Virus record (IMG/VR): IMGVR_UViG_3300020577_008610
Coordinates: 32,001 to 96,000 of that record
Source: a virus
Taxonomy: Duplodnaviria; Caudoviricetes
Direction: 5' to 3' (one strand)
Length of the DNA stretch: 64,000 nucleotides
This document shows, piece after piece, positions 1 through 64,000 of the stretch. Positions within the stretch are counted from its first letter, which is position 1. Each line of letters begins with the position of its first letter. A model generated the notes under the pieces. It was not told the DNA's origin. It saw only the letters and a program-made list of their open reading frames with translations, and did not search any database. Position numbers and translations under genes: made by a program.

Positions 1-3000
1 CACTTGCCGACGTGTTCCTCATCCAGAGCATTAAAACCCTCGTCGATCACGAAAATATCACTCTTCGGAAGAGATGAAAGGTTGATCATGGCAACGCGGA
101 TGGCAATTCCGGCCAACATCTTCTCCATCCCAGAACCAAGTTCCAGGATTCTCCTGGAGTGCCCATCCTCGATGAAGATGTCCATTACGTTGGAGCCTGC
201 TTCGGTCTCGAATGTGAGCTTAAAGTCCACCAATCCTCCAAGAATTTTGGACAATTCAGCATTAATGGCAGGGAGTTGGGTCTTCAAGACAATGGCCGGA
301 ATACCATTCTTGTGAACGGCAGCCTGGACCGACTCCAAGATACGGAGACGAGCAAGGAGGATGTCGCACTCGGCCTTGTCCTTTTGAATCTGCTCCAAGA
401 CGGCCTTGGCCTTGCCGATTCTGACAAGTAGTTCACTCCGCTGTCTCTCCAGGAGGTTGGCAGCCATCTGACCCGACTGAAGCTCCTGCTTCTTGATTTT
501 GAGAGCTTCCACGTCCTGGGTTTCAGCCAACCCGGACAGCTCTTCTTCTCGGGCTTTGGCCTGCTGGAACCGAAGGGCCAAGTCCTTCTTGGTTTTTTCC
601 AAAAGGGCTTTCCGGGCATTCTTCTCCGTCTGTTCTTTGGTAAGTTCTTTGATGGACTGCTGCACGGCGAAGTGACGCTTTATCTTCTCTTCGTAACGTT
701 CAGCTTGAATTTCCTTCAATTCCACTGTGATCTTGGCAAGGTCAGCACCAAGGGAAGTCACCTTGGCTTTCTGAGCTTCGATGGTTCGCTTGTCTTCGTG
801 GGACTCTGCAATGTAGTGGCAGGTTGGGAACTGGTCACCGCAGGGCACCAAGGAGAGCTTCCGGATGCTCTTCTCTTGGACTAACAGAACCCGCTCCTCG
901 TCCTTGAAGGAGTTGTTGGCCTCCTGGAGAGCAGCTTGGATGGAACGCATCTTATCCAGGTTAGCCTGAAGAAGCAAAAGGTCCGTCTCTGATTCTTCCT
1001 TCTGGAGCTTCTGGATCTCCTCAGTCATCCCGGTCATGGCAGCATTGAGCTGATTCAGGTCCAGGTCGGTTCGATCTTGTTGGCGGTTCAGGGTGAAAAG
1101 CTCCTGCTGCACCTTGAGGAGTTGAACAGTTGCCTGAGCAGCATCCGAGGATTCGTTCTGGGCAATCCACAGGCGAAGCTCATCCAGGCTTGCTCTTGTG
1201 GCAGCAATCTGCTCATCCAGCTCCAGGATTTGCTCTTCTCCATAAGTGATTGCCTTGGCATTGTCCTTGATAGCCTGCTCCCAGCCCATGGTGTAACTGG
1301 AGGTTTTGGCATTCAGAGCCGCCACATCCTCCTTCGCCAAACCATAGAGCTTCTCGAAGATGTCGAGGTCCAGGAACCGATTGAGGATCGCCTTGCGAGC
1401 CGTTGCTCCTTCGTCAATGAAGGACTCCATCCTCCTTTGGGTGGCCACAGAGGTCATCAGGAAGTCCTGGGAGTTTCCCAAGAGCTTCCGAATGATCTTG
1501 TCGGTCTCATCCCGAGAAGTCCCATTCAGCTCTTCCTTTGTCCCGTCCGGGTTCACACGGGTGAAGGTGAGCTTGGTCTCCGTCTTCTCTGGGTCAAACT
1601 CCTCCTGGGCCCTCTTACCTCTCTTTGGAGCTTCGGCTCGGGCGGAAGATCTCTCGATGATGTAGTCCACTCCATTCACAGCCACCACAGCCTTGGCAGA
1701 ACAGTTGCTCTTGGTCAGGTTCATCACCTGACCATTCTTGGCAACACCGTCCCTGTCCGAACTGTTAAACAGAGCATACATCAAAGCACCAACAAGCGAA
1801 CTCTTGCCCGTTTTGTTTTTGCCAAATACTCCAACAACACCATTCATGGCGTCGAAGTCAATTTTGTTCCCTGGCCCATAACGGTACAGGTTGTCAAACT
1901 CAAGGCTCCTCAGACTCCAGTTGACATCACGGACCGACTCCGGCTCTACCAAAGCTAACTTATCCATGTAGGCATCAATCAGTTGAAGCCCCTCTGTCCA
2001 CTGCTCCTCGGTAAACCCGTACTTCTTTGAATTTAGGTCCAGGAATTGTTTGTAGAAGCCATGAATGACATTCCGGTCATTCCGGAGATTAGCCTTTTTG
2101 ACATGAACTCCATTGGATAGAATCGTATCAAAGTTCAGAGTTCCCTGAGCCTTGAAGATCACGTCCTCACCCTTCAGAGCAGTCTTGAGCTCGTGCTCAA
2201 TCTGTCGAGTCAGGAGGGGGTTTAGAGGCGTTTGAGAAGTCACCCGATACCTTGACCCCGGCAGGACAGTTCGAGAGCCCTGGAGAGCTTTTACGGTGTC
2301 CTCAACGGCACCCTCCCAGGGAATGGTTATGAAAGGCTGGAAGTTGGGGATCTCAACGAACTCCACGTCCCAATCATCCTTCTCTCGGATGTTCCACACC
2401 AGGAAGCCCTTGCTCTCGTCCTCTCCGTGGTGTTGTTGAATGGTAGAACCTGGATAGGCCACATAGGGCTTCATGATCCCGTTCTTGTCCGGTCTCTCAG
2501 CGAGGAACTGGCGTTTATGAATATCTCCAAGGAGCACAAAGTCATAACCCTGGAACATTGAAAGCTGAACTTCGGCCTTGCTGTCAGGCATGACCCAACC
2601 ATTGTCCATCGTTGTTCCACCCACGGAACCGTGGAATGCAGCAATCGAGATTGGTCCGCTCGGCTCTCCGAAAGCAACATCAACCCAACCGGCTTTGTCA
2701 AAACAGGAGAAAATATGAAGCACTACAGGCTTCATGTTGGCGGAAATTGCATAATTTCCGCTTTCTTTGTACAGCTGAACCTGTGGATGGTTCATTGCCT
2801 TGATTATTGGCGAGATAGCATCTTCCCGACTTTCGTTGGCTAGGCTTCCGTCGTGATTACCAAGAATGGCATGGGTTGGGGCAATATCCCCAAAAGACTT
2901 GAACATCCAGGCAAGACGATCGATTACCTCCGGGGAGATACCGGAGGTCTTGGTGTGGAAGTAGTCACCACCTAAGAAGATCAGGTCGGGACGAATCTCG

Positions 3001-3095
3001 CGGAGCTTGGCAAACACAACCTCAAAAGCTCGGGTGTACTCAGAGTGGCGAGAGAGACCACGCCAGTGAATGTCGGAAATGTGAGCAATTTTCAT
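1..3095 (-). CDS. SbcD(Mre11)-SbcC(Rad50) fusion nuclease/ATPase, 3' end beyond window
   Basis: Absent from the ORF track because it has no stop in the window. Manual translation from ATG 3095 gives MKIAHISDIH, GGDYFH, GNHD, FHG, LGDIH, YPGS (metallophosphoesterase), then in frame Walker A GKNKTGKS (~1800), coiled coil with CGDQFPTC, signature LGSGMEK and Walker B IFVIDEGFNALD. Confidence 0.93.
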   Translation of the reverse strand, partial: MKIAHISDIHWRGLSRHSEYTRAFEVVFAKLREIRPDLIFLGGDYFHTKTSGISPEVIDRLAWMFKSFGDIAPTHAILGNHDGSLANESREDAISPIIKAMNHPQVQLYKESGNYAISANMKPVVLHIFSCFDKAGWVDVAFGEPSGPISIAAFHGSVGGTTMDNGWVMPDSKAEVQLSMFQGYDFVLLGDIHKRQFLAERPDKNGIMKPYVAYPGSTIQQHHGEDESKGFLVWNIREKDDWDVEFVEIPNFQPFITIPWEGAVEDTVKALQGSRTVLPGSRYRVTSQTPLNPLLTRQIEHELKTALKGEDVIFKAQGTLNFDTILSNGVHVKKANLRNDRNVIHGFYKQFLDLNSKKYGFTEEQWTEGLQLIDAYMDKLALVEPESVRDVNWSLRSLEFDNLYRYGPGNKIDFDAMNGVVGVFGKNKTGKSSLVGALMYALFNSSDRDGVAKNGQVMNLTKSNCSAKAVVAVNGVDYIIERSSARAEAPKRGKRAQEEFDPEKTETKLTFTRVNPDGTKEELNGTSRDETDKIIRKLLGNSQDFLMTSVATQRRMESFIDEGATARKAILNRFLDLDIFEKLYGLAKEDVAALNAKTSSYTMGWEQAIKDNAKAITYGEEQILELDEQIAATRASLDELRLWIAQNESSDAAQATVQLLKVQQELFTLNRQQDRTDLDLNQLNAAMTGMTEEIQKLQKEESETDLLLLQANLDKMRSIQAALQEANNSFKDEERVLLVQEKSIRKLSLVPCGDQFPTCHYIAESHEDKRTIEAQKAKVTSLGADLAKITVELKEIQAERYEEKIKRHFAVQQSIKELTKEQTEKNARKALLEKTKKDLALRFQQAKAREEELSGLAETQDVEALKIKKQELQSGQMAANLLERQRSELLVRIGKAKAVLEQIQKDKAECDILLARLRILESVQAAVHKNGIPAIVLKTQLPAINAELSKILGGLVDFKLTFETEAGSNVMDIFIEDGHSRRILELGSGMEKMLAGIAIRVAMINLSSLPKSDIFVIDEGFNALDEEHVGK

Positions 3096-3703
3096 TACAA
3101 TTCAGCCTTGTCTTTTCCAGGAACAATAATCAGCTTGCCGGGCGCGTGAAGTGGGAGCCGGGAAGGGCTCCAGACAAACCAAGCGTAATCGATACTATCA
3201 CACCCTCCATTTGAAGTAAACCTAGGTCGCTGAGACAGAACGTACACATCAGGGGTATTCTCGTGCATGAACTTGGCACGACTCTTGGATGCCAAAAAAT
3301 TCAGGCGAAGCAGGAAGACCACGTAGTCGGCATGCAGCCCAAAGCTTTGCTGTATGCACTCCATGGCAAGATTGAATGGAGGATTGGTAATGATAACCTT
3401 GTGTTCAGGTAGATCGTCCATGGACATTTTCAGGAAGTCGGCAGAAGTCACCGAGGTGACGCCTTGTATTTTCTCCAGCTTTTCCTTCATTTCAGGTTGA
3501 ATCTCATTGGCCACCCAAGTCACGTCTTTTCGGACCTCTTGAACAGCTTTCATAATGGCTCCATCCCCGGCACAGGGTTCAAACCATTTACCTCCTGGCA
3601 GTTGAAGGACTTCGAGGAGTCGATGAACAGCCCAGGCAGGCGTCGGGTAGTAGTCCAGGGTTGCTCGGCGTGGGTTGTTTCCCTTGCGATTTGTGGATGA
3701 CAT
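3095..3703 (-). CDS. SAM-dependent DNA methyltransferase (N6-adenine type)
   Basis: FEPCAGDG (motif I) and ITNPPF (motif IV); probable start ATG 3703; TAATG overlap with the downstream gene. Confidence 0.8.
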   Translation of the reverse strand: MSSTNRKGNNPRRATLDYYPTPAWAVHRLLEVLQLPGGKWFEPCAGDGAIMKAVQEVRKDVTWVANEIQPEMKEKLEKIQGVTSVTSADFLKMSMDDLPEHKVIITNPPFNLAMECIQQSFGLHADYVVFLLRLNFLASKSRAKFMHENTPDVYVLSQRPRFTSNGGCDSIDYAWFVWSPSRLPLHAPGKLIIVPGKDKAEL

Positions 3704-3857
3704 CCATCCAGTATCGCTCAATAAATGGCACAAGGATACGAAGAGAAGTGATACCGGCGTTGTTCAAAGCCTTGACATTTCCTTTGATGTCGAACCTTTT
3801 CACTTGCTCCCGACCGAAGCAGGAGTGGGTCCCCATCCACCCCTTTTCTTGTGCCAT
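3588..3857 (-). CDS. hypothetical small protein (uncertain)
   Basis: ATG 5 nt after the primase stop, but overlaps the MTase by ~115 nt. Confidence 0.3.
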   Translation of the reverse strand: MAQEKGWMGTHSCFGREQVKRFDIKGNVKALNNAGITSLRILVPFIERYWMDVIHKSQGKQPTPSNPGLLPDACLGCSSTPRSPSTARR

Positions 3858-3861
3858 CTGC

Positions 3862-4881
3862 TCATAGCGACTCCAATTTGTGCCGCAGAATCTCTGCAGT
3901 GGTAATGAGCTTGGCTCCTTCTCGGGCAGCCATGAACTGCTGTTTGGTCATCTGTCCTACATCGTTCAATTCCTTTGGAATTTCCAGCTTGCGGACAGAT
4001 ATTCCATACTCCAAAAGAAGCTTTGCCAGATTAAAAGTTTTGGGACGGGCATCATTGTCGAGAGCAAGTAGGATTGGCGTACTATTCTCGATAATTCGCT
4101 GAAAAAGAAGGTAAGAAGGATCAAGAGTTGACCCAAGAAGACACGTGGCATTCTCGTTGCATTTCACGAGGTCAAACACTCCTTCTACCAAAGTAAGTTC
4201 CTGGGACCAATCTATCATAAGTTCGTTAAATATCACACTCTCTCTAGGAATGTGTGGGTTGGCGTATTTGTTGCCTTTGAACTTACTCCACCACGTTCGG
4301 GCGCTGTAATAGTTCAAATTGCCCTTCACATCAAAAGAGGGGACAATCACCCTGAAGCGGTAGTCCTGTTCTCCTTTTGGGGCTTTGTGCTCAGTTACCC
4401 CAAACTTCCAAAGCCAAAAATCCTCCTTGGTGAGTCCGCGGCCATAAAGGTATTCCACAGCACCTTTGACCACTTTATTCTTACTCTCCAGGCGGTTGGC
4501 CAGAAGAGTGAACCCTTCTGGAAGGTGGAGTGGTGGAAGTGGCTCGGGTTCGGAAGGACGGTCGAACAGGTGGCTCAAATCCAGGGCAATACACCGACGG
4601 TACTTCTCTTTGGCTTTGATCTTGAACTTTTCCCGGTATTCCTGGAGGAGATGGGGCTTGTATCGAGAGAGAAGGTTGACGAGATTGGTGGACCTATAAT
4701 TGCATACCCAGCAGTGAGTCAGGAAATCATCCGTTCGGATGACCAATTTCCGCTTTTGGAGGTTGTCTTCCTTGTCAGCACAAACCGGACAGACCACAGA
4801 GGCGTTGAGACCCTGGTTCGAGAACGTTGCCGTCCCGAAAGCCCGCTCAATGAATTCGATGATTTGGCCTTGTGTATGCAT
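3862..4881 (-). CDS. DnaG-type DNA primase (Zn finger + TOPRIM)
   Basis: CPVC...HCWVC zinc-binding region, YLYGRG, LVEGVFD and LALDND TOPRIM motifs; start reassigned to ATG 4881. Confidence 0.88.
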   Translation of the reverse strand: MHTQGQIIEFIERAFGTATFSNQGLNASVVCPVCADKEDNLQKRKLVIRTDDFLTHCWVCNYRSTNLVNLLSRYKPHLLQEYREKFKIKAKEKYRRCIALDLSHLFDRPSEPEPLPPLHLPEGFTLLANRLESKNKVVKGAVEYLYGRGLTKEDFWLWKFGVTEHKAPKGEQDYRFRVIVPSFDVKGNLNYYSARTWWSKFKGNKYANPHIPRESVIFNELMIDWSQELTLVEGVFDLVKCNENATCLLGSTLDPSYLLFQRIIENSTPILLALDNDARPKTFNLAKLLLEYGISVRKLEIPKELNDVGQMTKQQFMAAREGAKLITTAEILRHKLESL

Positions 4882-4886
4882 AGAAC

Positions 4887-5537
4887 CTAGGGGTGCAAAA
4901 TTTGTCCACCACGGCAAATTACCCAAGAGTCCAGTTCATCTTCAACGCCTTTTTCTGGAGCCACTGAGCCTTTCTTCTTCCCTACCTGGACGGTTCTTGT
5001 CTTGAAAGGCAGGTGTGGGTTGTTCAACAGGACAAACTCTCGCACCTTCTCTTTCACCGGTCTCTTGTCGCTCTTGTTGTTCTTGTAGCCGATCTTGGAC
5101 CTAGCACTCGTGACATTGATGTCCAGGACGGGTACGGAGTACCACTTGTGGGTCAGGTAGCTAACCAGAGCGTTCATCTTGGCCAAGGTGAACAGGGTGT
5201 CAGCGGAGGAAAACCCCATAGAGTAGCCCTTGGCATTAGCCTCCACGAAGATCCTGGAAACCTTCACATTCCTGGGAGGGTTCTGCTTGATCCAGTCGAT
5301 GACAGCATCCGCTTTGTCAAACAGGTTCGTCAACTTCGTGGAAGTCAACGGAACATGACCCATGAAATGCAAGGCCCCTGTCTTCTTGTCCAACATCACC
5401 ACACCCGTGATGGAGCTGGAGATGTCCAGGCCCAGGTCCACCTCCACCGGAGCTTGGGTCACTGGATGGTAATGGGAGGCTCCCAGAGCCTTTGCAACCG
5501 TCTCTGGATCCACCTTGGGCATGGTGGAAGGCTTCAC
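4887..5537 (-). CDS. RuvC-like Holliday junction resolvase
   Basis: LGLDISSSITG, IFVE, DELDSWVI acidic RNase H-fold residues; probable GTG start overlapping the upstream TGA. Confidence 0.78.
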   Translation of the reverse strand: MKPSTMPKVDPETVAKALGASHYHPVTQAPVEVDLGLDISSSITGVVMLDKKTGALHFMGHVPLTSTKLTNLFDKADAVIDWIKQNPPRNVKVSRIFVEANAKGYSMGFSSADTLFTLAKMNALVSYLTHKWYSVPVLDINVTSARSKIGYKNNKSDKRPVKEKVREFVLLNNPHLPFKTRTVQVGKKKGSVAPEKGVEDELDSWVICRGGQILHP

Positions 5538-6019
5538 TTTGAGACGGCCTTCTTGCGCCTCACAGGTGCCTTCCTTGGCCTCTTCTTTGGTTTGGGTGGA
5601 GATGGGTTCCGGGCTTCGTTGATCCTTTTGAGAGCTTGGATCATTGTATCCGACCAAAACTCGTATGTTGCTCCGTTTGCTTTTGCCCATATTTCTGCTG
5701 CCTTTGCTTTCTTCAACACTTTCGGATTGTTTAAGCGATCCTTCCGCTTCACTTCGACCAGTTTCTTTGTGCCGTCAACGTAGGTTACCAAGAAATCAGG
5801 GAAATATAAACGAATTTTGCCTGTCCGTGGGTTGGACAAGTACGGAATGGAAAGACACTCGTACCCGTATTCCTTCACAGATGGCTCAGAATCCAGGAAA
5901 ACGCACACTTCCTTCTCCCATCCCGACCTGTATTCAATGGGAGCAGCGCACTTGGAACTCCTGTGGATTCCGGTTTTGTAGCGTCTTTTTCGACGTCTTT
6001 TCTTCTTCGTGACTGCCAT
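5534..6019 (-). CDS. T4 gp4-like head completion / TnsA-like PD-(D/E)XK nuclease
   Basis: YRSGWE...YECLSIPY...YFPDF...LVEVK pattern; start reassigned to ATG 6019. Confidence 0.8.
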   Translation of the reverse strand: MAVTKKKRRRKRRYKTGIHRSSKCAAPIEYRSGWEKEVCVFLDSEPSVKEYGYECLSIPYLSNPRTGKIRLYFPDFLVTYVDGTKKLVEVKRKDRLNNPKVLKKAKAAEIWAKANGATYEFWSDTMIQALKRINEARNPSPPKPKKRPRKAPVRRKKAVSK

Positions 6020-6066
6020 AGCATCAGTATGCCACAAAAACAACCAGAAGGTCATTAGCGCAAAAG

Positions 6067-6114
6067 CGTGGAGGATAACCAAGAGGAGGGCAGGAGGAGG
6101 GAAGAAGAGAAAGG
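6067..6114 (+). repeat. Intergenic repeat copy 1 (CGTGGAGGATAACCAAGAGG + purine tract)
   Basis: 20 bp identical to the reverse complement of 60255-60274, followed by a G/A tract. Confidence 0.8.
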
Positions 6115-6236
6115 TTTGGGATAGAAAAGTCAGTCCTCTTGTCACTTATTTGGGGGGTACGTTAAGTAATCGACAAGGAAAATGGGAATGAGACGCTCGA
6201 ATACCCATAAACATGTCGCTGTGGACATGTACAACC

Positions 6237-8612
6237 TCAGAAATCCATCCGAACTTTGAAAAGGAACTTGTCTCCCGTACGGGAGACAATTGGCTGAGCA
6301 AGAGCTGTCCTGGTGATCACATTGAGGTTGTCGTCATGCAGGTTGATGCCTGTAATATAAACAAACCTCTGGTCCGTGTCATTTGCATCCGTTGAAGCTG
6401 AAACAGGCTCATAGTTCGGGTTACTGGAAGAAACGGTCGTCAGTGGCCTCTTAAAGAGGTTGTAGGTCAAAATGTGTGTATTCTGCTTGCCAGAGAACTG
6501 CAATTCAAACTGATCCACCCCGAAGAAGTAGAGGTGTGGATGCTTCAGGAGGATGATCCCTTCGTTGTAGAAGACATTCCCCACAGAAGCCCAATCTGGG
6601 TGAGAGCCCGAGGTGTTGGCACGGAAAATATTTCCTTCGCCATCATCTCGGAGAGTCATTTCCATCTTCCCGGAGGAACCCGTAAGATTCGTATCAGTAA
6701 GAACCACGGAACCTGGAAGGATTTGGAGACCATAGTACAGATTGGACACATCGAAGAAAACAACCTGATTAGACGAGTTATCTCCGGTCCTCTGAAGGAT
6801 GGTGTATCTTTCGTGTTCGCTGGGTGAATCGCCCAGGTTCTCTGGGCTGACTCCATTGAGTGCCCTTACAAGGGCTCCAGAAGCCTCTTGAACAGGCGTC
6901 TGAAAGAGTTCAATGGGAAGATAGTTCCGGAGCGTTACGAAGCCCGGATGGGTGCTTCCGTTGTCAGCAACGAACTGTGTTGCCTCCACCTTGTGAGGAG
7001 CTTGGAAACTTTGAGTTATGGATACAGGGAGTCCGGGAACGGCATAGTCATCCGGACCTGGGATCATGAAGGTGAAGTTTGGCAAGAAGTTGCCGTTGTC
7101 ATTCGGCAAAAGAGTTAAATGCCTCTTCAGGTTGCTACCTGAAGAGTACAGATACTCATTGAAGCTGGTAGGAACAGTAGCACTTCCTGTGATCGCCGAA
7201 GCGGTCAGATTGAATAGGCGAGCATATTTTCCGGTTGCGAAGTCCCTGGCAAAATTCTCCAGGTTAAGGTAGTGGCCATAGCCGCCAAAAGCAGCTTCAA
7301 CATTAATTGGAGTTACTGTGGTGCCATTGATTTCAAAGAAAGGAGTTGCCAGCACTCCTCCGTGGCCTCCAAAGAATGTCCTGAAAGGCGATTCTGTGCT
7401 GTAGAAGGGCGGAAGGTAGAATTTCAGCCGGTCATGCAAGAGGGCACTTCCGGAAACAGGCCCTCCTGTTTGCAGGAAGTCCACTTCGTCATTGCTCAGG
7501 TATCTGCCGTAAATCTTCAATTCATGGACTTCGGCATTCAGACCATGGTCTAGGAGATAGCCTGGAGGCCATTGACCAATGTCATCAACGAGTTGATCGA
7601 GTCCATCCCTTGGAGAAACTTCATTGGTGAAGAAGTAAGGAACGGCTTGCCCTTCGAAGAAGTTGCCAATGAAGAGGCAGTTCTCATTGTGGTAATCCGT
7701 CATACTGGCCGACGGGATCACAAAGGTTCCTACAGTGTTCCCATTCACCACAAAAGAACCGGAGCCCTGGTTGTAGCCTGTGGTTCCCCAACGGATGGAT
7801 ACGTGGTGCCACGTGTTTCTGCGTAGAGCATTGTCATCCGAGAAGAAGACAAGGTTGTAGGGGTAACTTCCAGAGTAAGCTTGCGATGGCTGTATTTCAG
7901 CTGAATGACTCAGTTGAAGACATAGCTTATAGCCATCCACTTTGCCATTTATGTCCCTGGAGGATCCAGACATTAAGGAAATGGCATATGAGCTGGACCT
8001 GTGGAACACTGTTCCTGCTTTGAAGTCGGCTCCCTTGTAGTCGTTGGTGTAACGAGGATTGATCCAAAAGTCAAAGGTAAAGGCACCAGTTACAGCGTAC
8101 TGGCGGTTTTTGTCAGCATAGATGAAGGCTGTGTCTTCCGGAAGACCTGAACTTGTGATGAAATTCAGACTGTGGTAGTTCGTGAAGGCAAAGTGAGCTT
8201 CAGGGTATGCTCCACGGTAGTATGGCATCAGGTTGTTCATCACAACCTTCTTTCGAAGGGTGTTCGAACTGAAGTGAGCTGAAGGCTCAAACCTGATCAC
8301 TCCCACGGTCTGCTGTTTACGCAAAGACATGGACTGGGAATTTACGTTCCGCAGGTAGTCCTGGAGCATTCCAGTTTTGTTGGTAGCCGAATTCTGGACA
8401 ATTGCGTTCCGGATGCCATCCAGGTCTTGGTCAATGAAAGACCCCGAGAAGATGGAGAGAGGATGCACTTCCTTCTCAAAAGGGCTTCTCCGGGCAAAGA
8501 CATGGAGAGTCCCACTTACGACACCTTGGGAGCTGGACGAAAAAGTCCTTGGCGGGGTTGTCGTAAGGGTAAACGTCTCTATGTCATCAGGGTTGATCCT
8601 CTGGATGGTCAC
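6237..8612 (-). CDS. Virion (baseplate/tail) protein with LamG-like domain
   Basis: FTFDFWINP, WHHVSIRW, ELKIYGRYLS LamG-like motifs; C-terminal YITGINLHDD...FKVRMDF module shared with 9376-10524. Confidence 0.75.
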   Translation of the reverse strand: MTIQRINPDDIETFTLTTTPPRTFSSSSQGVVSGTLHVFARRSPFEKEVHPLSIFSGSFIDQDLDGIRNAIVQNSATNKTGMLQDYLRNVNSQSMSLRKQQTVGVIRFEPSAHFSSNTLRKKVVMNNLMPYYRGAYPEAHFAFTNYHSLNFITSSGLPEDTAFIYADKNRQYAVTGAFTFDFWINPRYTNDYKGADFKAGTVFHRSSSYAISLMSGSSRDINGKVDGYKLCLQLSHSAEIQPSQAYSGSYPYNLVFFSDDNALRRNTWHHVSIRWGTTGYNQGSGSFVVNGNTVGTFVIPSASMTDYHNENCLFIGNFFEGQAVPYFFTNEVSPRDGLDQLVDDIGQWPPGYLLDHGLNAEVHELKIYGRYLSNDEVDFLQTGGPVSGSALLHDRLKFYLPPFYSTESPFRTFFGGHGGVLATPFFEINGTTVTPINVEAAFGGYGHYLNLENFARDFATGKYARLFNLTASAITGSATVPTSFNEYLYSSGSNLKRHLTLLPNDNGNFLPNFTFMIPGPDDYAVPGLPVSITQSFQAPHKVEATQFVADNGSTHPGFVTLRNYLPIELFQTPVQEASGALVRALNGVSPENLGDSPSEHERYTILQRTGDNSSNQVVFFDVSNLYYGLQILPGSVVLTDTNLTGSSGKMEMTLRDDGEGNIFRANTSGSHPDWASVGNVFYNEGIILLKHPHLYFFGVDQFELQFSGKQNTHILTYNLFKRPLTTVSSSNPNYEPVSASTDANDTDQRFVYITGINLHDDNLNVITRTALAQPIVSRTGDKFLFKVRMDF

Positions 8613-8634
8613 GCTTGAACTCCCTTACTCCTTC

Positions 8635-9333
8635 CTAAGTAGCAGGATTGGGCTTCTTGGGCCGCTTGTTGCGAAAAGTGTCAGTTCGCTCATGGCAATC
8701 AATGCAAAGTGTTCTGCCGTTGTTGATGTCCCAGAGTGCCTCACAGCCAACACTATCTTCCACAGACTTCACATTGCATTCTCGGATAATGTCTGCAGAC
8801 TTTTTGATGTGATCGGCATTGATAGCTTTCGAAGCATTTCCGCACCATACACACTTGAAACCATCTCTCTGAAAAACAGCTAGACGCCACTGAGCGTATT
8901 TTTCTGTTTGTCGGATTGCTAAATTCAACAAAGTTTTGCGTTTTCCTGCTGGTTTCCAGTTTGGATTGTTTGTTCCTTTGTGGTTTCGAGCGCCATTGGC
9001 GAACTGCTGTTTGTGGATTTGGGAAACCTTGGTTGCCATCACAGCAACCCTAGAATCCGACTCCTTGGTCAATCCCTTGATCCAAGTTGGTTGTCCTTTT
9101 GTTGGACCCTCTTTGCCATAGAAATGATGCCTCTCTCCCGATTTTGCACAAGACTTGGAGCAAAACCTGGAGGTTCTTCGGTGAGCAATGGAGGCCACAT
9201 ACGGCTTCTTGCAAGCTTCGCACAATCGTTCCAGTGGTTCTTTCCGGCAAGCAACCGAACAGTAGTTTTTTTCCTTGACAGCGGAAGGAACTCTTTCAAA
9301 TTCCTTCGAGCATCGAGCACATATCACCAACAT
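8635..9333 (-). mobile_element. Free-standing HNH homing endonuclease gene
   Basis: N-terminal Cys-rich repeats, VFQRDGFKCVWC...ADH...NGRTLCIDCH; start ATG 9333. Confidence 0.85.
8636..8642 (-). promoter_or_regulatory. Putative late promoter CTACTTA
   Basis: Recurrent [AC]TANTTA motif, 24 nt upstream of the 8612 start. Confidence 0.55.
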
Positions 9334-9348
9334 GACAACCTCACGTTG

Positions 9349-9355
9349 TAAGTAT
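9349..9355 (-). promoter_or_regulatory. Putative late promoter ATACTTA
   Basis: Motif 16 nt upstream of the HNH start. Confidence 0.55.
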
Positions 9356-9375
9356 GTACTGAATTGTTGCATATG

Positions 9376-10524
9376 CTAGAAGTCCAATCGCACTTTGAAG
9401 GCAATATCTCTCTCATCGTCCTTAAGCACAGGCCGGGAAAGCTTTGCAACAGCCAAGAGATTGTCCAGAGCGTCATACAGGCCAATTCCGGTGATGAAGA
9501 CAAAGCTTCGCTGGGACTCCTCTTGACCCTCATCGATCACCACAATCCTGCTGTCCGTGTCCGTGTAGGTAGGATTGCTGGAATAGTTGAACTCGTCCGC
9601 AGCCGCCCGACAGAAAAACAGGGCACTGTTGATGTTGGTGATGTTCTGAAAGGTCATGGCCGTCTGTGTTGACCCCGAGAACCTTGTTGTAGCAATGTGG
9701 TCCACGATGTTGTCAATCGAGGCAGAAGCCAGGAACTGGTTGAACGAACCCGTGAACGGAACCTGCCCGGAAACGCTCATTCCATCAATGGTCCCTGTCA
9801 AGTAAGTGGTTGCCGTATTTTGAGCAGAGAAAATTTGACCCATATCCAGGACGGCGATTCCTCTGTCAATGAACAAAAGACCAACCTGTTTGCTCACATT
9901 GGCTGAATTCAGAATGGCCGAGACCTGGCCTCCGAAGCTCAGGCTTTTGTTAACGGAAGAGCTGAGGTCGGTATAGATAGCTCCGCTGGTTGCCTGAGAG
10001 GTTAGGAGGGTGCCAGTCTGGAAAAGTTGAACTGCAAAGGTTTCCCTCTTGATTTGATCACGAGAGAATAACCTCTTGAAGCAAATGAACAAAGCCTCGT
10101 TGATGACATTTGTGGTAGAATCCGAAGTGAAGCTGAACTGCTCATTTGCATTCCCAAGAAGAGAGCCCGCCATCTGTCGATAGAGATCAATCTTCTCACG
10201 CATCATTAAGGACTGTGAAGGGAAGGTGTATTTCCCATTTAAGTCAAGAACAGGGGAGGTTCCAGAAACAACAGCTGAGTTGACATGCAACCCAATGGTC
10301 ATGTCAAAAACAGGATTTGCCGTTTGGAGAGAAAAATCCTGATCAAAAACAGTCTGGAAAAGGGAACTGGTAACCCCAGGCCCCAAACCGCCTGTTACAA
10401 AAACTTGATACTTGCGTCTAGTGACAGACCCCGAGATGTCCTCCTGGATGACGTCAACCAACTGGTTGAGGAAAGACCGGGAGGTCTTGATGTCTTCAGC
10501 TCCGAATTCCTTGAAGGTTGCCAC
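9376..10524 (-). CDS. Virion baseplate/tail protein
   Basis: Structural-gene context; C-terminal FITGIGLYDALDNLLAVAKLSRP...KVRLDF module. Confidence 0.72.
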   Translation of the reverse strand: MATFKEFGAEDIKTSRSFLNQLVDVIQEDISGSVTRRKYQVFVTGGLGPGVTSSLFQTVFDQDFSLQTANPVFDMTIGLHVNSAVVSGTSPVLDLNGKYTFPSQSLMMREKIDLYRQMAGSLLGNANEQFSFTSDSTTNVINEALFICFKRLFSRDQIKRETFAVQLFQTGTLLTSQATSGAIYTDLSSSVNKSLSFGGQVSAILNSANVSKQVGLLFIDRGIAVLDMGQIFSAQNTATTYLTGTIDGMSVSGQVPFTGSFNQFLASASIDNIVDHIATTRFSGSTQTAMTFQNITNINSALFFCRAAADEFNYSSNPTYTDTDSRIVVIDEGQEESQRSFVFITGIGLYDALDNLLAVAKLSRPVLKDDERDIAFKVRLDF

Positions 10525-10541
10525 GTAATAACTCCTTGATT

Positions 10542-11333
10542 TTACTCTGTTTTTTGCTGTGCAATGTGTCTTAGCAAGAGCTGTTTGCCTCGTCCAGCAA
10601 ACGAATCAGTTGCTTCGTGACAAGGAATACATAGCGTTCTGCCATTCTTTGTATCCCACAGCGGTTTACACTTCACCGCATCTTCTACGCATTGAATTTT
10701 GTGGTCAAACAGCAAAATTGAGTACTGAACGAGATGATCAACTTGAAAAGGACCTCGTTGGATCCCGCACTCTTGACATGAGTAGCCATCTCTTTCAAAG
10801 CAGGCTCTTCTCCATTGTTTGTACTGAATAGTTTCTCGAATCTGCTTGTAGAGTGTGGTTACTCCACCATTCCAATTTGGGTTGTTTTCGCCCTTCATGT
10901 CCTCTCGGGTTTGACCGTAAAGAGGATGATTGCTGCCAGCGTACTTGCCCACTCTGGCTTCTGATATCTTCCGTTTGGACTCTTCCGACATCTTCTTGCC
11001 TTGGCGAACTTTTCTCATCTTGGCTTTGGTGACTTCAGAGTGACATTTGCCTGTCATAGTTGGCCGAATGGCTGCCAATCGTACCTTTTCTTCTTCTGAA
11101 ACACCATTGAGGCGGCGTTCCTCATTGGCTTTGATGACATTCTGAATCACTTTGGTTTTGTGCTCTTCCGAAAGTCTGCGACCAGTAAGGGCTTGCGAGA
11201 CAGAACGAGTGGGAATCCCAAACTTACGAAGGTAATTTTGGATCGTAGGCGTAGAGCACCCTGCCAGTTTGGCAATTACTGCCATTGACAGACCTTCCAC
11301 AAGGTACTTCTGGCTCAACCACTCGTATTCCAT
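10542..11333 (-). mobile_element. Free-standing HNH homing endonuclease gene (HTH + NUMOD3 + HNH)
   Basis: HTH N-terminus, HSEVTKAKM/MSEESKRKISE NUMOD3, RDGYSCQEC...VDH...NGRTLCIPCH. Confidence 0.87.
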
Positions 11334-11336
11334 GTT

Positions 11337-12056
11337 TTAGCTCAACTTATTGATTTGGACTTCGAATTCTTTGACGGCCCCAGACTGCACCCCAGAGATT
11401 CGAACGAATGTCGAGATGAGGTTCTTATTGAACTTGGCTCCGTAAATCTGGAACTGAGCCTCGGTGATGGCCTTCACCCCAATCGTGAAAGTTACCTGAG
11501 AGCCGCCTACCGAGTTCTCCGTGGTATCACGGGATAGAATGTAGGTCGCCCTTTGCTGTACGTCAATATTATCAGCAGCACGGGAAAGCACCTGGACAAA
11601 TTTGTTGTCCATGTCCAGGATAAAAGCTTGGTCCCGAAGCTCCACATCAATTGTGGTCTCGCCACCTCCGATAGACTGCTGTACTGTGATTTGACGAGTC
11701 TTGTTGGTCGTTGTACCAATCGACACTGTGTTATTCGTGGAATCAATACCGAGACCACCAGCCAGAGCCAAGTTGGGAAGTCGAATCAGGTTTGGGTTCG
11801 ACAGAGACACACACCGATTCTTCATGGCATAGGCCCCATTGGTCAGTGCCTCAAAAATCGGAGTGTTCTTCTCAATTTTCTCTTTGCCAACCGTACGGCC
11901 AAACTGTTGGATAATCGTGTAGTCTACCTCATCATCCCCAGGAGCCCACTTGATAATGGAAAAACTTCCATCGTTCCGAGCCAGAAGTTGACGACCCGTA
12001 TCAGTCAGGGCAGCGTCCAGGATGATGTTGTTCGTGTCTTGCTGTAGAAAACCCAT
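11337..12056 (-). CDS. Virion baseplate/tail protein
   Basis: MGFL...LDAALTDTGRQLLA N-terminus shared with 20558-21574; structural context. Confidence 0.7.
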   Translation of the reverse strand: MGFLQQDTNNIILDAALTDTGRQLLARNDGSFSIIKWAPGDDEVDYTIIQQFGRTVGKEKIEKNTPIFEALTNGAYAMKNRCVSLSNPNLIRLPNLALAGGLGIDSTNNTVSIGTTTNKTRQITVQQSIGGGETTIDVELRDQAFILDMDNKFVQVLSRAADNIDVQQRATYILSRDTTENSVGGSQVTFTIGVKAITEAQFQIYGAKFNKNLISTFVRISGVQSGAVKEFEVQINKLS

Positions 12057-12089
12057 TGCTCACCTTATCGCAGCTTTGCTGCTCTGTGC

Positions 12090-12096
12090 TAATTAG
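12090..12096 (-). promoter_or_regulatory. Putative late promoter CTAATTA
   Basis: Motif 34 nt upstream of the 12056 start. Confidence 0.45.
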
Positions 12097-13931
12097 AAAG
12101 GTCTTCCTGTTCTCACGCCAGGAAGAGAATTTGAAACTGCTGCTGGATCGGTAACATTTTTTACGGTAGGGACGCTCGTAAGCCGAACGTCCTGCAAGGT
12201 AATATCCACACTTGCTTGAGTTTGGAGGTCAACGTTGATGAGCTGAAGGCGGTACTTGCCATTGAGTCGGTTCGTCTTTAAAAGACCCAAATCTGCCCCA
12301 AGTCCATCCAGCAATGTCAAATACTCTGGGTTAAAAACCACTCGTATATTTGTGTGGTCCGAATCCTTCATTGTATCCACGAACGTATCAGCGTTCAGGT
12401 AAGCATTTGGATACTGTTTTGGGGCTCCGGAAACAGAAACCAACTTCTTGACAAGCCTATTGGCAAAACGGTCGAAAGAAACCTGCAGTTGCAGAGAGTA
12501 GTTCGAGGTCAGTCCGTGGGCATCAATTGCAGCTACAGCGTAGATATAGTTCGAGTCCTTCCCGAACTCATGATCCATATAGAAGCCGACAAAACTAGAG
12601 GTTCTCTCTACCAGCTCGGGAAGGGGATATTCGCTCAGCTCAATTTTTGTGTTGGTGTTGTTGAAGTCCCACATCTTAATGAGCTGGAAAGGGTCTGCTA
12701 TGCTTTTCCGGCGAAAGAGTTGGATGTACTTGATGTCTTGCTGCGGGTTGACCGGTAGATTCCAGGTGCAACGAAGAGCTCTCTCTCCATAGTCCCAGGC
12801 AACGTTGAAGTCAGCGGGAGGGGGAGGTGGAACCATTTCAACAGTGTTGACCTTAACTTCCGGAGTGAATTTACTTCCCACCAAGAAAGAAACCAGAAGG
12901 TTCTGCTTTGACTTCACATCCACAGCTCTAGCTTCCACCAAGTAGACAGCCCGAATGCGGTAGAAGTAGGAAGAGTTGTATTTTACCTGTCCGTCGAAAG
13001 TAACAGCCGTCCTGGGGTCCTCAATGATGATTTGAGGATGTATCTCGATTGAGCTATCCGACTTGATCTCCTTCTTCTCAATAATATAGCCAAGGCTATG
13101 GACGACCGGCGCATAACCGTTAGTGTCGGCCGATCTGTACCCCACATAAGACAATACCTCAAACTCGTAATCCAGCGGGGACATCAGATTGGAGTTGGCG
13201 TTGGTCACTGCTATGTCCTGAATGTGCTGAATGTCATTTAAGAATGTTCTAGCACTCAACTCATCAGAGAAAATACCAACCGAGTCGGCTCGAACGGTGT
13301 TGACCACAGGTACAAGAAGACGGTTGTTTACCCTAGCACTCAAAGCCACCTTCTGAATTCTATCTGTAATCGCCAAGGCTGCCTCTCGCTGATTGGAGAA
13401 GGTTACTCCTTGCCGTGTGAGATCCGAAATTATTTCGGCCAGGAATTGAGCTGATACTTGGTCGGGCGTGTTATTGTTGATCAGCCTAATAAGCTCATTT
13501 GCGGACTGAGTGTTGTTGAAGTCCGGCAAAAGTTTTGCTAGTTGGTCCACAAAAAACTTCAACTTCAGGTCCACTCCAGTGTCCTGGTAATTGAAAGTGG
13601 TATAATCCCTGTTGGTAAAGGTCTCTTCGGAATGTAGCTTTTCCAGGTTAGCTCGAATAGAGACCGTTCCTCTGGCCATGTTGGTATCCGCATTGATAAC
13701 AATGGGTTTCCATTGGAGCTTCACAAGCCTTGGAAGCCTCCTGGTTCTAGACACATAGGAAGCATCAAAAGTTTCCGATGGAAGCTGCTTCTCAGCAGCC
13801 TGGGAGGAGCCAAGGCCGTTTTCGAACTCATCGGCTGTCCAGTAGAAGTACTGGAATTCGGCATCAAGAGTTTCCACCTCTGGCACATCCAGGAGGGCAA
13901 CATTTTTGGAAGGTAATGATTCAATTCCCAT
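12093..13931 (-). CDS. Putative virion protein with FN3/Ig-like beta-sandwich repeats
   Basis: 612 aa; YFYRIRAVY and YIYAVAAIDAHG FN3-like strands. Confidence 0.65.
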   Translation of the reverse strand: MGIESLPSKNVALLDVPEVETLDAEFQYFYWTADEFENGLGSSQAAEKQLPSETFDASYVSRTRRLPRLVKLQWKPIVINADTNMARGTVSIRANLEKLHSEETFTNRDYTTFNYQDTGVDLKLKFFVDQLAKLLPDFNNTQSANELIRLINNNTPDQVSAQFLAEIISDLTRQGVTFSNQREAALAITDRIQKVALSARVNNRLLVPVVNTVRADSVGIFSDELSARTFLNDIQHIQDIAVTNANSNLMSPLDYEFEVLSYVGYRSADTNGYAPVVHSLGYIIEKKEIKSDSSIEIHPQIIIEDPRTAVTFDGQVKYNSSYFYRIRAVYLVEARAVDVKSKQNLLVSFLVGSKFTPEVKVNTVEMVPPPPPADFNVAWDYGERALRCTWNLPVNPQQDIKYIQLFRRKSIADPFQLIKMWDFNNTNTKIELSEYPLPELVERTSSFVGFYMDHEFGKDSNYIYAVAAIDAHGLTSNYSLQLQVSFDRFANRLVKKLVSVSGAPKQYPNAYLNADTFVDTMKDSDHTNIRVVFNPEYLTLLDGLGADLGLLKTNRLNGKYRLQLINVDLQTQASVDITLQDVRLTSVPTVKNVTDPAAVSNSLPGVRTGRPF

Positions 13932-16900
13932 TATTCCACCAACTCAATCGTCACAAAGTAATCCTCGAAAATGGTGTCTTTGTGTGTTCTTGGAGCAAGT
14001 TTGTAAACTCCAGCAGCTAGGGCATTCCTATCCAACATTTCTTGAAAGAAGGTCTTTTCCAAGAAATCCCGCCCGCTTTCAGCGGCAGTTGTTTGTTGAT
14101 AGTCAATCTCGAAGTCATCTACGTTCACTGGGATGGTGAATATCCTCTCAAAAATCTTTGGAGAAAGCATGGCCGCCAAAGCATTCTCCAATTTGAAGGC
14201 GATGTTCCCAAAGGTCAAAAGCCGCAAAAGGTCTTTAGTTGTTTGATCTACCTGCTGGCTTACCAGCATCTCCTTAATCGGAATGTCAGGCAGAGGGGAC
14301 AAAGAAGGATTATTTTGAATATCGGCTGTTCGCTTGGCAAGGAGATATTTCCGAACCAACTCAGAGAACTGTGGAGAGAGGTCCGTGCCGTCCCCAACCG
14401 ATAATCTCTGGTAGGTCTGGCTTTGCTGATTGACAAAGGTGGACTCGGCGAGTTCCATTGTGGTTAGGAACTGCACATACGAAGCAAACAGGTCACTCAG
14501 AACGTGATTTTCCACCATAGCTCTCTTGAGAAGAGGGTCTGGAATGAAGGCGTAACGTTCGCTATTTGCCACATCCTGCAATGTAATCGTTGTTGGATGC
14601 GAGAAGTTCTGGTAGTCCAAAAGGGTAATCCTCTGGAGTACTCGGTCAAAGTTCTCGTTGGCACTGATCCTCAGGTTCTTGTAACCGTTAGGGAACAAAG
14701 AAAGATCAAAGATGTATTTCCGTGGTTTGAAGACAAGTTGAGGGAACTCCAAGCTCCGCTTATAAACATTGACCGTAACCACATCAAATTCCTTCTTGCG
14801 CAAGAAGGTGGTTGAGACGATGTTGTTGCCATTGATCCTCTCAACCAAGTTTTTACTGAACCCTGCTGGAATGCCAACAGTCAGGAGACGATACCGGAAA
14901 GCAGCATCGTTGGTGTCTCGGAAAGAGTCGCGGCCCAAGAGGCTCAAGAGAGCTGCTCGGGTATCTGTGTCGGTTGGAGACCCTGGGATAAATTGCAACC
15001 CCTGGGTGTTTGAAGCCAGTTGTCGAACATACTCATATCGCTGTCTGAGCAAGATCCTCACTTGAGCGGGATCCAGGTTTTGTCCAATATCCTGAATACT
15101 TGTGGCATTCAAAGAGGCTAAACTGTTCAAGGTTTGCTGGGTGAAATAGTTGCTAGCCAAGTCAAGGGCGCTTCGCAACCTTCTTTTGATCACCTGCAAG
15201 ATGTGCATCACACATGCCAAAGAAAAGTCTTCCTGGAACAGTTTGTGCGAGATGGAGTTGAGACTAGCATCAATGGCATGGGCATCCAGCAGGTCTTGCG
15301 GATTGACTGTTGGTGTTACATTCCTCAAAGCCAAAGCGGTCGCATCGGTGAACCTGGAACCAGCAGTAGCAAACTGCCCAGCCAAGATTGACTGGTTGTT
15401 ACTCACTCCGGTCTGAACGGCTCCTGGCGAAACTCCAAGCAGAGTCGCCGTCCTGGCTGTTTGATCCACAACGTGCTGCGTTGCTGCGGAGTGATGACTT
15501 TGGGCCAACCTCTGGGTTTGGGAGGTGGTGGAGGATGTCCTTGGGGCACTGTTAGTGCCAGGATCCACCTCAATGATTGGCAATGGGGGCTGGGTTTCAG
15601 CAATTATGCTCTGAAGGGAATTGTAGGTTCTGGCATTGAAGTTCGTGTCTATGACAACGTTGGGAATATTGTAATTGTCGGTGGAGTTCTGAAAATCACC
15701 ACCAACATAACGACAAATGAGTTGCAGAAATGCTTCGAATGCCAGCAATGCCAATGTAGACCCAGAAAGACTGTGATACCGAGTCCTTCTGGAGGAGTCC
15801 ATGATGTTGTTAACCTCATTCCCCAAAATGGCATCCAGCTTGATAAAGAATGCAGCAAACCCTTCAATAAGTCGAGAACGTTGCAATTCTCCTGCAAATC
15901 CGTAAGAAGTGTCTATGTCACATCCAACAACGGCTAATCCAGTTGCAGGGTCAGGCTGCCTAGTTGTTGTTTGAGCATTGGCTCCATCTCCTGTAATGGT
16001 TCTTTGATTGACGAGCTCAATAATCTTGGCTTGAATGGTTTGAGCCAATCCTGTAATGTACGGGAATAAGCTGCGTTGATCATATAGGTTAGGTCGAACA
16101 GCATTGCGATTGAGAGATACACCGCTTAGATTTCGAATGTCACGATTCAAATCCTCAATGATGCTAAGAACAAAAAAAGTCGTTCTGGAAGCTGCAGTAT
16201 CAGTATCTGCTGCTACTATTCGTAACAACAGGTACTGAAACAACAAAGCTTTAAGTTCTGGATTGTTGGCGGCCAATTTGAATGTTGCAACAGCAACAGC
16301 TTCGGAAGTGCTCAAACCGAGAGCTTGATTTTGAAGCGAAGTAAACATATCCGAAGCACTCAAGAAACGAATGGAATGCTCCAATGGCTCTAGGATGAGT
16401 TTGAACAAACTCATCGGACTGATAGGAGACACTTCGGTGCCGTAGTCAAAGATGGAACTAATCACATCCGTGGCATTATCCACAGTTTCCATGTATTTCG
16501 AAACGTAGCTCCTCAAAGGCTCTATGTTGAAACCACTCAGGGTTTCAACATTCAGAATGGAGTCTACAAAGAAGACACTCCCTGGGATGTAGGTCTTTCG
16601 ACTGGTGCTATTGGTGTCGATATATTTCGTCTCAAAAGGTAGAACGGCTGAGTTGTCGGTGTTGTTGATGACCGTCAAATTTGCAATAGACCCAGGACCC
16701 GTGACAGGATCGAAAATGGTGTTTCCGACACCTCCGATGATGTTGTCAAATGGAGACCCATCCGTGGTAGCGGCATTGAACTTCTGTTGCAGGCTATTCT
16801 GAACGGTTAAACGACCCAACCCCCTGGACACCCTCAGCTCCTTCGATAGCATGTTGACCAGGAGTTTAATCCGGTCATCCGGAGATTGCGGCAATGAAGA

Positions 16901-17965
16901 GTTGAAACGATTGAAGAACTCCTGTTCAGCAGCATTCTGCGGTTGGTTAAAGGACCGAATTGTGTCATAGGTGAAACTAAACCCAGCACGAGTGTTGTAG
17001 GTCTTGTCAATTGAGATAGGACTTGTGAGAGCTACTCCCCCTGCCTGACGGTCTGGATCACTCAGACTTAGGAGATTCATGGAATATCCCTCTGCAATAC
17101 TCCTGGCGTCAAAAAGGAGCTGCATCAGAATCTTGGTTCCAGAGAATTGATTGAACACATCAGCTGGAAACATCATAAACGTCTGATAGAAATCACGAAG
17201 TGTTCGATAATTCCGCAAGTCGAAGTTGTTCGAGGGAATGTCTTTTACGTCGAAACCATTCTTCATAGTTTCAATCGTCTGCATAGTGTTGTTGTAAAAG
17301 TCAGCAGCAGCATTTACCCTCTGGAAGCCTCCAACAAAAGCCATCTGGAGGTTACTTAGTTCATTCCTTTGGTCTGTCTGTTGAATACCAGACATCAGCT
17401 GGAAGAAGGTCTGTTCCCGAAGGTGTCGAGCTTGATACTGAACATCCATAAGAAGTCCCACGTCATTCAAGTCCAGAGTGGTTCCGAAATACACAGGTTC
17501 GAAATCCATTAAGGAAATGATTTCCGGGCGAAGGACACTGATTCCATGAAGGTTGGCCTGCTGGAAGGTTCCATTGGAAAAATTCATCCTGGAAAGAGAT
17601 AACGTTTCTTCATTTGGCTTTCTCTGGTTCAGCAAAATGGAAGGAATGATTCGAATGGGGGTATTGCCGGTGATTGGCCGAACTTGAACTGTGTTGAGAG
17701 CCTTTGGAATGATGCCTTGGACAGCCCTAGAGATATTGCCGGCAATGACATCATTTACAGCAATAGGAAGCTGAGGAGTTGTACCTGCCCTGAGAGCGGC
17801 TGCCACAGCAGGAGGAGCTACGGCTGGGACAATGGGAGAAACAACCCGGGGAACAGGGAATGTAGAAGGGGCCACAAAAGGAACCGGCTGGGTGGCAAGT
17901 CCTCCAAGCTGGAGAGTTCCTCCGCGAACGCCAATGCCAGTCGTACTGGTTGTTTTCGTTGCCAT
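13931..17965 (-). CDS. Large putative virion protein (1344 aa), function unknown
   Basis: Long ORF coupled within the structural operon; no catalytic motif recognised. Confidence 0.65.
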   Translation of the reverse strand: MATKTTSTTGIGVRGGTLQLGGLATQPVPFVAPSTFPVPRVVSPIVPAVAPPAVAAALRAGTTPQLPIAVNDVIAGNISRAVQGIIPKALNTVQVRPITGNTPIRIIPSILLNQRKPNEETLSLSRMNFSNGTFQQANLHGISVLRPEIISLMDFEPVYFGTTLDLNDVGLLMDVQYQARHLREQTFFQLMSGIQQTDQRNELSNLQMAFVGGFQRVNAAADFYNNTMQTIETMKNGFDVKDIPSNNFDLRNYRTLRDFYQTFMMFPADVFNQFSGTKILMQLLFDARSIAEGYSMNLLSLSDPDRQAGGVALTSPISIDKTYNTRAGFSFTYDTIRSFNQPQNAAEQEFFNRFNSSLPQSPDDRIKLLVNMLSKELRVSRGLGRLTVQNSLQQKFNAATTDGSPFDNIIGGVGNTIFDPVTGPGSIANLTVINNTDNSAVLPFETKYIDTNSTSRKTYIPGSVFFVDSILNVETLSGFNIEPLRSYVSKYMETVDNATDVISSIFDYGTEVSPISPMSLFKLILEPLEHSIRFLSASDMFTSLQNQALGLSTSEAVAVATFKLAANNPELKALLFQYLLLRIVAADTDTAASRTTFFVLSIIEDLNRDIRNLSGVSLNRNAVRPNLYDQRSLFPYITGLAQTIQAKIIELVNQRTITGDGANAQTTTRQPDPATGLAVVGCDIDTSYGFAGELQRSRLIEGFAAFFIKLDAILGNEVNNIMDSSRRTRYHSLSGSTLALLAFEAFLQLICRYVGGDFQNSTDNYNIPNVVIDTNFNARTYNSLQSIIAETQPPLPIIEVDPGTNSAPRTSSTTSQTQRLAQSHHSAATQHVVDQTARTATLLGVSPGAVQTGVSNNQSILAGQFATAGSRFTDATALALRNVTPTVNPQDLLDAHAIDASLNSISHKLFQEDFSLACVMHILQVIKRRLRSALDLASNYFTQQTLNSLASLNATSIQDIGQNLDPAQVRILLRQRYEYVRQLASNTQGLQFIPGSPTDTDTRAALLSLLGRDSFRDTNDAAFRYRLLTVGIPAGFSKNLVERINGNNIVSTTFLRKKEFDVVTVNVYKRSLEFPQLVFKPRKYIFDLSLFPNGYKNLRISANENFDRVLQRITLLDYQNFSHPTTITLQDVANSERYAFIPDPLLKRAMVENHVLSDLFASYVQFLTTMELAESTFVNQQSQTYQRLSVGDGTDLSPQFSELVRKYLLAKRTADIQNNPSLSPLPDIPIKEMLVSQQVDQTTKDLLRLLTFGNIAFKLENALAAMLSPKIFERIFTIPVNVDDFEIDYQQTTAAESGRDFLEKTFFQEMLDRNALAAGVYKLAPRTHKDTIFEDYFVTIELVE

Positions 17966-17968
17966 ATG

Positions 17969-20551
17969 TTATCTCAACTTCTTCGTGATTGTCTGTGAAC
18001 TCTTGGTGGCAGGGCCATGCGACAAGTCATGCAACACGGGTATTACATGGTAGGTAACTGCTGTTTCTAAAGCTTGGTTTACCAATCCCGACAAAGGCAG
18101 ATTCCGTGCTGGATTAGCCCGAGTCACTTCGGGCAGTGATGGAGTGTCGATAAACTGAAGACTCCGTGTATCCGTAAGAGCGTGCACTTTTCCAGCCAAA
18201 GTCCTCATTCCCATCTCCTCTTTCATAACCAAAAAGTGGTCAATCTGCTTTGGATTACCCTTCAACTCCCACTGCAACAATACTTTGCCTTTACCAAGAG
18301 GAGAAACAGTGGCTTTCTGTACTGCAGGAACGGGTAATGTCAAAGAAATTCTGATATGCAAGATGTCCCCCACTGTTCCGAAAGTGAAGTCCGTGCTAGC
18401 ATGATTTCTCTTCAGAGAGGTGGTGCTCACTAGGTTGCCGTCACGTAATGTTACTGGGTGCTGCCACTTGGATGGAGCATAGGAGTACGTCCGATCCGGA
18501 TTGCTTGAGTTGGTTACCGTAGCGGTAAAGGTAGAAATGAGGCTTTGAGCACTCCGGAAGTGAGTGTTGATGGTATACTCATAGGCGTGCCCAACCTGAA
18601 CTTTTTTCACTCCTAAGTTGTGCCCAACCGCATTATCGGAAAAGTCTTTTCCGATGAAGACACCCATATCCTCAATTTCGCCAGTGGTCAAGTTGGTTCG
18701 CTTAATCTGATAGGCAATTAAGTTCTGGAGCTGATCTCGATTCTGAATGATGTCGCTCTGGTAAAATCCTAGGATCCCTTGTTGTTCCATGGCCTTTTTG
18801 ACTTGATCCATCTTTCCTTCTGTGACCGCAGATGAAAGACTGAAAACCACATCAAGCTCATTTCCTACATTTGCAGCTTTGATGGGCGTTGAAGTTGTCG
18901 TGATGACATTGTTAACAATGGGGTTGAACTGGATGTGCGAACTGGAAGAAGACCAGAATTCCGTACCATCCCGGAAGGTCAGTTTGACCCTGTAGTCATA
19001 GATCCTTTGGTCCACGGGAGCAGTGTCGGTAACATAGAACCGTGAATTCGGAGTTGGAAGTTTTTGGATGTACACAGCATTTCCAACCTGAGTGGCTTCG
19101 GACAACTTCTCATGCCGGGTCAAGTCCAACCGAAAAACCTTCATGGTCAGAACACCTGGGGGAGGGTCGTTCAGCTCAATCTGGATCGTTTTGCCCAACA
19201 CCTTCGTGCTGATGGAAATGAACAGCTTCTTCTGCTGTGCATGAGACCGAACCATGTGAGCTCGTTGCGGAGGGTTTACCACCACAGAGGCAAAATCATG
19301 GGATTTCAGTTCGGATCGGTTATAAGTCACCACCCGATAAATGACAGGCTGCATCCCAGGATTAAGATCATTGTACCACTTGGAACCATCCTGCGTTCGA
19401 AGAGGCATCTTAGCAATTTGCACAAAATCAGCCTCCGTTGTAGCTGAGTGTGTATTCAAAATCTTTCGGTAGATGAACACCCCTGCTCCATTCGGGTCAA
19501 CTTGCTTCAGCTCCAGTCGATTATATCCAGTGCAGCAAGTGGCAGACACAAAAGGCAACTGGACTGGCAGGGTGAATACAGAGAGGTTCCGAGCGTGATG
19601 CACTACAGTCGAGATACTCTCTGTTTCCACGCCATTGACGTCCTGAAGCTCGAAAATCAAGTAAAACTGGTCACCCACTGCACTCACATCCAAGTAAAGG
19701 TCTTCCTCAATGGTCACGATGTTGGTATTCTCCTCAACCTGGACGTGGGCGTAGTCATTGTTAGAGAGCCCAAGCTGGTTTGAGGGCTTCCCTTGAGAAT
19801 CCCCAAGAATGGTATTCAGAATGCCAAAAGCTGGCTTTACAGCCCCAACAGGGCTTCCGATCACAACTTCCCGAGCAGACCCCCTTGGGCGCTGAAGAAC
19901 GCCCGCATAAGCCTTCTCTGCGTCAACAACCTGGGTTGTTTTGTTGCCCATCTGGGCAGGGTCAATCCCGTGCTTTAGGATGAGATCGAATCCGTATTCT
20001 TGCGGGGGCTGAAGAGAAACGATTTCATTGATTGTTGGTTGGAACAGCGGTGTTTGAAAAATTGGTTGAGACACATTCCGGACTGTGAGATCAAAAGCCT
20101 TGACAAGTTTGAAGCCACGCTTCCGGAACAGGTATTTTTCGGCTGTAAGTTTGGCATCGTCATAGTTTTTGAAGGTCTTCTGAACCTTGGTTGGCTTTAG
20201 CTCTTTAGTTTTGTCGTTCGGGATCTTCGAGGTGATGTCGCTGGTTACAGTGGCGATTAAGTTTTTGAGAAAAGCACGGTTCATCTCCGTGCTTTCTGCC
20301 TGTCGAGTAAGCAGGTTCTTAATGACTTCCTGGGAATTCAACTGAGTGAAACCTGGCACATCCTTCACGTCCGGAGGTTGCAAAGAGGCATGGATTTTCA
20401 CAAGAAATGCATTCTCTTTAACGGCCCTGGGTATGTCCACATTGTACTTTATGGCATACCGAAAGCGACCTTCCTTGGTGATGTCTTCCAGAACAGCGAA
20501 ATCATTGGGAAGGGTGATGATACCATCCTGACGGTTAATGTTGATTCTCAT
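17969..20551 (-). CDS. Putative virion protein with FN3-like repeats (860 aa)
   Basis: Repeated YRVVTY/YDYRVK/YEYTIN/YHVIPV FN3-like strands; operon context. Confidence 0.62.
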   Translation of the reverse strand: MRININRQDGIITLPNDFAVLEDITKEGRFRYAIKYNVDIPRAVKENAFLVKIHASLQPPDVKDVPGFTQLNSQEVIKNLLTRQAESTEMNRAFLKNLIATVTSDITSKIPNDKTKELKPTKVQKTFKNYDDAKLTAEKYLFRKRGFKLVKAFDLTVRNVSQPIFQTPLFQPTINEIVSLQPPQEYGFDLILKHGIDPAQMGNKTTQVVDAEKAYAGVLQRPRGSAREVVIGSPVGAVKPAFGILNTILGDSQGKPSNQLGLSNNDYAHVQVEENTNIVTIEEDLYLDVSAVGDQFYLIFELQDVNGVETESISTVVHHARNLSVFTLPVQLPFVSATCCTGYNRLELKQVDPNGAGVFIYRKILNTHSATTEADFVQIAKMPLRTQDGSKWYNDLNPGMQPVIYRVVTYNRSELKSHDFASVVVNPPQRAHMVRSHAQQKKLFISISTKVLGKTIQIELNDPPPGVLTMKVFRLDLTRHEKLSEATQVGNAVYIQKLPTPNSRFYVTDTAPVDQRIYDYRVKLTFRDGTEFWSSSSSHIQFNPIVNNVITTTSTPIKAANVGNELDVVFSLSSAVTEGKMDQVKKAMEQQGILGFYQSDIIQNRDQLQNLIAYQIKRTNLTTGEIEDMGVFIGKDFSDNAVGHNLGVKKVQVGHAYEYTINTHFRSAQSLISTFTATVTNSSNPDRTYSYAPSKWQHPVTLRDGNLVSTTSLKRNHASTDFTFGTVGDILHIRISLTLPVPAVQKATVSPLGKGKVLLQWELKGNPKQIDHFLVMKEEMGMRTLAGKVHALTDTRSLQFIDTPSLPEVTRANPARNLPLSGLVNQALETAVTYHVIPVLHDLSHGPATKSSQTITKKLR

Positions 20552-20557
20552 TGATGC

Positions 20558-21574
20558 TTACCCCTCAAAAACCAAGGTAAATAAGTTGATGAACTTGTGG
20601 ACCCCTTTGCTATCCGTGTAGACCTTCCCGACAAAGAACACATGCTTGCTCAGGTCAGGACGATTTCTTGGATCTTTGTCTTGCCTTTTGCGTTCCGAGA
20701 GGGCAATGCCGTCTCCAGCAAGGTTGAATAAACCGAAATCAATCACATCCAGTTTCACGATTTCATTGCCTCCAACCTCGAACATCTGGCAAATAACGTT
20801 GTTCGTTTTGGAGGTTTCATGGAATGGGATGTTGGCGGCATACCCCTTTGCTGTAGCCTCAGCCACCTCTCTTTCCACATCAGCAAATGTTAACTGCGGC
20901 CTCTGGTTGAGGTTTGGAAAATTGCCAAGCAGGTTCACCGTGGTATCGCCATGACGGTATTTGTTGATTGGAGGCAAATATTGAAAGTTTGGAAGATGAC
21001 TTAGCCTTGAATCCACGAACAAAGGGTCTGTTGTTTCCACATTCCCAACTGGCTGTTCTCTCACAGAAATGGGAGCAAGGCTTGAGATGGCAAACTGGAT
21101 GTTCGAAGCACCTAGGGCAAACACAATCTGGTTTTCATCAAATATTTCCGGACTGCTAATGATGTACTGATTCTTGTAGGCATCCAGAGAGCTGCTAAGC
21201 AAACCATCTGCCTCTGAGGCAAAAATGCTGTCTTGGGCTGGGAGATAAACTTTGCTTGAGCCTGTAGAGCTTGAAGACACAGCCAGGAGAATCTGACCAT
21301 TCCGGACCACAGAACCATTCGATGGGAAGGTGACCAGTTTCCCAGCGTCATCAGCTTCAAAGGTGATCATGTCCTGGGGCAACGAGTTGGCCTCCAGGAA
21401 GGGCCTCTTGGTGCCATCCATGGAAGCACTCAAAGAGGTGTCCTGGGAGTAAAAAGCTCCCATGTCGGTGAAGCTGTAGAACTCTGCCTTCAGCTTACCG
21501 GCTGCAATTTGGCCTCTGCCTTGGAGGGTGATGATTGTGTCCAGAATTCTTGTTTTTGCATCCAGAAATCCCAC
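20558..21574 (-). CDS. Virion protein, N-terminal paralog of 11337-12056
   Basis: MGFLDAKTRILDTIITLQGRGQIA. Confidence 0.65.
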   Translation of the reverse strand: MGFLDAKTRILDTIITLQGRGQIAAGKLKAEFYSFTDMGAFYSQDTSLSASMDGTKRPFLEANSLPQDMITFEADDAGKLVTFPSNGSVVRNGQILLAVSSSSTGSSKVYLPAQDSIFASEADGLLSSSLDAYKNQYIISSPEIFDENQIVFALGASNIQFAISSLAPISVREQPVGNVETTDPLFVDSRLSHLPNFQYLPPINKYRHGDTTVNLLGNFPNLNQRPQLTFADVEREVAEATAKGYAANIPFHETSKTNNVICQMFEVGGNEIVKLDVIDFGLFNLAGDGIALSERKRQDKDPRNRPDLSKHVFFVGKVYTDSKGVHKFINLFTLVFEG

Positions 21575-21577
21575 GGC

Positions 21578-21790
21578 TTACCTGTACTTCCATAGATAGC
21601 CGCCTGCGGTCTTTTTAGTTCCTCGGGCGCAAGCGCTGATGTTTGCGACATGTACTTCAGTAGTTTTGCTGGCCTCTTTCACGCTTGCATAGGTTGTTAC
21701 TACCTCTCCACTCAAGGTCAATTGGTCTACTTCCTTCCAACTCCATGAGCACGTAAAACCCTTATGAGCCTCACTCATTTTTTGGCGGAA
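21578..21790 (-). pseudogene. Homing endonuclease remnant (NUMOD3 + NUMOD1 only)
   Basis: RQKMSEAHKG and VDQLTLSGE...ISACARG..KTAGGYLWKY, similar to the C-terminus of 31382-32032; no nuclease domain. Confidence 0.75.
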
Positions 21791-21836
21791 TGTTCATTGT
21801 AGATGGGTTCCATGAGATTACAGGTCTCGTTTTGAG

Positions 21837-23135
21837 CTACATGTCATGAAATGGTTGACCGGACTTATATTCGAAATCATAAATGCCAGAGTCGTTCAGA
21901 TTGAGGGTAGAGGGGTTGCTGGCAGTTGCAGCAGCATCCGAACCAGAAACAAACCGAATGGCGATCACAGCTTCGGTTGGACCTTTCTTTCCGTTGTTTT
22001 TGCCATCAACGGTGAACCCATCTGGATCGAAGAATTTGCTGTATTTCCTCTGCTCCAACATATCTCGGAATTGACCATAACGGCTGCTCCGGAAAATCGC
22101 AGAGGTATACTGCGGGAATCCATTAATGGCTCCATACCTCCAACCTCGGATATCAACGGAAGAGGCATAGAAGCCATTGATCACAGCAATTGTTGTATAG
22201 AGCTGGCTAGAAGTTACGGCATTGATAAGCGGAACTCCTTGGTAGTTATCCCCAAATCCGAAGAAGAGCTTAGTAAGTTGCCTCTGCCGAGGTCTCTTGG
22301 TTCCTTTGCCAACGCCAAACAAGCCAGTAACTCCCGGAGGGTACAGGAAAACTCCGACCCCCAAGAATTGTTCTCCGGCATTCACACTCCCGGTAACATC
22401 AATCAAGGTATACCTAACAGGTTCCGTCGCTCCTCTTCCGACATTTGGAAGGTCGTCTCCCCATCTCCTGGGTAGGATGACTTCTACCGTTGCCAAGGAG
22501 CTGGAAGGATAGCTGTTGTTGGAGCCGTATTTTACAATTCCGCTAGTAGAAACAGGGTGCGATTCGCTCCCAGGACACATAATGCTTCCACGATAAAAAG
22601 TTGGTTCCAAAACCCTTGCGATGTTTTTATAGGTATTCTGGAATGGAAATGAGCCAAACCAAAACCTGTCCGCTACATTTGTCCCATTGCTCTCGTAGGA
22701 AGCTGTAACACCATACGTTGTGAATACAGCCTTCCCAACTGCTGTACCGCCGATTGTATACCCATCGGCTCCAGGCTCATTCAGCAAAATTGGGCTTGCG
22801 CCAAATTCTCCATTTGCCAAAACAGGCAATCCGCCGTTTGCGTAAAAAAGCTTCACAATATCCGGGAGGATGGTATCGTGGTACCTCTCGGTTACCGAAA
22901 AGAAGTGACGAAAACGCAAAGCAATTCCACGGCTCCTATTCCGATTGGAACCACTATAGTCAGCGAATTCGCTGTAATATTGAGCTAGATTCAGCTCATT
23001 GGACCCACTGGTGTGGGCAGCAATGATTCTTCTGTTATTCGTGTAGATTGAACCCGAGAAGATTGGATCTGTGTAGGAGCCAGTGTAGAAAACATTTGGT
23101 TCCAGCTCAAATTGGTCAAGTGTCTTGTGGCTCAT
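21837..23135 (-). CDS. Putative virion protein, [ST]GS-rich
   Basis: 432 aa, structural operon, six [ST]GS by manual count. Confidence 0.65.
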   Translation of the reverse strand: MSHKTLDQFELEPNVFYTGSYTDPIFSGSIYTNNRRIIAAHTSGSNELNLAQYYSEFADYSGSNRNRSRGIALRFRHFFSVTERYHDTILPDIVKLFYANGGLPVLANGEFGASPILLNEPGADGYTIGGTAVGKAVFTTYGVTASYESNGTNVADRFWFGSFPFQNTYKNIARVLEPTFYRGSIMCPGSESHPVSTSGIVKYGSNNSYPSSSLATVEVILPRRWGDDLPNVGRGATEPVRYTLIDVTGSVNAGEQFLGVGVFLYPPGVTGLFGVGKGTKRPRQRQLTKLFFGFGDNYQGVPLINAVTSSQLYTTIAVINGFYASSVDIRGWRYGAINGFPQYTSAIFRSSRYGQFRDMLEQRKYSKFFDPDGFTVDGKNNGKKGPTEAVIAIRFVSGSDAAATASNPSTLNLNDSGIYDFEYKSGQPFHDM

Positions 23136-24911
23136 TTATCCCTCAATCACCTCATGCACCGTCACTGAAGTGAGGAGCTGATTCAAGGTATCATGGTGCT
23201 CCCTATCTTCCTTGATTTGGGATCCGTAAAGAATGATCTTGGAAGGAGCAGAAGCAAACTGCAAATAAGCACCTTGTCCTGGGAACTCAGTACTCAGAAG
23301 CGTATTTTCGTTAAGGATACGACTCCATGGAGGTTGCCAGCCGAAAACGAGCCGGTCCCCAGGCTGAATCAGATATGGATTTGGCTTGACATACTTGGTA
23401 AGGAGGTTGAAAGTCCAGCCATCCTGAGCAATGCTCTTGGCCACTTGCCCTGAGGAGAAGTCCGAAACATAAGACCTTCCTGTGGTTCCAAAGATGCCAG
23501 AACGGCTGCTTTTCTCCAACTTATTCATCATGAAGGTAGTCCCACCGCCCAAAGTATTGGTAATGATCGAACCCATCCCTTGATTGGCAATTTGGCTCCT
23601 AACAGTTCCGGAAACTTGATATCTTCCAGACCACATCGGAGGACCAAAGTTGCCAAGTCCACTTCCGTACGGCACCATCAAAGTGAGATCTGCTCCCACA
23701 TCTGCGGCAATTTCATCCGCTAAATAAGAGCCTGTGACGATAGAGCAAATACGTAGTGTGGTCACCAGGTCACGAGTGGTATTGTAACTGGCATAGGCTC
23801 CCTCGCCTGGAACAAAGGCTCCTGTGAAGAAGGTTTGGTTTGTAGGCGTTTGGCAAACAATCTCTTGTGCCTCAGGGATATTAACTGCAAAAGGTTTTCT
23901 TTGGTTCAATACAAAGAAACCAGAAACAGCGACTGTATAGGAGTATTGCGCAGAGCTGTAAGTCAAAGGATTCACTCCAAAGGCTCCGCTAAACTCCAGA
24001 ACCACCTTCTCCACAAGAAATGGGGTATCAACAAGGTCGGATACAGCAATACTGTTCGAGCTTGTTGCATGAAATTTTGGGTGATATGGAAATCCGAAGT
24101 TGCTGATAATTTGCCCACGACTCTGATCGTACCGTGGATTCAGCCCACCTTCCCACATGCTCTCTCCAAAAGCAATGCATTGATCTTCCAGAAGAGCCTT
24201 AAGTCGAGCAAGCCTAGCTGCATCCGTACTGCCACTAGCATATGTGTGAAATACGGTTCCTGGACCTATGCCCTCGAATTTCTTCGTTTGGAAATTCCAG
24301 TAGGCCATAGGGTAGTTCATTCCTGTGGTCCCGGAAACGCCCTGCTGGAAAGAAAAAGAGTGAACTATTGAAGGAGTCAGGTCGATCTCAATCTTGGTTT
24401 TGCTCCACAGCGGCTGATCAAATCCTGCACCAACATCGGAGAGCTTGCTTCCAGTTGCATAGAAGGAATTTGGGGTGGCTCCAGAGATAGCAGATTTGGC
24501 ATCCACAGCCGGGTTCCAATCATCTCTGAATGGCTGAAAGTCTTGTCCTGGGGTAAAGGTAACGAGTTTGTCTCCAATTCCTTTCCTGACAATCCCTTGC
24601 ACTACGATATCAGTGTTGTATTCAGGATTCTTGGATGTGGTACCAGTTATATCCGTGCGGTAAAGAGCAAGGTTGCTTGTATGCAACCCGGCTGGCATCG
24701 CAACGCCGTGTTTTTCTGGACTAGTCCCAGAAAGGTAAGACTTGAAATACACAGTTTTGGTATCATCGTATTGGACTGGGAAGTGTCCCGTCCTATTGTC
24801 CGATGCCAGACGTGAGTGAGCGGGAAAGGAGCCGGTAACGGCATCCCTCATCTGGAGTTGAACCTTTGGTGGGAGTCCCTTGATTCTTGTGTTTTTGAGC
24901 GTTCTTGACAT
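23136..24911 (-). CDS. Putative virion protein
   Basis: Start ATG 24911 (TAATG overlap); structural operon. Confidence 0.65.
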   Translation of the reverse strand: MSRTLKNTRIKGLPPKVQLQMRDAVTGSFPAHSRLASDNRTGHFPVQYDDTKTVYFKSYLSGTSPEKHGVAMPAGLHTSNLALYRTDITGTTSKNPEYNTDIVVQGIVRKGIGDKLVTFTPGQDFQPFRDDWNPAVDAKSAISGATPNSFYATGSKLSDVGAGFDQPLWSKTKIEIDLTPSIVHSFSFQQGVSGTTGMNYPMAYWNFQTKKFEGIGPGTVFHTYASGSTDAARLARLKALLEDQCIAFGESMWEGGLNPRYDQSRGQIISNFGFPYHPKFHATSSNSIAVSDLVDTPFLVEKVVLEFSGAFGVNPLTYSSAQYSYTVAVSGFFVLNQRKPFAVNIPEAQEIVCQTPTNQTFFTGAFVPGEGAYASYNTTRDLVTTLRICSIVTGSYLADEIAADVGADLTLMVPYGSGLGNFGPPMWSGRYQVSGTVRSQIANQGMGSIITNTLGGGTTFMMNKLEKSSRSGIFGTTGRSYVSDFSSGQVAKSIAQDGWTFNLLTKYVKPNPYLIQPGDRLVFGWQPPWSRILNENTLLSTEFPGQGAYLQFASAPSKIILYGSQIKEDREHHDTLNQLLTSVTVHEVIEG

Positions 24912-25422
24912 TATTCGGTGCCTTCTAGGTGCCACCCCTTGTGGTATAGTCGTTTGCCGTGAAGCACCGAACGAAGATTGCTAGGCTCCAAATGATGAAT
25001 GGCAGCAAACCCAACCAGATTGTCTATTCTGGTGAACTTTTCTCCTGTTGGTGATACTAGCACGAAGCCCTCGTACACTTTCCTTCTATACGTATTCCCA
25101 AGATGAGCTTTTCGAAGTTTGGCTTTGGTTTCAGGAGAGTGATGCCGTCCAAGCATCGGATGGACTTCACCTTTCCGGTCTACTGCTCCAAATTCAGTAG
25201 CAGGAGAGTTATGTTTCCCCTGAAGAGAAGAACTTATCTTCTGCTTGGTTTCCGGAGAATGTTGATGCCCCATTTGTTGTTGACGAATAAGGTTTTTTTG
25301 TGTCGTTCGAATGAGTTCGACCAAACCAGTGACTTGCTTCTCCTGTCATCCCCTTTGACCAAGGTACATGTCCCCTCTGAAATTGACCAACCTTGATGGC
25401 TTCATTCGTCGTTGAATTTCAT
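24911..25422 (-). pseudogene. Frameshifted NUMOD3 homing-endonuclease remnant
   Basis: HSPETKQKIS/HSPETKAKLR NUMOD3 repeats; upstream frame GHVPWSKG..HWFGRTHSNDTK joins via a frameshift in an A7 run (~25293-25299); no nuclease domain. Confidence 0.7.
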
Positions 25423-25427
25423 GAGTG

Positions 25428-25434
25428 TAAGTAT
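25428..25434 (-). promoter_or_regulatory. Putative late promoter ATACTTA
   Basis: Motif 6 nt upstream of ATG 25422. Confidence 0.5.
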
Positions 25435-25454
25435 GAGATGGAGGGTAGGCTTGG

Positions 25455-26270
25455 CTAACCTCTTGCCCATCCGCCAAATGCTATCGAATCTGTTCCGTAT
25501 TGTCCGGCATTCAAGCCGTAGTAACTCCACCCAGCAGCAGCAGATTTTTTGCCATAAGGCAAAAAGCTGTCACTTGTCTGGGCTCCCTTAGCAGCCAACT
25601 CCGCAATGGTGGAGTTAGTGTTTTGGAGTTTTTTGTCAATAGCGTAGGTCAAGGAGTCGTCAAAAGGAGCAAATCTTCTCTCGATGTCAGCTACATAAGA
25701 GTCTCTCCTTACGTTACCGAAATAATCTCCGCCTTCGTCCAAGAAGAATTTGGGATCCTTCGGAGGAGCAAGCTCAATGAATTGCTCGATTTGGTTGGAA
25801 GATCGGTAAATGTAAGAGTCGAAGTTGTTGCCGTCCTCAAGTTCGCCACGTGCTGCGTGGGCGTAAAAAGGCCCTTCATTGCTGTGTTTTCGGAAGGGGA
25901 TGGCAAGGGGCTCAATGACAGCTTCATTCTGTTGAAGCGGACCTTCGTTGAACTGAATGGGAATGGGGTAAGCTGCCCCTTGAGAAATGTAAGCTACTGG
26001 GTTAAACTTAGGGAGGTCCAGGAACTTACTTTCTAGCCCCAAAGGATTTTCCTGAATTGCACCCTGCATTTGTCCATAGGTTACAATGGAGACCGACCCA
26101 TCTGTATTCCCTGACCACATCTTGGGCTGAGTCCCCAGGAATCGGAAGCGGTCATTGATGATTTCTACTCCTTGGCGGTACTGATCCCATGCGGAGGTAT
26201 CGTAGCCGTTACGAGTGGGCCGTGGAGCCCGAACAGGGTAGCGTTGATCATCGAAGGGAGTAAATGGCAC
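25455..26270 (-). CDS. Putative virion protein (271 aa)
   Basis: Operon context; no enzyme motif. Confidence 0.6.
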   Translation of the reverse strand: MPFTPFDDQRYPVRAPRPTRNGYDTSAWDQYRQGVEIINDRFRFLGTQPKMWSGNTDGSVSIVTYGQMQGAIQENPLGLESKFLDLPKFNPVAYISQGAAYPIPIQFNEGPLQQNEAVIEPLAIPFRKHSNEGPFYAHAARGELEDGNNFDSYIYRSSNQIEQFIELAPPKDPKFFLDEGGDYFGNVRRDSYVADIERRFAPFDDSLTYAIDKKLQNTNSTIAELAAKGAQTSDSFLPYGKKSAAAGWSYYGLNAGQYGTDSIAFGGWARG

Positions 26271-26272
26271 AA

Positions 26273-26410
26273 TTAACCTCTTGTCCAGCCATGGTAAGAA
26301 GCATAGTTGCCTCTGGCCAAACCATAAATACCAGAACCCAACTTTTGTTCTCTAGCAAAACTGCCAAGTTCACAATTGGACCGCATGAAACCAGCGCAAA
26401 TCAGAGAGGA
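26273..26410 (-). pseudogene. Decayed homing endonuclease C-terminal DNA-binding remnant
   Basis: FALVSCGPIVNL / (frameshift) GSFAREQKL...LARGNYASYHGW resembles LLSPTGEVFGPITNLNAF...LIRGKISQTKGW of 49316-49966. Confidence 0.55.
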
Positions 26411-26419
26411 CGTTTTGTA

Positions 26420-29400
26420 TCAAAACCTTGCCAGTGAAGTCGCGAACTGCTGGAACAGGATGGTGTCCTTCAGGGCATGCCTCGTGCTGTCTCCAAGGTA
26501 CATATCGACAAACTGGTATTCCAGCTTGGGCCGTTCAAGCATGTGGCTCTCAATCACGAAGTTGGTTCCGAGGAACTTAGTCTTCCTTGGAAGCAACTGA
26601 GCAATGAATTGCCCAATATTTGTGTCAAACCACTTGTAGAACTCGAAAAAACTCTTCAGGTTTACTCGGTCTACAAGCCGGTTGAAGTAGATGTTCCGCA
26701 AGCTATCCAAGTCCGGATAATCTGGAGAGAAGATCAACTCTGGGTTGCCGATTACATTGTCCAGGATATCCAAGGTAGCGAAGATATTGATGATGTCCTG
26801 ATCCAAAGCATCCACAATCGAGAAGTCGATCGTGAACCGAGTGTTATCTTGTGGAATCTCTGAAGAATCCAGGGAGTAAATTGGGGCCACCTGGGCATAG
26901 GAACTGCTCAAAATGTTGTCGTGATTCTGAAATGACCGAACACGTACTTTGTCCGTGGTGGCACCCACATCAAATTTCGGAGACAACAGACTGTACTGGA
27001 AGAGTTGAGGTACGATCACGGAGCTAGTAGCCGGGAAGGACCCTGACCAATGAAGGTTGTTTTGGGAGAAGTCAGTGAGTTGAAGGAAGCCAGTGTTGCT
27101 GGAGGCCAACTCAACCTGATCCGAGCTAACATCCATACGAAGACGGCCAAAGGAGCCCGTCTGGTTGACTACAAAGTTGAAGTTAACCAAAGGGTTCTCA
27201 ACGCCCAAGGACTTGAAGTTTCTAACGTGCTCAGTCCATTCAGCCTGCGTCAGCGCCTTCGACCAAAAACGAAAATGACCAGCTCTTCCATCAAAGGCTG
27301 TTGAACGATAAAAAGAGTCAAGACTGCCCGTGTTGAGGTGAACAATTCCAGTTAGGATAGTTTCTAGCCCTATAGCAATAAAAGAACCCGAGGCATTCCC
27401 TGGAGCGCTTTTATTGCTCCAGGCTATGTTGTTAACGCTGCTTGTACCGATCTCATCAAAAAATGATGAGGTGACTTGCATAGTGGTGAGTTCCCCGGAA
27501 CTCTGCTTGGCTGCCCGAAGAAAGTAGGAAGAGGAGGCAGTAGAAGCAATTTCATCAGCTCTTTGGCGGCCAAATGAAATGTGCCATACGGATCCATCAA
27601 AAACGTCGACTGCAAGACTCATAGTCAAGATTGACGGAGTTCCAATATTGGGAGATACGGCAAAAGTAAGGCCACTATTCTGCGTTGCTAAAAGGTTGGC
27701 TACAACAAAACTTCCACTGATTGCACTTCCTGTTGTTTGCATCCTGGCAAGACTTTGGGTTACGCTAGACAAAGAAGAAGTGGTCGGAAAGCGGTATACA
27801 CCTTCAAAGGTCCAGGAACCAGAGGTGAACAAACCATCCCGAGGCTGATTTGAAATGCCATTCACAAAGGTGCCAACAGGCTGCGGGAAGCCACTTTCTG
27901 TCTCCAGGCGAGATCCTGAGAGGTAAGAAGACTGAATATGAGCACTACCAGAAAAATCGATGAGTGTGCTTGCTTCACTTCTATTCTCCCTTGCATTGGA
28001 AAGGTACCTAAAGCTAGGCCCACCAAACTCTCGAATCCTAAGGTTGTTGTCCGGTTCGATGCCAATAGAACGGATGAAGGTCTTAACCGAGTGAATTGTG
28101 CCCTTAGACTGGAGCACATCCTGGAGATTCAGGAGAACCCTTCTCCAAATTTGGTTCTGGATGTACTGCAACGAATAGTCGTTGGTGCTGATTTGGTTGT
28201 CGATGTTTTCAGCGTTGATGAACTGGGCAATCGAAGACCCGGTGAACAACGGAGGAAGCGTGATGCCGAACTTATCCGCAAATAGCTGGAGAAAAGCATC
28301 CGGAATAGTGTCTGTCGAGTCGTAGTCCAGGTGCAACAGATCCCCGAAAGCCTGGATGTACAACTTCATCTCGTCAAAGAACTTCGCCCAGGTGTACAAG
28401 AGCATCAGGATGACCTGAGTGTCGCCCAACTTGGCTGTGTCGGGAGTACTTCCTCCCGCAGCCAGGGCATCAATGATGGTTCCTTCCTCTGTGGTCAGGC
28501 CATCCTGATCTTGTCCTTGCAGGAGGTAATGTTTTGGGATAAGTCGATCAATTCTGTTTGGATTTACGCGGTCAAACTCTTCGGCTTGCTCAAGGAGGGA
28601 AGAATTTAGCTCCTCCAGGTCGGGGTGCAGAGGGAAAAGGACCGGGTTGTTGGCCAGTTTCTCATAGAGCATAGGAGAAGCTCCGGCAACTGAACCGGTA
28701 GCCACATTTCGAATACCACGATCAAAGGCCCAGGAGGATAGTGTGCCATGGAGGGAATTCCCCGAGTGATCGATCACCAAAGGGCTCTGGCTGCCAGAAG
28801 CCTCGTTGAATCGCATGTATAGCTTCAGGTCCTGTTGAGCAAACACATTCTTTTGCATGTATTCGTCCCGATTTTGTTGCGAACGGTTGACATGCCAGAT
28901 TCGAAGCTCATCAATGGCTCCGGAAAGAGTGTTCGAGCCGGTAAAAGATGGAATGGCCGAACCGGATCCAATAATGAGATCGGCTGAGTCCATGTTCATC
29001 AAGCCGATTTCAACCCCAGAGCTAGAGCTGTTGGAAAAAACACCGTTGACGTAGCCGAAGGCCTTGTTGACATTTGGCCTTCTGTCCCACACAAAAGCAA
29101 TGTGATTCCACTGACCTTTCGGAATGATCACATCTGTGACAACGCCGTAAGCTCCTGAAAGGAAACTAACCCCCACTCTACCAAGGGTTGTGGAACCTGT
29201 AGCAGCCAAAGAGACACCAAAACCATGAGTTCCGCTAACGGTCGAAGTGGCCAGCTTGTTGATCACGAAAGAGCTGGAGTTGGCTTGAGCCGGAAGGTAG
29301 AGCTGAAACTCGATGGTCATATCATTGGACCCAGGATTCAGGATGGACTGTCCAGTCAAGTTCCTGGAGATCCCAGGGTAAGTGACTCCGGCTACATCCT

Positions 29401-29854
29401 TGACGGTAACGTAGGTGCCGCTCAGGCCAGTTTCAGATGGTTTGGTGCCGCTTAGAAACAGGTAGGTTGTGCACTTCGGGAACTGGTCGTAGACGTACTT
29501 CTCGAAGCCTGTAAGGCTGTCAAGGAAAACTTCGAACTCGGCCTGAGTTCCGTCGAAAGGGAACTGATCGTACATTTTACGGAAGGCCACATTGGTCTTC
29601 ACGTGAGCTGAGTTGAAGAAGGTGTGATTTTCGAAGTTGTGCCAATCTACGTTGAGCTGCTGGGTACTCTTGATACCGTCTCCAGCCAAGTTATAACGGA
29701 ATGAACTAGAGTGGTCAAGAGCTGTAGAGGACAGAGTTTCGTAATCCACCTTGTGAAAGGTGTTAGAACCCATGTCGTTCTCAACCATCTGTCGGATCAC
29801 CGTAGGAGAAAACAAGACTGGTCTGTTCTGCCTTAGAGTTCTTGGATTTGGCAT
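26420..29854 (-). CDS. Baseplate wedge protein (P2 gpI / T4 gp7-like) with LamG domains
   Basis: IPDAFLQLFADKFG...IWRRVLLNL...SKGTIHSVKTFIRSIG; LamG WNHIAFVW, GAIDELRIW. Confidence 0.75.
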   Translation of the reverse strand: MPNPRTLRQNRPVLFSPTVIRQMVENDMGSNTFHKVDYETLSSTALDHSSSFRYNLAGDGIKSTQQLNVDWHNFENHTFFNSAHVKTNVAFRKMYDQFPFDGTQAEFEVFLDSLTGFEKYVYDQFPKCTTYLFLSGTKPSETGLSGTYVTVKDVAGVTYPGISRNLTGQSILNPGSNDMTIEFQLYLPAQANSSSFVINKLATSTVSGTHGFGVSLAATGSTTLGRVGVSFLSGAYGVVTDVIIPKGQWNHIAFVWDRRPNVNKAFGYVNGVFSNSSSSGVEIGLMNMDSADLIIGSGSAIPSFTGSNTLSGAIDELRIWHVNRSQQNRDEYMQKNVFAQQDLKLYMRFNEASGSQSPLVIDHSGNSLHGTLSSWAFDRGIRNVATGSVAGASPMLYEKLANNPVLFPLHPDLEELNSSLLEQAEEFDRVNPNRIDRLIPKHYLLQGQDQDGLTTEEGTIIDALAAGGSTPDTAKLGDTQVILMLLYTWAKFFDEMKLYIQAFGDLLHLDYDSTDTIPDAFLQLFADKFGITLPPLFTGSSIAQFINAENIDNQISTNDYSLQYIQNQIWRRVLLNLQDVLQSKGTIHSVKTFIRSIGIEPDNNLRIREFGGPSFRYLSNARENRSEASTLIDFSGSAHIQSSYLSGSRLETESGFPQPVGTFVNGISNQPRDGLFTSGSWTFEGVYRFPTTSSLSSVTQSLARMQTTGSAISGSFVVANLLATQNSGLTFAVSPNIGTPSILTMSLAVDVFDGSVWHISFGRQRADEIASTASSSYFLRAAKQSSGELTTMQVTSSFFDEIGTSSVNNIAWSNKSAPGNASGSFIAIGLETILTGIVHLNTGSLDSFYRSTAFDGRAGHFRFWSKALTQAEWTEHVRNFKSLGVENPLVNFNFVVNQTGSFGRLRMDVSSDQVELASSNTGFLQLTDFSQNNLHWSGSFPATSSVIVPQLFQYSLLSPKFDVGATTDKVRVRSFQNHDNILSSSYAQVAPIYSLDSSEIPQDNTRFTIDFSIVDALDQDIINIFATLDILDNVIGNPELIFSPDYPDLDSLRNIYFNRLVDRVNLKSFFEFYKWFDTNIGQFIAQLLPRKTKFLGTNFVIESHMLERPKLEYQFVDMYLGDSTRHALKDTILFQQFATSLARF

Positions 29855-31389
29855 TATGGAATCACCTTGAACCGGAATCCTTCACCTGTAATGAGGTAGT
29901 CATGTCCATTTTCAGTGATCTTGAATTCCAGTTCATAAACCACTTGAGCATCAAGGTCTGCCATGTACATGTCAAAATACATGCCAACTCCATCAGAAGA
30001 TACCTTTGTTGCCGTAGAGTGGAATGGGATAACCACCTCTCGGGAGAAAGCGTTGACCAATCTCCAGACCATCTGCTGGCAAATGAAAGACTTCACGGGC
30101 CTTGGCACATGGAAGGCTGGAAGCTCCGTGTTCCTATCCTGGACGAACACCCGAAGCCTTGCTACATCCGTGGAACCGTAGTCGGTCTTCAAATTTGTGA
30201 CATTAACCACAAAGTTCCTCTCAGTCACCACGTTTTCCTGGCTTTGAGGCAAAGAAAACTCCAAGAAAGCTCCGGAGCTGTACATGACCGTACCATCCAA
30301 ACTCTTCCAGTAAGACTGGAATGTAGCTTTCTTGTCAGTTCCGAGGTAGCTGGCAAGAGCTGCATCTGAACCTGGATCCAGGGTGACAGAGGCTTGGTAA
30401 TATCCCAAAAGTGGAAGATAACCAAGAAGGGAGGATTGGGAGCCGGTAAAGGAAGCTGAGAAGTAAGAGTAGCTTCCTGTCCTGTAAGTGATGGAAGCAG
30501 AGAAGTTCTGGAAGTACGAGGACGTGGTGATGGTGATGCTCTTGGAAGCTGCTAAAACCAACATCAAGCAGTTCGATCCTGTGACCTGACTTGCTCCTGA
30601 AACAAAATTGGTGTACTGTCCATTTACGGTTTTGTAGGTTCGGACAGTGTTGGCCTGACCGAATACCAACTGATTCCCATTGTCCTGAACAGAGTCAGAA
30701 AACTGGAAAATGAGCTTCGGATGCAATAGATTGTTGGTGGTATGCCGAGTGCCAAACCGCTTGACGAAGTAGCTGTTGGTGTCCTCTTCCAAGGATGCAC
30801 TGTATGTCAGTCTCCAACCGTAATCAGGCAACAACCCAACCAGAGTTGCAGATACGATGGAGGTCACATCCATCAAAAGGTCTTCATCTCCACGGAGGAA
30901 GGTCTGCTTCACCTCGTAGGACGTGAGGTAGTCAGAACCAGCCCCGCCAGCCCCCGTAACGGCCCAAGGAGAGGGCGTTCCGTTGGCGACCGAGGCTGTT
31001 ACCCAGTTGGCAGCATCGAGGTCCCTGAAGGCTTTTACGTCGCTCCCACGACCCTCATCCCAGGACTTGGACAGGGGGTTCAAAACGATGGTGAAGTTCG
31101 AAGGCGTGGTCTGGCCACCGTAGACATCCTTCAGGGAGAGGAAACATCGGAAGGACGGATCGGAGATGGAAACCTGTGAACCGGTAAGGGCTCGGATGGC
31201 TGAGAGGTCTGCCTGAACCAGAAGTCTGGATAGCTCAATGGTGGGAGTTGAACCTGAGCTGGTTTGGGACCAAATTTTGAAGAGGTCCAGGGTACCAGCT
31301 TGGCCGACATTGGACGTGGTGGAGCCCGAACCAGCAACGATCTTGTTTTGGACATATGTATCCTTAGCTATCGTAAGAAGTCTATACAT
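29854..31389 (-). CDS. Virion protein with DNRLRE/CBM96-like N-terminal domain
   Basis: KDTYV, SRLLVQADLS, SWDEGRG, MDVTSIV, HPKLIFQF; start ATG 31389. Confidence 0.6.
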   Translation of the reverse strand: MYRLLTIAKDTYVQNKIVAGSGSTTSNVGQAGTLDLFKIWSQTSSGSTPTIELSRLLVQADLSAIRALTGSQVSISDPSFRCFLSLKDVYGGQTTPSNFTIVLNPLSKSWDEGRGSDVKAFRDLDAANWVTASVANGTPSPWAVTGAGGAGSDYLTSYEVKQTFLRGDEDLLMDVTSIVSATLVGLLPDYGWRLTYSASLEEDTNSYFVKRFGTRHTTNNLLHPKLIFQFSDSVQDNGNQLVFGQANTVRTYKTVNGQYTNFVSGASQVTGSNCLMLVLAASKSITITTSSYFQNFSASITYRTGSYSYFSASFTGSQSSLLGYLPLLGYYQASVTLDPGSDAALASYLGTDKKATFQSYWKSLDGTVMYSSGAFLEFSLPQSQENVVTERNFVVNVTNLKTDYGSTDVARLRVFVQDRNTELPAFHVPRPVKSFICQQMVWRLVNAFSREVVIPFHSTATKVSSDGVGMYFDMYMADLDAQVVYELEFKITENGHDYLITGEGFRFKVIP

Positions 31390-32032
31390 AACGCCACCTA
31401 AAGCCACCGGCTTTTTGTCGAAGTCCCACACAGCACTTTGAAATATTTGGCCTGCTGATGCCTAGTGTTCTAGCTGCTTCTTGAAGTGAAGCGAATGTGG
31501 CCAACAACTCACCATTCAGCGTAAGCTGTTGAACCTTCTTAAATTTCCCTTCGCTAATCCGAACGCACACATCTTTTGGCCTTTTACGCCCAGTGAGTGG
31601 ATTAGCAGACCCAACTACTCCCTTGTTCCAGGACGCTTTTCCTTTGTGGGTCTTACTCAGATTGGCCTTGTGTGATGCCGAGAATTTCATACCCATTCTC
31701 GATTGGGATTGTCGTTCCCGAGCTTCGTCAGACCACTTGGTACCCACCCCTCCATCTCCGCCTTTGGTACTGTTGTACCCATTGTGGTAGGTATCCAAAG
31801 TATCAATCCACCACTTTTCCCGCTCACAGCTTGTTGGTTCCGGGCAACTTTCAAGTATTTCAGCGTGAAAGTCTTCTTTTCCGTGTTTTCGAATAGCCCT
31901 AGCAAAATGGGTATCCAATCTACGTTTGAAGGCATCGTAGCAATGAACAGCCCAACGGGTAGACACCGGCCTTTTTGTTTTGCCAACGTACTTCTTGCCG
32001 GTTGTTTGGTTGGTGATGCAGTAGATCCACAT
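31382..32032 (-). mobile_element. Free-standing GIY-YIG homing endonuclease gene
   Basis: IYCITN..GKKYVGKT, GYN, NUMOD3, C-terminal NUMOD1. Confidence 0.88.
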
Positions 32033-32037
32033 AGCGG

Positions 32038-32044
32038 TAATTAT
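32038..32044 (-). promoter_or_regulatory. Putative late promoter ATAATTA
   Basis: Motif 6 nt upstream of the GIY-YIG start. Confidence 0.5.
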
Positions 32045-32078
32045 CCATTCACAGAGTTTGTTGGTTAAGAAAGTGTCG

Positions 32079-33923
32079 CTAGAGAACGCTGCCTATAAGG
32101 TCATTGTCTTTGAAGCGGACTTCGAAGATGGAGCCTGGAGGGCCAATGACCAGACCACGGTTGGTGTTTGCTCCCACATCAAATTGGACTTCGCTGTAGG
32201 TCCTGGTTCCAATGGTTCCGATAACATTTCGGATGTTTAGGCTTTGAAGAGACAGGACTCCAGTGTTGTTGTAAATGATGTTCCGGATGTCGTCCAACAC
32301 GATTGGTTGGTCAATCTCGAAGAACTTTATATTGAAATACTGCTTCAAACGTGCCAGAACGTTGTTGAGGACAAGAGCCCGGTTGTAGTTTGGATCCACC
32401 ACCAGGACAAACTCCACCTGAAGGTTGATCACCTGGGCATCAAGCACGTCGATGGCATCCGAAATCATCCGATAGGTGTTAAGGTACCGAGCAAGGTTCT
32501 TCTTTAGTGAATCCGGAGAGACAATCAGCTGTCCGCTCGTGTTTCTGGAAATGATGTACAGGAGTGAAGAAAGGGGATTGCTCGGATTGGACCGAATAGA
32601 AGCCCTGAAGACACGACCGAAGTTAGCTGGCATGGTGTATACACGAGCCAGGAGGTCTGGCTTAGTGACGATACGTGCCTGTGCAGCCCTTGCTCCACCC
32701 ACTCTGAGCTTGAGATCATCCAGGTTAGGAGCATCCTCTCCTCCCGAAGCAGGTTGATCATTTCTTGCACTAAGACTCTGCCGTACCCTGGCGGAAACGT
32801 CTGGGGTTGGAGACCGTGGGAAGCCAATTGCAAGGCTGATGATATTTGAGATGGATCCTGCTCCAATATTGTGAGAGAGTCCTCCGCCATACCTATATTC
32901 AACTGTAATTGCAGTGTTGGTGCCAATCACCCCAAGAGTGGTTGTCCGAAGAAGACTTGTCGGGTTCAAGGTGAATCGAGAGAAGGTCTTTTTGCCATAC
33001 AAGGGAAGAGAAAATTCGGAAGGATCTGGGACAATATCATTGTCCAAACTTTCCGCATTTCCTCCTCCGAAGGTGAGAGTAGTCAAACGAGTATCAATGG
33101 ACATCTCCCGAAGGAAGCGGTATGGACAAGGGATGATTTGAAGGTTTTCCTTCACCAAGTCTCCGTCTTCGTTCTGATTGGTCAAGGCTTGGTAGATGGT
33201 ATCCTGAGCCAGATAGCCTACCTCGTAGTAGGTATTGCCTTGGGAATCCCTGACCGAAACTACCTGAGTTACATTTTCTTGGCCGAGAGTGAACTTCTTG
33301 AAGGCTTCGAACGTGCCAACCGTGAAAGACTCCGTGGCCCTGAAACCGGAAATTCCAATCTCTGTTCGCTCCAGGACAAAGTGGGTTACTTGATTGTTGG
33401 CATCTCGCTGAGAGATACGAACATTGGCCAAGAGAGCTCCGGTGCTGTCCACGTCAGCAAAGTCAATGTCCTCTGTTAGTTCGAACTGAATGCCGTTACG
33501 CGCCTGCACTCTGGTCCCAGTATAGAGAATCGGCATAGCCGTCTTGGAAGGCACAGGAGGGCTTACAGAGGTGTCTGCTGGTACTTCCACCGAGAAGGTG
33601 ACATTCACAACCGAAGGAGAAGCTCCGACGATCTCCACTCCAGCCGAACGGATGTGAGCCTGAATGTTCCTTGGCTCCACAGCCGTCTCTGGGTTTAGTT
33701 CGTGAAACTGGTGATCCATGTAGAAAGACTGTACGTCTCCCACGTAGGAAGCAAGGTCCAGGAAAAGACCTCCTAGCCCTGTTTCTGAAAAATCCTTGAT
33801 TCGGTCGGGGAAATGAACCCGAGCATGTTCGTACAGATCGGCCCGGAAGCCATCGAAATCTTTGTTTAGATACTTTCGCTGCTTGACGGTCTTGAGGAGT
33901 TGATTGCGGCTGTCTACGGGCAT
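32079..33923 (-). CDS. Baseplate wedge protein, T4 gp6 / baseplate J-like
   Basis: YLNKDFDGFR, LFLDLASYVGD, YRYGGG, ASGGED, RIVTKPD. Confidence 0.88.
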   Translation of the reverse strand: MPVDSRNQLLKTVKQRKYLNKDFDGFRADLYEHARVHFPDRIKDFSETGLGGLFLDLASYVGDVQSFYMDHQFHELNPETAVEPRNIQAHIRSAGVEIVGASPSVVNVTFSVEVPADTSVSPPVPSKTAMPILYTGTRVQARNGIQFELTEDIDFADVDSTGALLANVRISQRDANNQVTHFVLERTEIGISGFRATESFTVGTFEAFKKFTLGQENVTQVVSVRDSQGNTYYEVGYLAQDTIYQALTNQNEDGDLVKENLQIIPCPYRFLREMSIDTRLTTLTFGGGNAESLDNDIVPDPSEFSLPLYGKKTFSRFTLNPTSLLRTTTLGVIGTNTAITVEYRYGGGLSHNIGAGSISNIISLAIGFPRSPTPDVSARVRQSLSARNDQPASGGEDAPNLDDLKLRVGGARAAQARIVTKPDLLARVYTMPANFGRVFRASIRSNPSNPLSSLLYIISRNTSGQLIVSPDSLKKNLARYLNTYRMISDAIDVLDAQVINLQVEFVLVVDPNYNRALVLNNVLARLKQYFNIKFFEIDQPIVLDDIRNIIYNNTGVLSLQSLNIRNVIGTIGTRTYSEVQFDVGANTNRGLVIGPPGSIFEVRFKDNDLIGSVL

Positions 33924-33934
33924 TGGCGTTGTCT

Positions 33935-34402
33935 TTAAATAACGAACAAGAGCAATTCTAGAGCTTTTTCAATAATCCCCAGTTGTGGCACGCTGTAAAT
34001 CATTAGGATGACAATCCTGCCTGTGTACCGATTGTCAATAAACTCTGGCCTAGAGTCGAATCCTACCAAGGAGATGAACGGCATCCATTTTGCTACAGCG
34101 GTGTTGATTCGGATCATAGCTTCAGCATCAAAGTCCTCTTTGGAAGAGAACTCAGCTACAAGGGGTCGAAGGTTAGCGCCCAGGTCGTAATGAACTAGTC
34201 TTTCTCCGTGGTTGGTAAGCAAGAGATTACGAAGGTTATCGTGGATCACATCCTGGATATTGGTGTACATAGCCAGGATGCCTTCTCCGGCATCACCCAG
34301 TTGGGCTGGAGTTTTAATTCCGATTGGGGTGATGCTGGCGGGAGTGGTCAGGACGTTTTGGGTCTGGAACTGACGGATACCAACGTTTTTGAAGCTCAGC
34401 AT
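33935..34402 (-). CDS. Baseplate gp25-like (sheath initiator)
   Basis: NLRNLLLTNHGERLVHYDLGANL; start ATG 34402. Confidence 0.88.
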   Translation of the reverse strand: MLSFKNVGIRQFQTQNVLTTPASITPIGIKTPAQLGDAGEGILAMYTNIQDVIHDNLRNLLLTNHGERLVHYDLGANLRPLVAEFSSKEDFDAEAMIRINTAVAKWMPFISLVGFDSRPEFIDNRYTGRIVILMIYSVPQLGIIEKALELLLFVI

Positions 34403-34420
34403 TTTGGCCTGTCTGCTTAC

Positions 34421-34427
34421 TAAGTAT
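34421..34427 (-). promoter_or_regulatory. Putative late promoter ATACTTA
   Basis: Motif 19 nt upstream of the gp25-like start. Confidence 0.55.
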
Positions 34428-34640
34428 GAAACCAATCAACTCTTGGGCAAAAGAGGAAGACGCTCTTCGCAGGCTGTATGTAGAAGATGAGTGGCTTGGA
34501 CTCATTGTTCACAAAACAACATTCAGCCACTTGAAGGAATTTCTTTGTGCGAAGGGCTTTGGGGCATCAACAGCGAACAATTCCCATGTTTGACTTGTCA
34601 CAAAGCAGTACCCTCTTGGAGTCGTACTTTGCTAACTCTG
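34426..34640 (+). pseudogene. Decayed HNH endonuclease remnant
   Basis: MKPINSWAKEEDALRRLYVED, then in another frame CEGLWGINSEQFPCLTCHKA, matching CEALWDINNGRTLCIDCHE of 8635-9333. Confidence 0.6.
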
Positions 34641-34641
34641 A

Positions 34642-34983
34642 TTAGGACAAATTGTTCCTAGAAAGAATGGCCCGAAGATCGGCAATCTCTGATCGAAGAG
34701 CATCCAGGCTTCCCTGGATACTTCTTCTGTCGATTTCATCGCTAGCAACCTGAACGATGAACTTTTCGAGGAAGCCAAATAGGGCTTTAGTCCTTTCCTC
34801 TGCCGCTTGTTGAGCCACTTCTTCCTTTATCTTCTCCCTATTTGGTTCTGGGGGAAGTGTTTTAGGATTTGGTCCAGGATCCGGCGGTGCCGAGGGAGGT
34901 TCGAAATTGGCAATGGCCAATTCGGCTGGTTTTAGTGCGTCCAGCATATCGTTCTCTATGAGCTTTCCGTTGCTATCTGGCAT
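34642..34983 (-). CDS. hypothetical protein
   Basis: 113 aa, coupled to the upstream gene. Confidence 0.6.
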   Translation of the reverse strand: MPDSNGKLIENDMLDALKPAELAIANFEPPSAPPDPGPNPKTLPPEPNREKIKEEVAQQAAEERTKALFGFLEKFIVQVASDEIDRRSIQGSLDALRSEIADLRAILSRNNLS

Positions 34984-34984
34984 G

Positions 34985-36655
34985 TTAACTCTGATTTTCC
35001 TTGTTCACGAATACCCACTTGGATTTACATGGATCGATTTTACTCTTAAAATCGACAGATTGGCCTTGAATGTTTGCTTTGGCAACACTTGTCTGAACCT
35101 TCAACCCAATCAACCCTGGAATGGGCGAAAATGGGCCTGCAGCATTTGGAGCTGAAATGCCTTGGGATCCCAAGTTTCCAATTTCCGAGGCTACCTTGTC
35201 TCGTAAATCCTGCATTTTAGTGAACACTTCCTCCATGCATTCCTTGAATTTTGAGAATAGGACGATAGGGTCGGCATCATTCGAAGAAGCGGTATTGCAC
35301 CGCAGGAGCACCTTCCCGTCCTCGTGCGTCTGCATTTGGATATCTTTGCCCACCATAACGATGCGTCCCTCTTTGGTCATGACGAACAAGGAAAGATCTT
35401 TGTCATTCACTGTACCTTCTTTGATGAGTCGAATCTGTCCATGTTCTGAAGGGCCGTTGTCATCGTCCTTTTTGGTGGCAATCAGGCGAAGCTGCTCGGA
35501 TTTCAAAACAATGAAAGGCTGCCCGTTCTGCTCATCTTCTGGAAGATCAGCAATCTCTTCCAGGAGGTGATCTCCTGAAGAGGGATAAATGCCATTGTCC
35601 CCGCCAAAAGTGATCTTAAAATTCTTGTCTCCCTTGGTCTTCATGGCGATATAGAGTCTAGAAAGATCTCTCATGAAGTCTGGGTCACCTTCTCTTGGAT
35701 TATCCACCTTCTGGCTCTTGTAAGGGGTTTTGTAGACTTCTTTCTTATTCCTGACGTTCTGGATCACCCTAGGAGATGTCGGATTAAAGTTGTCAGCGGT
35801 TGGATCCGTGTTCTCATCCGCAGGCAACTTTCGAATGGAGCCCACTCCAGCAACAAGATCTATTGTCCCAGCCTTCTCAAGAATGTCCTGCCCGGTCGAA
35901 CCAGTAACAGGAACCACTGGTCCTGTTCGGTCAGCTCCCAAGCGAATCAAGGCATTGTTGGAACCTTGCAGGAGGAAGTCACCTGGACGCTTCTTGACCC
36001 TTGGCACAGTTTCCCAGGAGAACAAAGCGGAGGCGCTGGCATTGGTTACGATGTCGTCGTAGGGGTTGGTGGATCCTGAAGGTCGAAGAGAAAAAGATTC
36101 TGGCGTTCCGGCTCCGTTGGGGAAGGTGGGAGCGGAAGCTGTGAGATTGCTCAGGATATTCGAGGTCATGTTCCTCGGATGGTTGTAAGGATCAAATACC
36201 CGGTCCCCATGGGTGTAGTTCACATCCTCAACCTGCCTTGCCGCCATTGGTCTTGTCAGCCAATAACCAGAAGAATTCCCCGTTCTATAGTAATCCTCGT
36301 ATATGATGAGGACTTGCTCACCTGGCTTCACAGGAAGCTGGAAGTGGCTTGGAAACATCGGGTAAAAAATGTGGAGGCTAGGATGTCCGAGGTCTTGGGA
36401 GTTGGTAATTACTCTGGCAATGATGGAGTTGTACGGCATACCCTCTACCAACTCCGGGTTGGCAACAGCATCCTCAAGAGCATCCATCTGCTCATTCGTG
36501 AGCGAAGTCGGGTCATAGATTACATCCACCACCACGGCTCTTTGGAGGGTCGGGGCTTGTCCTCCAAGAAGTTGGTCCCGGCGTTGTTGTGTATTGTCAT
36601 TCGGACTGACTCCACCTGTCAGTACTCGACCAGCATTGAATCCACGATTGCTCAT
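34985..36655 (-). CDS. Baseplate central spike/hub protein, gp5/VgrG-like
   Basis: OB-fold-like LPVKPGEQVLII, GDFLLQGSNNALIRLG; adjacent to gp25/gp6. Confidence 0.68.
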   Translation of the reverse strand: MSNRGFNAGRVLTGGVSPNDNTQQRRDQLLGGQAPTLQRAVVVDVIYDPTSLTNEQMDALEDAVANPELVEGMPYNSIIARVITNSQDLGHPSLHIFYPMFPSHFQLPVKPGEQVLIIYEDYYRTGNSSGYWLTRPMAARQVEDVNYTHGDRVFDPYNHPRNMTSNILSNLTASAPTFPNGAGTPESFSLRPSGSTNPYDDIVTNASASALFSWETVPRVKKRPGDFLLQGSNNALIRLGADRTGPVVPVTGSTGQDILEKAGTIDLVAGVGSIRKLPADENTDPTADNFNPTSPRVIQNVRNKKEVYKTPYKSQKVDNPREGDPDFMRDLSRLYIAMKTKGDKNFKITFGGDNGIYPSSGDHLLEEIADLPEDEQNGQPFIVLKSEQLRLIATKKDDDNGPSEHGQIRLIKEGTVNDKDLSLFVMTKEGRIVMVGKDIQMQTHEDGKVLLRCNTASSNDADPIVLFSKFKECMEEVFTKMQDLRDKVASEIGNLGSQGISAPNAAGPFSPIPGLIGLKVQTSVAKANIQGQSVDFKSKIDPCKSKWVFVNKENQS

Positions 36656-36719
36656 GAGGCACTCTTCTCTGAATTACATAGAGGATGCTCTAAAATTGAG
36701 GAAGTGCGTGCTCGTGTCG

Positions 36720-37163
36720 TTAATGCTTGTTCTTGTTTTTGCTGATTTGATTATAGATGTCATCTTCAGAGAAGTTGTCTTCCTCAATTTTCGGAGACTT
36801 CTCTTCAGCTGCGGCCACCAGCTCGGCTAACTTCAAGAGTTGGTTTGTTGCCTTCTCCATACGCTCCATATACTTGGCAAGGGTTTGCCCATGAATGGCA
36901 TGCTCAGCTGCCCTGCCATGAACCTGGACGTAGAGGTCAGCAAACACGAGGTAAGCGTTCTTACGATCAATGACAGCATTCTCGTAAATCTGTTTCCAGA
37001 GTTGCTTCTTCTTATCCAGGCTCTTATCAAGGGAATTCAGAAGGTCACCGAATGCCTTCATTTGCTCTTTGGCTTGCCGGTCAAGCTCCTTTGTCGGAAT
37101 TGGCTTGAATTCGGTTTCTGGAAGTGCGTTCACAGCATCCTTGTCGAAAAGATCGTTGCTCAT
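36720..37163 (-). CDS. hypothetical helical protein
   Basis: 147 aa coupled ORF. Confidence 0.65.
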   Translation of the reverse strand: MSNDLFDKDAVNALPETEFKPIPTKELDRQAKEQMKAFGDLLNSLDKSLDKKKQLWKQIYENAVIDRKNAYLVFADLYVQVHGRAAEHAIHGQTLAKYMERMEKATNQLLKLAELVAAAEEKSPKIEEDNFSEDDIYNQISKNKNKH

Positions 37164-37167
37164 CTTG

Positions 37168-37935
37168 TTACTTGGTCATCTCTTCCTTGACTGTCCGGTA
37201 TTGCTTCTTGAGAGAAGAGAGGACAATGGAAAGTTGTTTGCTTGACAATCCAGTTATTTCACGAATGTAGAGCATGACAGCTCTTTTACTAAGCAGGTCG
37301 ATGTCGTCGATGTTTTTCACCAGAATTTCGATGGCATCCAAACAGGACCGCTCATTGTCCGTCTTTGCTTTTCCCTTGAGGGTCTCTACCAACTGTGGTA
37401 AATTCTTGGAAATGTTATCGTTGATGAGAAGGTCTTCAGCCGAAGGTAGGACGTTCTGCTCCTCAATCAAGTGAAGATCATGCTTGGACAATGCCTCTCG
37501 ATTATCAAGAGAGACATAGTTCTGAACCACTTTCACATTTTGCTTTGAACGAACCGTAAGCCAGTGCTTTGCAACTACATTAAAGTAGGAGAAAGCCTTA
37601 GTGCCTCGATCTTTTTTCCACTTGTCAATGGTGCCATAGAGGAACTCTAGGCACTCATTCTTCAGGTCATCCCGGGACTCATAGAGAACGTGGTAGCCGT
37701 AGACGTTAATCAAATTCTCCACCAGCGTTGCGAACGCTGGCAGAATGTCCATAACGTAAATATTGTTCCGAGCCTCGTAGTTGTGAACCACCGTGTTATC
37801 AGGTAAAGTCGTCACTGACTCCTGGTAACGAACAATGGCTTCCTGGGTCTCATCATCGAAGTAGTTTCGAAAACTTTTCTCGCCCGGCTTCCTCCGTGAT
37901 ATTTTTTTCTTTTGTGGTGGCGACGCTGTGGTCAT
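37168..37935 (-). CDS. Phage RNA polymerase sigma factor (gp55-like late sigma)
   Basis: Sigma region 2-like DLKNECLEFL...KDRGTKAFSYFNVVAKHWL. Confidence 0.72.
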   Translation of the reverse strand: MTTASPPQKKKISRRKPGEKSFRNYFDDETQEAIVRYQESVTTLPDNTVVHNYEARNNIYVMDILPAFATLVENLINVYGYHVLYESRDDLKNECLEFLYGTIDKWKKDRGTKAFSYFNVVAKHWLTVRSKQNVKVVQNYVSLDNREALSKHDLHLIEEQNVLPSAEDLLINDNISKNLPQLVETLKGKAKTDNERSCLDAIEILVKNIDDIDLLSKRAVMLYIREITGLSSKQLSIVLSSLKKQYRTVKEEMTK

Positions 37936-38267
37936 TAAGCTTCTTCCCCGGCAACCTCACGAACTTCAATGTACTTTTCTTTGGACCGTTGGGTGAACTT
38001 CGCCACCATCTTCGCAACCGCCAGCTTGGCAGCTTTAACCCCCTCCAGAGCATTCATGGTTGCCTGTTGCACCTGGGGCGAATCAAAGAACATCGGAAGC
38101 GCCAAACAATCTTCGATTGACTTTTCTGCATCCTGCAAAACCTCCGTTGTCTCAGAGAAGTCATTCTCCAAGATCAAAATGATGCTGGCAAACCTCCAGA
38201 GGTAAAATACAGAAACCACTAAGAGTCCTGCCAGCAGCAGACACAAGAGAATCAGAAAGGCAATCAT
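37935..38267 (-). CDS. Small membrane-anchored protein
   Basis: N-terminal hydrophobic helix followed by a coiled coil. Confidence 0.65.
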   Translation of the reverse strand: MIAFLILLCLLLAGLLVVSVFYLWRFASIILILENDFSETTEVLQDAEKSIEDCLALPMFFDSPQVQQATMNALEGVKAAKLAVAKMVAKFTQRSKEKYIEVREVAGEEA

Positions 38268-38270
38268 TAA

Positions 38271-39449
38271 CTAGCCTCCAAGATGTGACAATAGTAGATT
38301 ATCATATTGGGCACTAATCGTCTCGAAGCTGTAAAGGATTAAAAGCTTTTGCCGAAGATCCATGGCCCACTCCTTGGGAACTGCGTGGCTTTCTACGAAC
38401 TTCAAGAATCTTCTCTTGGCATCGGCTTCTGTAGGATAGGCCCACTGAGCCCCGGGAACAAAGATTTGTCCATCCACCCTGGTTTCATGAACAGGAGCTA
38501 GCTTGTGCTCCACTTTCGAGAACCTTCCGTGCTTCATAAAATCCATGTGCCCGGACCAGCCTGTAGCAAACACAGGAAGCCCTGTGGCTGCTGCCTCCAG
38601 GATAGGCAGACCATAACCCTCGCCGTGCGTCAGGGAGACAAGCGCCTTGACCTTGGGATGGCTGTAGAGGCCCACCACCTCCGAGTTGGTCATGGGACCG
38701 TGCAGAAGGTAGAACTTTGGCCCAGGGCCACGTTGCACTCCAGCAAGGATTTGCAACAGGGTATTTTGGGTGGCTAGCCGATCAATCTTGGTGTTCCTGA
38801 TCATGTTAGTTTTGATGATCACACCAACGTCTGGACGATTGGCAAATGCCTCTGCCATCCACTTCAAAGTGTAAGGCAGGTTCTTCCGGTCGTTCTCGGG
38901 ATTGGTCCCAGTGATCTGGCCAAAAACCAGGAAGTTGAAGTCCGTTGGAATCTGGCTCAGGTCGATGCTGTGCTCCGAAGGATTTTTCACCTCGTCAATG
39001 AAAGACTCGGGAATCACCACAATCTCTGTGTTTACAGGACCGGAGTTCAAGAACGACTGCTTGGTGAACTCAGATGGAACAATAACCAAGTTCATGTTGT
39101 TGACAGCTTCAACCCACTTAGGGTTGCACTTGTCTGTCTCCACACCAGCCGTCATTCCGACGTTGAAGGACCCCAACATGGGATTCCACTCGTTCGGCAG
39201 TTGAAGCTGGATCGTGACATCATAGAAGGGCTTGGTATTCTCTGTTGCCTGGAGGATGCGACCCACAAGGCCATCCTCGGCTTCCACGTCCGTTAACCAC
39301 CCGGTGTGCCCCCAGTGGAGAGCTTCCACGGCGATGTCAAGGTCCAGCTCTTCTTCCTTGGAAAACAGCCACTTGGCCACCTGTCGAGCATGAACACCAT
39401 ACCCGGAGCAGGTCAAAACAGGAGCCCTCAAAAGAACAGTTTTTCCCAT
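38271..39449 (-). CDS. Glycosyltransferase, GT-B (GT4-like)
   Basis: SGYGVHAR, RKN, GEGYGLPILEAAATGLPV. Confidence 0.9.
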   Translation of the reverse strand: MGKTVLLRAPVLTCSGYGVHARQVAKWLFSKEEELDLDIAVEALHWGHTGWLTDVEAEDGLVGRILQATENTKPFYDVTIQLQLPNEWNPMLGSFNVGMTAGVETDKCNPKWVEAVNNMNLVIVPSEFTKQSFLNSGPVNTEIVVIPESFIDEVKNPSEHSIDLSQIPTDFNFLVFGQITGTNPENDRKNLPYTLKWMAEAFANRPDVGVIIKTNMIRNTKIDRLATQNTLLQILAGVQRGPGPKFYLLHGPMTNSEVVGLYSHPKVKALVSLTHGEGYGLPILEAAATGLPVFATGWSGHMDFMKHGRFSKVEHKLAPVHETRVDGQIFVPGAQWAYPTEADAKRRFLKFVESHAVPKEWAMDLRQKLLILYSFETISAQYDNLLLSHLGG

Positions 39450-39451
39450 GG

Positions 39452-40879
39452 TTACTTCCCCTTGCCCTTCACTCCCAGCTTGGCCAGGATCGTGGGGTGG
39501 ATTTTCTTGAACGGATGATCAGCGGGCAGGTTGATGGAAGGCTTTGACTTTTCCACCTGGGCTGCCACTCTCTGTGGTTGAACCTGGACGTTCAGTGGTG
39601 TAATGCTCCACCGCTTCCGAGTTGCCTTCTCTGCTTCCCACTTCTGGATGGTCTCCGAGAGAGTCCTGGACCACTCCTCAATCATTTTCTCGAAACTGAA
39701 TTCGTGAGCCACATACTCCGTAGTCTTGGCCTTCATGGCAGCCTTTTCCTCGGCCGTCATCTTGTAAATTTTCATCAGACCATTGGCCACATCTTCCTGC
39801 GACGCAAAATCCTCGTAGATGTACGGAACCATCTGGCTTCCAACCAGCTTCCTGGTCACAGGCTCAATAGCAGCTCCCAGCTCCGTTCCATCTCGGTAGT
39901 CAACCACCTGACGGGTCAGACCACCTGTCTTCAGAGCCACCACAGGCTTGCCACACTGAAGGGAGATGAGGGTAGAAAGCCCAAATCCCTCATTCTTGGC
40001 AATGTTGATGCAACAATCCGTTACGTTGTGCAGGACGTTCATGTGCCCGAAATCAAGCTTTTGAACAGAGAACAGAACGTTGTTCTGTAGCCCCAAGAGC
40101 TCCTGAACCATGAGTAGGTTTGGACCTTCAGGATCTCCAGGATCTGTGTGCATCACAAGACATGCCTTCCGGTGTCCCTCTTTCTTTTCCAGCTTGTCCA
40201 GGAAGAGCTTCCATGCCTCCATGACATCAGAAGGAAGCTTGCGGGTCGCATTTCGGTTAACCCACAGAGCCATGAACCAATCAGCCCGGGGACCAAAGTT
40301 GGCCTTCCGTAGCTGGGCAATCTCGTTCTCCGGACCAGCAAAGTACATCTGCTTTGGGAAGGAGTGAGGAATGTAGTTGGTCTTCTCTGGAAAGTGAGGC
40401 TTGACCATCTCGTATGTCTTGTAGGACAAACAGTTGATCAGCTCCGTGGATTCATACCAAACCCGATTGAACATGGGGTAGGGATCATTGTCCCAGACGT
40501 GCCAGTATGCAATCGGACAAAGCTGGTGAATCTCATCCTCAACCTCCCAGAGCCAGACGAACTGCCTTGGATCGGTGAAAATGATGATGGCATCCGGACG
40601 CTCAGTCATCAGGATGTTCCGGACTTGATCACGGGTTCCAAAGCCATCCACAGGCTTGATGATAAAGTCAGGATTTACCTGGACAGTAGAGTAGTCCGGA
40701 TGCTTGATTGCTCCACCAAGGCATAGAAACTTGAACTTTCCTGTGGCAATGAGGCCCTCAATGAGCATCCTTGCTTGTACGCCCACTCCTGAAGGGGCAA
40801 GTGGGTGATCAGACAGGAACAGAATCTTCTTCTTCTCAAGCGGGGCGGTTACCGGTTCAGTTTGCTTGATGAGTGGCAT
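39452..40879 (-). CDS. Glycosyltransferase, GT-B (GT4-like)
   Basis: SGVG, NRNATRK, NEGFGLSTLISLQCGKPVV. Confidence 0.9.
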   Translation of the reverse strand: MPLIKQTEPVTAPLEKKKILFLSDHPLAPSGVGVQARMLIEGLIATGKFKFLCLGGAIKHPDYSTVQVNPDFIIKPVDGFGTRDQVRNILMTERPDAIIIFTDPRQFVWLWEVEDEIHQLCPIAYWHVWDNDPYPMFNRVWYESTELINCLSYKTYEMVKPHFPEKTNYIPHSFPKQMYFAGPENEIAQLRKANFGPRADWFMALWVNRNATRKLPSDVMEAWKLFLDKLEKKEGHRKACLVMHTDPGDPEGPNLLMVQELLGLQNNVLFSVQKLDFGHMNVLHNVTDCCINIAKNEGFGLSTLISLQCGKPVVALKTGGLTRQVVDYRDGTELGAAIEPVTRKLVGSQMVPYIYEDFASQEDVANGLMKIYKMTAEEKAAMKAKTTEYVAHEFSFEKMIEEWSRTLSETIQKWEAEKATRKRWSITPLNVQVQPQRVAAQVEKSKPSINLPADHPFKKIHPTILAKLGVKGKGK

Positions 40880-40923
40880 TTCTTACCTTTTGCTCATTGA
40901 TTGTTGAGCATCGTTTAAATTTG

Positions 40924-40946
40924 TATTGCCTGTTTTAGGCAATACG
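40924..40946. promoter_or_regulatory. Inverted repeat between divergent genes
   Basis: GTATTGCCT-gtttt-AGGCAATAC, 9-bp perfect stem. Confidence 0.45.
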
Positions 40947-40990
40947 CTCAGTCTACTGCAATTAACCAGAGAGACTCTAATAGGTGGCCC

Positions 40991-40997
40991 ATAGTTA
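40991..40997 (+). promoter_or_regulatory. Putative late promoter ATAGTTA
   Basis: Motif 6 nt upstream of ATG 41003. Confidence 0.5.
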
Positions 40998-41002
40998 CCA
41001 TC

Positions 41003-41266
41003 ATGAAAATCACAACTGCTCAACTACGTCAATTAATCAAAGAAGCCGTCTACAAAGGTCTACGTGAAGGCGCGTACGAACCACCCAACTGGGATGATTA
41101 TTTTTCTTCCGATAGAGAAAGTGGCCATGAAGGTATGATGGATGTCATTTTGAGCAAATTGGAAGAAGGCGAACCACTAAGCAAAGATGAGCTTGAAGCT
41201 CTCAAAAGCGAACTTAGTGGTGACAGGCACATGGCAGGTCTAAAGCACTCTTCCGGCGAATTCTAA
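41003..41266 (+). CDS. Small protein with MKITxxQLRQLIKE leader (putative internal head protein)
   Basis: N-terminal leader with IKE and LRE motifs; late-type motif upstream. Confidence 0.6.
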   Translation: MKITTAQLRQLIKEAVYKGLREGAYEPPNWDDYFSSDRESGHEGMMDVILSKLEEGEPLSKDELEALKSELSGDRHMAGLKHSSGEF

Positions 41267-42099
41267 ATCCCATATTTGATTCTAATAGACTCGGGCAAGT
41301 ATTCCGTGTTATAGCGAAGAGCCAATGGAATAGTCCATTCGTAACCCAACGAAATCTCCAGGTTCACGTTATTGCCCTTCTCATCCCAGCCCAACCACTT
41401 GTTTTCATACCAGTCCTCGTTGGGCGGACTATCACCAACAATCCTAGAAAAGGCCAAGGCTGTCAGGTGTTTCCAGTACATGTTCTGCGGAGACAGACAG
41501 AACCCGAGATTGTGGACCCTGGCAGGAAGCCTGTGAATGCCCTCAGAAGCCCCATTGAAGCCTGTTTCGCCCATGGGAGACCCTAAGATACGGTGAAACA
41601 CCACAGACGTTCTGTTGGGCCTCTCGGGCACGTAGAACTCGGGGGTCTTCCATAACTCAACCTGCCGGGTTGTAGCCTGGGTGCCAGAGTAAAGATGCCA
41701 GGAAGTGAAAGCTTTCTCAGCTTCCTCCGCACTGAACACATGGTCAGGCTCAATGAAGACCACGGTATATGGCTTGCACCTCTTTAGGATCAGGTTGTTG
41801 ACAATGTGGGTGAGTTGGCCTTTTGGAGTTGGCCAGTAGTCATCAATGATTTCGACCTTGGATTCGTTCAATTCCCGAATCTTCTCTCGGGTCTTGTCGA
41901 ACTCCTCCGGCCAGGAGACCCACTGCCCTTTGTAGGTCACTCCTCGGGTATTGCCCCATGGCTTCTCGGCCTTCACGACGAACACCTTGTCCACATAAGG
42001 GAGGATGGATCGGATGGACTCCTGGATGAAATCCTCGCCATAGAGGATTCGATAGACCGCTACAGTGCCTAGATCGCAGTTTGGATGAGTGGTGGACAT
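41263..42099 (-). CDS. Glycosyltransferase-like, GT-A (GT2-like)
   Basis: EDFIQESIRSILPYVDKVFVV; EPDH at the DxD position. Confidence 0.65.
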   Translation of the reverse strand: MSTTHPNCDLGTVAVYRILYGEDFIQESIRSILPYVDKVFVVKAEKPWGNTRGVTYKGQWVSWPEEFDKTREKIRELNESKVEIIDDYWPTPKGQLTHIVNNLILKRCKPYTVVFIEPDHVFSAEEAEKAFTSWHLYSGTQATTRQVELWKTPEFYVPERPNRTSVVFHRILGSPMGETGFNGASEGIHRLPARVHNLGFCLSPQNMYWKHLTALAFSRIVGDSPPNEDWYENKWLGWDEKGNNVNLEISLGYEWTIPLALRYNTEYLPESIRIKYGI

Positions 42100-42986
42100 G
42101 CTTCTCTGGACCCGCTGTTGAGAATGTTGGAAATTAGGTTGAAATTGAGTGTCTGAAGATTGGAGGCAAGTGTTTTATTGCGAGTGTGGTTTACCCGCTC
42201 AAAGGGTTCAAATACCACCACAGGAACAATCCCTATGCGGGAGTAGTTCATCAGGTGTTCGGTATCCTCACCCCAGAATTGCTTAAACCGCTCGTCATAG
42301 CCATTCTTGACCATCACATGCCGGTCACCGAAGTAGAGCCCATTGCCCAGTCGATAGTCATTCTTCAGGTTTAGGACGCCGCCGTTAGGGAATTGCTGGA
42401 ACTTCCCGATGATGTTGTTGAAGTTGGTGTAGGACAGCCTTACGTCTACGTCCAGAACGAACATGTGGTCATAGGTGGCATTTTGGAGACAGAGGTTCCG
42501 GGCGTAAGCCATGTGGAACTTCTCCAGCGGCTCCTTGTGGACTCGAATTCCTGGGGGGAGATCTGCATCCCCAAAAAGGACCACACTGATTTCCATGTTC
42601 TCATGTAGCCACTTCTGGTAGTGTTTGATCGTCTCCCGGAAGATTGAGATGTATGGCTCATCCGCTGTGCATATGAACCCAAAGGTCACCCCTGGAATGT
42701 ACTTGGCTGTCTCCTTGGGGAAGGCAAGCTTCAGCCGAGCTGCTTCTTTTAGGACAAACAAGTGAAAGGAGTGGTCGTCATATGCTAGAGCCTCGATGAG
42801 CCGTGCTCCTTCAATCTCAATTTCCTGTGGAAGACGTCCGTGCCAAACTCCCAGCATGGAATGCAGCGGTGCTTCCAGGAAGTGCTTCTCGAAATCTGTG
42901 ACATTTGTGAAAAAGTAGTGGGGACCAGCACAATAAGGCATGGTACCCTCGAACTTGTGCCGAGCACATTCCATGGAAAGAGTCAT
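42069..42986 (-). CDS. Glycosyltransferase, GT-A (GT2/GT7-like C-terminus)
   Basis: ARN, LDVD, NGYDERFKQFWGEDTE. Confidence 0.75.
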   Translation of the reverse strand: MTLSMECARHKFEGTMPYCAGPHYFFTNVTDFEKHFLEAPLHSMLGVWHGRLPQEIEIEGARLIEALAYDDHSFHLFVLKEAARLKLAFPKETAKYIPGVTFGFICTADEPYISIFRETIKHYQKWLHENMEISVVLFGDADLPPGIRVHKEPLEKFHMAYARNLCLQNATYDHMFVLDVDVRLSYTNFNNIIGKFQQFPNGGVLNLKNDYRLGNGLYFGDRHVMVKNGYDERFKQFWGEDTEHLMNYSRIGIVPVVVFEPFERVNHTRNKTLASNLQTLNFNLISNILNSGSREACPPLIQTAI

Positions 42987-43011
42987 TCGCTAAGTCTAGC
43001 GAACGGAATGC

Positions 43012-43815
43012 CTATTGCACTTCCACGTCCAAAATTTTGACTTGATCGTTGCTGAAGACGGCAACTTCTGGAATTCCCTCCACCAAGTCCTCACCGTAGA
43101 AGACAACGGCATCGTAGACGTTGGAAGAGGCTTGCCTTGCTTCTTCCTTGTCCTTGGTGACCAGAACCCTGAAAGCGGTGACAGAGACGGTATAGACCTT
43201 GGGACGGTACTTGGAAGAATCGAGACCAACATCATCCAGTAGGTCATACATCCACGACGGGGAGCCGGTGTTGCCCCCGAAGATATTCGTGAAGTCATCC
43301 AGGCCGTTATCTCCTCGTTCGCCCTTTTTGGCACCTGGGATGAAGTCGGCAATATCTGAAATGGTGTTCGGATCCACCTTCAGGAATTGCTGGAACCCTT
43401 GAGAATCAAACGTTCCTTCTCCTGGTGGGGGGTTGTCATTCCAAAATCCATGAGCCCGTGCAAAAGTCTCCCAGGCATCTGGGCCTTCCTTGTAGATGGC
43501 CTCCAGGAACTCTCCGGCTGGCTTGTTCATACTCTTCAGGTCTTGAATGACTTCAGGGGGAAGACCCATGTTCCTGTTGGCGTTGGCATACTTCCAGGCC
43601 GCTCGTTTGGAAGGAGTGAAAAAGAGCCCTTTCCCGTAGTAGGCATTGACCAGTTCATCTCGGCTTTTCCCAATGTCAAAAGCCTTGAAAGAAGCCGTGG
43701 TGCCGTGATAAAGGGTAACAGGCTGGCCCGAAGTAAGACCTTCTAGGCCGTAGTAGGAGAGGTTCAGGTCGGGGGACTCTTTGAGTAACCACTTCCAGTG
43801 ACGTTGTAGTCTCAT
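43012..43815 (-). CDS. ADP-ribosyltransferase-fold protein (ART-PolyVal-like), putative internal head protein
   Basis: LYHGT, YGKGLFFT, EVAVFSNDQVKI; N-terminal LLKE leader. Confidence 0.65.
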   Translation of the reverse strand: MRLQRHWKWLLKESPDLNLSYYGLEGLTSGQPVTLYHGTTASFKAFDIGKSRDELVNAYYGKGLFFTPSKRAAWKYANANRNMGLPPEVIQDLKSMNKPAGEFLEAIYKEGPDAWETFARAHGFWNDNPPPGEGTFDSQGFQQFLKVDPNTISDIADFIPGAKKGERGDNGLDDFTNIFGGNTGSPSWMYDLLDDVGLDSSKYRPKVYTVSVTAFRVLVTKDKEEARQASSNVYDAVVFYGEDLVEGIPEVAVFSNDQVKILDVEVQ

Positions 43816-43820
43816 GGAAG

Positions 43821-43827
43821 TAAGTAT
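43821..43827 (-). promoter_or_regulatory. Putative late promoter ATACTTA
   Basis: Motif 6 nt upstream of the 43815 start. Confidence 0.55.
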
Positions 43828-43837
43828 TCAAGGCGGG

Positions 43838-46800
43838 TTACGGCTTCGCAGGAGCCTCAGAAAAGCCACCGAAAGCGAGAGCGGAGGAATGGCCCTTGCC
43901 CACCCCGAACACGAATACCCCAGGCTGCTCAGGGATCATTCTCCAGGGGTCAATCACCACAGACCCAGCAGGAAACTTATAATCCCGGAATACAGCGTGG
44001 TGGGTGCCAATAAAGAAACACTTGGCAGGCCCATTAGCATACGGATTCACCGTCTTGTCCTCGGCCTTGTCCACCCAAGGATCATACATCTCAGCCTCGA
44101 TGCCCCTCTCGGCCAGGATGTTCTTCAGGAGGATCGCAGGAGAGCCAACCTCAAGGTTGGTCTGCTCCTTGAATGCCTTCCCGAGAATAACCACAGGAAG
44201 AGTTCTGTACTCCTTGACTGTGAAGTCTTCTGCGGAGTAAATGCCAACCTTTCGGTACTTCTCAACCAGATTGGCCAGGAAGTCCGTCTGCTTTTCTCTT
44301 GCCATCATGATGGCCTCATGGAAGTCAAAGGTCATCCCTAGCTTCCTGGAGAGCCAAGAGAGGGCGATGTTGTCCCGAGGGTGGCAGTTGTTTGATATAC
44401 CTGATGTAGTCAGATAGTTGTGAGTTCCTTCAACATTAAGGTTGTACACAGTACCCTTGTAGTCTTCCAGTTCTACCTTGACAACTTGGTGGTAAGATAC
44501 ACCATCAATTACCGGGATTTCTCGCTGGATAAACTGTGCAATCGCTGGTTTATGGTTTTGTTCACCAAGCAAGGTGCAAAGCTTTTGAACATATTGGTCA
44601 TTTTCAACTCTGACCTTCCATTGAGGTTTTCGATTGCACCCATCATTGCTGTTTTTCTTTTCAACAGTAATTGTTGGCACAATGCCAAACTTCCTGAGAA
44701 TGAAGTAAAGGTTAGAAGCCAAGACCTCAGAAGTGGTTGTGTAGCTCAAACCCTTGCCATTCTTCATGTTGCATCCATCCCCTGCCCACATGCTTTGTAC
44801 CAATGGAGTCAACACTTCTGGTTTGGCAAAAAGCAGCCATGGCGGGATTGTCTTCTTTGAAGAACCTCTCCCAAAGTCGTTCAAGAGCTTGCGTTTCAGG
44901 TCAGCAGAACTAATCCGAATATCCAAGCCATTTCGCTTGTTGTGCTTCTTTGCTGAAACGCGCTTGCTAGGATACAAACGCTTCAATGATTTAGTGAGAT
45001 CGGTATGCAATTCAGTTTCATTGGAATGGAAACTGAAAGCAACACGAGGCTCATTAGCGATAGAACCTTCTGCAAGATAGTAACCAGCTACCTTCAAGTA
45101 ATCCTCTGTGGCATGCTTGGGCATTGCAAAGTCTTGGTTGTGTGCCTCAAATGGGAAAAGAATGTGATGCCTGTTCGGTTCCAGTTCCCAGCCCTTGACT
45201 TCTTTTACTGTTGTCACCTTAGTTTTATCTTCCAGTTCGGCCACCAAGAACGTGTGGTCCAAGGTAAACTTCATGGCAGGCAAACCTTTTACATGCACAT
45301 TCACAAGTTGTGAGTGATAAGGTCGCCTATACGTTTCAAGCACCTTGTGAAACTGCCCATCCGAAGACAACACCATGTCACCCTTCTGGATATCTTTGGT
45401 CTGTCTCACTCCTAACTCCGTGAAAACATTACAGTTTTCAAGGGTGCATCCCCCACCGTCTCCCATGCCTGCATTCAGGTACTTCGTAGAGATGAGACGT
45501 TCCTTCCCCAGCTTCAGAGCCGAAGTCACCTCATCCACATCTGCTCCGGTGTGGTGACAGATTTCCATGAGGTTGTTGACAAAGGCAATCTTGGTGGAGA
45601 TGAAGGTGTTACCCTGCCATGAGCATTTGCCATTTCTTCGCGTCAAAAACACATGATTCTTAGGCAGGACGGCACAATAGATCATGCCCTCGTATTCTGG
45701 CACTTCCTCATACTTCAATCCAACCTTGGATGAACGCTGAAATAGGGATGTTCTGCCTGTGAGCTCGTAGATAAGGTTGCAAGGCTTGTTTGAAAGCTCA
45801 CTCTCGTAGGCCCGATATGAGGGGAAGTGGCCTGCCTTGATAATCAGCTCGCCAATGTCCGCTGCCATCTGCTCTGACGAGGTGGCGTAATAACGATCAA
45901 ACTCCCCGGTGGGTTCGCCATTGAATCTAGTTCTTGCTTGCTTACTGCCATCAGCTTGGTTGTAAACATCCAAGAACAGCCTGATCTCCGGACGACCAAG
46001 CTTCTTGAGCCATGATGGCACGTACTTATCAAATGACTTACCAAACTGGCACAGGTATTCCCCGAGTTCGGCATGGTAGAAAGTGACACCTGACTCTTGC
46101 TGGCAGATTCCATTGCTGCTTCCAAGAGCAGCTTGCAGCGCGGCGACGGTCTGAACGATGGAATTGTACTTTTCCAAATTTTTGGAACGGTTCTGAGAAA
46201 TGATAATTTGGTAGGAGTTCTCAGAAACCTTGGTTGTGCATCCTTCTGCCAAATACCAAGCCATGAACTCAGTCATAAGCTCTATCGGAACTTCTCCAAA
46301 CCCCAGGTTAACGGTTTCTGGGGACTTTAGGTCCCAGTTTGTGTGCCTGAGAAAAGCAAATGATTTCCTCTTGATAACTTCATTTGCTTTCTCCAGCTTC
46401 CACTCGTAAGAGTAGCTCTTGCCATTGGCTGGCTTAGAGCTGAGTGTACCGATAAACATGTTGTGTCCTGGAGTGACAAACACATCATCCTTTCGACTTT
46501 GGAATCGAATCATAGGCCCCTGGTGGTAACGGCCAACGATTTTGTCTGGCTTTACCCATTCGGGCACGAGGGTGTCTGGGTTCAGACTGAGTATTTCGTC
46601 CTTCTCGGCAACATTCGGAAACAGCTTCCACCCACCCGAAGTCAAAACTTCTGTGTCTTCCGAGTAGCAGTTATAAGCAACCTTCACAAGTTCAGCACTC
46701 TTGATGGAGCATCGATAGAACGGAGCATTGTGGATGGTCTTGTAGAAGGCTTCAGCGAGGTCAGCCGTCTTCTCGTCACTCATTCCAAAGAGGACAAACT

Positions 46801-47308
46801 CCGGGTGAGTAAAGTCGTACCTTGTGGTGCCCATAGCAATGAAGAAAGGGTTGTAGCAAAGCTTGAAATGCTTACCCAAGTGAGGAATCACCTTGGAATC
46901 CATGGTTCCTGGGAGCACCGTGGAAATGACCACCACGGGCTTGTCCTTGCCGTTCTTCTCAATGGCTTCATTGAGCTGCTTGCAAGCTTCAATCAGGTAA
47001 GTGTAATCAAAATCCACACGATCTTCTGGGATTCGAGTCACGCCCTCGTATCGTGGGTTGTGTGGCGTCTGAACGGCCACAAAGATCAGGTCCGCAAAGT
47101 CCACCATCTCCTGAACGGAAACCACCCGAATCTTGGTGTTCTGCAATAGCTCAGGCGTCCCTTCCTCTCGGTAGGGTATTTGCTTTGTCCTGATGTACTC
47201 AGCAACAGCAGGGTTTGGGTCATAACCCACAACCTCGTGTCCAGCCGCTTCAGAAGCCAGGGCACATGGTAGCCCCAATTTTCCGAGCCCACAGTATCCT
47301 ACACGCAT
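43838..47308 (-). CDS. ugd: UDP-glucose/GDP-mannose dehydrogenase family protein with two inteins
   Basis: GLGKLG, AVQTP, ISTVLPGT, YNPFF, ELVKVAYN|T, GGG|CHPRD, GKAFK; exteins total ~448 aa; start ATG 47308. Confidence 0.9.
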   Translation of the reverse strand: MRVGYCGLGKLGLPCALASEAAGHEVVGYDPNPAVAEYIRTKQIPYREEGTPELLQNTKIRVVSVQEMVDFADLIFVAVQTPHNPRYEGVTRIPEDRVDFDYTYLIEACKQLNEAIEKNGKDKPVVVISTVLPGTMDSKVIPHLGKHFKLCYNPFFIAMGTTRYDFTHPEFVLFGMSDEKTADLAEAFYKTIHNAPFYRCSIKSAELVKVAYNCYSEDTEVLTSGGWKLFPNVAEKDEILSLNPDTLVPEWVKPDKIVGRYHQGPMIRFQSRKDDVFVTPGHNMFIGTLSSKPANGKSYSYEWKLEKANEVIKRKSFAFLRHTNWDLKSPETVNLGFGEVPIELMTEFMAWYLAEGCTTKVSENSYQIIISQNRSKNLEKYNSIVQTVAALQAALGSSNGICQQESGVTFYHAELGEYLCQFGKSFDKYVPSWLKKLGRPEIRLFLDVYNQADGSKQARTRFNGEPTGEFDRYYATSSEQMAADIGELIIKAGHFPSYRAYESELSNKPCNLIYELTGRTSLFQRSSKVGLKYEEVPEYEGMIYCAVLPKNHVFLTRRNGKCSWQGNTFISTKIAFVNNLMEICHHTGADVDEVTSALKLGKERLISTKYLNAGMGDGGGCTLENCNVFTELGVRQTKDIQKGDMVLSSDGQFHKVLETYRRPYHSQLVNVHVKGLPAMKFTLDHTFLVAELEDKTKVTTVKEVKGWELEPNRHHILFPFEAHNQDFAMPKHATEDYLKVAGYYLAEGSIANEPRVAFSFHSNETELHTDLTKSLKRLYPSKRVSAKKHNKRNGLDIRISSADLKRKLLNDFGRGSSKKTIPPWLLFAKPEVLTPLVQSMWAGDGCNMKNGKGLSYTTTSEVLASNLYFILRKFGIVPTITVEKKNSNDGCNRKPQWKVRVENDQYVQKLCTLLGEQNHKPAIAQFIQREIPVIDGVSYHQVVKVELEDYKGTVYNLNVEGTHNYLTTSGISNNCHPRDNIALSWLSRKLGMTFDFHEAIMMAREKQTDFLANLVEKYRKVGIYSAEDFTVKEYRTLPVVILGKAFKEQTNLEVGSPAILLKNILAERGIEAEMYDPWVDKAEDKTVNPYANGPAKCFFIGTHHAVFRDYKFPAGSVVIDPWRMIPEQPGVFVFGVGKGHSSALAFGGFSEAPAKP
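44387..45448 (-). mobile_element. Intein 2 (354 aa, LAGLIDADG-type)
   Basis: CTLENCNVFT..., FTLDH, GYYLAEG and MWAGDG, VYNLNVEGTHNY...SNN followed by Cys. Confidence 0.9.
45608..46669 (-). mobile_element. Intein 1 (354 aa, LAGLIDADG-type)
   Basis: CYSEDTEVLT..., block B VTPGH, AWYLAEG and YNQADG, ends WQGN followed by Thr. Confidence 0.9.
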
Positions 47309-47309
47309 T

Positions 47310-48092
47310 TTAGCCTTCTTTCCACTTCCACTTGAAACCACCCGCACTAGGACGGCCCCCATTGCAACACCTAGAAATTGACTGATACGCAATTCCCACG
47401 GCAGCTTGTGCTTCTTTCAAGCTGTCAAATTCTGCAACCAGAATACCTGTTACTCGATCCAATTGTACAACAGCTTTTTCATGTTGTTGGATGACAGCGG
47501 CCATCTTGTAACGAGTCTCAACAGACCACTTGTGACCATAAGCAGGATGATTTGAACCTTTTTTCCCAAAATTGGGATGCTTTTCACCAGAGTTCAACTC
47601 ACTCAGTTTCTTCTTGGTAGCTTCAGATAGCACTTTCCCCTTATGGGCTTCGCTGATTTTCTGCCGTACATTCTCCGACAGGTGCTTCCCAAAGTTGACA
47701 TGCTGGTCCCCTTTGCCAAACCATGTCCTGCTCATTTTGGCCATAGCTTCAGGTGAGTGCTTTTGTCCTCGAAAAGTTTGCTCAACACTGCACATGATGT
47801 TGTAACAGTACTCTTTTCCAGCATGTTCATCCAAGAGTTTCTGTTCAGCAGCATCTAGTTCAATGGCAGGCAGGAGTGTCACAATGCTCATTTCAAAGGC
47901 ATCTGAACCGTGTTTGTTGAAAGCATGCTGAAGACGTGGATTGTCATGAGTGCCTTTGGTTAGGTGTTCACAGTGATCTCGAAAGCGCCTACGAAGGTTG
48001 TCAGACTGGCCATAGTAGCACTTGCCATCAAGAACATTCCGTATGCAGTATAGACCACACAACCGTTTCCCTTTTGGAGCTTCAAACTTCAT
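47310..48092 (-). mobile_element. Free-standing GIY-YIG homing endonuclease gene
   Basis: GLYCIRN...YYGQS, NUMOD3 repeats, NUMOD1. Confidence 0.87.
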
Positions 48093-48161
48093 ATAGCCAA
48101 GTATGAGCCAAGCTTACCCAATTACACATATCCACTTCATGAGTATGAACACAGGGGAGGT

Positions 48162-48770
48162 TTAGAGGATCAAAAGGCAACTCACTCCTGGGGTGTCGTA
48201 CACGGTAAAAAGATTGAGCCGAAGAAACGTTTTGTATTCGAATTCCTTGAAGAACTCGATCCACTGTTCCTTGGTTTTGCAGTTGATGTGAGTGGGGTCT
48301 TGACGAGATACTTCCAGAGCAAAGGTCTTGCCACCATCCGTTGAGGACGGAATTCGGACCAACAGAACCCTGGGATTCATCTTGGTTAGTACCTTGGCAA
48401 TCTCTTGGTCCGTCATGTGCTCGAAAACATCCAGAGCAATCAAGAGGTCAGGCCGGCTGAAAACTATATCATCAATCGACTTGTGAACAAGAAGGCCATT
48501 CTTTTGGGCTATCTCTCTGGCCCAGTCAGAGATTTCCACGCCGATTGTATTCTTCAGACCAACCTCTCGGAGACCTTCAATTAGGAAACCAACAGCGCAC
48601 CCGAAGTCAATGATCAAGCTATCACGATCAACCAGGCTGATAGTTCGAAAAAGGCCAGCCAGCTCATAGGCTATCTTCTTGTAGCGGTCGGCTCTCTCCA
48701 GGTAGTCGGCATAGTTGGAAGATTGGTAATACTCTGCTGTATAGATGTTTGGGTCAACTGGTTCCGTCAT
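48162..48770 (-). CDS. Class I SAM-dependent methyltransferase
   Basis: IIDFGCAVGF, GVEIS, DVFEH, DPTH. Confidence 0.88.
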   Translation of the reverse strand: MTEPVDPNIYTAEYYQSSNYADYLERADRYKKIAYELAGLFRTISLVDRDSLIIDFGCAVGFLIEGLREVGLKNTIGVEISDWAREIAQKNGLLVHKSIDDIVFSRPDLLIALDVFEHMTDQEIAKVLTKMNPRVLLVRIPSSTDGGKTFALEVSRQDPTHINCKTKEQWIEFFKEFEYKTFLRLNLFTVYDTPGVSCLLIL

Positions 48771-49126
48771 GGCTTGCCCTCTAGCACACTAACTTGACCA
48801 AAAAACTCCGATTTGGCCATCTTGTCCCCATATCGGCTCATGATCCCTTTTCGGGAACTGAACTCCTTTGAGACAGTCTTCAGGCCAGCCTTTCGAAGCC
48901 GTTGCTCCAGGGCTACAGACTCCACACTGGCATAGATCGAACCGGAGTGATGGTAGTGCCGATACCCCACTGAGCAGGTTCCTGGCTGGTTGCAGGATGA
49001 TTGATAATAGGCTGACGTGAGCAACAAGTGGTGCTGGTTGTACGACGAGCCAGAGTGAACGGTCAGAGCACCAGACAGGTTCGAATGGTTCTGGCCGTAT
49101 GAAAGGAAGTAAACTGAGCATGTCAT
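48767..49126 (-). CDS. Small protein, LRKAGLK motif + gp23-like C-terminal fragment
   Basis: ATGA coupling to the MTase; C-terminus FSSRKGIMSRYGDKMAKSEFFGQVSV. Confidence 0.6.
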   Translation of the reverse strand: MTCSVYFLSYGQNHSNLSGALTVHSGSSYNQHHLLLTSAYYQSSCNQPGTCSVGYRHYHHSGSIYASVESVALEQRLRKAGLKTVSKEFSSRKGIMSRYGDKMAKSEFFGQVSVLEGKP

Positions 49127-49319
49127 GACGCTTTATTGACTCCAAGTCTCTCAGGAATTCAACGTCAATGTCTTCTGAGATGCTCTGTGCCAATTCTTCA
49201 GTTAGCCTACTCTCCGGAGACGTGACCTTCAATCCGGCCTTACGTAGTCGTTGGTAGAGATGCTTTGACGTTTTCCAGGCTTCTTGAGCCTGTTTCCAAT
49301 GCGTTGGTGTCCAAGTCAT
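48789..49319 (-). CDS. Small protein, LRKAGLK motif + gp23-like helix fragment (3' part may be read-through)
   Basis: ATGA coupling at 49319; PESRLTEELAQSISEDIDVEFLRDL; distal part overlaps the next gene. Confidence 0.55.
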   Translation of the reverse strand: MTWTPTHWKQAQEAWKTSKHLYQRLRKAGLKVTSPESRLTEELAQSISEDIDVEFLRDLESIKRHDMLSLLPFIRPEPFEPVWCSDRSLWLVVQPAPLVAHVSLLSIILQPARNLLSGVSALPSLRFDLCQCGVCSPGATASKGWPEDCLKGVQFPKRDHEPIWGQDGQIGVFWSS

Positions 49320-49966
49320 GGCAACAATCGCCAACCCTTTGTTTGAGAGATTTTGCCTCGAATCAAAGCTCCCAACCCTTGAGGCAAAAGTCCGTGCGTC
49401 TTGGAAAAAGCATTAAGGTTGGTGATTGGTCCGAAAACTTCTCCGGTAGGGGATAAAAGTTTCACATCAAATGTCTTGGCTTGAGCTTTGCTGATGTTCA
49501 ACTTCCACTCGTCCGTGAACGGAGTACGCTCCTTGCCTTTCCTGGTCTCTCCAATCTTTCGTTTGTGGTCTTCGGTGAATTTCTTACCCTTCTTCACCTC
49601 AGACCACATTCGAAGTTGTTCCGGAGTAAGCTTGGCTCCCTTGCGGTTAGGTGGCTTGCTGGCTTCAGCCTTGATATTGTAACACGTCTTGCAGCCATCC
49701 CAGAACAAGTCAACCCACTCCTGTTCAATCCGATCAAGATCGGGTGCGGCACATGGTTGCATCATGAACATCACAAATGCTTCCGAACCGTACTTATTGA
49801 AGGCTCGCTGCAAGTGAATGTTGTCGTGTTTCCCTCTCTGGAGAAGCGACAAATGCTCATTGAATCGACGCTTCAACCCATTTGCTTGACCGATGTAGAA
49901 ATGGCCGTTCGACATGTTCTCAATCACGTAAACACCAATCAAGGCTTCATATTCAAGGAGTTTCAT
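49316..49966 (-). mobile_element. Free-standing GIY-YIG homing endonuclease gene
   Basis: GVYVIEN...FYIGQA, CYN, NUMOD3. Confidence 0.87.
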
Positions 49967-51036
49967 GCGAAATTCTTGTCAGGCATTTCCGTGGTAACAT
50001 AATGCAAAATCTCATTGGAATTTTTGTAATAACAATGCCAACACTGGCCTTGGATGTCAATGTCATAAGGATTGCCTCCCGCCTTGAAATTGGCATTCAT
50101 AGAATGCCAGGCTTCTTTGATCTTGTCCGAGTCGCATAGCTTCCAAGTGTCGTGATAGTTCCGGTGCTTTAGAACATGGGAGGTGCACATGTACACACCG
50201 TTCCACACCCAGTAGGGTCTCACCATTCCAACCCAACAGCCGCCTTGGTAGGCATGGAAGGTCTCTCCAATCTCCTTGATGAAGAACTTGGAGTTGGTGT
50301 CAACAGCCTTCACGATGTCACCCCAGTCCTTCTTGATGGTGATGGAGTTCTCGGTGAGGCAGTCAGAGGCGATTCGAACGAACTTGATCTCCGGGTTCAA
50401 TTCCACCAGTTTTGCGATCTTCTGGATGGACTCCACAGTGGTGCCTTCGTAGATGATGTAACTGAATCCCATCTTGGAGACGGGAAATCCCGTGAAGTCG
50501 TAATCCTCAGGGTTCTTACCTTCGTCCAGCTTGATGAGAGAAATTCGAATCCAAGAGAGCTTTGCAGCATTCTCTGGCTTGATGTGCCTGGAAAGCTTCT
50601 CGGAGTTGGTGATAACCCCAATCTCGTAGCCCAAAGAGTGTGCCAACTCAATGATGTGGTTGGCATTTTTGTCCCCATCTTTATAGAGCAGAGGGTTGCC
50701 ACCTCCAGTGATCTCCAAAGACTTGGCTCCCAGTTCTCGGAACTCTCGAAGACCCTTCTCGATGAGAGCAAAAGGGATCTTCTTGTCCACCGACCTCCAG
50801 GATACCGAGCAGAATGGGCAGTTGGAATCGCAAGCTTCTGTGGGAGCAAGCTGGATGGTGATTGGCTTGAAGGTTTTGTCAGCCTGGATGGAATGCAACA
50901 CGTCAGCATGTTGAAGGAGTTTTCCTCCCCAGGTAGAATACGCTTGCGTCTGCTGCTCGTAACTCAGGTTCTCCTTCACAGGAGCCCCAACAGGCTGCTG
51001 CCCTGGCTGAATCACGTTTAACTTTGTTTTACCCAT
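49963..51036 (-). CDS. Radical SAM enzyme with SPASM/twitch-like C-terminus
   Basis: CDSNCPFC, ITGGGNP, ITN; C-terminal CWVG..YMC..CWHC. Confidence 0.88.
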   Translation of the reverse strand: MGKTKLNVIQPGQQPVGAPVKENLSYEQQTQAYSTWGGKLLQHADVLHSIQADKTFKPITIQLAPTEACDSNCPFCSVSWRSVDKKIPFALIEKGLREFRELGAKSLEITGGGNPLLYKDGDKNANHIIELAHSLGYEIGVITNSEKLSRHIKPENAAKLSWIRISLIKLDEGKNPEDYDFTGFPVSKMGFSYIIYEGTTVESIQKIAKLVELNPEIKFVRIASDCLTENSITIKKDWGDIVKAVDTNSKFFIKEIGETFHAYQGGCWVGMVRPYWVWNGVYMCTSHVLKHRNYHDTWKLCDSDKIKEAWHSMNANFKAGGNPYDIDIQGQCWHCYYKNSNEILHYVTTEMPDKNFA

Positions 51037-51421
51037 GTTGTTTCACCTCACGAATCTGCTGTTCCTCATCGAAGACGGTGGACCCACCCATCAAAAGTCC
51101 AAAGTGGTTTTCGTACCCGGCATTAGAGAAAACTTCATCCCCAGAAGCTTTACTCTCCAGTTCTCGAAACACAGCATCCGAAGACCCAAGAGACGGGTTG
51201 ATAAAAACCTGAATATTCATCCCCTTTCGGATGTACCGCCGCAGGGCATAGAACTCCGAGGAGCTTTTGTGGTCATCGTTATCCACCCACAACAGAACCT
51301 CTACTGGATCAAACTTCTGACCCGTCTTGGCTCTCCAGGCTTCATAACCAACAACGCTGTCCAGAAATTTAAACAGGGTAGCAGGATCTTTTGGGAAATA
51401 CAAGCAAATGGTGATAGACAT
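51029..51421 (-). CDS. Truncated GT2-like protein
   Basis: VEVLLWVDNDD and ASGDEV resemble LEIVFYMDKDD and ATGEI of the adjacent GT. Confidence 0.5.
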   Translation of the reverse strand: MSITICLYFPKDPATLFKFLDSVVGYEAWRAKTGQKFDPVEVLLWVDNDDHKSSSEFYALRRYIRKGMNIQVFINPSLGSSDAVFRELESKASGDEVFSNAGYENHFGLLMGGSTVFDEEQQIREVKQHG

Positions 51422-51423
51422 AG

Positions 51424-52134
51424 TTATCCGATCTTGGTGTAAGTTCGAATGAACTCCAGGAGTTTCCGAGCATCTTCCTGACGCTTAGGGAACATGTCAT
51501 TATACATCTGGGTCACATTGTCCCGATGGCCACGAGCCACAGTATCAGAGTAGGTCTGATCTCTTGGCTGCTTTCCGACAGCCCAGTGCATGTGCTCTGT
51601 ATAGATACGCGGCTCATAAACTCTCCGACCAATCATCGTGCTTACATCAGTGAGCCAAGTGTCATTGTAGTCACAGGAAAAGTACGGAGGTACGAAGTAG
51701 CCAACGGTATTCACCCAGTTCCGGTGAAGGAAACCGTGGGTACCCAGCTTTTCATTTTGGATGCCGTCCATCCCGTGAACAAATACGATTTTGTCCGGCT
51801 GGGCATTGATGTGCTGCCTTACCAGAGTGTCCCACCCCTGGGAGCGGAAAATAATGTCATCGCCGCAATGCAGGTAGATTTCACCTGTGGCAATCTTCTG
51901 GCATTCATTCCACATCTGGGAAAGGACAATTCTTTCTCCGCAGATGCCAAGGTGCTGTGGAGAGTCCATTCGCTCGAACTGCTCCAAGGAGTGAATGTCA
52001 TCCTTGTCCATGTAGAAGACAATTTCCAGATTTTCCTTGTCGTCGGCTGTGTTCCAAGCAGACTCCCAGAGACGCTGCATTGCGTGTGGTCTTCCCCTGG
52101 TGGGTGTGAGAAGGCTGATCTTTGTATTGCTCAT
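51424..52134 (-). CDS. Glycosyltransferase, GT2-like
   Basis: ISLLTPTRGR, CGDD, YNDTW. Confidence 0.82.
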   Translation of the reverse strand: MSNTKISLLTPTRGRPHAMQRLWESAWNTADDKENLEIVFYMDKDDIHSLEQFERMDSPQHLGICGERIVLSQMWNECQKIATGEIYLHCGDDIIFRSQGWDTLVRQHINAQPDKIVFVHGMDGIQNEKLGTHGFLHRNWVNTVGYFVPPYFSCDYNDTWLTDVSTMIGRRVYEPRIYTEHMHWAVGKQPRDQTYSDTVARGHRDNVTQMYNDMFPKRQEDARKLLEFIRTYTKIG

Positions 52135-52490
52135 AGTCGAATAGACCTCATTTGCCCATTCTCATGGATTCCCATGAAATTGGAATGCTCCCGGACCCAA
52201 GACTCTCCAGAAGCGTCCTCGTAGGTGACCAGGAACCTTGTTGGATCTTCACAGTCACGAGATACACGAACAACAGTATACACGGTGCCCTTGAAATGCC
52301 TCCACTTGGTTCCAGGAACAGGATCGAGGGGTTTGGGATCCAGGTTCTTGTTGTTTGATACGTTTCTGCCTCTGAGAACATCTCGGAGTTCTTGTACCTG
52401 TTTGGCCATGACTAGATACGAAGTCTTCATCCAGGACTCAATTCCATAGCCTTCAAAAGACTTCACCAATTCTTCAAGGTCAACATCCAT
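52131..52490 (-). CDS. DUF1653-like protein
   Basis: WRHFKGTVYTV...VTYE...WVR...F. Confidence 0.75.
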   Translation of the reverse strand: MDVDLEELVKSFEGYGIESWMKTSYLVMAKQVQELRDVLRGRNVSNNKNLDPKPLDPVPGTKWRHFKGTVYTVVRVSRDCEDPTRFLVTYEDASGESWVREHSNFMGIHENGQMRSIRL

Positions 52491-52526
52491 TGTTTGCTAT
52501 TCTCCATTCCTTGTGGGACATTTCTC

Positions 52527-53297
52527 CTATTGAGATTCGTCATTTACTCCCGTCCATCTTCTGTAAAGGTAGAGTTTTTCAGCCAAAACAGTGGTGTTTC
52601 TGAGAGCAAGTGTCACTCTTAGGTTAAAGTCAGAGTCCTCCGAGTTGGTGATCCGGAGACCCATTCCTGGAGGGTTGAACCGGAACCCAACGTTCCAGAG
52701 AGCCTTGAGGAACATCGCAGAAGTTCCAGCTGTTTCAAACTCTGCCGTGAAGAAATGGTTAATGCCCTCGGTCTGGAATCCGTACTGAACCATCTGGGAA
52801 ATGGTATCAGCTTCAATACCCTTGAGATCTCCTTCCACGTATTCATTCTTTCGTGCCTGCACCTCTTCCTCGGAGTGGCAGTGGTAGAAGCCACACAGGT
52901 TGTGAACGCTCTCTGTGGCCCTCATGGCCTGAAATTGCCTCTCGATTCGCTGAGGCAATGCAATGTCATCAGCATCCTGACAGGTAATGACGAGGCCATT
53001 GCATTGCTCAATTGCGGCATTCAAGCAAAACCACTTCCCCTTGTTGGAAGGAAGGTTGATGTAGCGAACCCTAGGGTCCTTGCGACACATTCTTTGGGCT
53101 ACCTCATCTGTCTCATCCGTTGAGCCATCATTCACGATGACGATCTCCAGGTTTCGGTAGGTCTGTCCGATAATGCTCTCCACGCTCTCTTGGAGAAACT
53201 TCCCATGATTAAAACAAGGGATGACTACAGTAATCGTAGGGAGTTCAGTAATCGATTCGTCCTGGCTGGGCTGCTCTGTTGCTGCTTCTGTTGACAT
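52527..53297 (-). CDS. Glycosyltransferase, GT2
   Basis: VVIPCFN, VNDGSTD, QDADD, SED. Confidence 0.92.
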   Translation of the reverse strand: MSTEAATEQPSQDESITELPTITVVIPCFNHGKFLQESVESIIGQTYRNLEIVIVNDGSTDETDEVAQRMCRKDPRVRYINLPSNKGKWFCLNAAIEQCNGLVITCQDADDIALPQRIERQFQAMRATESVHNLCGFYHCHSEEEVQARKNEYVEGDLKGIEADTISQMVQYGFQTEGINHFFTAEFETAGTSAMFLKALWNVGFRFNPPGMGLRITNSEDSDFNLRVTLALRNTTVLAEKLYLYRRWTGVNDESQ

Positions 53298-53581
53298 GTT
53301 TTGAGTCCTGCTTTTCTCAGTTGTTTGCTCAAAGAGAAAGATAGTCTCCCATGAACGGGATGAATATATCTTTCTGAACCTGAAGTGGGTTCTACCACAT
53401 TTTATGCTCTTCTAGGCTTGCAGCTAGTTTTCAATCCAGTGGACTTCGAAATAGCTTTGAGGCCAGCTCTCCAAAGCTGCCTGGCAAAGTTCTACTTTGC
53501 CATGGCTTTCTCTGGAAGGTACTTTGGCGACTCACTGCCTGGTGGATGAGTGGTAATGAACCATTTGAAACTTTTACCCAT
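53225..53581 (-). other. Two tandem in-frame mini-ORFs with LW/LR(R/K)AGLK motifs (first interrupted by TAG)
   Basis: MGKSFKW...AMAK*NFARQLWRAGLKAIS...RRA* then VVEP...LSKQLRKAGLKTCQ...*; below the ORF-track cutoff. Confidence 0.5.
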
Positions 53582-54602
53582 GCGTTTTTACCCAATCTTG
53601 GATGAGAGCAGGGTGGGACCTGTGGATAGTAACGTGAGGAGTTGCCGTTCCCGACCATCTGAAGTGAAAGATGTGCCCTCCGGTCTTATTCTCCAGGTCC
53701 ACGGCCTTTTGACGGATCATCTCATCGGTTACCTTGGCCCAAGGGACTTCAAAGAATGGATTCCAGTCAGGGTCCTTGTTCTTAGCACTGTCCGGACCGT
53801 ACATGGCTTTCCAAAAGGTTGTCCAGAAGGAACGGTACTGCTTGATCTTTCGCTCCACGGAAAACCAGGAATAATGATGAACTCCTGGGAGCTCTGTGAC
53901 AGCTTGATTGAACCACTTTTCGTAAGTAGCAATCAACTTGGAAGGATTTTTCATCACTATGTGTCGAAGACTGTCAATCTCTGGGGGCATGAAGCCCATC
54001 ACAGGGAGAATTTGGCCTGTACTCTTGGAGATGTAGTCGCAGGTATCTGTTCCCGGCGAGGCATAGTCCAGGCCGTTAAATTTCCTCCTGAGCTGGACAG
54101 GGATGCCGTGAGTGATGTCTGGAAGGTTTCGAGAAAGACGAGCTTTCCAGGGGTTGATATCAGCTCGAACCTTCCCTTTGCTTCCCCAGTATTCAATAAC
54201 AGGCAAGGCCACAATGGAGCATTGCCGAAGGTAATTCAGCTTCTCAATCAAAGGCCGAATCTTCGGAGCATCCAACTCGTGGACAATCTCATCCGTATCG
54301 AACTGCCATAGAAACTGCCCCTTGCAGTGAGACCTAGCCAGGGCCTTCGTCTGCCCATCGAAGATACCGTGATTAGGGGCCTTCCAGTCGAACTGATCGG
54401 TATGGAGGGCCCTAACCCTAGGGTCCTCCTTGGAGAGAGCTTGTAGAGCCTCCAGGGTGCCTTCGTTGGGGTCTCCAGAATCCAGAACAACTACCTCGTC
54501 AGCAAATTGAAGCATGCTCTTGATGGACTCCAGGAAAGGGTAGTCCATAGTCAGGGCATTGCGAGTGGTCGTGTAAGCAGAAATGGTAACTGCGGGAGGC
54601 AT
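53574..54602 (-). CDS. Glycosyltransferase, GT2-like
   Basis: YPFLESIKSML, DEVVVLDSG, QFDTDE. Confidence 0.8.
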   Translation of the reverse strand: MPPAVTISAYTTTRNALTMDYPFLESIKSMLQFADEVVVLDSGDPNEGTLEALQALSKEDPRVRALHTDQFDWKAPNHGIFDGQTKALARSHCKGQFLWQFDTDEIVHELDAPKIRPLIEKLNYLRQCSIVALPVIEYWGSKGKVRADINPWKARLSRNLPDITHGIPVQLRRKFNGLDYASPGTDTCDYISKSTGQILPVMGFMPPEIDSLRHIVMKNPSKLIATYEKWFNQAVTELPGVHHYSWFSVERKIKQYRSFWTTFWKAMYGPDSAKNKDPDWNPFFEVPWAKVTDEMIRQKAVDLENKTGGHIFHFRWSGTATPHVTIHRSHPALIQDWVKTHG

Positions 54603-54605
54603 GGG

Positions 54606-54944
54606 TTACTCTTCCTCGACAACTTCATCACAACTTTGGAAGTTGGGGTGAGGAAGCCGGCACTCTGAACACACCTTCACAGCTCTCATTTTTCCCTTTA
54701 CGGTTTTGAGAGTGGAAGTCCCAGCTGCTTTCGGTTGAAATTCTGGAAGTTCTGCCGCAAGATCTCCTTGGTAACGTTCGATAAGAAATACGGCAGTCAA
54801 AACAGGTCGAAGAGTCTTTGAAAGCTCTTTTGTCAGCTTCCCATCGGACTTTTTTTGCTTCCGAAGGTCATCCAAGTTGTCGGCGGCATCTCGAAGAGTT
54901 GCGATGACTCCTTTCAATATCACTTCCAGTTCTTCTCGTTTCAT
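54606..54944 (-). CDS. hypothetical protein with C-terminal CxxCxxxH..C
   Basis: 112 aa, GGAGA RBS. Confidence 0.65.
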   Translation of the reverse strand: MKREELEVILKGVIATLRDAADNLDDLRKQKKSDGKLTKELSKTLRPVLTAVFLIERYQGDLAAELPEFQPKAAGTSTLKTVKGKMRAVKVCSECRLPHPNFQSCDEVVEEE

Positions 54945-54959
54945 GTGTTCTCCAAATGC

Positions 54960-54987
54960 ATAAGGGGAGCCTTCTGGCTCCCCTTAT
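54960..54987. terminator. Perfect 12-bp hairpin, putative terminator
   Basis: ATAAGGGGAGCC-ttct-GGCTCCCCTTAT downstream of 55019-56092. Confidence 0.6.
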
Positions 54988-54994
54988 TATATCA
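54986..54994 (-). promoter_or_regulatory. Sigma70-like extended -10 promoter TGATATAAT
   Basis: Perfect TGnTATAAT 42 nt upstream of the 54944 start. Confidence 0.5.
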
Positions 54995-55018
54995 CTTGGA
55001 GTTTCGAAACGCTACGGA

Positions 55019-56092
55019 TTACCACTCTCCGTTGGTGATGACGTTCTTGGGAGTGGGAGTTGGACCCTTGAGATTGACCGTGTGGTTGGTGATCTTTTCG
55101 TTTAGGGGAGAGTCGTCCTGCTGACCGGTGAACCCATGATCCTTGTCCTTCTGGGAAACAGGCTTCACGTTGGCCAGAGTACCGGAACCCTTGACGGCAT
55201 CATGGCCGTTCTCGTAGGTGAAGTAGGCTCCCTTGTACTCCGAAGCAGCGATGGGGCTCTCGGGGCACTTCTCTCCGGTAATTTGTTTCCAGAGTTCAGC
55301 GTTGACAATGTGGATGAACACACGTTCAGCCTTGGCTTGATCCCACACTTCGATCCCATGAGGATCCTCGTAGACCTTCTGCTCCATCCGGCCACCCTGA
55401 GCCAGGCCCATCTCGGTCGACTTGTTGAAGGAGCGAGAAGACGACCTGGTTGCGATCGGAGCACCAAAAGGTTCGGCGGAAGTGTTGTAAGGCTCAAATG
55501 CGGCTATACTGGCAGCGTAGATCTCCGGATCACCTCGATAGGTGTATTGAGGTACCTTAATGGCCCCAGGTTTCGGAGGAATCACGAGAACCTGGATGCC
55601 TCCCACGTCTTCCTTACCGGTGACCTGGGCTTCCACGGTGTAACTCTTGCCCATCTGCATGGCCACGAACTGACGAATCTGTCCGCCACCGATGTTGAAC
55701 CCATCCAGCCAGGGCTGGGGATCAGGAGCGACCATGTAGTCTTGCTCAGGATCTTTGCCATCCACGCCGGTTGGGGGTTGAAGCTCCTGGGACCACTTGC
55801 CACCGGAAACAGCATTTACCTTGCCGGTTGCCACCTTCACGGCAGAGGTTGGGCCGGAGAAGCCAAGCCACATTGCTTCACGCTCGAACATGGGGATGAA
55901 GACACCACCGTGGTCCTTCCAGGCAGCAGGCACCTTATCCTTGTAGTCTTCGATCCGCTTCATGGCGAAGTGCCCACGAGACGGAGGAAGGGAGTGAGAC
56001 TTCCCATCCTCTGGCAGCCGAATGGTCCGGTGCAGGGTGATGGTGAAGCCGTTGTCGAACACGATGGAACCGTTCTGAATCTTGATCGTCAT
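55019..56092 (-). CDS. Conserved uncharacterised protein (RTxRxPxDG / QPWLDG / RQFVAM family)
   Basis: HRTIRLPEDG..LPP, EREAMWLGF, QPWLDG, RQFVAMQMG..YTVEAQVTG. Confidence 0.7.
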   Translation of the reverse strand: MTIKIQNGSIVFDNGFTITLHRTIRLPEDGKSHSLPPSRGHFAMKRIEDYKDKVPAAWKDHGGVFIPMFEREAMWLGFSGPTSAVKVATGKVNAVSGGKWSQELQPPTGVDGKDPEQDYMVAPDPQPWLDGFNIGGGQIRQFVAMQMGKSYTVEAQVTGKEDVGGIQVLVIPPKPGAIKVPQYTYRGDPEIYAASIAAFEPYNTSAEPFGAPIATRSSSRSFNKSTEMGLAQGGRMEQKVYEDPHGIEVWDQAKAERVFIHIVNAELWKQITGEKCPESPIAASEYKGAYFTYENGHDAVKGSGTLANVKPVSQKDKDHGFTGQQDDSPLNEKITNHTVNLKGPTPTPKNVITNGEW

Positions 56093-56104
56093 TTCTTGTT
56101 TTCC

Positions 56105-56971
56105 TTACGGACAGAGAGGGGTTGCTCTGAAATCACAGAACCGGCATGAGTTCCGGTTCTTTAGCCAGTAACGTTTGGCTATCAGGTTTACTGACAACGA
56201 AACGAGGTCCAGAGCATCTTTCCTCGTCTTGTCGCCTACAGACACCTCCACAAGCTCACAACGCTCTTTCTTGGCTGTACGCTTGAGGAGGACAAATCCA
56301 CACCGAATGTCCTCCAGCGGTATGCCCATTTTGACACTGAAATAGTGCTTGTAAAGGGTTAGCTGCATTCTTTTGAATTTGTCTTGCTTCTTCTTTTTGT
56401 CCCAACCCCAAGAGGTGGTTTTCCAATCAAGAATCCAGTAGATATAACCGGATGCAGGTTTCTTGCTGCCCTTCCGAGCCTGCTTGGGCACCTTAACCAC
56501 ACAGTCAACGAACCCTTTGAACCACTTGTTGGTTAGGCCTTCAATCGGCTCAAACAGCGGCAGTTCGGCTGCAACGACTTCCCATCCTGGGAAAGTCTCA
56601 TTCATCCAAATGGGAACCCTTCGAAGGATATGGTCGATGGGATTCATCCACTCCTCCATCAGAACTCCAGGATCCGGCTTAAAGTTGGGCAGCTTATCGA
56701 AGTCCTTGAGGATTTCGTTGTAGCAATCGTCAATCCGCTCTTCCCAGTCAAAGTCAGCAGTTTTACCCTTAAGCAGCCAATCCTGGAGAGCTGAGTGCAT
56801 TCCGTGACCGTAGATAGTATGCTCCGTATCAGGTTCGGTATGCCCATCCACGTACTTCAGTTTGTGCTTGTGACCGCAGTCATTGCATGTGCTGACTTCC
56901 GAGAAGGAAACGTGGTATTTCCCGGTCGGAAGTATTGTTGGGTCCTTGAAAAGAGGAAGGTGGACGGACAT
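56105..56971 (-). CDS. Cas4/RecB-like PD-(D/E)XK exonuclease
   Basis: SFSEV..CGHK, KGFVD, ILDWKT, QLTLY, C-terminal CRFCDF...C (Fe-S ligands). Confidence 0.85.
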   Translation of the reverse strand: MSVHLPLFKDPTILPTGKYHVSFSEVSTCNDCGHKHKLKYVDGHTEPDTEHTIYGHGMHSALQDWLLKGKTADFDWEERIDDCYNEILKDFDKLPNFKPDPGVLMEEWMNPIDHILRRVPIWMNETFPGWEVVAAELPLFEPIEGLTNKWFKGFVDCVVKVPKQARKGSKKPASGYIYWILDWKTTSWGWDKKKKQDKFKRMQLTLYKHYFSVKMGIPLEDIRCGFVLLKRTAKKERCELVEVSVGDKTRKDALDLVSLSVNLIAKRYWLKNRNSCRFCDFRATPLCP

Positions 56972-57007
56972 GGGTTTAGCATAACATGCTTCTGGCCCGA
57001 TGTTGAC

Positions 57008-57014
57008 CTATTTA
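57008..57014 (+). promoter_or_regulatory. Putative late promoter CTATTTA
   Basis: Motif 6 nt upstream of ATG 57020. Confidence 0.5.
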
Positions 57015-57019
57015 CCAAC

Positions 57020-57385
57020 ATGGACAAGACACCCGAAAATCTGAAACTCCTACAGGAGTTCACAGCCTATGTGATTGAGCAGCTCCAAATCCAGAGCAAT
57101 GCCAAGATCATTTTCCTTTTCGGACATGACCCCAATTACCCTTCTGCGGGCGGTTATCTCCCAGGCAAAAAGACCGTGGTGTGTGCTGTGAAGAACCGGG
57201 CCATTGCAGATGTCATGAGAACTCTAGCCCACGAACTGACCCACCATCGTCAATATGAGCTGGGGATGATTGGCCCTGGAGATATGGACAACCAGAAGCT
57301 TGAGGACCAAGCCAACGTTTACGCTGGCCGTCTGGTCAGGTGGTTCGGGCGGGAGCACAAGGAAATCTACGGGGACCTGGGCTAG
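57020..57385 (+). CDS. Small HExxH zincin metallopeptidase
   Basis: TLAHELTHHRQ...EDQANVYAG; start reassigned to 57020. Confidence 0.75.
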   Translation: MDKTPENLKLLQEFTAYVIEQLQIQSNAKIIFLFGHDPNYPSAGGYLPGKKTVVCAVKNRAIADVMRTLAHELTHHRQYELGMIGPGDMDNQKLEDQANVYAGRLVRWFGREHKEIYGDLG

Positions 57386-57394
57386 AACCTTCGG

Positions 57395-58321
57395 CTAAAT
57401 GCTGAGTTGCGCCCAGAAGAAGTCACCCCTGGAGCGGAGATAGGCTTCGCAATCCTCTGCTGAGGAAGCAAACCACTCGTCGTTCTTCTGGAGCACATTG
57501 TCGTTGACCATCACCTTCAGGCCCATCAGACGGGCCTCCAAGGTGACTCGGGGACAGGTGTCCTTGTCGAGCGGCATGAAGATGAACCCCTCGTACTGGC
57601 TGAGCCGCTGGAGGAAATCCTTGTACGGCAGGTTCGGGATGGGCTCGGACTTGAACTTCTTCAGATTGCACCACTTCTGGGTCTCGTCCACTCCCTTGAT
57701 CCAGGAGCCCGAGCCGAGGGTGGCCCAAACAGCCTTCCGCTCCCTTGGCTCCTGATTACGGTAGGAAGCCAGAAGGTCCAGGGTTTCGTCATCGAAGACA
57801 GAAGACAGGACGATATGGCCAGGGTGGTCAACCAGTTCAGGAACGTGACGGAGCCAGTGTCCTTTTTGCCCATAGGACATCCAGAAGATCCTCTCGGCTT
57901 TTCGGAAAAGCCGGACAACCATCAGGCCGTGCTTGTCCTTGGCGCAATTGCAAGACTCTCCTGTTGCTTGCTGGTGTCGGTTGGTGGATCTCCAGGCACA
58001 GAACTTGAAGTCGTACTCCACGATAGAGTAGCGAACCCCACTTTCAGGGAGGTACTGGATCATGGTCTCGTTCATGGCGGCAAAGTTGCCGAAGATCCAG
58101 TATTTGTCCTTGTTGGCGTCCAGAAGCTTCCGGGTAACCGAGACTGAGTGCAAGCGGAAGACCTTGTGGGGGCTCTTCTTGATGATGGCTTCAGAAGTCA
58201 GTTCGGCTCCTCCTGCAACCTCGCGAACAAAATAATCGTTGACAAAGACAACTTTTGCTGTCTTGGGAATGGCGTACTCCACCGGCATTCCAGTAAACAA
58301 ACTTCGACCTACTCCACTCAT
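57395..58321 (-). CDS. Glycosyltransferase-like, GT-B
   Basis: GGAELT, KGVD, DTCPRVTLEARLMG. Confidence 0.7.
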   Translation of the reverse strand: MSGVGRSLFTGMPVEYAIPKTAKVVFVNDYFVREVAGGAELTSEAIIKKSPHKVFRLHSVSVTRKLLDANKDKYWIFGNFAAMNETMIQYLPESGVRYSIVEYDFKFCAWRSTNRHQQATGESCNCAKDKHGLMVVRLFRKAERIFWMSYGQKGHWLRHVPELVDHPGHIVLSSVFDDETLDLLASYRNQEPRERKAVWATLGSGSWIKGVDETQKWCNLKKFKSEPIPNLPYKDFLQRLSQYEGFIFMPLDKDTCPRVTLEARLMGLKVMVNDNVLQKNDEWFASSAEDCEAYLRSRGDFFWAQLSI

Positions 58322-60192
58322 GACTTTTTCTTTACCTTTTTGGTTTTCGAAATTTCCTCCACATCATGAAGAAGAACAATGGTCATGTCTTCGGTAGCCG
58401 ATTCTCCATATGGCTTCTTGTTCCTCCAGAGAATGTCCAAGAGTCCAAGCTCTCGGGCATGGTCAATCTCGCTCGTCAGGAAGACGCTGGCACAAGCATC
58501 AGGGAAAGGACGAAACTCTCCGGGTTTCCCATGAACATGATTGACCGAGATTACTGGCAATTCAACTCCAGGCTCTTGCCGTTTCTCATAAGGGAGAACT
58601 TTATACCGATTGCACTTCACTCCAATAATATCTCCCGGCTTCACTGAACGCATCCAAGCCAAGGTTTTCTCTCGGTCCATCACCAATTCGTTGCGTTCCA
58701 GCAGATCCATTTGTTCTTCAGAGAGCCGACTAAGCAGAGACATCATGGACTTGTTGTAATCGTAACCAGTAGAGCCCATGTAAAGGTGCTCGCGAGAATG
58801 CTGCTTTACCGGGACCTTAGATTTGATGAGTTCAACCCGTACCTTTTGGCCATTGTAGTCGATGATGTCGCCGTCTTTCAAACCCTTTTTCTTGCTTTCG
58901 TCTTTTAGCTCTTCGGTCATGTTCAATGTCTCCAATGGTTGAGTCGGAGGTTTTACTTTCATCATAGGCTCTGGGGAAGTGGTTTGCACACCAATCTTTA
59001 CCATCCAAAAGTTTCCTTTTCTGGTTCTTCTCTTCAAGAAGCCCAAAGAAAGAAGCTTCTTTGCCAACAGTTGTGACTTGTAAGTTGCAAATCGAACCAA
59101 GCCCTGGGACTTCAGAAATTCCTCTCGACAGGCTGAAACTTCTTGAAGTGTCATTGGTATTTCCAGCTCGGAGGTCTTTTTCAGTGTGTCAAAGAATTTC
59201 TTGTCGAAGGCTTCCAAGGTATCCAGCTCATAGTGGACTTTATGGCCATTTTTGGCCAACCAACCGAGGTATAACTCGTTGACTTTCTCGAAGGAGTTAT
59301 TGTAGGCAGGGTACCTCGAAACCGAGTTCACAATTCCCTCCAGTTCCAATTCGAAAGAGGTTGGGTCCTCAAAGCAACCCAGGTACTTCAAAGCCAAAGT
59401 CATCAGCTTCGCCTTGGTTGCCACCCCTCGGGCTCTGTCAGAGGAGAGCAATCGGTGCATTGTCGCATTCCGGACACCACAAGGGATCAACATCCCCATG
59501 GCCATCTTGTCCCGAATCATTGAAACGCTCATGGATTGCCAGAGCTTCGTCAGCTCTGAGGTTTCTTTGGGTACAACAGCAACCGGCCCGGGAGTTTTCT
59601 GTTCCTTAGCCTTGGTCTTTGCTGCCACGGCAATCTGAAGTTTCTTTCCCAGGAAATCAGGAACATCCTGGATGGTTGTGGTCTTCAGATCACAAGTAAA
59701 CTCGTACTTCTTCCCGCTTTTGTGGGTGCTGGGAGCAATCACCACAATACCACCAGAGCCTCGGATGTCCATCTTCTCGTCAACCAACTGACAGGAATTC
59801 TTTACAGGCACACTGGACCAATAAAGGGCGTGGTCTCCACCACCTCCACTCCGCTGAGTAACCGTGGTGCTGTGCCTCGCAAGCCTCTGGAGGAAGGGAT
59901 GAGACACAAGATCGCCATCAGCAACCACAAGGAACTTTCCTACGACAGAACTTTTTCTACCAGTACTCAGAGCCAAATTAACAGGCTTCTTTCCACCAAG
60001 CCAGGACATCACCCTCTTCGGATCCGTGGAAGCGATCATTTGCCACTTAGCCATCAGGGGATGTTTCCCAGGACTAGGACAGTTGCCGCCCTTTCTGCAA
60101 GTGCACTTTCCATCTAGGATGCCATGACAAGGAAGCAAAGGGATGTCAAGGGCACAGAAGTAATTAACGATTTCCTGCAAAGAGTTGCTCAT
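58318..60192 (-). CDS. Bifunctional primase/polymerase (Prim-Pol) domain protein
   Basis: CTC...C.SPGKHP, NLALSTG, DGD, GGDH, DIRGSGGIVVIAPSTH, PriCT-like GVRNATM; start ATG 60192. Confidence 0.8.
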   Translation of the reverse strand: MSNSLQEIVNYFCALDIPLLPCHGILDGKCTCRKGGNCPSPGKHPLMAKWQMIASTDPKRVMSWLGGKKPVNLALSTGRKSSVVGKFLVVADGDLVSHPFLQRLARHSTTVTQRSGGGGDHALYWSSVPVKNSCQLVDEKMDIRGSGGIVVIAPSTHKSGKKYEFTCDLKTTTIQDVPDFLGKKLQIAVAAKTKAKEQKTPGPVAVVPKETSELTKLWQSMSVSMIRDKMAMGMLIPCGVRNATMHRLLSSDRARGVATKAKLMTLALKYLGCFEDPTSFELELEGIVNSVSRYPAYNNSFEKVNELYLGWLAKNGHKVHYELDTLEAFDKKFFDTLKKTSELEIPMTLQEVSACREEFLKSQGLVRFATYKSQLLAKKLLSLGFLKRRTRKGNFWMVKIGVQTTSPEPMMKVKPPTQPLETLNMTEELKDESKKKGLKDGDIIDYNGQKVRVELIKSKVPVKQHSREHLYMGSTGYDYNKSMMSLLSRLSEEQMDLLERNELVMDREKTLAWMRSVKPGDIIGVKCNRYKVLPYEKRQEPGVELPVISVNHVHGKPGEFRPFPDACASVFLTSEIDHARELGLLDILWRNKKPYGESATEDMTIVLLHDVEEISKTKKVKKKS

Positions 60193-60230
60193 GGAGAACC
60201 TACGAGTACCATATTTCAATCCTCTGTTTA

Positions 60231-60274
60231 ACTTTTCTCTTCCCTCCCTCCCTCCCTCTTGGTTATCCTCCACG
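60231..60274 (-). repeat. Intergenic repeat copy 2 with (GGGA)4 G-quadruplex motif
   Basis: Minus strand CGTGGAGGATAACCAAGAGGGAGGGAGGGAGGGAAGAGAAAAG. Confidence 0.8.
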
Positions 60275-60275
60275 A

Positions 60276-60497
60276 TTATGGAGAAATAGAAAAAATGACA
60301 ACATCAGTAGCTCCACCTGGTGGAGTGTTGTCGGAATACACGTAGTTTCCTCCCAATCTTCCCCTGTAGCGGATGGTTGGTTGGGATGTGGTTGTTTGAA
60401 TGCTAATGCTGTTCACCAAATTGGCTTGCACAGCCACTTGTGCTGTGCTAAAGTAAGGAGATAAATCAAATAATTGATTTCCAGTAAAATCTGCCAT
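60276..60497 (-). CDS. Small tail-fibre-associated protein
   Basis: GAGG RBS, ATG 60497, 73 aa. Confidence 0.5.
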   Translation of the reverse strand: MADFTGNQLFDLSPYFSTAQVAVQANLVNSISIQTTTSQPTIRYRGRLGGNYVYSDNTPPGGATDVVIFSISP

Positions 60498-60508
60498 GGG
60501 GTCCTCTC

Positions 60509-61498
60509 TTAAACTGCCGGTGTGCTTCCATCCCAACGCACAACGTAGTCTCTCATACAAATCCAGTCTTTAGAGCCTGAGCTGGTTGTTGATAGGGTGT
60601 CCCCCGTGCTACGGACTACGTTCTTGGCCCTTAGGAGGCTTGAGAAGCCCTTGAACCCTGTTGTGCCACCTGCTGCGCTTTGGCGCGCCCAAAACACCGG
60701 CAGAACGTCGTCCTTGGCGTTGGAGGGGTTAGTGCCGAGAGTATTGGTGGCTGTTATCGTGGCAGCATTATACCAGCTTAAGGAAGGTATTCCTATTCCA
60801 GTAAATGACTCTCCGGTTACTCCTTTTGCCAACCAGCATTTAGGAGTATGCGGCAATGATGCAGTAGAAACTTGATTCATGGCATTGTTATTGCCTGCTG
60901 CATCTTGAACTAAAACATTGGAGCTGCCGGCATAGAAAACGTATGGATCGTTGTCGGTGTTGGGGAAAGACCCAGAAATCATTGGATCCATGAGAATCAT
61001 GGTGGTGGGATTCCCGCCTCCGATTGGATATGCTCCGGCCCAAAAACCATATGGAGCCTCATTGTCTGCAACGCAATGCCAACGATAGGTGTTATCCGTG
61101 GCAAATAAGGTTTGTCCTGCCGCTCCATCTGCAAAAATCCATCGGCGTTCGACATTTCCTGTATCATTGGGCATTACAGTAGCTGAACCACCATTGGTCG
61201 AAGCGCTAGAATGGGTGTAGGTAATTCTCCACACTAGATTTGTTGTGGTTCGTTGGAATCCTAATTCTCTTCTCACTCCTCCATAGGAACCAGTAGCTCC
61301 AAGTGGTTGTTTGACCACGAAGTACGCATTGGCATTAGCTAATACGGCTCCGCTAGTAATCAAATCGCCTGCTTGCAAAGTTGTTCCATTTGAGGAGGAC
61401 ACCACCACCCAACCTGCAGCAACGAGAAGTTGCTTGAAGTTGTACATGGCTTCTGCTCCTGTAGCGGGTGTTAAACTTGCACTTGTTATGATGGTCAT
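60509..61498 (-). CDS. Putative tail fibre/virion protein
   Basis: 329 aa, G/T/A/S-rich, follows the fibre gene. Confidence 0.6.
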   Translation of the reverse strand: MTIITSASLTPATGAEAMYNFKQLLVAAGWVVVSSSNGTTLQAGDLITSGAVLANANAYFVVKQPLGATGSYGGVRRELGFQRTTTNLVWRITYTHSSASTNGGSATVMPNDTGNVERRWIFADGAAGQTLFATDNTYRWHCVADNEAPYGFWAGAYPIGGGNPTTMILMDPMISGSFPNTDNDPYVFYAGSSNVLVQDAAGNNNAMNQVSTASLPHTPKCWLAKGVTGESFTGIGIPSLSWYNAATITATNTLGTNPSNAKDDVLPVFWARQSAAGGTTGFKGFSSLLRAKNVVRSTGDTLSTTSSGSKDWICMRDYVVRWDGSTPAV

Positions 61499-61505
61499 TT
61501 CATTC

Positions 61506-63107
61506 CTACACTGTAGTCAATAGCTCAGCTGAACCCAAAATAGCAGTAGCACTGTTTTGGGCTACGTAAAGCTGGATTTCGTAAATTTGCTGACTGCTAG
61601 TCACGAAGTTGACTGCGCCAGTCAGGTTAGTAGAAATCTTCCTTTCTGGTGTGGTCGAAGTGCTTGTTATGGCAATGTTGCCAGGACCACCAATCTCCAC
61701 ATAAGCTCCGGAGGTTACGTTATACAGGAGGAGAGAAGCAGTTGTGGCTGTTGTCGATAGAATTGCAGCCAAGTAAACCGCCGAAGAGCTTGGAGTAAAG
61801 CAAAATTCGGATGGCACCCAAATGTTTTGACCGCAAACTTGCGGGTTGCTTGAGGTGTTGTTAGTGGTATTGTATGATGCCATAAACAAACGTCCATATG
61901 TTCCTGCAGAACCAGTGATCGTTACGGCTCCGTTGGAGCTGCTGTTAATTACGACCCCAGGTCCAGCTCGAAGGTAGGACGTTCCATCTGTAAGCTTTGT
62001 GAGAGATCCAGAAATTCCTTTGTTGAACTCAAAAGGACAATAGGAAATGCCTGAAAGACTCCCTGTCATCAAAATTTGAGTTCCTGAGAGAAATACAGGA
62101 TCTCCCGCAATGACAACTGTGTTTACTTTGTCTCCAAATTGAAGAGTGCTTGCATCAGGAAAGAAGGTAAGTGCATTGCTCCAGTTCCCTCCGATGCCGT
62201 CCCAGAATGAAATAAAAGTACCAACAGTCCCGTTGTCATTGACATTGCCAAGAAAGACGCCACTTTGAGCTATTAGAGACCTGCTGGCAATTAAGGTGCC
62301 AGAAACGTAAAGGTCTCCTCCGAAGAGACTTGCTTTGGAAAGAGTATACAGATTGTCAAGGTTGGAGCTAGTCTGAGGAGAACCGCTTACGAAGAAGAAG
62401 ATGTCACTTCCAAGCTGATTGGGATACCTTCCAGAAGAGTCAAATGAAACAGAAGAGGTTGTATACGCTCTCGTTCCGCTAACCGTAAATAAGGAAGGCG
62501 AGGATGAGGATCCTGATATCGTTACTGCACCATTAGCCGTTGTGCCAATTGTGATTCCGGGGCCAGCTACAAATGCTGGATTCCCATCCGCTAAAGCAGT
62601 ATGGGATCCGGAAATGCCAACAGATACTAGCAAGTCCCCATCAATTTCAGTCGAAGAGCTAAGAATGATCCCATAGCCTGTGTCTGTCGGAGCAAAGAAG
62701 AAATTGTTAGCACGGAACAGGAATGTTTCAAAAGGGTTCCCGACAACAGGGTTGTCATCTTCGATGAAGAAAAATTGCTTGAAAGTCGCATCAACACGAC
62801 TTAGATAGTGAATGGGGCCAATGACATCAAAGGAACCCTGAACTCTTAGAGTTCCGGAAACATGAGCGTCTCCACCGAAGCCAACAATGCCATGCGAGCC
62901 AGAATCTAAACTGCCGCTTGAGCCAGAAATGAACAGAAAGACATCTGTTCCAATAGAGCTGGTTGAGAATAAGCTGGTATTCAATCCTCCAGAAAGATTA
63001 GATGCGACAGAGAAGGGGTAAACAAGCAAACTTGCATTTGTTCCAGTGGAACCTGAAGCAATAAGCTTGTTTGTCCTGGTTTGGCTAGCTCGAAAATCTA
63101 ATGCCAC
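61506..63107 (-). CDS. Tail fibre-like virion protein with internal duplications, SGS-rich
   Basis: Two copies each of G[ST]D[VI]F.F[IV]SGS...FGGD..VSGTL and GISGS.T.L.DG....AGPG......NGAVTI[ST]GS. Confidence 0.7.
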   Translation of the reverse strand: MALDFRASQTRTNKLIASGSTGTNASLLVYPFSVASNLSGGLNTSLFSTSSIGTDVFLFISGSSGSLDSGSHGIVGFGGDAHVSGTLRVQGSFDVIGPIHYLSRVDATFKQFFFIEDDNPVVGNPFETFLFRANNFFFAPTDTGYGIILSSSTEIDGDLLVSVGISGSHTALADGNPAFVAGPGITIGTTANGAVTISGSSSSPSLFTVSGTRAYTTSSVSFDSSGRYPNQLGSDIFFFVSGSPQTSSNLDNLYTLSKASLFGGDLYVSGTLIASRSLIAQSGVFLGNVNDNGTVGTFISFWDGIGGNWSNALTFFPDASTLQFGDKVNTVVIAGDPVFLSGTQILMTGSLSGISYCPFEFNKGISGSLTKLTDGTSYLRAGPGVVINSSSNGAVTITGSAGTYGRLFMASYNTTNNTSSNPQVCGQNIWVPSEFCFTPSSSAVYLAAILSTTATTASLLLYNVTSGAYVEIGGPGNIAITSTSTTPERKISTNLTGAVNFVTSSQQIYEIQLYVAQNSATAILGSAELLTTV

Positions 63108-63125
63108 AGTTGAGTACCTCAGGAG

Positions 63126-63132
63126 TAAGTAG
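63126..63132 (-). promoter_or_regulatory. Putative late promoter CTACTTA
   Basis: Motif 19 nt upstream of the 63107 start. Confidence 0.55.
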
Positions 63133-63139
63133 GCAATGG

Positions 63140-63934
63140 TTACGGACCAGGAACGCCTGTGTCTGGATTGGCCTGGAAATAAGAACCAGAGGTGTCACTC
63201 AGGACAATAAACTGAATCAGCCCATCGTAAGCAATTGATAGGTCATTCACAGCATAACTAGAGGATACCGCAGAGATGTTTTGGCCGATGTCCAAGGTCA
63301 CATCCAAGCTAGTTCCGATTGGATTGTAGTTGAGAAACTTGGGATTATCGGGAAGTGTAGCCCAAGACATCGTAACCGAAGAAGCTCCTCCAGCGCTTAT
63401 CTGTCCAGCAGCACACCAAGCGAAGGTGCCAGAAAGATCCGTAGCACGGTTCACATACACAGGATAAGACCCAGCCGTATAAACGCCGCGATAGGTTATC
63501 TTCCCAGTGAACGGAGCCGAGAAGTTGGCTCTAAAGCCTGTGGTTCCCAGGTTGGTCACCCACCAAGCAACAGAAGGGGTTTCCTCCCCATTCGTACCCG
63601 TGAACTGACTCTGAGATGTCTCAAAGCCAAGGTAAGGAATACCGGAGAATGGAGTGGGAAAGGTGATGTCCTGGTAAAGCGACGACGAGAAGGAGCCAAC
63701 TGTTACCTCCAGGTACTCCACAATGGAAGGGTTGGAAGATGAGGAGGCTGATTCTTGGTTTTGGTTGACGAGAAAGAAATCTCGGTCTCGGATAATCTTC
63801 TGAAAATCAAAAGAGCGAGTGGTATCGGTGAGAGGGTCAATAAAAGACCGAATGTCCGGTCTCCTGGACATTCCGTACCCGTAGACTTTACGGTACTTTG
63901 ACCGGTTTTTTGCAAACTTGTCGTCGATACTCAC
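63140..63934 (-). CDS. Putative virion protein with H-type-lectin-like beta domain
   Basis: ITFPTPFSGIP...TTGFRANFSAPFTGKITY. Confidence 0.55.
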   Translation of the reverse strand: MSIDDKFAKNRSKYRKVYGYGMSRRPDIRSFIDPLTDTTRSFDFQKIIRDRDFFLVNQNQESASSSSNPSIVEYLEVTVGSFSSSLYQDITFPTPFSGIPYLGFETSQSQFTGTNGEETPSVAWWVTNLGTTGFRANFSAPFTGKITYRGVYTAGSYPVYVNRATDLSGTFAWCAAGQISAGGASSVTMSWATLPDNPKFLNYNPIGTSLDVTLDIGQNISAVSSSYAVNDLSIAYDGLIQFIVLSDTSGSYFQANPDTGVPGP

Positions 63935-63940
63935 AACTTG

Positions 63941-63947
63941 TAAGTAT
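63941..63947 (-). promoter_or_regulatory. Putative late promoter ATACTTA
   Basis: Motif 7 nt upstream of the 63934 GTG start. Confidence 0.55.
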
Positions 63948-64000
63948 CCACTCGCTTCGGAGTGGAACGAAGCAAGATAGACCCATTAGCCTACAGGATG

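Follow-up and report, generated by a model that had tools for sequence, protein, structure and literature searches.

The minus-strand gene island at positions 38271-58321 of the window analyzed here (a stretch of 64,000 nucleotides from the 189-kb contig of a large uncultured T4-like phage) raises the question of which molecules are modified by the glycosyltransferases (GTs) that it encodes. The candidates are the virion proteins of the phage itself, the host envelope, some other cellular acceptor and the phage DNA. The explanation that we favor, tentatively and with a chance somewhat short of even, is that the island encodes a system for O-glycosylation of virion proteins in the cytoplasm, with a GT-B heterodimer as the priming enzyme.

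Gene content and setting of the island

The glycan gene island is present, with a composition other than that given in the first-pass annotation of this DNA. The genes of the island and its closest neighbors are as follows:

37935..38267, minus strand: 110-aa protein, single N-terminal TM helix (KD19 3.14 at residue 2)
38271..39449, minus strand: GT-B glycosyltransferase, 392 aa, GT4-like, canonical EX7E (phrog_2170, 1.6e-21)
39452..40879, minus strand: GT-B glycosyltransferase, 475 aa (Pfam Glycos_transf_1, 29.9 bits)
41263..42099, minus strand: GT-A fold glycosyltransferase, 278 aa (196 homologs)
42069..42986, minus strand: possible GT-A, 305 aa, weak (Pfam GT2, E 0.0024, 18.3 bits, below cut-off)
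43012..43815, minus strand: ART-PolyVal ADP-ribosyltransferase (PF18760, 3.7e-13)
43838..47311, minus strand: UDP-glucose/GDP-mannose dehydrogenase family enzyme (Ugd) with two inteins (three UDPG_MGDP_dh domains)
47310..48092, minus strand: GIY-YIG/NUMOD3 homing endonuclease (PF07460, 5.8e-20; PF01541, 2.7e-9)
48162..48770, minus strand: class I SAM methyltransferase (Methyltransf_23, 1.2e-8)
49316..49966, minus strand: GIY-YIG homing endonuclease (PF01541, 9.6e-8)
49963..51036, minus strand: radical SAM enzyme of a large uncharacterized viral family (PF04055, 2.6e-11; 463 homologs)
51029..51421, minus strand: conserved 130-aa ORF (orthologs in loci L005-L011 at 35-80% identity)
51424..52134, minus strand: GT-A glycosyltransferase, 236 aa (phrog_14945, 2.1e-41)
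52131..52490, minus strand: DUF1653 protein (PF07866, 1.1e-9)
52527..53297, minus strand: GT2 family GT-A glycosyltransferase, 256 aa (PF00535, 1.1e-33)
53574..54602, minus strand: GT2 family GT-A glycosyltransferase, 342 aa (PF00535, 1e-5, 26.0 bits, cut-off 23.3)
55019..56092, minus strand: 357-aa beta-rich protein; unknown family, very large (4526 homologs)
56105..56971, minus strand: PD-(D/E)XK nuclease (PF12705, 4.4e-14)
57395..58321, minus strand: conserved 308-aa protein (Atlas language-model feature scores 0.94-0.96, viral clusters partly with PF00534)
58318-60273: Prim-Pol primase, the high-coordinate neighbor of the island (2.4e-19)

Seven GTs are supported, two GT-B and five GT-A, one of the GT-A calls being weak. 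The first-pass annotation had counted eight full-length enzymes (three GT-B and five GT-A) and a truncated one. The ORF taken for the truncated GT (51029..51421) gave no match in family searches and resembles the 236-aa GT only at an E of 0.2. The 308-aa protein is possibly a third, short GT-B, as its language-model features and viral clusters suggest; hhalign aligned 14 of its residues at the GT-B C-terminal motif with a probability of 0.7%, and a PDB profile search gave no match. The 278-aa protein was assigned to no family by the Pfam search, and its AF2 model (pLDDT 94, pTM 0.91) has the S-glycosyltransferases SunS and ThuS, SpsA and WrtF as top Foldseek matches (E 4e-8 to 1e-6). The weak call is the 305-aa candidate, which scored 19.2 bits in a second GT2 search, likewise under the cut-off, aligned insignificantly with alignment A1 by hhalign and was found in few relatives (L005 and L011 only). 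For the AF2 model of the 357-aa protein (pLDDT 81), Foldseek comparison with solved folds, GTs included, gave nothing below an E of 0.4 (best VIA Z 4.1); this gene is variably present and is missing from L005 and L006.

The three other sugar genes that had been proposed (UDP-sugar dehydrogenase, radical SAM, methyltransferase) were all recovered by family matches. The dehydrogenase also matches Intein_splicing and LAGLIDADG_3; its two inteins, each of about 350 aa, separate the regions covered by inteinless orthologs (residues 26-243, 595-649 and 998-1167), with the junctions ...VAYN/C...GN/T and ...GGG/C...NN/CHPRD (slashes mark the junctions). Interspersed among the sugar genes are two GIY-YIG homing endonucleases, the ADP-ribosyltransferase, the PD-(D/E)XK nuclease and genes of unknown function; the two inteins, these four genes and the DUF1653 protein are additions to the first-pass annotation. 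The homing endonucleases are paralogs (7.9e-26), and the one at 47310..48092 is variable among relatives. The ART-PolyVal gene, found in some relatives only, is a variable insertion outside the glycan machinery. In the phages immuto and Mel-JY01, the PD-(D/E)XK nuclease gene lies a short way upstream of the GT-B pair, separated from it by one small ORF in immuto and by one gene in Mel-JY01.

The island had been placed between a baseplate/sigma block and tail fiber genes. The low-coordinate flank is indeed a baseplate block (gp6-like and, weakly, gp25-like); no sigma factor was detected, and the neighbor on the opposite side is the Prim-Pol primase rather than a tail fiber gene. Eleven of the 21 gene junctions overlap or are at most 3 nt apart, and the TATAAATA late motif was not found within the window. 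The stated absence of a flippase, polymerase, ligase or membrane GT is borne out: none of the island GTs has a predicted TM segment, no protein in the 189-kb contig has more than five, and the contig encodes neither a membrane protein of the size of Wzx, Wzy or WaaL nor a candidate initiating phosphoglycosyltransferase, flippase, polymerase or ligase.

The GT-B pair and the [ST]GS motif

The two adjacent GT-B genes are the constant part of the island. The 392-aa enzyme scores 26.2 bits against Pfam Glycos_transf_1 (cut-off 26.4); the E277 and E285 residues of its EX7E motif are invariant in 10 orthologs, and relatives were found in 539 viral stretches. In the alignment of the 475-aa enzyme, the first Glu of this motif alone is retained. 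In 66 of 69 loci, the gene immediately upstream of the one for the 392-aa GT-B is that for the 475-aa GT-B. A complex model of the two proteins has an ipSAE of 0.84 (best control, 0.00); of 80 solved complexes, 58 attained this mark, as did 2 of 110 mismatched pairs. With at least 69% of the contacts common to the runs and a partner pLDDT of at least 91, the model supports the prediction that the two GT-Bs bind each other. The 110-aa protein encoded just downstream of the pair has a homolog in 51 of 80 GT-B loci.

Throughout a deep and abundant clade of phages, among them the cultured immuto, Mel-JY01 and RM378, the pair is constant. Phages infecting Flavobacterium, Microcystis and Rhodothermus, hosts from three phyla, have conserved it with 26-35% identity. 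Such conservation across hosts argues for a phage-encoded acceptor. The island is a mosaic in which the pair is constant and the sugar-building cassettes are variable.

The [ST]GS motif is the most over-represented tripeptide genome-wide (125 seen, 42.3 expected), with TGS and SGS ranking first and second among all tripeptides. In the nine richest proteins, TGS occurs 47 times (5.4 expected) and SGS 40 times (6.1 expected), compared with 12/5.4 (observed/expected) for SGT, 5/5.1 for TGT, 1/5.4 for GGS and 0/4.6 for VGS. The sites use diverse codons; the excess is one at the protein level and indicates selection there. Those carriers that can be assigned to a family are virion proteins, namely the major head protein and an adaptor-like protein, and the carriers in the baseplate block are placed there by position only. 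The 1144-aa protein has 15 sites, 8 of which are retained by no fewer than 7 of 11 orthologs that are 31-85% identical. Positions -1 and +1 are enriched in hydrophobic residues in G000, G001, immuto and RM378, a pattern that would also fit a strand-turn structural motif.

Across genomes, the [ST]GS ratio is high where the pair is present (G000 2.96, G001 3.56, immuto 2.48, Mel-JY01 2.51, RM378 2.66) and ranges from 0.66 to 1.48 in T4, P-SSM2, HTVC008M, G002 and G003, all of which lack it; in 71 further pair-bearing viral loci, 568 sites were observed vs 222. The expected co-occurrence of motif and GTs is accordingly seen for the GT-B pair (five genomes with, five without) and not for the whole island, given that the sugar-building part (Ugd, the 236-aa GT, radical SAM enzyme and methyltransferase) is also present in HTVC008M, G002 and G003 without a strong excess. 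All pair-bearing genomes belong to one deep clade, so that the link is confounded by phylogeny, and the motif and the pair could be independent clade traits. The first-pass proposal that soluble enzymes glycosylate [ST]GS sites of virion proteins thus gains from the motif excess and its association with the pair, subject to this confounding.

Candidate acceptors

If the island serves virion glycosylation, a soluble cytoplasmic pathway would assemble a glycan on virion proteins of the phage itself. The two GT-Bs, one with an intact and the other with a degenerate EX7E motif, would form a heterodimer attaching the first sugar to the Ser/Thr of hydrophobic-[ST]-G-S-hydrophobic sites in baseplate, fiber, neck and head proteins, and the GT-As encoded at 41263, 51424, 52527, 53574 and perhaps 42069 would extend the glycan. 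The dehydrogenase would make UDP-uronic acid, probably for the 236-aa GT, which in other phages is usually encoded beside it (adjoining Ugd in 8 of 16 distant viral loci and at about 4 kb or less in 6 more) and is therefore likely to be a uronosyltransferase. The radical SAM enzyme, among whose neighbors elsewhere in viral contigs are GT8, GT25, a SPASM radical SAM protein, an NDP-sugar epimerase and a HAD-nucleotidyltransferase, probably tailors a sugar, and would do so together with the methyltransferase. The two form a conserved pair: in 65 of 73 viral loci, a homolog of the methyltransferase adjoins the radical SAM gene. On this reading, priming falls to the part of the island that is constant in the clade, and elaboration to the cassettes that vary. 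Purely from gene content, we infer a glycan that would contain a uronic acid and be methylated; the acceptor, the order of the steps, the sugars and the existence of any glycan are likewise inferred, whereas gene identities, folds, synteny, motif statistics and the modelled heterodimer come directly from the analysis.

Remodelling of the host envelope is a rather unlikely alternative, in which the soluble GTs would act at the inner membrane face on lipid-linked or LPS-core intermediates of the host, using its carrier, flippase and ligase and altering the cell surface as infection proceeds, for instance to keep other phages out, and the [ST]GS excess would be unrelated to the GTs. This is the customary interpretation of GT islands in cyano- and pelagimyophages (PMC7029224, PMC12801897). 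The 'LPS / cell-wall' islands of P-SSM2, S-SCSM2R and HTVC008M resemble the present one in belonging to T4-like aquatic phages and in encoding many soluble GTs and nucleotide-sugar enzymes, and five genes (the 236-aa GT, with further homologs in Streptomyces and Arthrobacter phages, a GT-A like that at 41263, the radical SAM enzyme, the methyltransferase and Ugd) are common to pelagiphage HTVC008M. Moreover, LPS and capsule loci are a typical setting for Ugd and for GTs of the families GT2, GT4, GT8 and GT25, and peripheral GTs of such pathways require no TM segment. However, those phages, whose islands are usually assigned to the host surface, lack the GT-B pair and have low [ST]GS ratios (1.3-1.5), the contig supplies none of the initiating and export components named above, the conservation of the pair in phages of three host phyla is hard to square with host-specific acceptors, and the specific, pair-linked motif excess would be left unexplained.

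Slightly less probable again is another acceptor. The product could be a soluble polymer or glycoconjugate, such as an osmolyte, a thiol-like metabolite or the precursor of a storage polysaccharide or exopolysaccharide, or host proteins could be glycosylated, with [ST]GS as a structural or assembly motif inherited within the clade. The solved relatives of the GT-Bs are about equidistant; among them are BshA, TreT and sucrose-phosphate synthase, small-molecule enzymes that score nearly the same as viral B736L. The hydrophobic flanks are compatible with a structural turn, and many sites are positionally conserved. A structural turn, however, would accept SGT, NGS and DGS, none of which is enriched, and the excess is absent from T4 despite related baseplate folds, yet present in the tail spikes of immuto, which are the richest carriers of that phage and have no homolog in the phage studied here. 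Seven GTs also exceed the needs of a disaccharide.

The GT-B fold is shared by the DNA glucosyltransferases of T4. DNA hypermodification, with mono- or oligosaccharides, possibly including uronic acid, placed on a modified base as a defense against restriction, as in T-even phages and SP-15, would be in keeping with this fold, with the Ugd and GTs of SP-15, the DNA of which contains glucuronolactone (PMC5977210), with reported multi-sugar DNA glycans (Pyle et al. 2024, as cited in PMC12619734), and with the adjoining primase, the PD-(D/E)XK nuclease and the location of the pair in immuto, Mel-JY01 and RM378, amid replication and nucleotide-metabolism genes and beside a nuclease, where DNA-modifying enzymes are also expected. 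It is nevertheless improbable: no thymidylate-synthase-like hydroxymethylase was found in the 189-kb contig, G001 or G008 (81% complete), searches for QueC and TGT returned neither, and in the DNA of immuto, which has an orthologous GT-B pair and an analogous island, nucleoside LC-MS found canonical dA, dC and dT, with fdPreQ1 in place of dG, and no nucleoside that bears a sugar (bioRxiv 10.1101/2023.04.13.536721), which weakens this reading.

Relation to known glycosylation systems

Among proteins of solved structure, the GT-B B736L of chlorovirus NY-2A (3oy2, 3.8e-8) is the best profile match to the 475-aa GT-B, at a similarity no better than that to cellular GT4 enzymes. In chloroviruses, virus-encoded cytoplasmic GTs act on the virus's own capsid protein, and the glycans are methylated; that system differs in its eukaryotic host and N-linked glycans. 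A second parallel is GtfA-GtfB, the O-GlcNAc transferase that acts on the serine-rich-repeat adhesins of streptococci and staphylococci, in which adjacent GT-B genes encode a heterocomplex with one degenerate subunit that primes Ser/Thr in the cytoplasm before extension by GT-As. The phage pair is similar in gene adjacency, in one degenerate subunit and in the predicted heterocomplex, and priming is proposed here by analogy, but the sequence relation is no closer than GT4, Pfam detected no GtfA-specific domain in either phage GT-B, the acceptor motif differs and accessory Sec export is absent. We use GtfA-GtfB as a working analogy, without claiming membership.

A further parallel is the virion O-glycosylation of mycobacteriophages Che8, Corndog and Myrna (Freeman et al. 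2023, Cell Host Microbe, as cited in PMC12619734 and PMC12801897). According to these citing accounts, phage-encoded soluble GTs and a methyltransferase act there in the cytoplasm, without membrane machinery, on the phage's own capsid and tail proteins, as we propose here from the genes. In those siphoviruses of Actinobacteria, as the same accounts have it, the glycans are carried by capsid and tail-tube subunits on their C-terminal tails, whereas the candidate sites in the present T4-like clade are internal hydrophobic-[ST]-G-S-hydrophobic positions of baseplate, fiber, neck and head proteins, accompanied by the conserved GT-B pair.

Gene content of the island and its flanks

The island occupies positions 38271-58321 of the window, which covers bases 32001-96000 of an IMG/VR contig of 189,179 bases (about 48% complete according to CheckV) from a distant T4-like phage. 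Every island gene is encoded on the minus strand. Among 50,697 phage records, the gp6-like baseplate protein of this phage (32079-33923) matches only Flavobacterium phage immuto, Microcystis phage Mel-JY01 and one uncultured 484-kb phage, at about 30% identity, and megablast of the island against these records gave no nucleotide-level match.

Genes of the island and its high-coordinate neighbour (identities from Pfam, PHROGs and NCBIfam; GT, glycosyltransferase)
38271-39449, minus: GT-B (GT4-like), 392 aa; phrog_2170, 1.6e-21; PF00534 at 26.2 bits, just below the cut-off of 26.4
39452-40879, minus: GT-B (GT4-like), 475 aa; PF00534 at 29.9 bits against the cut-off of 26.4
41263-42099, minus: GT-A by fold, 278 aa; no family hits, assigned from AF2 model and solved-structure matches
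42069-42986, minus: weak GT2 signal below cut-off (Pfam)
43838-47311, minus: UDP-glucose/GDP-mannose dehydrogenase family with Intein_splicing and LAGLIDADG domains (Pfam)
48162-48770, minus: class I methyltransferase
49963-51036, minus: radical SAM enzyme
51424-52134, minus: 236-aa GT (GT-A); phrog_14945, 2e-41
52527-53297, minus: GT2-type GT-A; PF00535, 1e-33, 117 bits
53574-54602, minus: GT2-type GT-A; PF00535, 26.0 bits
58318-60273: Prim-Pol primase; PF09250, 2.4e-19

The UDP-sugar dehydrogenase, radical SAM enzyme and methyltransferase recognized in the first-pass annotation were all recovered by Pfam. Its count of about eight full-length GTs plus a truncated one is reduced to seven, one of them (42069-42986) weak and below the cut-off, as a GT assignment is not supported for the products at 57395, 55019 and 51029, and its gene list omitted two paralogous GIY-YIG homing endonucleases, an ART-PolyVal ADP-ribosyltransferase, a PD-(D/E)XK nuclease and a DUF1653 protein. 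The two GIY-YIG genes are the only paralogs in an all-against-all phmmer comparison of the island proteins. For the 41263-42099 product, 196 homologs were found, and 26 of these, when aligned, yielded an AF2 model with pLDDT 94 whose best solved matches are the S-glycosyltransferases SunS and ThuS, SpsA and WrtF, hence the assignment to the GT-A fold; the hhalign match of 42069-42986 to this family is insignificant. The 308-aa protein of 57395-58321 is linked by a language model (Atlas) to viral clusters, some of which carry Glycos_transf_1; its hhalign probability against the GT-B alignment is 0.7%, and a PDB profile search found nothing. The 130-aa ORF 51029-51421 is kept as a short gene among the relatives. 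The 357-aa protein of 55019-56092 (minus) is a member of a very large family without a Pfam domain; 4526 homologs were found at E 1e-3 or better, located on contigs of up to 433 kb. It has a confident, beta-rich AF2 model (pLDDT 81), for which Foldseek found nothing below E 0.4 among solved folds (best VIA-wide Z 4.1), and its Atlas matches are unnamed clusters only. Single-sequence PDB searches with 55019, 57395, 41263 and the radical SAM enzyme gave no useful match.

The placement of the island between a baseplate block and tail fibre genes holds for the low-coordinate flank, which is the baseplate block, and fails on the high side, where the neighbour is the primase. Upstream of the primase, a 533-aa protein without a family hit (61506-63107, minus) contains 10 Ser/Thr-Gly-Ser ([ST]GS) tripeptides versus 2.4 expected; this may be the gene that was mistaken for a tail fibre. 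Within the island, 11 of the 21 gene junctions overlap or are at most 3 nt apart. The T4 late promoter TATAAATA is not matched anywhere in the 64-kb window, and inspection of the island upstream regions revealed no shared motif.

No transmembrane (TM) segments are predicted in the island GTs, and no protein with more than five is encoded in the whole 189 kb, about 48% of the genome; the most membrane-spanning protein, with five predicted segments in 243 aa, is encoded far from the island. The earlier observation that membrane GTs, flippases and polymerases are missing is borne out by these predictions, and the integral-membrane transferase, flippase or polymerase that characterizes seroconverting or O-antigen-modifying phage loci (Gtr-type, Wzy, O-acetylase) was not found in this contig of about 48% of the genome. 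The sole membrane-anchored product near the island is a 110-aa protein with a single TM helix at its N terminus (37935-38267, minus), which is encoded directly downstream of the two GT-B genes and kept in 51 of 80 loci with this gene pair.

The dehydrogenase gene contains two inteins of about 350 aa each, 53 codons apart. The N-terminal NAD, central and C-terminal UDP-binding Pfam domains are all present and become contiguous once the inteins are removed; residues 26-243, 595-649 and 998-1167 align to inteinless orthologs across both junctions (...VAYN|C...GN|T and ...GGG|C...NN|CHPRD), and the Cys of the catalytic region is the +1 residue of intein 2. In the closest relative (L005:13825-16224) only the second intein is present, and six other relatives are intein-free. 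Given that the methyltransferase gene is flanked by the two GIY-YIG endonuclease genes, this part of the island is a hotspot of selfish elements.

The GT-B pair and the variable sugar modules

The modules of this mosaic island differ in distribution, and the constant element across relatives is the pair of GT-B genes. Relatives of the 392-aa GT-B were found in at least 539 viral stretches in IMG/VR; among the best 80 of these, the 475-aa gene is located directly upstream in 66 of the 69 loci with room for it, and 67 also contain gp6, the pair being in synteny with the baseplate block. The rest of the island is far less constant, its genes occurring in just 2-12 of these 80 loci. Only three cultured phages were identified with the pair, immuto, Mel-JY01 and Rhodothermus phage RM378, and it is also present in the uncultured 484-kb phage. 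In Mel-JY01 (PP395634.1), the 475-aa ortholog (83441-84932) carries two CDS annotations (83441-84013 and 84024-84932), and a split or a frameshift may be present.

In the C-terminal domain of the 392-aa protein the EX7E motif is canonical, both Glu residues (E277 and E285) being unchanged across 10 orthologs, and in the 475-aa protein this motif is reduced to the first Glu (E297). The best solved relative of the latter by profile is the chlorovirus GT-B B736L (3oy2, 3.8e-8), with BshA, TreT and sucrose-phosphate synthase close behind. Modeling supports binding of the two proteins to each other: the predicted complex passed its controls, with an ipSAE of 0.84 versus 0.00 for the best control. 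Of 80 solved complexes, 58 score this high, as do 2 of 110 mismatched pairs. The model runs have at least 69% of contacts in common, with partner pLDDT of at least 91, and residues 423-431 of the 475-aa protein, its C-terminal extension, are predicted to pair with residues 245-253 of the 392-aa partner. The pair resembles GtfA/GtfB of the SRRP system in consisting of two GT-B subunits in a complex, here by model only, but differs in lacking the GtfA-specific domain and sequence membership: a Pfam scan detected only Glycos_transf_1 and Glyco_trans_1_4, and a PDB profile search to E 0.01 gave no GtfA or GtfB chain.

Seven close relatives (L005-L011) carry the whole island in unchanged order, with the inteins, endonucleases, ART-PolyVal, 42069 and 55019 varying in presence. 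The 236-aa GT adjoins the dehydrogenase or lies within about 4 kb of it in 14 of 16 distant viral contigs, and its homologs are also found in phage HTVC008M and in Streptomyces and Arthrobacter phages. HTVC008M shares five genes with the island, namely the 236-aa GT, a 41263-like GT-A, the radical SAM enzyme, the methyltransferase and the dehydrogenase. The radical SAM and methyltransferase genes go together as a two-gene module, which is retained at 65 of 73 other viral loci (L154-L226). Their neighbours elsewhere include GT8, GT25, SPASM radical SAM, NDP-sugar epimerase and HAD-nucleotidyltransferase genes, so that the two genes probably represent a widespread phage sugar-tailoring module. 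The analogous island of immuto combines a PD-(D/E)XK nuclease and the GT-B pair with different sugar enzymes (GT2, WecE-type aminotransferases, methyltransferase, acetyltransferase, epimerase and further GTs), and the Mel-JY01 island is similar to it.

In phages with gp6 at only about 30% identity, the PD-(D/E)XK gene is found close upstream of the pair (56105-56971, minus, in the window; 48008-48949 in immuto; 81375-82271 in Mel-JY01), separated from it by the whole island, one small ORF and one gene, respectively. It is present in 30 of the 80 pair loci.

Distribution of the [ST]GS tripeptide

Across the 207 ORFs of the source contig, [ST]GS occurs 125 times versus 42.3 expected from the composition of each protein. 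In the nine richest proteins, TGS (47 versus 5.4) and SGS (40 versus 6.1) are enriched, and SGT (12/5.4), TGT (5/5.1), GGS (1/5.4), VGS (0/4.6), GSG and NGS are not. Codon use at the sites is diverse, so that [ST]GS was rejected as a DNA word and selection acts at the protein level. Hydrophobic residues are enriched at positions -1 and +1 in the source contig, the uncultured genome G001, immuto and RM378. Among the carriers are the major head protein, an adaptor-like protein and the products of genes downstream of gp6. A 1144-aa protein has 15 sites, of which 8 recur in 7 or more of its 11 orthologs (31-85% identity), with turnover of the others. The excess in gp6-adjacent proteins persists from 99% to about 30% gp6 identity. 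The baseplate-to-fibre genes of immuto contain 54 sites versus 13 expected, and the richest carriers in this phage are tail spikes without a homolog in the window phage.

The gp6-like protein itself (32079-33923, minus) contains almost no [ST]GS, and about 30 orthologs (L051-L083) mostly have 0 versus about 0.5 expected each, whereas enrichment is 5- to 10-fold in the products of the two genes immediately downstream, so that the motif is selective as to which baseplate parts carry it.

Genome-wide [ST]GS observed/expected ratios (G000, source contig; G001-G003, other phage genomes)
G000: pair present, 2.96
G001: pair present, 3.56
immuto: pair present, 2.48
Mel-JY01: pair present, 2.51
RM378: pair present, 2.66
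T4: pair absent, 0.66
P-SSM2: pair absent, 1.32
HTVC008M: pair absent, 1.47
G002: pair absent, 1.48
G003: pair absent, 1.41

The co-occurrence of [ST]GS with the GTs that the first-pass annotation had proposed is seen for the GT-B pair (2.48-3.56 with it versus 0.66-1.48 without), but the pair-bearing genomes all fall in one deep clade, so that the association is not phylogenetically independent. It is not seen for the dehydrogenase, radical SAM and 236-aa GT part: a tie to the dehydrogenase and 236-aa GT module was rejected because G002, G003 and HTVC008M have this module without a strong excess; it is thus the pair that the motif follows. In the pair-bearing genomes other than Mel-JY01 (ranks 4 and 19), TGS and SGS are within the top six of about 8000 tripeptides, and 71 further pair-bearing loci together contain 568 [ST]GS versus 222 expected, compared with 258 versus 190 for [ST]GT. 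No second, independent pair-bearing lineage is present among the best 80 of 539 GT-B loci, all of which belong to the same clade.

Possible acceptors of the island glycosyltransferases

The first-pass observations are partly confirmed, and the virion glycosylation proposed from them gains partial support in that the motif excess tracks the GT-B pair within one clade. We see a nearly even prospect that the island encodes a soluble virion O-glycosylation pathway, in which the modeled GT-B heterodimer would prime the O-glycan and variable cassettes would extend it. Such a pathway would work like the GtfA/GtfB and mycobacteriophage systems but belong to neither family. The pair-bearing clade is deep, abundant, aquatic and T4-like, with at least 539 IMG/VR stretches and three cultured members. 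Rather more tentatively, this clade may have an undescribed sequon-directed cytoplasmic O-glycosylation, with a dedicated GT-B heterodimer that might read hydrophobic-[ST]-G-S-hydrophobic on folded virion proteins and with interchangeable GT-A and sugar-tailoring cassettes that might produce lineage-specific glycan coats.

In large aquatic phages, GT islands usually receive the annotation 'LPS genes', and an untested role in altering the host surface is ascribed to them. If the pair indeed glycosylates virion proteins at a three-residue sequon, a common class of phage 'auxiliary' genes would find an explanation, protein O-glycosylation would gain a new soluble system whose simple acceptor tag could be of use in glycoengineering, and ideas on phage host range, stability and recognition would acquire a glycan layer; lineage-specific coats would parallel O-antigen diversity on the phage side. 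The proposal is testable at the bench because pair and motif occur together in immuto, Mel-JY01 and RM378.

Remodelling of the host envelope by the island GTs is the usual reading of cyanophage and pelagimyophage islands (PMC7029224, PMC12801897), and peripheral GTs need no TM segment; we nevertheless consider it unlikely, since the pair is conserved across phages of three host phyla, which argues for a phage-encoded acceptor. A small-molecule acceptor, or a purely structural origin of [ST]GS, is likewise possible but unlikely. Glycosylation of phage DNA by these GTs appears highly improbable: although a primase and a nuclease adjoin the island, the pair sits in the replication module of RM378 and Mel-JY01, and SP-15 DNA carries glucuronolactone (PMC5977210), no hydroxymethylase-type gene (PF00303, thymidylate-synthase fold), which would provide the acceptor base, was found in the source contig, which is incomplete, or in the uncultured genomes G001 and G008, and immuto DNA consists, by LC-UV-MS/MS, of dA, dC, dT and fdPreQ1 replacing dG, with no sugar-bearing nucleoside (bioRxiv 10.1101/2023.04.13.536721). 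The 7-deazaguanine pathway (QueC, TGT) was found neither in these three sequences nor in G009, a clade member of 289 kb that is 96% complete. Immuto encodes a canonical ThyA. In G009, a divergent thymidylate-synthase-fold gene (G009:C1:118826-119347, 53.5 bits), which could be a hydroxymethylase, is located far from the GT island of that phage (237-257 kb).

Follow-up and report, generated by a model that had tools for sequence, protein, structure and literature searches.

Comparative analysis establishes that ORF A and ORF B, two overlapping minus-strand reading frames in a 64,000-nucleotide stretch of phage DNA (hereafter the window), are genuine small protein-coding genes, conserved in a lineage of T4-like phages from wastewater and sludge. 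Comparison of their sequences further establishes that the 3' end of a gp23-type capsid gene gave rise to the last ~30 residues of B. The capsid-like pieces of A and B each adjoin the same module of ~12–19 residues, named here after its LRKAGLK core. The window comprises bases 32001–96000 of a 189-kb IMG/VR virus record (completeness 48%, CheckV estimate), which also encodes the phage's own gp23-type major capsid protein (MCP) of 637 aa, at a distance of ~75 kb from the A/B locus. The account developed below, in which real genes with capsid-derived pieces share a module, were shaped by deletions and act as adaptors or travel as passengers, is one that we hold with moderate confidence as a whole.

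Every gene around A and B lies on the minus strand. In gene order, a radical SAM enzyme (49963–51036) and a GIY-YIG homing endonuclease (49316–49966) precede ORF A (48789–49319) and ORF B (48767–49126), and a class I methyltransferase (48162–48770), a second GIY-YIG gene and a UDP-glucose dehydrogenase gene that holds two inteins follow them. Glycosyltransferase genes flank the locus on either side. The ATG of A overlaps the TGA of the GIY-YIG gene (ATGA, 49319–49316), and the TGA of B overlaps the ATG of the methyltransferase (ATGA, 48770–48767). The original prediction had both frames coupled to their neighbours through ATGA overlaps; this holds for the two outer junctions, but A does not end at the start of B. 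From its ATG at 49319, A stays open to 48789 (176 aa), and the TGA at 49125–49123 is out of frame with it. The conserved part of A is approximately its first 60–82 codons (49319 to ~49074), and the remainder is a read-through specific to the window. In eight near-identical relatives (L003–L010) A stops at 82 aa, and among all relatives the stop falls at 82, 83 or 134 aa, or is absent, so that the stop codon is not conserved. ORF B, with 119 aa, consists of a conserved N-terminal part rich in Cys, His, Tyr and Ser, followed by the module and the capsid-derived tail.

The same gene order is present in five further lineages, all from wastewater or sludge (L003–L010, L094–L098, L011, L093 and the 129-kb record G001), and orthologs of the two mini-genes were found in these lineages. 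Whichever lineages are compared, pN/pS is lowest in the annotated frame, and stops interrupt the other two frames. Values are 0.32–0.37 for A, 0.14–0.24 for the core of B and 0.28–0.35 for its tail. The first 50 codons of B give a pN/pS of 0.31, against 0.64–1.43 in the other frames; the value for the read-through frame of A is 0.64–0.83, which indicates that the long read-through is not under selection. Selection is detected as far as G001, where the N-terminal part of B has a pN/pS of 0.31 and A, with 28/49 identical residues, one of 0.46; as references in the same record, pN/pS is 0.30 for the methyltransferase (67% identical) and 0.08 for the radical SAM gene. The purifying selection expected for functional mini-genes is thus seen in both frames (pN/pS 0.14–0.46).

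The tail of B (residues 87–116; 48779–48868) is homologous to the C-terminus of gp23, and aligns gap-free with residues 604–633 of the phage's own MCP with 14/30 identical and 25/30 similar positions (pairwise E 1e-8). A tblastn search of the whole 189-kb record with the own MCP finds this tail with an E of 7e-5. When a hidden Markov model (HMM) of 72 T4-like MCPs was run over 5565 six-frame fragments, B came third with 18.8 bits (E 2.3e-4), after the MCP and a neighbouring paralog. Comparison of a profile of B orthologs with the MCP profile using hhalign gave a probability of 93.5% and an E of 2.4e-7. This alignment pairs GYRHYHH..SGSIYAS of B with GYIYAPY..TPVIYAQ of the MCP, and places residues 69–87 as an insertion. 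The 19-residue insert (48866–48922), which holds LRKAGLK (core 48878–48898), is without counterpart in genuine MCPs. A Pfam search with the window's B itself gave no hit; B covers only positions 547–574 of the 579 positions of the MCP HMM, and its AlphaFold2 (AF2) model has a pLDDT of 41. Among the 72 MCPs the phage's own is the best match for the tail, and the parent was most likely the capsid gene of this same lineage. The possibility that A and B are capsid subunits with a complete HK97-like fold was rejected, as they match only HMM positions 368–391 and 547–574 of 579, respectively.

The N-terminal part of B (residues 1–68; 48923–49126) is conserved as far as the distant G001, with 54/82 identical residues over residues 1–85. 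Cys3, Cys45 and Cys51 are invariant, together with several His and Tyr, and the segment may be a small metal-binding or disulfide-bonded domain. It matched no family, and comparison with the MCP gave nothing significant (shuffle p 0.19–0.83; hhalign probability 0.3%). A match of its low-complexity sequence to a repetitive protein of 1215 aa (P0003) was treated as spurious.

The capsid relationship of A is borderline. Its residues 36–59 (49143–49214), located shortly after the LRKAGLK core (residues 25–31; 49227–49247), resemble the second half of the spine helix of gp23, with 12/24 residues identical to the own MCP at 417–440 (pairwise E 0.005). The similarity is not significant genome-wide (E 3.4 in the tblastn search of the whole record with the MCP), and A is missing from the matches of the 72-MCP HMM over the 5565 six-frame fragments. 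The window's A is, therefore, not significantly capsid-like alone, and the support comes from its orthologs. On the MCP HMM the window's A reaches 0.5 bits (positions 368–391 of 579) and the L011 ortholog 10–12 bits; the top Pfam hit of the latter is Gp23 (13.3 bits, E 0.054). Profiles of A orthologs align to the MCP profile with hhalign probabilities of 62–66% (E 6–8e-5), and the own MCP is again the best of the 72 for this helix. The AF2 model of A shows two helices (pLDDT 68), with the helix over residues 35–69 at a pLDDT of ~60. Overall, the second half of the capsid spine helix is the probable origin of A's helix. The peptides quoted in the original prediction are both present on the minus strand directly after LRKAGLK(VTS/TVS), at residues 35–59 of A and 89–114 of B. 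Their identification as gp23 fragments is upheld for B and stays borderline for A.

A different origin of A, as a helix-loop-helix of the IF2_N or SAP type whose likeness to the spine would be chance resemblance between acidic amphipathic helices, is possible, and we are inclined to doubt it. A hits IF2_N in Pfam with 23.4 bits (E 5e-5) over residues 11–54, and the two helices of the AF2 model, as well as the 0.5-bit MCP score and the lack of a genome-wide match, would fit such an origin. The pattern L..RL(R/K)KAGLKV.S...L.EE.A also agrees with the second half of IF2_N (PF04760), and a helix-loop-helix as in SAP/HeH motifs is predicted for A. However, the hit lies under the gathering score of 25.3 bits, and IF2_N is found neither in the L011 ortholog, whose top hit is Gp23, nor in the other module-bearing proteins; B and the capsid fragment E described below hold only the first helix and turn. 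The profile alignments to the MCP and the first rank of the own MCP also argue for the capsid, as does fragment E, a neighbour in L093 that covers the capsid segment just before A's helix.

The module follows the pattern (hydrophobic)-x-(K/R)-Q-L-R-K-A-G-L-K, then Thr, Ser or Val, and a Thr or Ser always occurs within a few residues after it. There are four copies in the window and six in L093, the most intact relative, and their place in the protein, whether N-terminal, central or C-terminal, depends on the member. The module is absent from the best 80 genuine MCP loci in IMG/VR, where matches span 77 residues for a 96-residue query, which identifies it as an insert foreign to capsid proteins. 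In an hhalign comparison of the module region with the MCP, the sole pairing was with a conserved N-terminal motif at MCP residues 21–34 (ALL.KW.KTGLLEG), sharing A, L, K, G and L, and this pairing lacks significance (probability 0.3%, E 0.2). Among the six L093 copies pS is 0.90, so that synonymous sites are saturated, and pN is 0.10 (pN/pS 0.11); the four window copies give a pN/pS of 0.14. Saturation of synonymous sites with retention of the protein sequence implies that the module is old and has been selected as a peptide. A degenerate DNA pattern of the module retrieved one further relative from IMG/VR (G001), and six unrelated chance matches.

The two remaining copies in the window, C (53225–53398; core 53300–53320) and D (53402–53581; core 53456–53476), are also on the minus strand and lie between two glycosyltransferase genes. 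Copy C overlaps the start of a GT2 glycosyltransferase gene, ending on its Shine-Dalgarno sequence and start codon. Copy D has an in-frame TAG at 53492–53494 and is shortened by deletions. At this site L011 and G001 carry a different, intact version of 57–65 aa, the start of which overlaps the end of the upstream glycosyltransferase gene.

The related lineages provide a more complete picture of the mini-genes. In L011 and L093, three genes lie between the radical SAM and methyltransferase genes, the first of which is the ortholog of A. The second (61–112 aa) is formed by the N-terminal part of B, the module and a different tail. The third (96–100 aa), in ATGA overlap with the second, is a C-terminal fragment of the MCP interrupted by the 19-residue LRKAGLK segment, and scores 63–68 bits on the 72-MCP HMM (67.8 for the L011 copy; the L093 fragments, at two sites, reach 63.0–63.6). 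The similarity to Gp23 called for by the original prediction is therefore borne out, since B matches MCP profiles and the longer L011 fragment (P0004) passes the Pfam Gp23 cut-off (28.6 versus 24.4 bits). At the second site of L093, between two glycosyltransferase genes, a gene of 69 aa encodes fragment E followed by the module. Fragment E corresponds to MCP HMM positions ~325–375 (63.6 bits), is identical to the window's own MCP at 30/40 residues, and has this MCP as its best match among the 72.

L093, which has no endonuclease at the locus, displays the fullest set, with six module-bearing mini-genes at two sites of an island of glycosyltransferase, radical SAM, methyltransferase and UDP-glucose dehydrogenase genes. 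Three of the six contain clear or probable capsid pieces (MCP HMM positions ~325–375, 368–391 and 497–574). The mini-genes were found only inside this sugar-modification island, at the two sites, chained to the enzyme genes by start/stop overlaps, and the fragment genes start and end exactly on ATGA overlaps. The capsid fragments themselves are sporadic: E is restricted to L093, the separate gene for the C-terminal fragment to L011 and L093, and G001, which lacks both, contains no recognisable capsid fragment. Module and tail taken together differ by no more than one or two residues between the proteins of the window, L011 and L093, and the RKG.M.RY hallmark is gone from the tail of L094. For the separate fragment gene pN/pS is 0.58, not significantly below 1, and the L011 copy carries a one-base frameshift (T5 versus T6). 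Selection on the clear capsid fragments is thus weaker than on the module.

The mini-gene locus is restricted to a single lineage. When B was used in an exhaustive HMMER search, three related clusters were all that came up; scanning IMG/VR for close relatives, with A or B as query, gave no matches, and neither did blastn against the phage collection. In a tblastn search of 50,697 deposited phage records, the longer fragment matched full capsid genes only, at one place per record, with no comparable mini-gene. Six-frame HMM scans of the best 80 capsid loci revealed no duplicated capsid tail, and no description of capsid-fragment mini-genes was found in the searched literature. The same DNA is present in metagenomes of wastewater, river and activated sludge from 10 studies.

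Alignment with L011 and L093 shows how the window's version is composed. Up to the module B corresponds to the upstream gene, and from the module on, joined in frame, to the downstream fragment gene, with the crossover within the shared GCTGGCCTGAA. This deletion-fusion is found in all three lineages that carry the GIY-YIG gene between radical SAM and A (the window, L003–L010 and L094–L098), and not in the endonuclease-free L011, L093 and G001. Copy D is joined module-to-module to the end of the gene that holds the capsid fragment in L093, so that a second deletion between modules accounts for the absence from the window of a fragment that L093 has kept. The arrangement suggests that break repair by annealing between module repeats gave rise to the B fusion. 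The window lineage lost part of an L093-type arrangement through deletions between module copies, and the GIY-YIG gene then entered upstream of A, or together with the deletion in B; the N-terminus of A was replaced at the endonuclease insertion. Because the relatives without the endonuclease hold more capsid fragments, the fragments predate it, and the homing endonuclease is a secondary arrival.

Across the window, L011, L093 and L107, the presence of GIY-YIG coincides with the deletion that fuses two mini-genes into B and with the replaced N-terminus of A. Within 76 bases (~49053–49128), 15 substitutions set the window apart from the otherwise identical L003–L010, and there the window agrees with L011 and L093. 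This patch points to a short recombination tract, that is, to mosaic recombination between lineages.

The arrangement can be compared with three known systems. The first is the duplication of the capsid gene within a phage, as in gp24 of T4 and other gp23 paralogs (PF07068), and the present genome likewise has a partial gp23 paralog beside its MCP gene. The gp24-type paralogs keep the whole HK97-like fold, whereas here pieces of 25–80 residues are attached to a foreign module ~75 kb from the capsid gene. The partial paralog (C1:5263-6003, outside the window) encodes ~247 aa that cover only MCP HMM positions 397–504 (62 bits), and ends in ILDMNIL, comparable to VLDMSLI in the MCP.

The second is intronless homing, in which the free-standing homing endonucleases of T4-like phages leave behind duplicated gene ends and split genes. 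Short recoded copies of a gene end next to a GIY-YIG gene, an endonuclease polymorphic among relatives and exchange of flanking DNA are reminiscent of such footprints. However, the fragments are not beside their parent gene, they predate the endonuclease, and the best 80 capsid loci show no duplication. An explanation of the fragments as endonuclease footprints was rejected, with the parent ~75 kb away and fragments kept by endonuclease-free relatives.

The third is the glycosylation of phage capsids. Mycobacteriophages encode glycosyltransferases that glycosylate their capsid proteins. The present phage also combines glycosyltransferase genes with capsid-related sequence, and has Ser or Thr after the module. 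The difference is that in those phages the capsid protein itself is modified; here capsid-derived mini-proteins are encoded, and glycosylation is putative. To our knowledge, separate capsid-derived mini-proteins have not been described in the known cases of capsid glycosylation. Compared with gp24-type paralogs and endonuclease duplications, what sets the locus apart is the combination of short fragments, a shared foreign module, distance from the parent gene and selection.

The identity of the neighbouring enzymes bears on the role of the mini-genes. In NCBIfam, a viperin-like family (46 bits) and MoaA (32 bits) come closest to the radical SAM enzyme, with neither score anywhere near the family cut-off; against peptide maturase families the enzyme reaches only 15–25 bits. 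The methyltransferase is best matched by a pseudaminic-acid-associated methylase (27 bits), again far below the family cut-off. The chemistry suggested by these matches is that of nucleotides or sugars, and not the maturation of peptides. Of the roles put forward in the original prediction (capsid-mimic decoy, assembly modulator or glycosylation adaptor), we infer that the position of the mini-genes, translationally coupled to sugar-modifying enzymes, best accommodates the last, with A and B as small adaptors or acceptors that work with these enzymes, a proposal that we make tentatively. In such proteins the capsid-derived pieces would mediate binding to the capsid protein or to partners of it, and the module, together with the Ser/Thr beside it, would be the handle common to all. 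Against such adaptors, the target of the island may not be the virion; moreover, the clear capsid fragments are sporadic, the fragment gene is weakly selected, the hallmark is lost in L094 and the stop of A is not conserved.

About as probable is that the capsid pieces are passengers, tolerated in-frame tails of proteins whose function, if any, resides in the module and the N-terminal part of B. We rate this as a possibility to be taken seriously, without expecting it to prove correct. An island rich in endonucleases and inteins would break often, and repair would have copied short pieces of the phage's highly replicated capsid gene into the break junctions, or recombination would have left them behind. 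The irregular occurrence of the clear fragments, missing altogether from G001, is consistent with passengers, and so are the relaxed selection and frameshift in the separate fragment gene, the loss of the gp23 hallmark from the L094 tail and the recurrence of deletions between modules at both sites. Endonuclease and intein content varies among the relatives, and the conserved N-terminal part of B is devoid of capsid similarity. Other observations argue against this reading: the tail of B is itself constrained (pN/pS 0.28–0.35), module and tail are nearly identical proteins in the window, L011 and L093, the fragment genes are bounded exactly by ATGA overlaps, and no capsid-tail duplication occurs at the best 80 MCP loci.

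A further reading, which we consider rather unlikely, is that parts of the own capsid protein, namely the spine helix and the C-terminal strands, were taken over by the phage, attached to the common LRKAGLK handle, and serve as a family of mini-proteins that dock on the capsid protein or compete with it. They would either carry or direct the glycan of the island onto the virion, or blunt a host capsid sensor. Host defences that sense capsid proteins, of the CapRel and Lit types, are known, and the small size and capsid-derived nature of A and B would suit decoys that block such immune sensors. We regard decoys as improbable, because A and B are situated within, and coupled to, a sugar-modification operon and not where early or anti-defence genes lie, because the identity of the pieces to the own capsid protein is only ~50%, and because one related lineage is missing them. 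A role as RiPP-like precursors, with the module as leader of a peptide modified by the radical SAM enzyme and the methyltransferase, is very improbable: the small genes do lie between these two enzyme genes and share a conserved segment beside variable ones, as such precursors might, but the radical SAM enzyme is viperin/MoaA-like with maturase matches of 15–25 bits only, no peptide-recognition domain was seen, and the module changes position among members, unlike a leader.

Full-length paralogs of capsid genes, gp24 among them, are familiar, unlike short fragments under selection that share a module and lie in an enzyme operon. Should the capsid-derived parts prove functional, they would point to a novel class of small proteins by which phages make use of capsid-like surfaces, be it for virion decoration, assembly control or immune evasion, and would offer a handle on the targets of the large sugar-modification islands of environmental T4-like phages. 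Were the recruitment of capsid pieces true, it would represent an undescribed way of using fragments of structural genes. If the pieces are passengers, the locus provides a natural example of an endonuclease-rich region that creates, fuses and deletes small genes.

Scans of the window with Rfam (gathering thresholds) and for tRNAs gave no matches, and no T4 late-promoter consensus is present in it. A structured RNA in the A/B overlap region is not supported (fold z-score 0.12, zero compensatory pairs). In two wastewater metatranscriptome runs (X19 and X20), contigs of a 94%-identical variant span 48160–49970 at a word depth of ~300, compared with 14–17 in DNA runs; this is suggestive of transcription of the stretch, which contigs as such cannot show.

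Mobile elements in the neighbouring genes vary among the relatives. The UDP-glucose dehydrogenase (43838–47392 in the window) has 452 aa and no intein in L093, 804–820 aa in L011 and L003, and 1174–1184 aa in L005 and the window, lengths that indicate a polymorphic intein content. The upstream glycosyltransferase of L011 extends to 707 aa with Hint and LAGLIDADG hits.

Follow-up and report, generated by a model that had tools for sequence, protein, structure and literature searches.

Comparison with described systems

Phage T4 carries in its genome a second gene that arose by duplication of the capsid gene gp23, the vertex paralogue gp24 (PF07068), and the mini-genes described here are likewise gp23-related genes kept in the same genome as gp23. 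However, gp24 is a full-length HK97-fold capsid protein, whereas the mini-genes keep only 25-85-residue pieces of gp23 plus an added helix. Each piece forms its own mini-ORF, placed 75 kb away from gp23 in a sugar-modification island that includes a nucleotide-sugar dehydrogenase. To our knowledge, no conserved small proteins built from pieces of the capsid protein of the same virus have been described, and a literature search for such capsid-fragment genes returned no description.

A short peptide common to otherwise different small phage proteins is found in T4 as the capsid-targeting sequence (CTS) of the internal proteins and Alt, and capsid assembly is a plausible context for the motif peptides of this locus too. 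The T4 CTS, however, is N-terminal and ends at the L/I-x-E site of the prohead protease, and the motif copies have neither feature, being internal or C-terminal, basic and without Glu. The coat-binding C-terminal tail of the scaffold in this phage clade, ...RNRLM[EQ]LAGI[RK]RK, is near-invariant in 43 scaffold homologues. The tail ERNRLMELAGIRRK gave no match to the motif HMM (E above 100) and has only AG-[IL]-[RK] in common with it, and the motif was on this ground rejected as a copy of the scaffold C-terminal tail.

The IF2_N domain (PF04760) and helix-extended loop-helix modules of the SAP/HeH type resemble one class of mini-protein (type A, see below), in which a helix is followed by an AG-[LI]-K-V-x-S loop and a second helix. 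Type A matches IF2_N over positions 10-53 (E 5e-5) at 23.3 bits and the protein P0002 scores 23.4 bits, both under the gathering score of 25.3 bits, and a copied gp23 spine helix accounts better for the second helix of type A.

Prochlorosins are a family of peptides with a leader and a variable core. As in that family, several small ORFs here have one conserved segment, divergent remainders and adjoining tailoring enzymes, yet no lanthipeptide or SPASM-type maturase was recognized at this locus, and the variable parts are capsid fragments rather than Cys/Ser/Thr-rich cores. Rickettsia palindromic elements and the PeSL cassettes of T4-type phages are repeated in-frame elements acting as recombination linkers. 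The motif copies are comparable in that they lie at module boundaries and that deletions and fusions run between them. They differ in being conserved as peptide and not as DNA or RNA structure, and the promoter and stem-loop conserved as nucleotides in PeSL cassettes were not found in them.

Occurrence and conservation of the motif

The window, the whole stretch of DNA analyzed here, is 64,000 nucleotides long and belongs to the 189 kb record of a giant T4-like (jumbo) phage from wastewater. The original prediction had described four copies of a motif in short junction ORFs, conserved at the protein and not the DNA level. A six-frame search with L[RW][KR]AG[LI]K finds these four copies, with the first base of the Leu codon at 48898, 49247, 53320 and 53476. 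All are on the minus strand, span less than 4.6 kb and have the form L[RW][KR]AGLK; further copies were found neither in the rest of the window nor in the full 189,179-bp record. From six-frame residue frequencies 0.0029 matches would be expected by chance, and 300 shuffles gave 0. Searched against the genome, an HMM built from the copies of related phages only picks out precisely the four (E 6e-7 to 1e-3); its next match has an E of 0.27.

In the seven core codons of 23 copies from seven phages, entropy amounts to 0.61 bits at the first codon position, 0.35 at the second and 1.58 at the third, where the first two values are partly constrained by the selection of copies through the protein pattern itself. 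Substitutions within the motif are conservative as protein (A to V or T, G to C, L to I, K to R). Judging from these alignments, the motif is conserved as protein with near-random third codon positions, which bears out the predicted level of conservation, and the codons quoted with that prediction are correct. In AlphaFold models the motif is located at the C-terminal end of a helix.

Genome context

The first two motif copies are flanked by genes for a radical SAM enzyme and a methyltransferase.

48162-48770, minus strand: Methyltransf_23 gene, the conserved downstream neighbor of the mini-genes
48767-49126, minus strand: 119-aa ORF (frame B), the type B form of the window, its stop overlapping the methyltransferase start
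48789-49319, minus strand: 176-aa ORF (frame A) with ATG at 49319, in ATGA overlap with the GIY-YIG stop
49316-49966, minus strand: inserted gene for a GIY-YIG homing endonuclease, separating the radical SAM gene from type A
49963-51036, minus strand: radical SAM gene, the conserved upstream neighbor of the mini-genes

The order radical SAM, small gene, Methyltransf_23 is kept in the related phages L008, L056, L058 and L060, and in the conserved position the mini-genes follow the order radical SAM, A, B, methyltransferase. Across eight phages the radical SAM gene is 81-94% identical to the L008 copy. The GIY-YIG gene at the type A site is missing in L007-L010 and L015. Mini-genes are present in relatives without the endonuclease, and the idea that they are its cargo was rejected. 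Mobile elements of the island comprise two GIY-YIG genes and inteins inside the dehydrogenase. With megablast the region has no match among isolated phages, none of the ORFs has a match in PHROGs, and in a protein atlas only generic small 'capsid-domain' clusters were matched.

Type B, the 119-aa ORF

48878-48898, minus strand: motif copy 1, LRKAGLK (HMM E 3e-6)
48779-48868, minus strand: gp23-like tail, residues 87-116 of the 119-aa ORF (BLASTP E 5e-9, 47% identity)

The tail corresponds to residues 604-633 of the gp23 of this phage, the final 30 residues, which form its last strands. In relatives type B is roughly 100 aa, is always situated between the radical SAM and methyltransferase genes, and consists of gp23 ~550-603, the motif insertion and gp23 606-633. 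By comparison with this layout, the 119-aa ORF is a shortened hybrid in which two ancestral units are fused in register inside the motif. The arrangement of the window is gap-free in the independent DNA assemblies X4 and X18, and a 119-aa protein from another assembly (P0001) is 94% identical to the ORF. The type B sequences of the window phage and L056 share ~45% identity. The frame remains open at 40-50% identity, against 90% for gp23 itself. In L015 it is a pseudogene with a stop within the GY.YAPYVPL block, and in the L018 lineage it is truncated after the motif.

Neither the 119-aa ORF nor P0001 has any Pfam match, while the intact orthologues P0003 and P0004 pass the PF07068 (Gp23) gathering score of 24.4 bits with 25.3 and 28.6 bits at profile positions 288-354 of 376. 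With tblastn the 119-aa ORF finds only weak matches, to Flavobacterium phage capsid genes. In an exhaustive phmmer search of 1.8 billion proteins, P0003 aligned to full-length gp23s in two stretches with the insertion missing, and about a dozen proteins of 88-117 aa matched it end to end, motif included, at 33-53% identity. A separate search for longer proteins with the type B insertion found none; by itself this is weak evidence, but the exhaustive phmmer search agrees. Since the insertion is common to the small proteins and missing from every full-length gp23 found, they appear to constitute a distinct family. An AF2 model of type B has a helix at residues 50-60, ending just before the AG of the motif, and is otherwise unstructured (pLDDT 60).

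Type A

49227-49247, minus strand: motif copy 2, LRKAGLK (HMM E 6e-5)
49134-49214, minus strand: type A residues 36-62, homologous to the gp23 spine helix (gp23 417-443; hhalign, BLASTP)

The conserved type A mini-protein comprises only the first ~68 residues of frame A (49116-49319), and its orthologues in L015, L056, L058 and L060 are ORFs of 48-61 aa. Identity between the window phage and L056 is 34%. The family alignment A5 matches the phage's own gp23 with E 1.1e-4 and a probability of 56% (hhalign), and the L056 member matches gp23 with E 2e-4 (BLASTP). The AF2 model consists of a helix, an AGLKVTSPES loop and a second helix (residues 38-67); AF2 confidence is low for the mini-proteins (pLDDT 60 and 72), and Foldseek found nothing in the PDB that matches the type A model.

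The remaining 105 codons of frame A run out of frame across the 119-aa ORF. This is untidy for a real gene and counts against the explanation that we favor below. Whether the window is frameshifted relative to the 182-aa P0002 was considered and rejected, as the alignment shows that the derived state is that of L011/P0002, where frames A and B are fused by a 4-nt deletion.

The second junction

53225-53398, minus strand: 57-aa ORF with GTG start containing motif copy 3 (53300-53320), overlapping the GT2 start (ATG 53297)
53405-53491, minus strand: 29-codon stretch containing motif copy 4 (53456-53476), from TAG 53492-53494 to TAA 53402-53404
53492-53581, minus strand: 29-aa head of the broken mini-gene of this junction, its start overlapping the stop of the upstream GT2-like gene

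Relatives show frame changes just upstream of copy 3, and the ORF that contains this copy is, on such comparisons, probably a remnant. Copy 4 lies behind an in-frame TAG as originally reported, within a stop-to-stop stretch that has no start codon. The codon aligned to the TAG is TGG (Trp) in L011 and L008, which identifies the TAG as a G-to-A nonsense mutation. The same gene has 18-nt and 66-nt deletions upstream and a ~240-nt deletion after the motif. As aligned, copy 4 is a decayed pseudogene piece and not a functional member of the family.

Mini-genes of related phages and their relation to gp23

Related phages carry up to six mini-genes at the same two junctions, each a gp23 piece joined to the motif; the copy number is four in the window, where two copies are intact and two decayed, and six in both L008 and L060, and L056 has five tightly packed, intact mini-ORFs. 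The gp23 segments used are 376-428, 417-443 and 547-633, and relatives additionally use 80-109 and 23-66. In the HK97 fold the copied segments would be inner-face P-domain elements. The T4 gp23 capsid structures PDB 5vf3 and 6uzc were matched. Only fragments are present (type B ~550-633, type A 417-443, type C 376-428), and no mini-gene has a complete HK97-type capsid fold. Used as a tblastn query on the relatives' junctions, the phage's own gp23 finds the C-terminal type with E 3e-20 and the 376-428 type with E 5e-16. Type C, in which gp23 376-428 precedes the motif, is deleted in the window. Type C was lost twice, and no single mini-gene is thus indispensable; this, and the damage to type B in L015 and in the L018 lineage, counts against the explanation that we favor below.

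These comparisons support the original prediction of a short junction-ORF family with a common helical module, whose copy number and partners vary among relatives. The claim that the flanks are unrelated does not hold: copies 1 and 2 are flanked by gp23 homologues, and all four sites have orthologues in relatives. Likewise, of a modular helix fused to variable cargo the helical module stands, while the cargo, rather than being unrelated, is drawn from particular segments of the gp23 of the same phage.

The gp23s of the window phage and L056 share 90% identity overall and do not differ at all in the copied segments, whereas their mini-proteins diverge by 55-66%; the idea that these evolve in concert with gp23 was rejected on this basis. 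DNA alignments reveal deletions between motif copies that bring modules together anew. The deletions keep the register in three lineages and lose it at the second junction of the window. This makes the motif a recombination joint as well.

Selection and transcription

Estimated over 53-68 codons, dN/dS lies at 0.22-0.29 in the tail of copy 1 and at 0.21-0.33 in copy 2; neighboring enzymes have 0.03-0.23. By these ratios copies 1 and 2 are under purifying selection. A diversifying system had been proposed, which fits the fast divergence and the shuffling of modules but not positive selection. Two metatranscriptome contigs (X19 and X20) cover the whole stretch in a ~93% identical strain. They are indistinguishable from DNA carry-over and were for that reason not counted as evidence of expression.

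Proposed function and alternatives

The reading that we consider probable is that the junction ORFs are lineage-specific, translated mini-genes, each combining a gp23 piece with a basic amphipathic helix that would act as a handle and a recombination linker. The family resides in the sugar-modification island of this jumbo phage, and the common helix would be ~12-20 aa, basic and amphipathic, with the terminus [LI]-[RK]-[KR]-[AV]-G-[LIV]-[KR]. Copy 2 represents type A, copy 1 the shortened hybrid of type B, and copies 3 and 4 what is left of the second junction after its decay through the nonsense mutation and deletions. The helix may be a common protein-protein (docking) handle on capsid-mimicking peptides whose gp23-like parts would not fold alone. 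Such peptides could mimic or complement gp23 segments towards some gp23-binding partner, which might be an assembly factor, a host sensor of the capsid protein or one of the modification enzymes encoded nearby. Because the handle is repeated, it would also serve as an in-frame recombination linker that shuffles modules.

A more specific version, which we regard as unlikely, is a modular capsid-mimic system of peptides copying a gp23 strand, the spine helix and the C-terminal strands, each with the basic handle. The peptides might then intercept a capsid-recognizing factor (a host immune sensor, a chaperonin or the modification enzymes of the island) or, alternatively, reassemble into a P-domain-like unit, and the repeated handle would permit in-frame swaps of modules.

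Less likely again is evolutionary debris, that is, an old partial gp23 duplicate broken up by cassette and homing-endonuclease insertions, with the motifs being recent duplicates of one segment and the ORFs functionless. Decay is demonstrable in copies 3 and 4, L015 has a broken type B, close relatives differ by many indels and frame changes, the island is rich in mobile elements (GIY-YIG genes and dehydrogenase inteins), and the isolated peptides have no predicted fold. However, frames of 48-100 codons stay open at 33-50% identity and saturated dS in L056, L058, L060 and ~12 database clusters, with a dN/dS of 0.2-0.3. The motif is retained despite its randomized third codon positions, and the insertion is common to all the small proteins and missing from every full-length gp23 found.

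We give the same low weight to a RiPP-like pathway, in which the adjacent radical SAM enzyme, methyltransferase and glycosyltransferases would act on the mini-proteins as precursor or acceptor peptides and recognize them by the motif. The invariant order of radical SAM, small gene and methyltransferase with overlapping stops and starts fits such a pathway, as does one short motif common to several small peptides, frequently followed by Ser or Thr. The radical SAM enzyme is extremely conserved and weakly matches peptide-maturase models, among others; yet its best NCBIfam matches are viperin-like and MoaA-like, all far under cut-off, and it matches no RRE or SPASM model there. No conserved Cys/Ser/Thr core position was found in the peptides. 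The methyltransferase resembles a sugar (pseudaminic-acid-associated) methylase, and together with the nucleotide-sugar dehydrogenase this allows a sugar pathway to explain the enzymes of the island without a peptide.

A DNA or RNA element only resembling a peptide (a recombination site, a regulatory hairpin, or a promoter/stem-loop cassette as proposed for shuffling in T4-type phages) is very improbable. The copies do lie at gene junctions, deletion end points fall inside them, and the GT2 start codon has an AGGA from copy 3 ten bases ahead of it. Against this, codon positions 1 and 2 are fixed while the third is near-random, substitutions are those expected of a protein, and every copy is in frame with the ORFs on one strand. 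The copies match nothing in Rfam, no site resembling a promoter or terminator occurs at them, and TATAAATA was not found in the window.

Read-through of the TAG at 53492-53494, for which a suppressor tRNA had been envisaged and which would join the 29-aa head to copy 4, is scarcely credible: the reading frame does run on past the TAG, and the start of the head is well placed over the stop of the upstream gene, but the TGG of L011 and L008 and the accompanying 18- and 66-nt deletions mark a nonsense mutation, a second stop (TAA) follows 29 codons further on, TAG terminates 34 of the 112 ORFs of at least 200 aa, and none of the 25 tRNAs has a CTA anticodon.

For annotation, the in-frame TAG at this locus is a case of ordinary gene decay, and such junction ORFs of T4-like jumbo phages should not be dismissed as noise. 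If the translated mini-genes that we favor are functional, they would point to a new means by which phages control how the capsid is assembled or modified, or counter the sensing of capsid protein by the host, and would show how a short repeated peptide-coding linker can drive the in-frame shuffling of modules.

Motif copies and their level of conservation

A six-frame scan for L[RW][KR]AG[LI]K returned four sites, at 48898, 49247, 53320 and 53476 and all on the minus strand, with no further copy in the window or in the whole genome. By chance 0.003 copies would be expected and 300 shuffles gave 0, which bears out the four occurrences of the original prediction. Copies 1 and 2 lie at junction 1, the gap between the radical SAM and Methyltransf_23 genes, and copies 3 and 4 at junction 2, between the GT2-like and GT2 genes. 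A motif HMM built from other phages' copies only recovered exactly the same four sites (E 6e-7 to 1e-3), the next-best match having E 0.27.

The copies differ by synonymous codons, as predicted. Across 23 copies from seven phages, a set in which selection by protein pattern itself constrains codon positions 1 and 2, entropy in the seven core codons was 1.58 bits at third positions compared with 0.61 at first and 0.35 at second positions. The motif copies matched no Rfam family, and neither a promoter-like or terminator-like site nor TATAAATA was present at them. Together these results place conservation of the motif at the protein and not the DNA level, as had been proposed.

Capsid protein pieces in the flanks

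The 189 kb IMG/VR virus record, of which the window is bases 32001-96000, encodes a head module of the T4 type at genome 6-15 kb, beyond the window, comprising portal, prohead protease, 700-aa scaffold and 637-aa major capsid protein (gp23). A homologue of the 119-aa ORF of copy 1, P0001, is 94% identical to it, and the ORF's 100-aa relatives P0003 and P0004 exceed the Pfam Gp23 cut-off at profile positions 288-354 of 376. P0003 aligns with the phage's own gp23 at residues 547-603 and 606-633, with approximately 20 additional residues containing the motif between the two stretches; the window's ORF retains only the post-motif part, matching gp23 604-633 (E 5e-9). The helix after copy 2 matches residues 417-443 of gp23, the spine helix (hhalign E 1.1e-4), and the corresponding member in the related locus L056 matches it by BLASTP (E 2e-4). 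The same stretch gave a sub-threshold IF2_N match (23.3 bits; cut-off 25.3). These matches refute the earlier view that the flanks are unrelated and indicate that they are pieces of gp23. Three types of mini-gene were distinguished: A (motif plus the 417-443 helix), B (gp23 ~550-603, motif, 606-633) and C (gp23 376-428 plus motif).

In AF2 models the type B family (pLDDT 60) has a single element, a helix at 50-60 (PQVALQKQLRK) that stops just before AG, and type A (pLDDT 72) has helix 5-27, an AGLKVTSPES loop and helix 38-67. The models thus predict that a basic amphipathic helix ends in the motif, which caps it at the C-terminus. No independent fold was predicted by AF2 for the gp23-derived strands.

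The scaffold-like protein was considered as a source of the motif.
Genome 8071-10173 (locus L061), minus strand: scaffold-like protein, 700 aa, upstream of gp23, ending ...YEGAvLVEAERNRLMELAGIRRK
Across 43 homologue clusters its final ~20 residues hardly vary, in contrast to the diverging remainder, and this end is likely a coat-binding tail. The motif as a copy of that tail (...RNRLMELAGIRRK) was rejected: only AG-[IL]-[RK] is in common and the HMM gives no support.

Mini-genes in related phages

Loci of relatives were contigs with the homologues P0002 and P0003, plus loci retrieved via the neighbouring methyltransferase. They keep the gene order GT2-like (341 aa), junction 2, GT2 (255), DUF1653, 236 aa, 130 aa, radical SAM, junction 1, Methyltransf_23, and both junctions hold motif copies beside gp23 fragments. 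L008 has six copies, including type C (tblastn E 5e-16), type A, a degenerate unit and an intact type B; L060 has six, along with fragments of gp23 23-66 and 581-594. In L056 five intact mini-ORFs are tightly packed (48, 48, 54, 70 and 99 aa), four of them with the variant [KR][KR]VG[LV][KR]. The L017-L019 lineage has (N)PFR[WF]TCL[KR] after gp23 80-109, 376-401, 411-439 and 557-603, and L018 also one KRLRRAGIRVKVK; the first of these fragments is presumably equivalent to the T4 Gol region.
L018 2690-3260 and 7230-7900; L017 and L019 ~820-1030 and ~7815: (N)PFR[WF]TCL[KR] with gp23 fragments
This variant is conserved as peptide and not as DNA in the sister lineage, and on likeness it may be related to the window motif.

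P0003 was compared with 1.84 billion representatives by exhaustive phmmer search, giving 257 matches. Full-length gp23s (450-670 aa) matched in two stretches without the insertion, while about a dozen proteins of 88-117 aa (33-53% identity) matched end to end and kept [LI][RK]xAG[LI][KR]. All three small proteins looked up are encoded directly downstream of the radical SAM gene, with the methyltransferase gene following. Type A is an intact 48-61-aa ORF in L015, L056, L058 and L060. Type B is broken in L015 and truncated in L018, so members appear dispensable one by one.

Selection and rates of divergence in mini-genes, neighbouring enzymes and gp23
Copy 1 tail, dN/dS (copy values based on 53-68 codons): window vs L011 0.22, vs L008 0.29
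Copy 2, dN/dS: window vs L011 0.21, vs L008 0.30, vs L015 0.33
Neighbouring enzymes, dN/dS: window vs L011 or L008 0.06-0.23
gp23, window vs L056: 90% identity, copied segments identical
Radical SAM, L008 (94% identical to the window's) vs L056: 83% identity
Methyltransferase, L008 (90% identical to the window's) vs L056: 59% identity
Type B, P0003 (L008) vs P0006 (L056): about 45% identity
Type A, window vs L056: 34% identity

By these identities the mini-proteins diverge far faster than the surrounding genes. Their contrast with gp23 indicates old duplicates that have been kept open and not homogenised by gp23.

State of the window copies

At junction 1, DNA alignment shows that 281 nt of L008 are absent from the window and L011; the missing stretch runs precisely from the LRK/AGLK boundary of one motif copy to that of another. 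Copy 1 is thus an in-register hybrid in which the degenerate unit is joined to the true type B unit, the latter without its gp23 550-603 part. The ORFs of copy 2 (frame A) and copy 1 (frame B) are unfused in the window and L008, and the 182-aa P0002 form results from an extra 4-nt deletion in L011 that fuses them. Frame A in the window runs stop-free for 105 codons past the conserved type A part and overlaps the 119-aa ORF.

At junction 2 a type C mini-gene of ~240 nt, once between two motif copies, is deleted in the window, out of register; L011 lost it separately, with other end points, in register inside the motif. The TAG-bearing gene also has 18-nt and 66-nt deletions. Read-through of the TAG at 53492-53494, raised in the original prediction, was rejected: L011 and L008 have TGG (Trp) at the aligned position, TAG ends 34 of the 112 long ORFs, and none of the genome's tRNAs has a CTA anticodon. 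Copy 4 lacks a start codon and is followed by TAA, and copy 3 sits in a 57-aa GTG ORF that overlaps the GT2 start, with frame changes just upstream in relatives; both therefore appear to be remnants. The KAG codons of copy 3 (AAA GCA GGA) place AGGA ten bases 5' of the GT2 start codon at 53297, and this remnant may partly survive as the GT2 ribosome-binding site. All 6.6 kb are spanned without gaps by independent sludge assemblies, which carry 26-34 substitutions; the junction states are therefore not assembly errors.

Genome setting and neighbouring genes

Twenty runs from ten studies hold the stretch at least in part, and 91-98% of its sampled words are present in riverine, wastewater, sludge and soil metagenomes. 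DNA nearly identical to window 48100-54700 is found in metagenomes from wastewater, activated sludge, rivers and soil, and two wastewater metatranscriptome runs contain a strain of ~93% identity whose junction 2 is longer and has lost less. ARAGORN reported 25 tRNAs in the genome and a tmRNA; of the stop codons that end long ORFs, TGA is the least used (22/112).
Genome 142057-142130, beyond the window, plus strand: tRNA with anticodon TCA (ARAGORN label SeC, 74 nt), which would read TGA
Genome 25395-25745, minus strand: tmRNA, tag GADALQMAA (ARAGORN)
Window 43838-47392, minus strand: nucleotide-sugar dehydrogenase, 1184 aa
Window 47310-48092 and 49316-49966, minus strand: two GIY-YIG homing endonuclease genes flanking the methyltransferase and mini-gene block
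Window 49963-51036, minus strand: radical SAM, 81-94% identical to the L008 copy in eight phages

Intein or intein-containing models match the dehydrogenase at residues ~242-313, ~450-526 and ~740-1000, which points to at least one intein and probably two. The same gene has Intein_splicing and LAGLIDADG_3 matches in L013 and is intein-free (452 aa) in L007-L010. Both GIY-YIG sites are endonuclease-free in L007-L010, with a 132-143-aa ORF at the first; one of the two window genes has four NUMOD3 repeats and a NUMOD1-like tail. The radical SAM protein has a Cys-rich C-terminal part (C..C..C..CxxC) and sub-threshold matches only, the best to viperin-like and MoaA models. In the same eight phages the methyltransferase is 59-95% identical to that of L008.

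Interpretation

Segmental amplification driven by homing endonucleases has reportedly been described in one paper. T4-like phages carry hypervariable islands rich in glycosyltransferases (PMC7029224). In the literature searched we found no description of conserved capsid-fragment mini-genes. Closest among known systems are gp24, a full-length paralogue; shared targeting tags like the T4 CTS; helix-loop-helix modules resembling IF2_N/SAP; peptide families with a leader and a core; and repeats that act as in-frame linkers. None of the defining features tested for these was clearly present.

Sequence comparison indicates a family of mini-genes composed of gp23 pieces and one common helix. The repeated motif serves as a joint for recombination by which modules are fused or lost; three of the four events observed were in register. 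The position of the mini-genes beside the radical SAM and methyltransferase genes is conserved, and a serious rival explanation is that the mini-proteins are a substrate or acceptor of these enzymes. Pure debris is less likely: the dN/dS values indicate purifying selection on intact members. In our preferred reading, the shared helix would be a common interaction handle and the gp23-like parts would mimic or complement gp23 segments towards a gp23-recognising partner.
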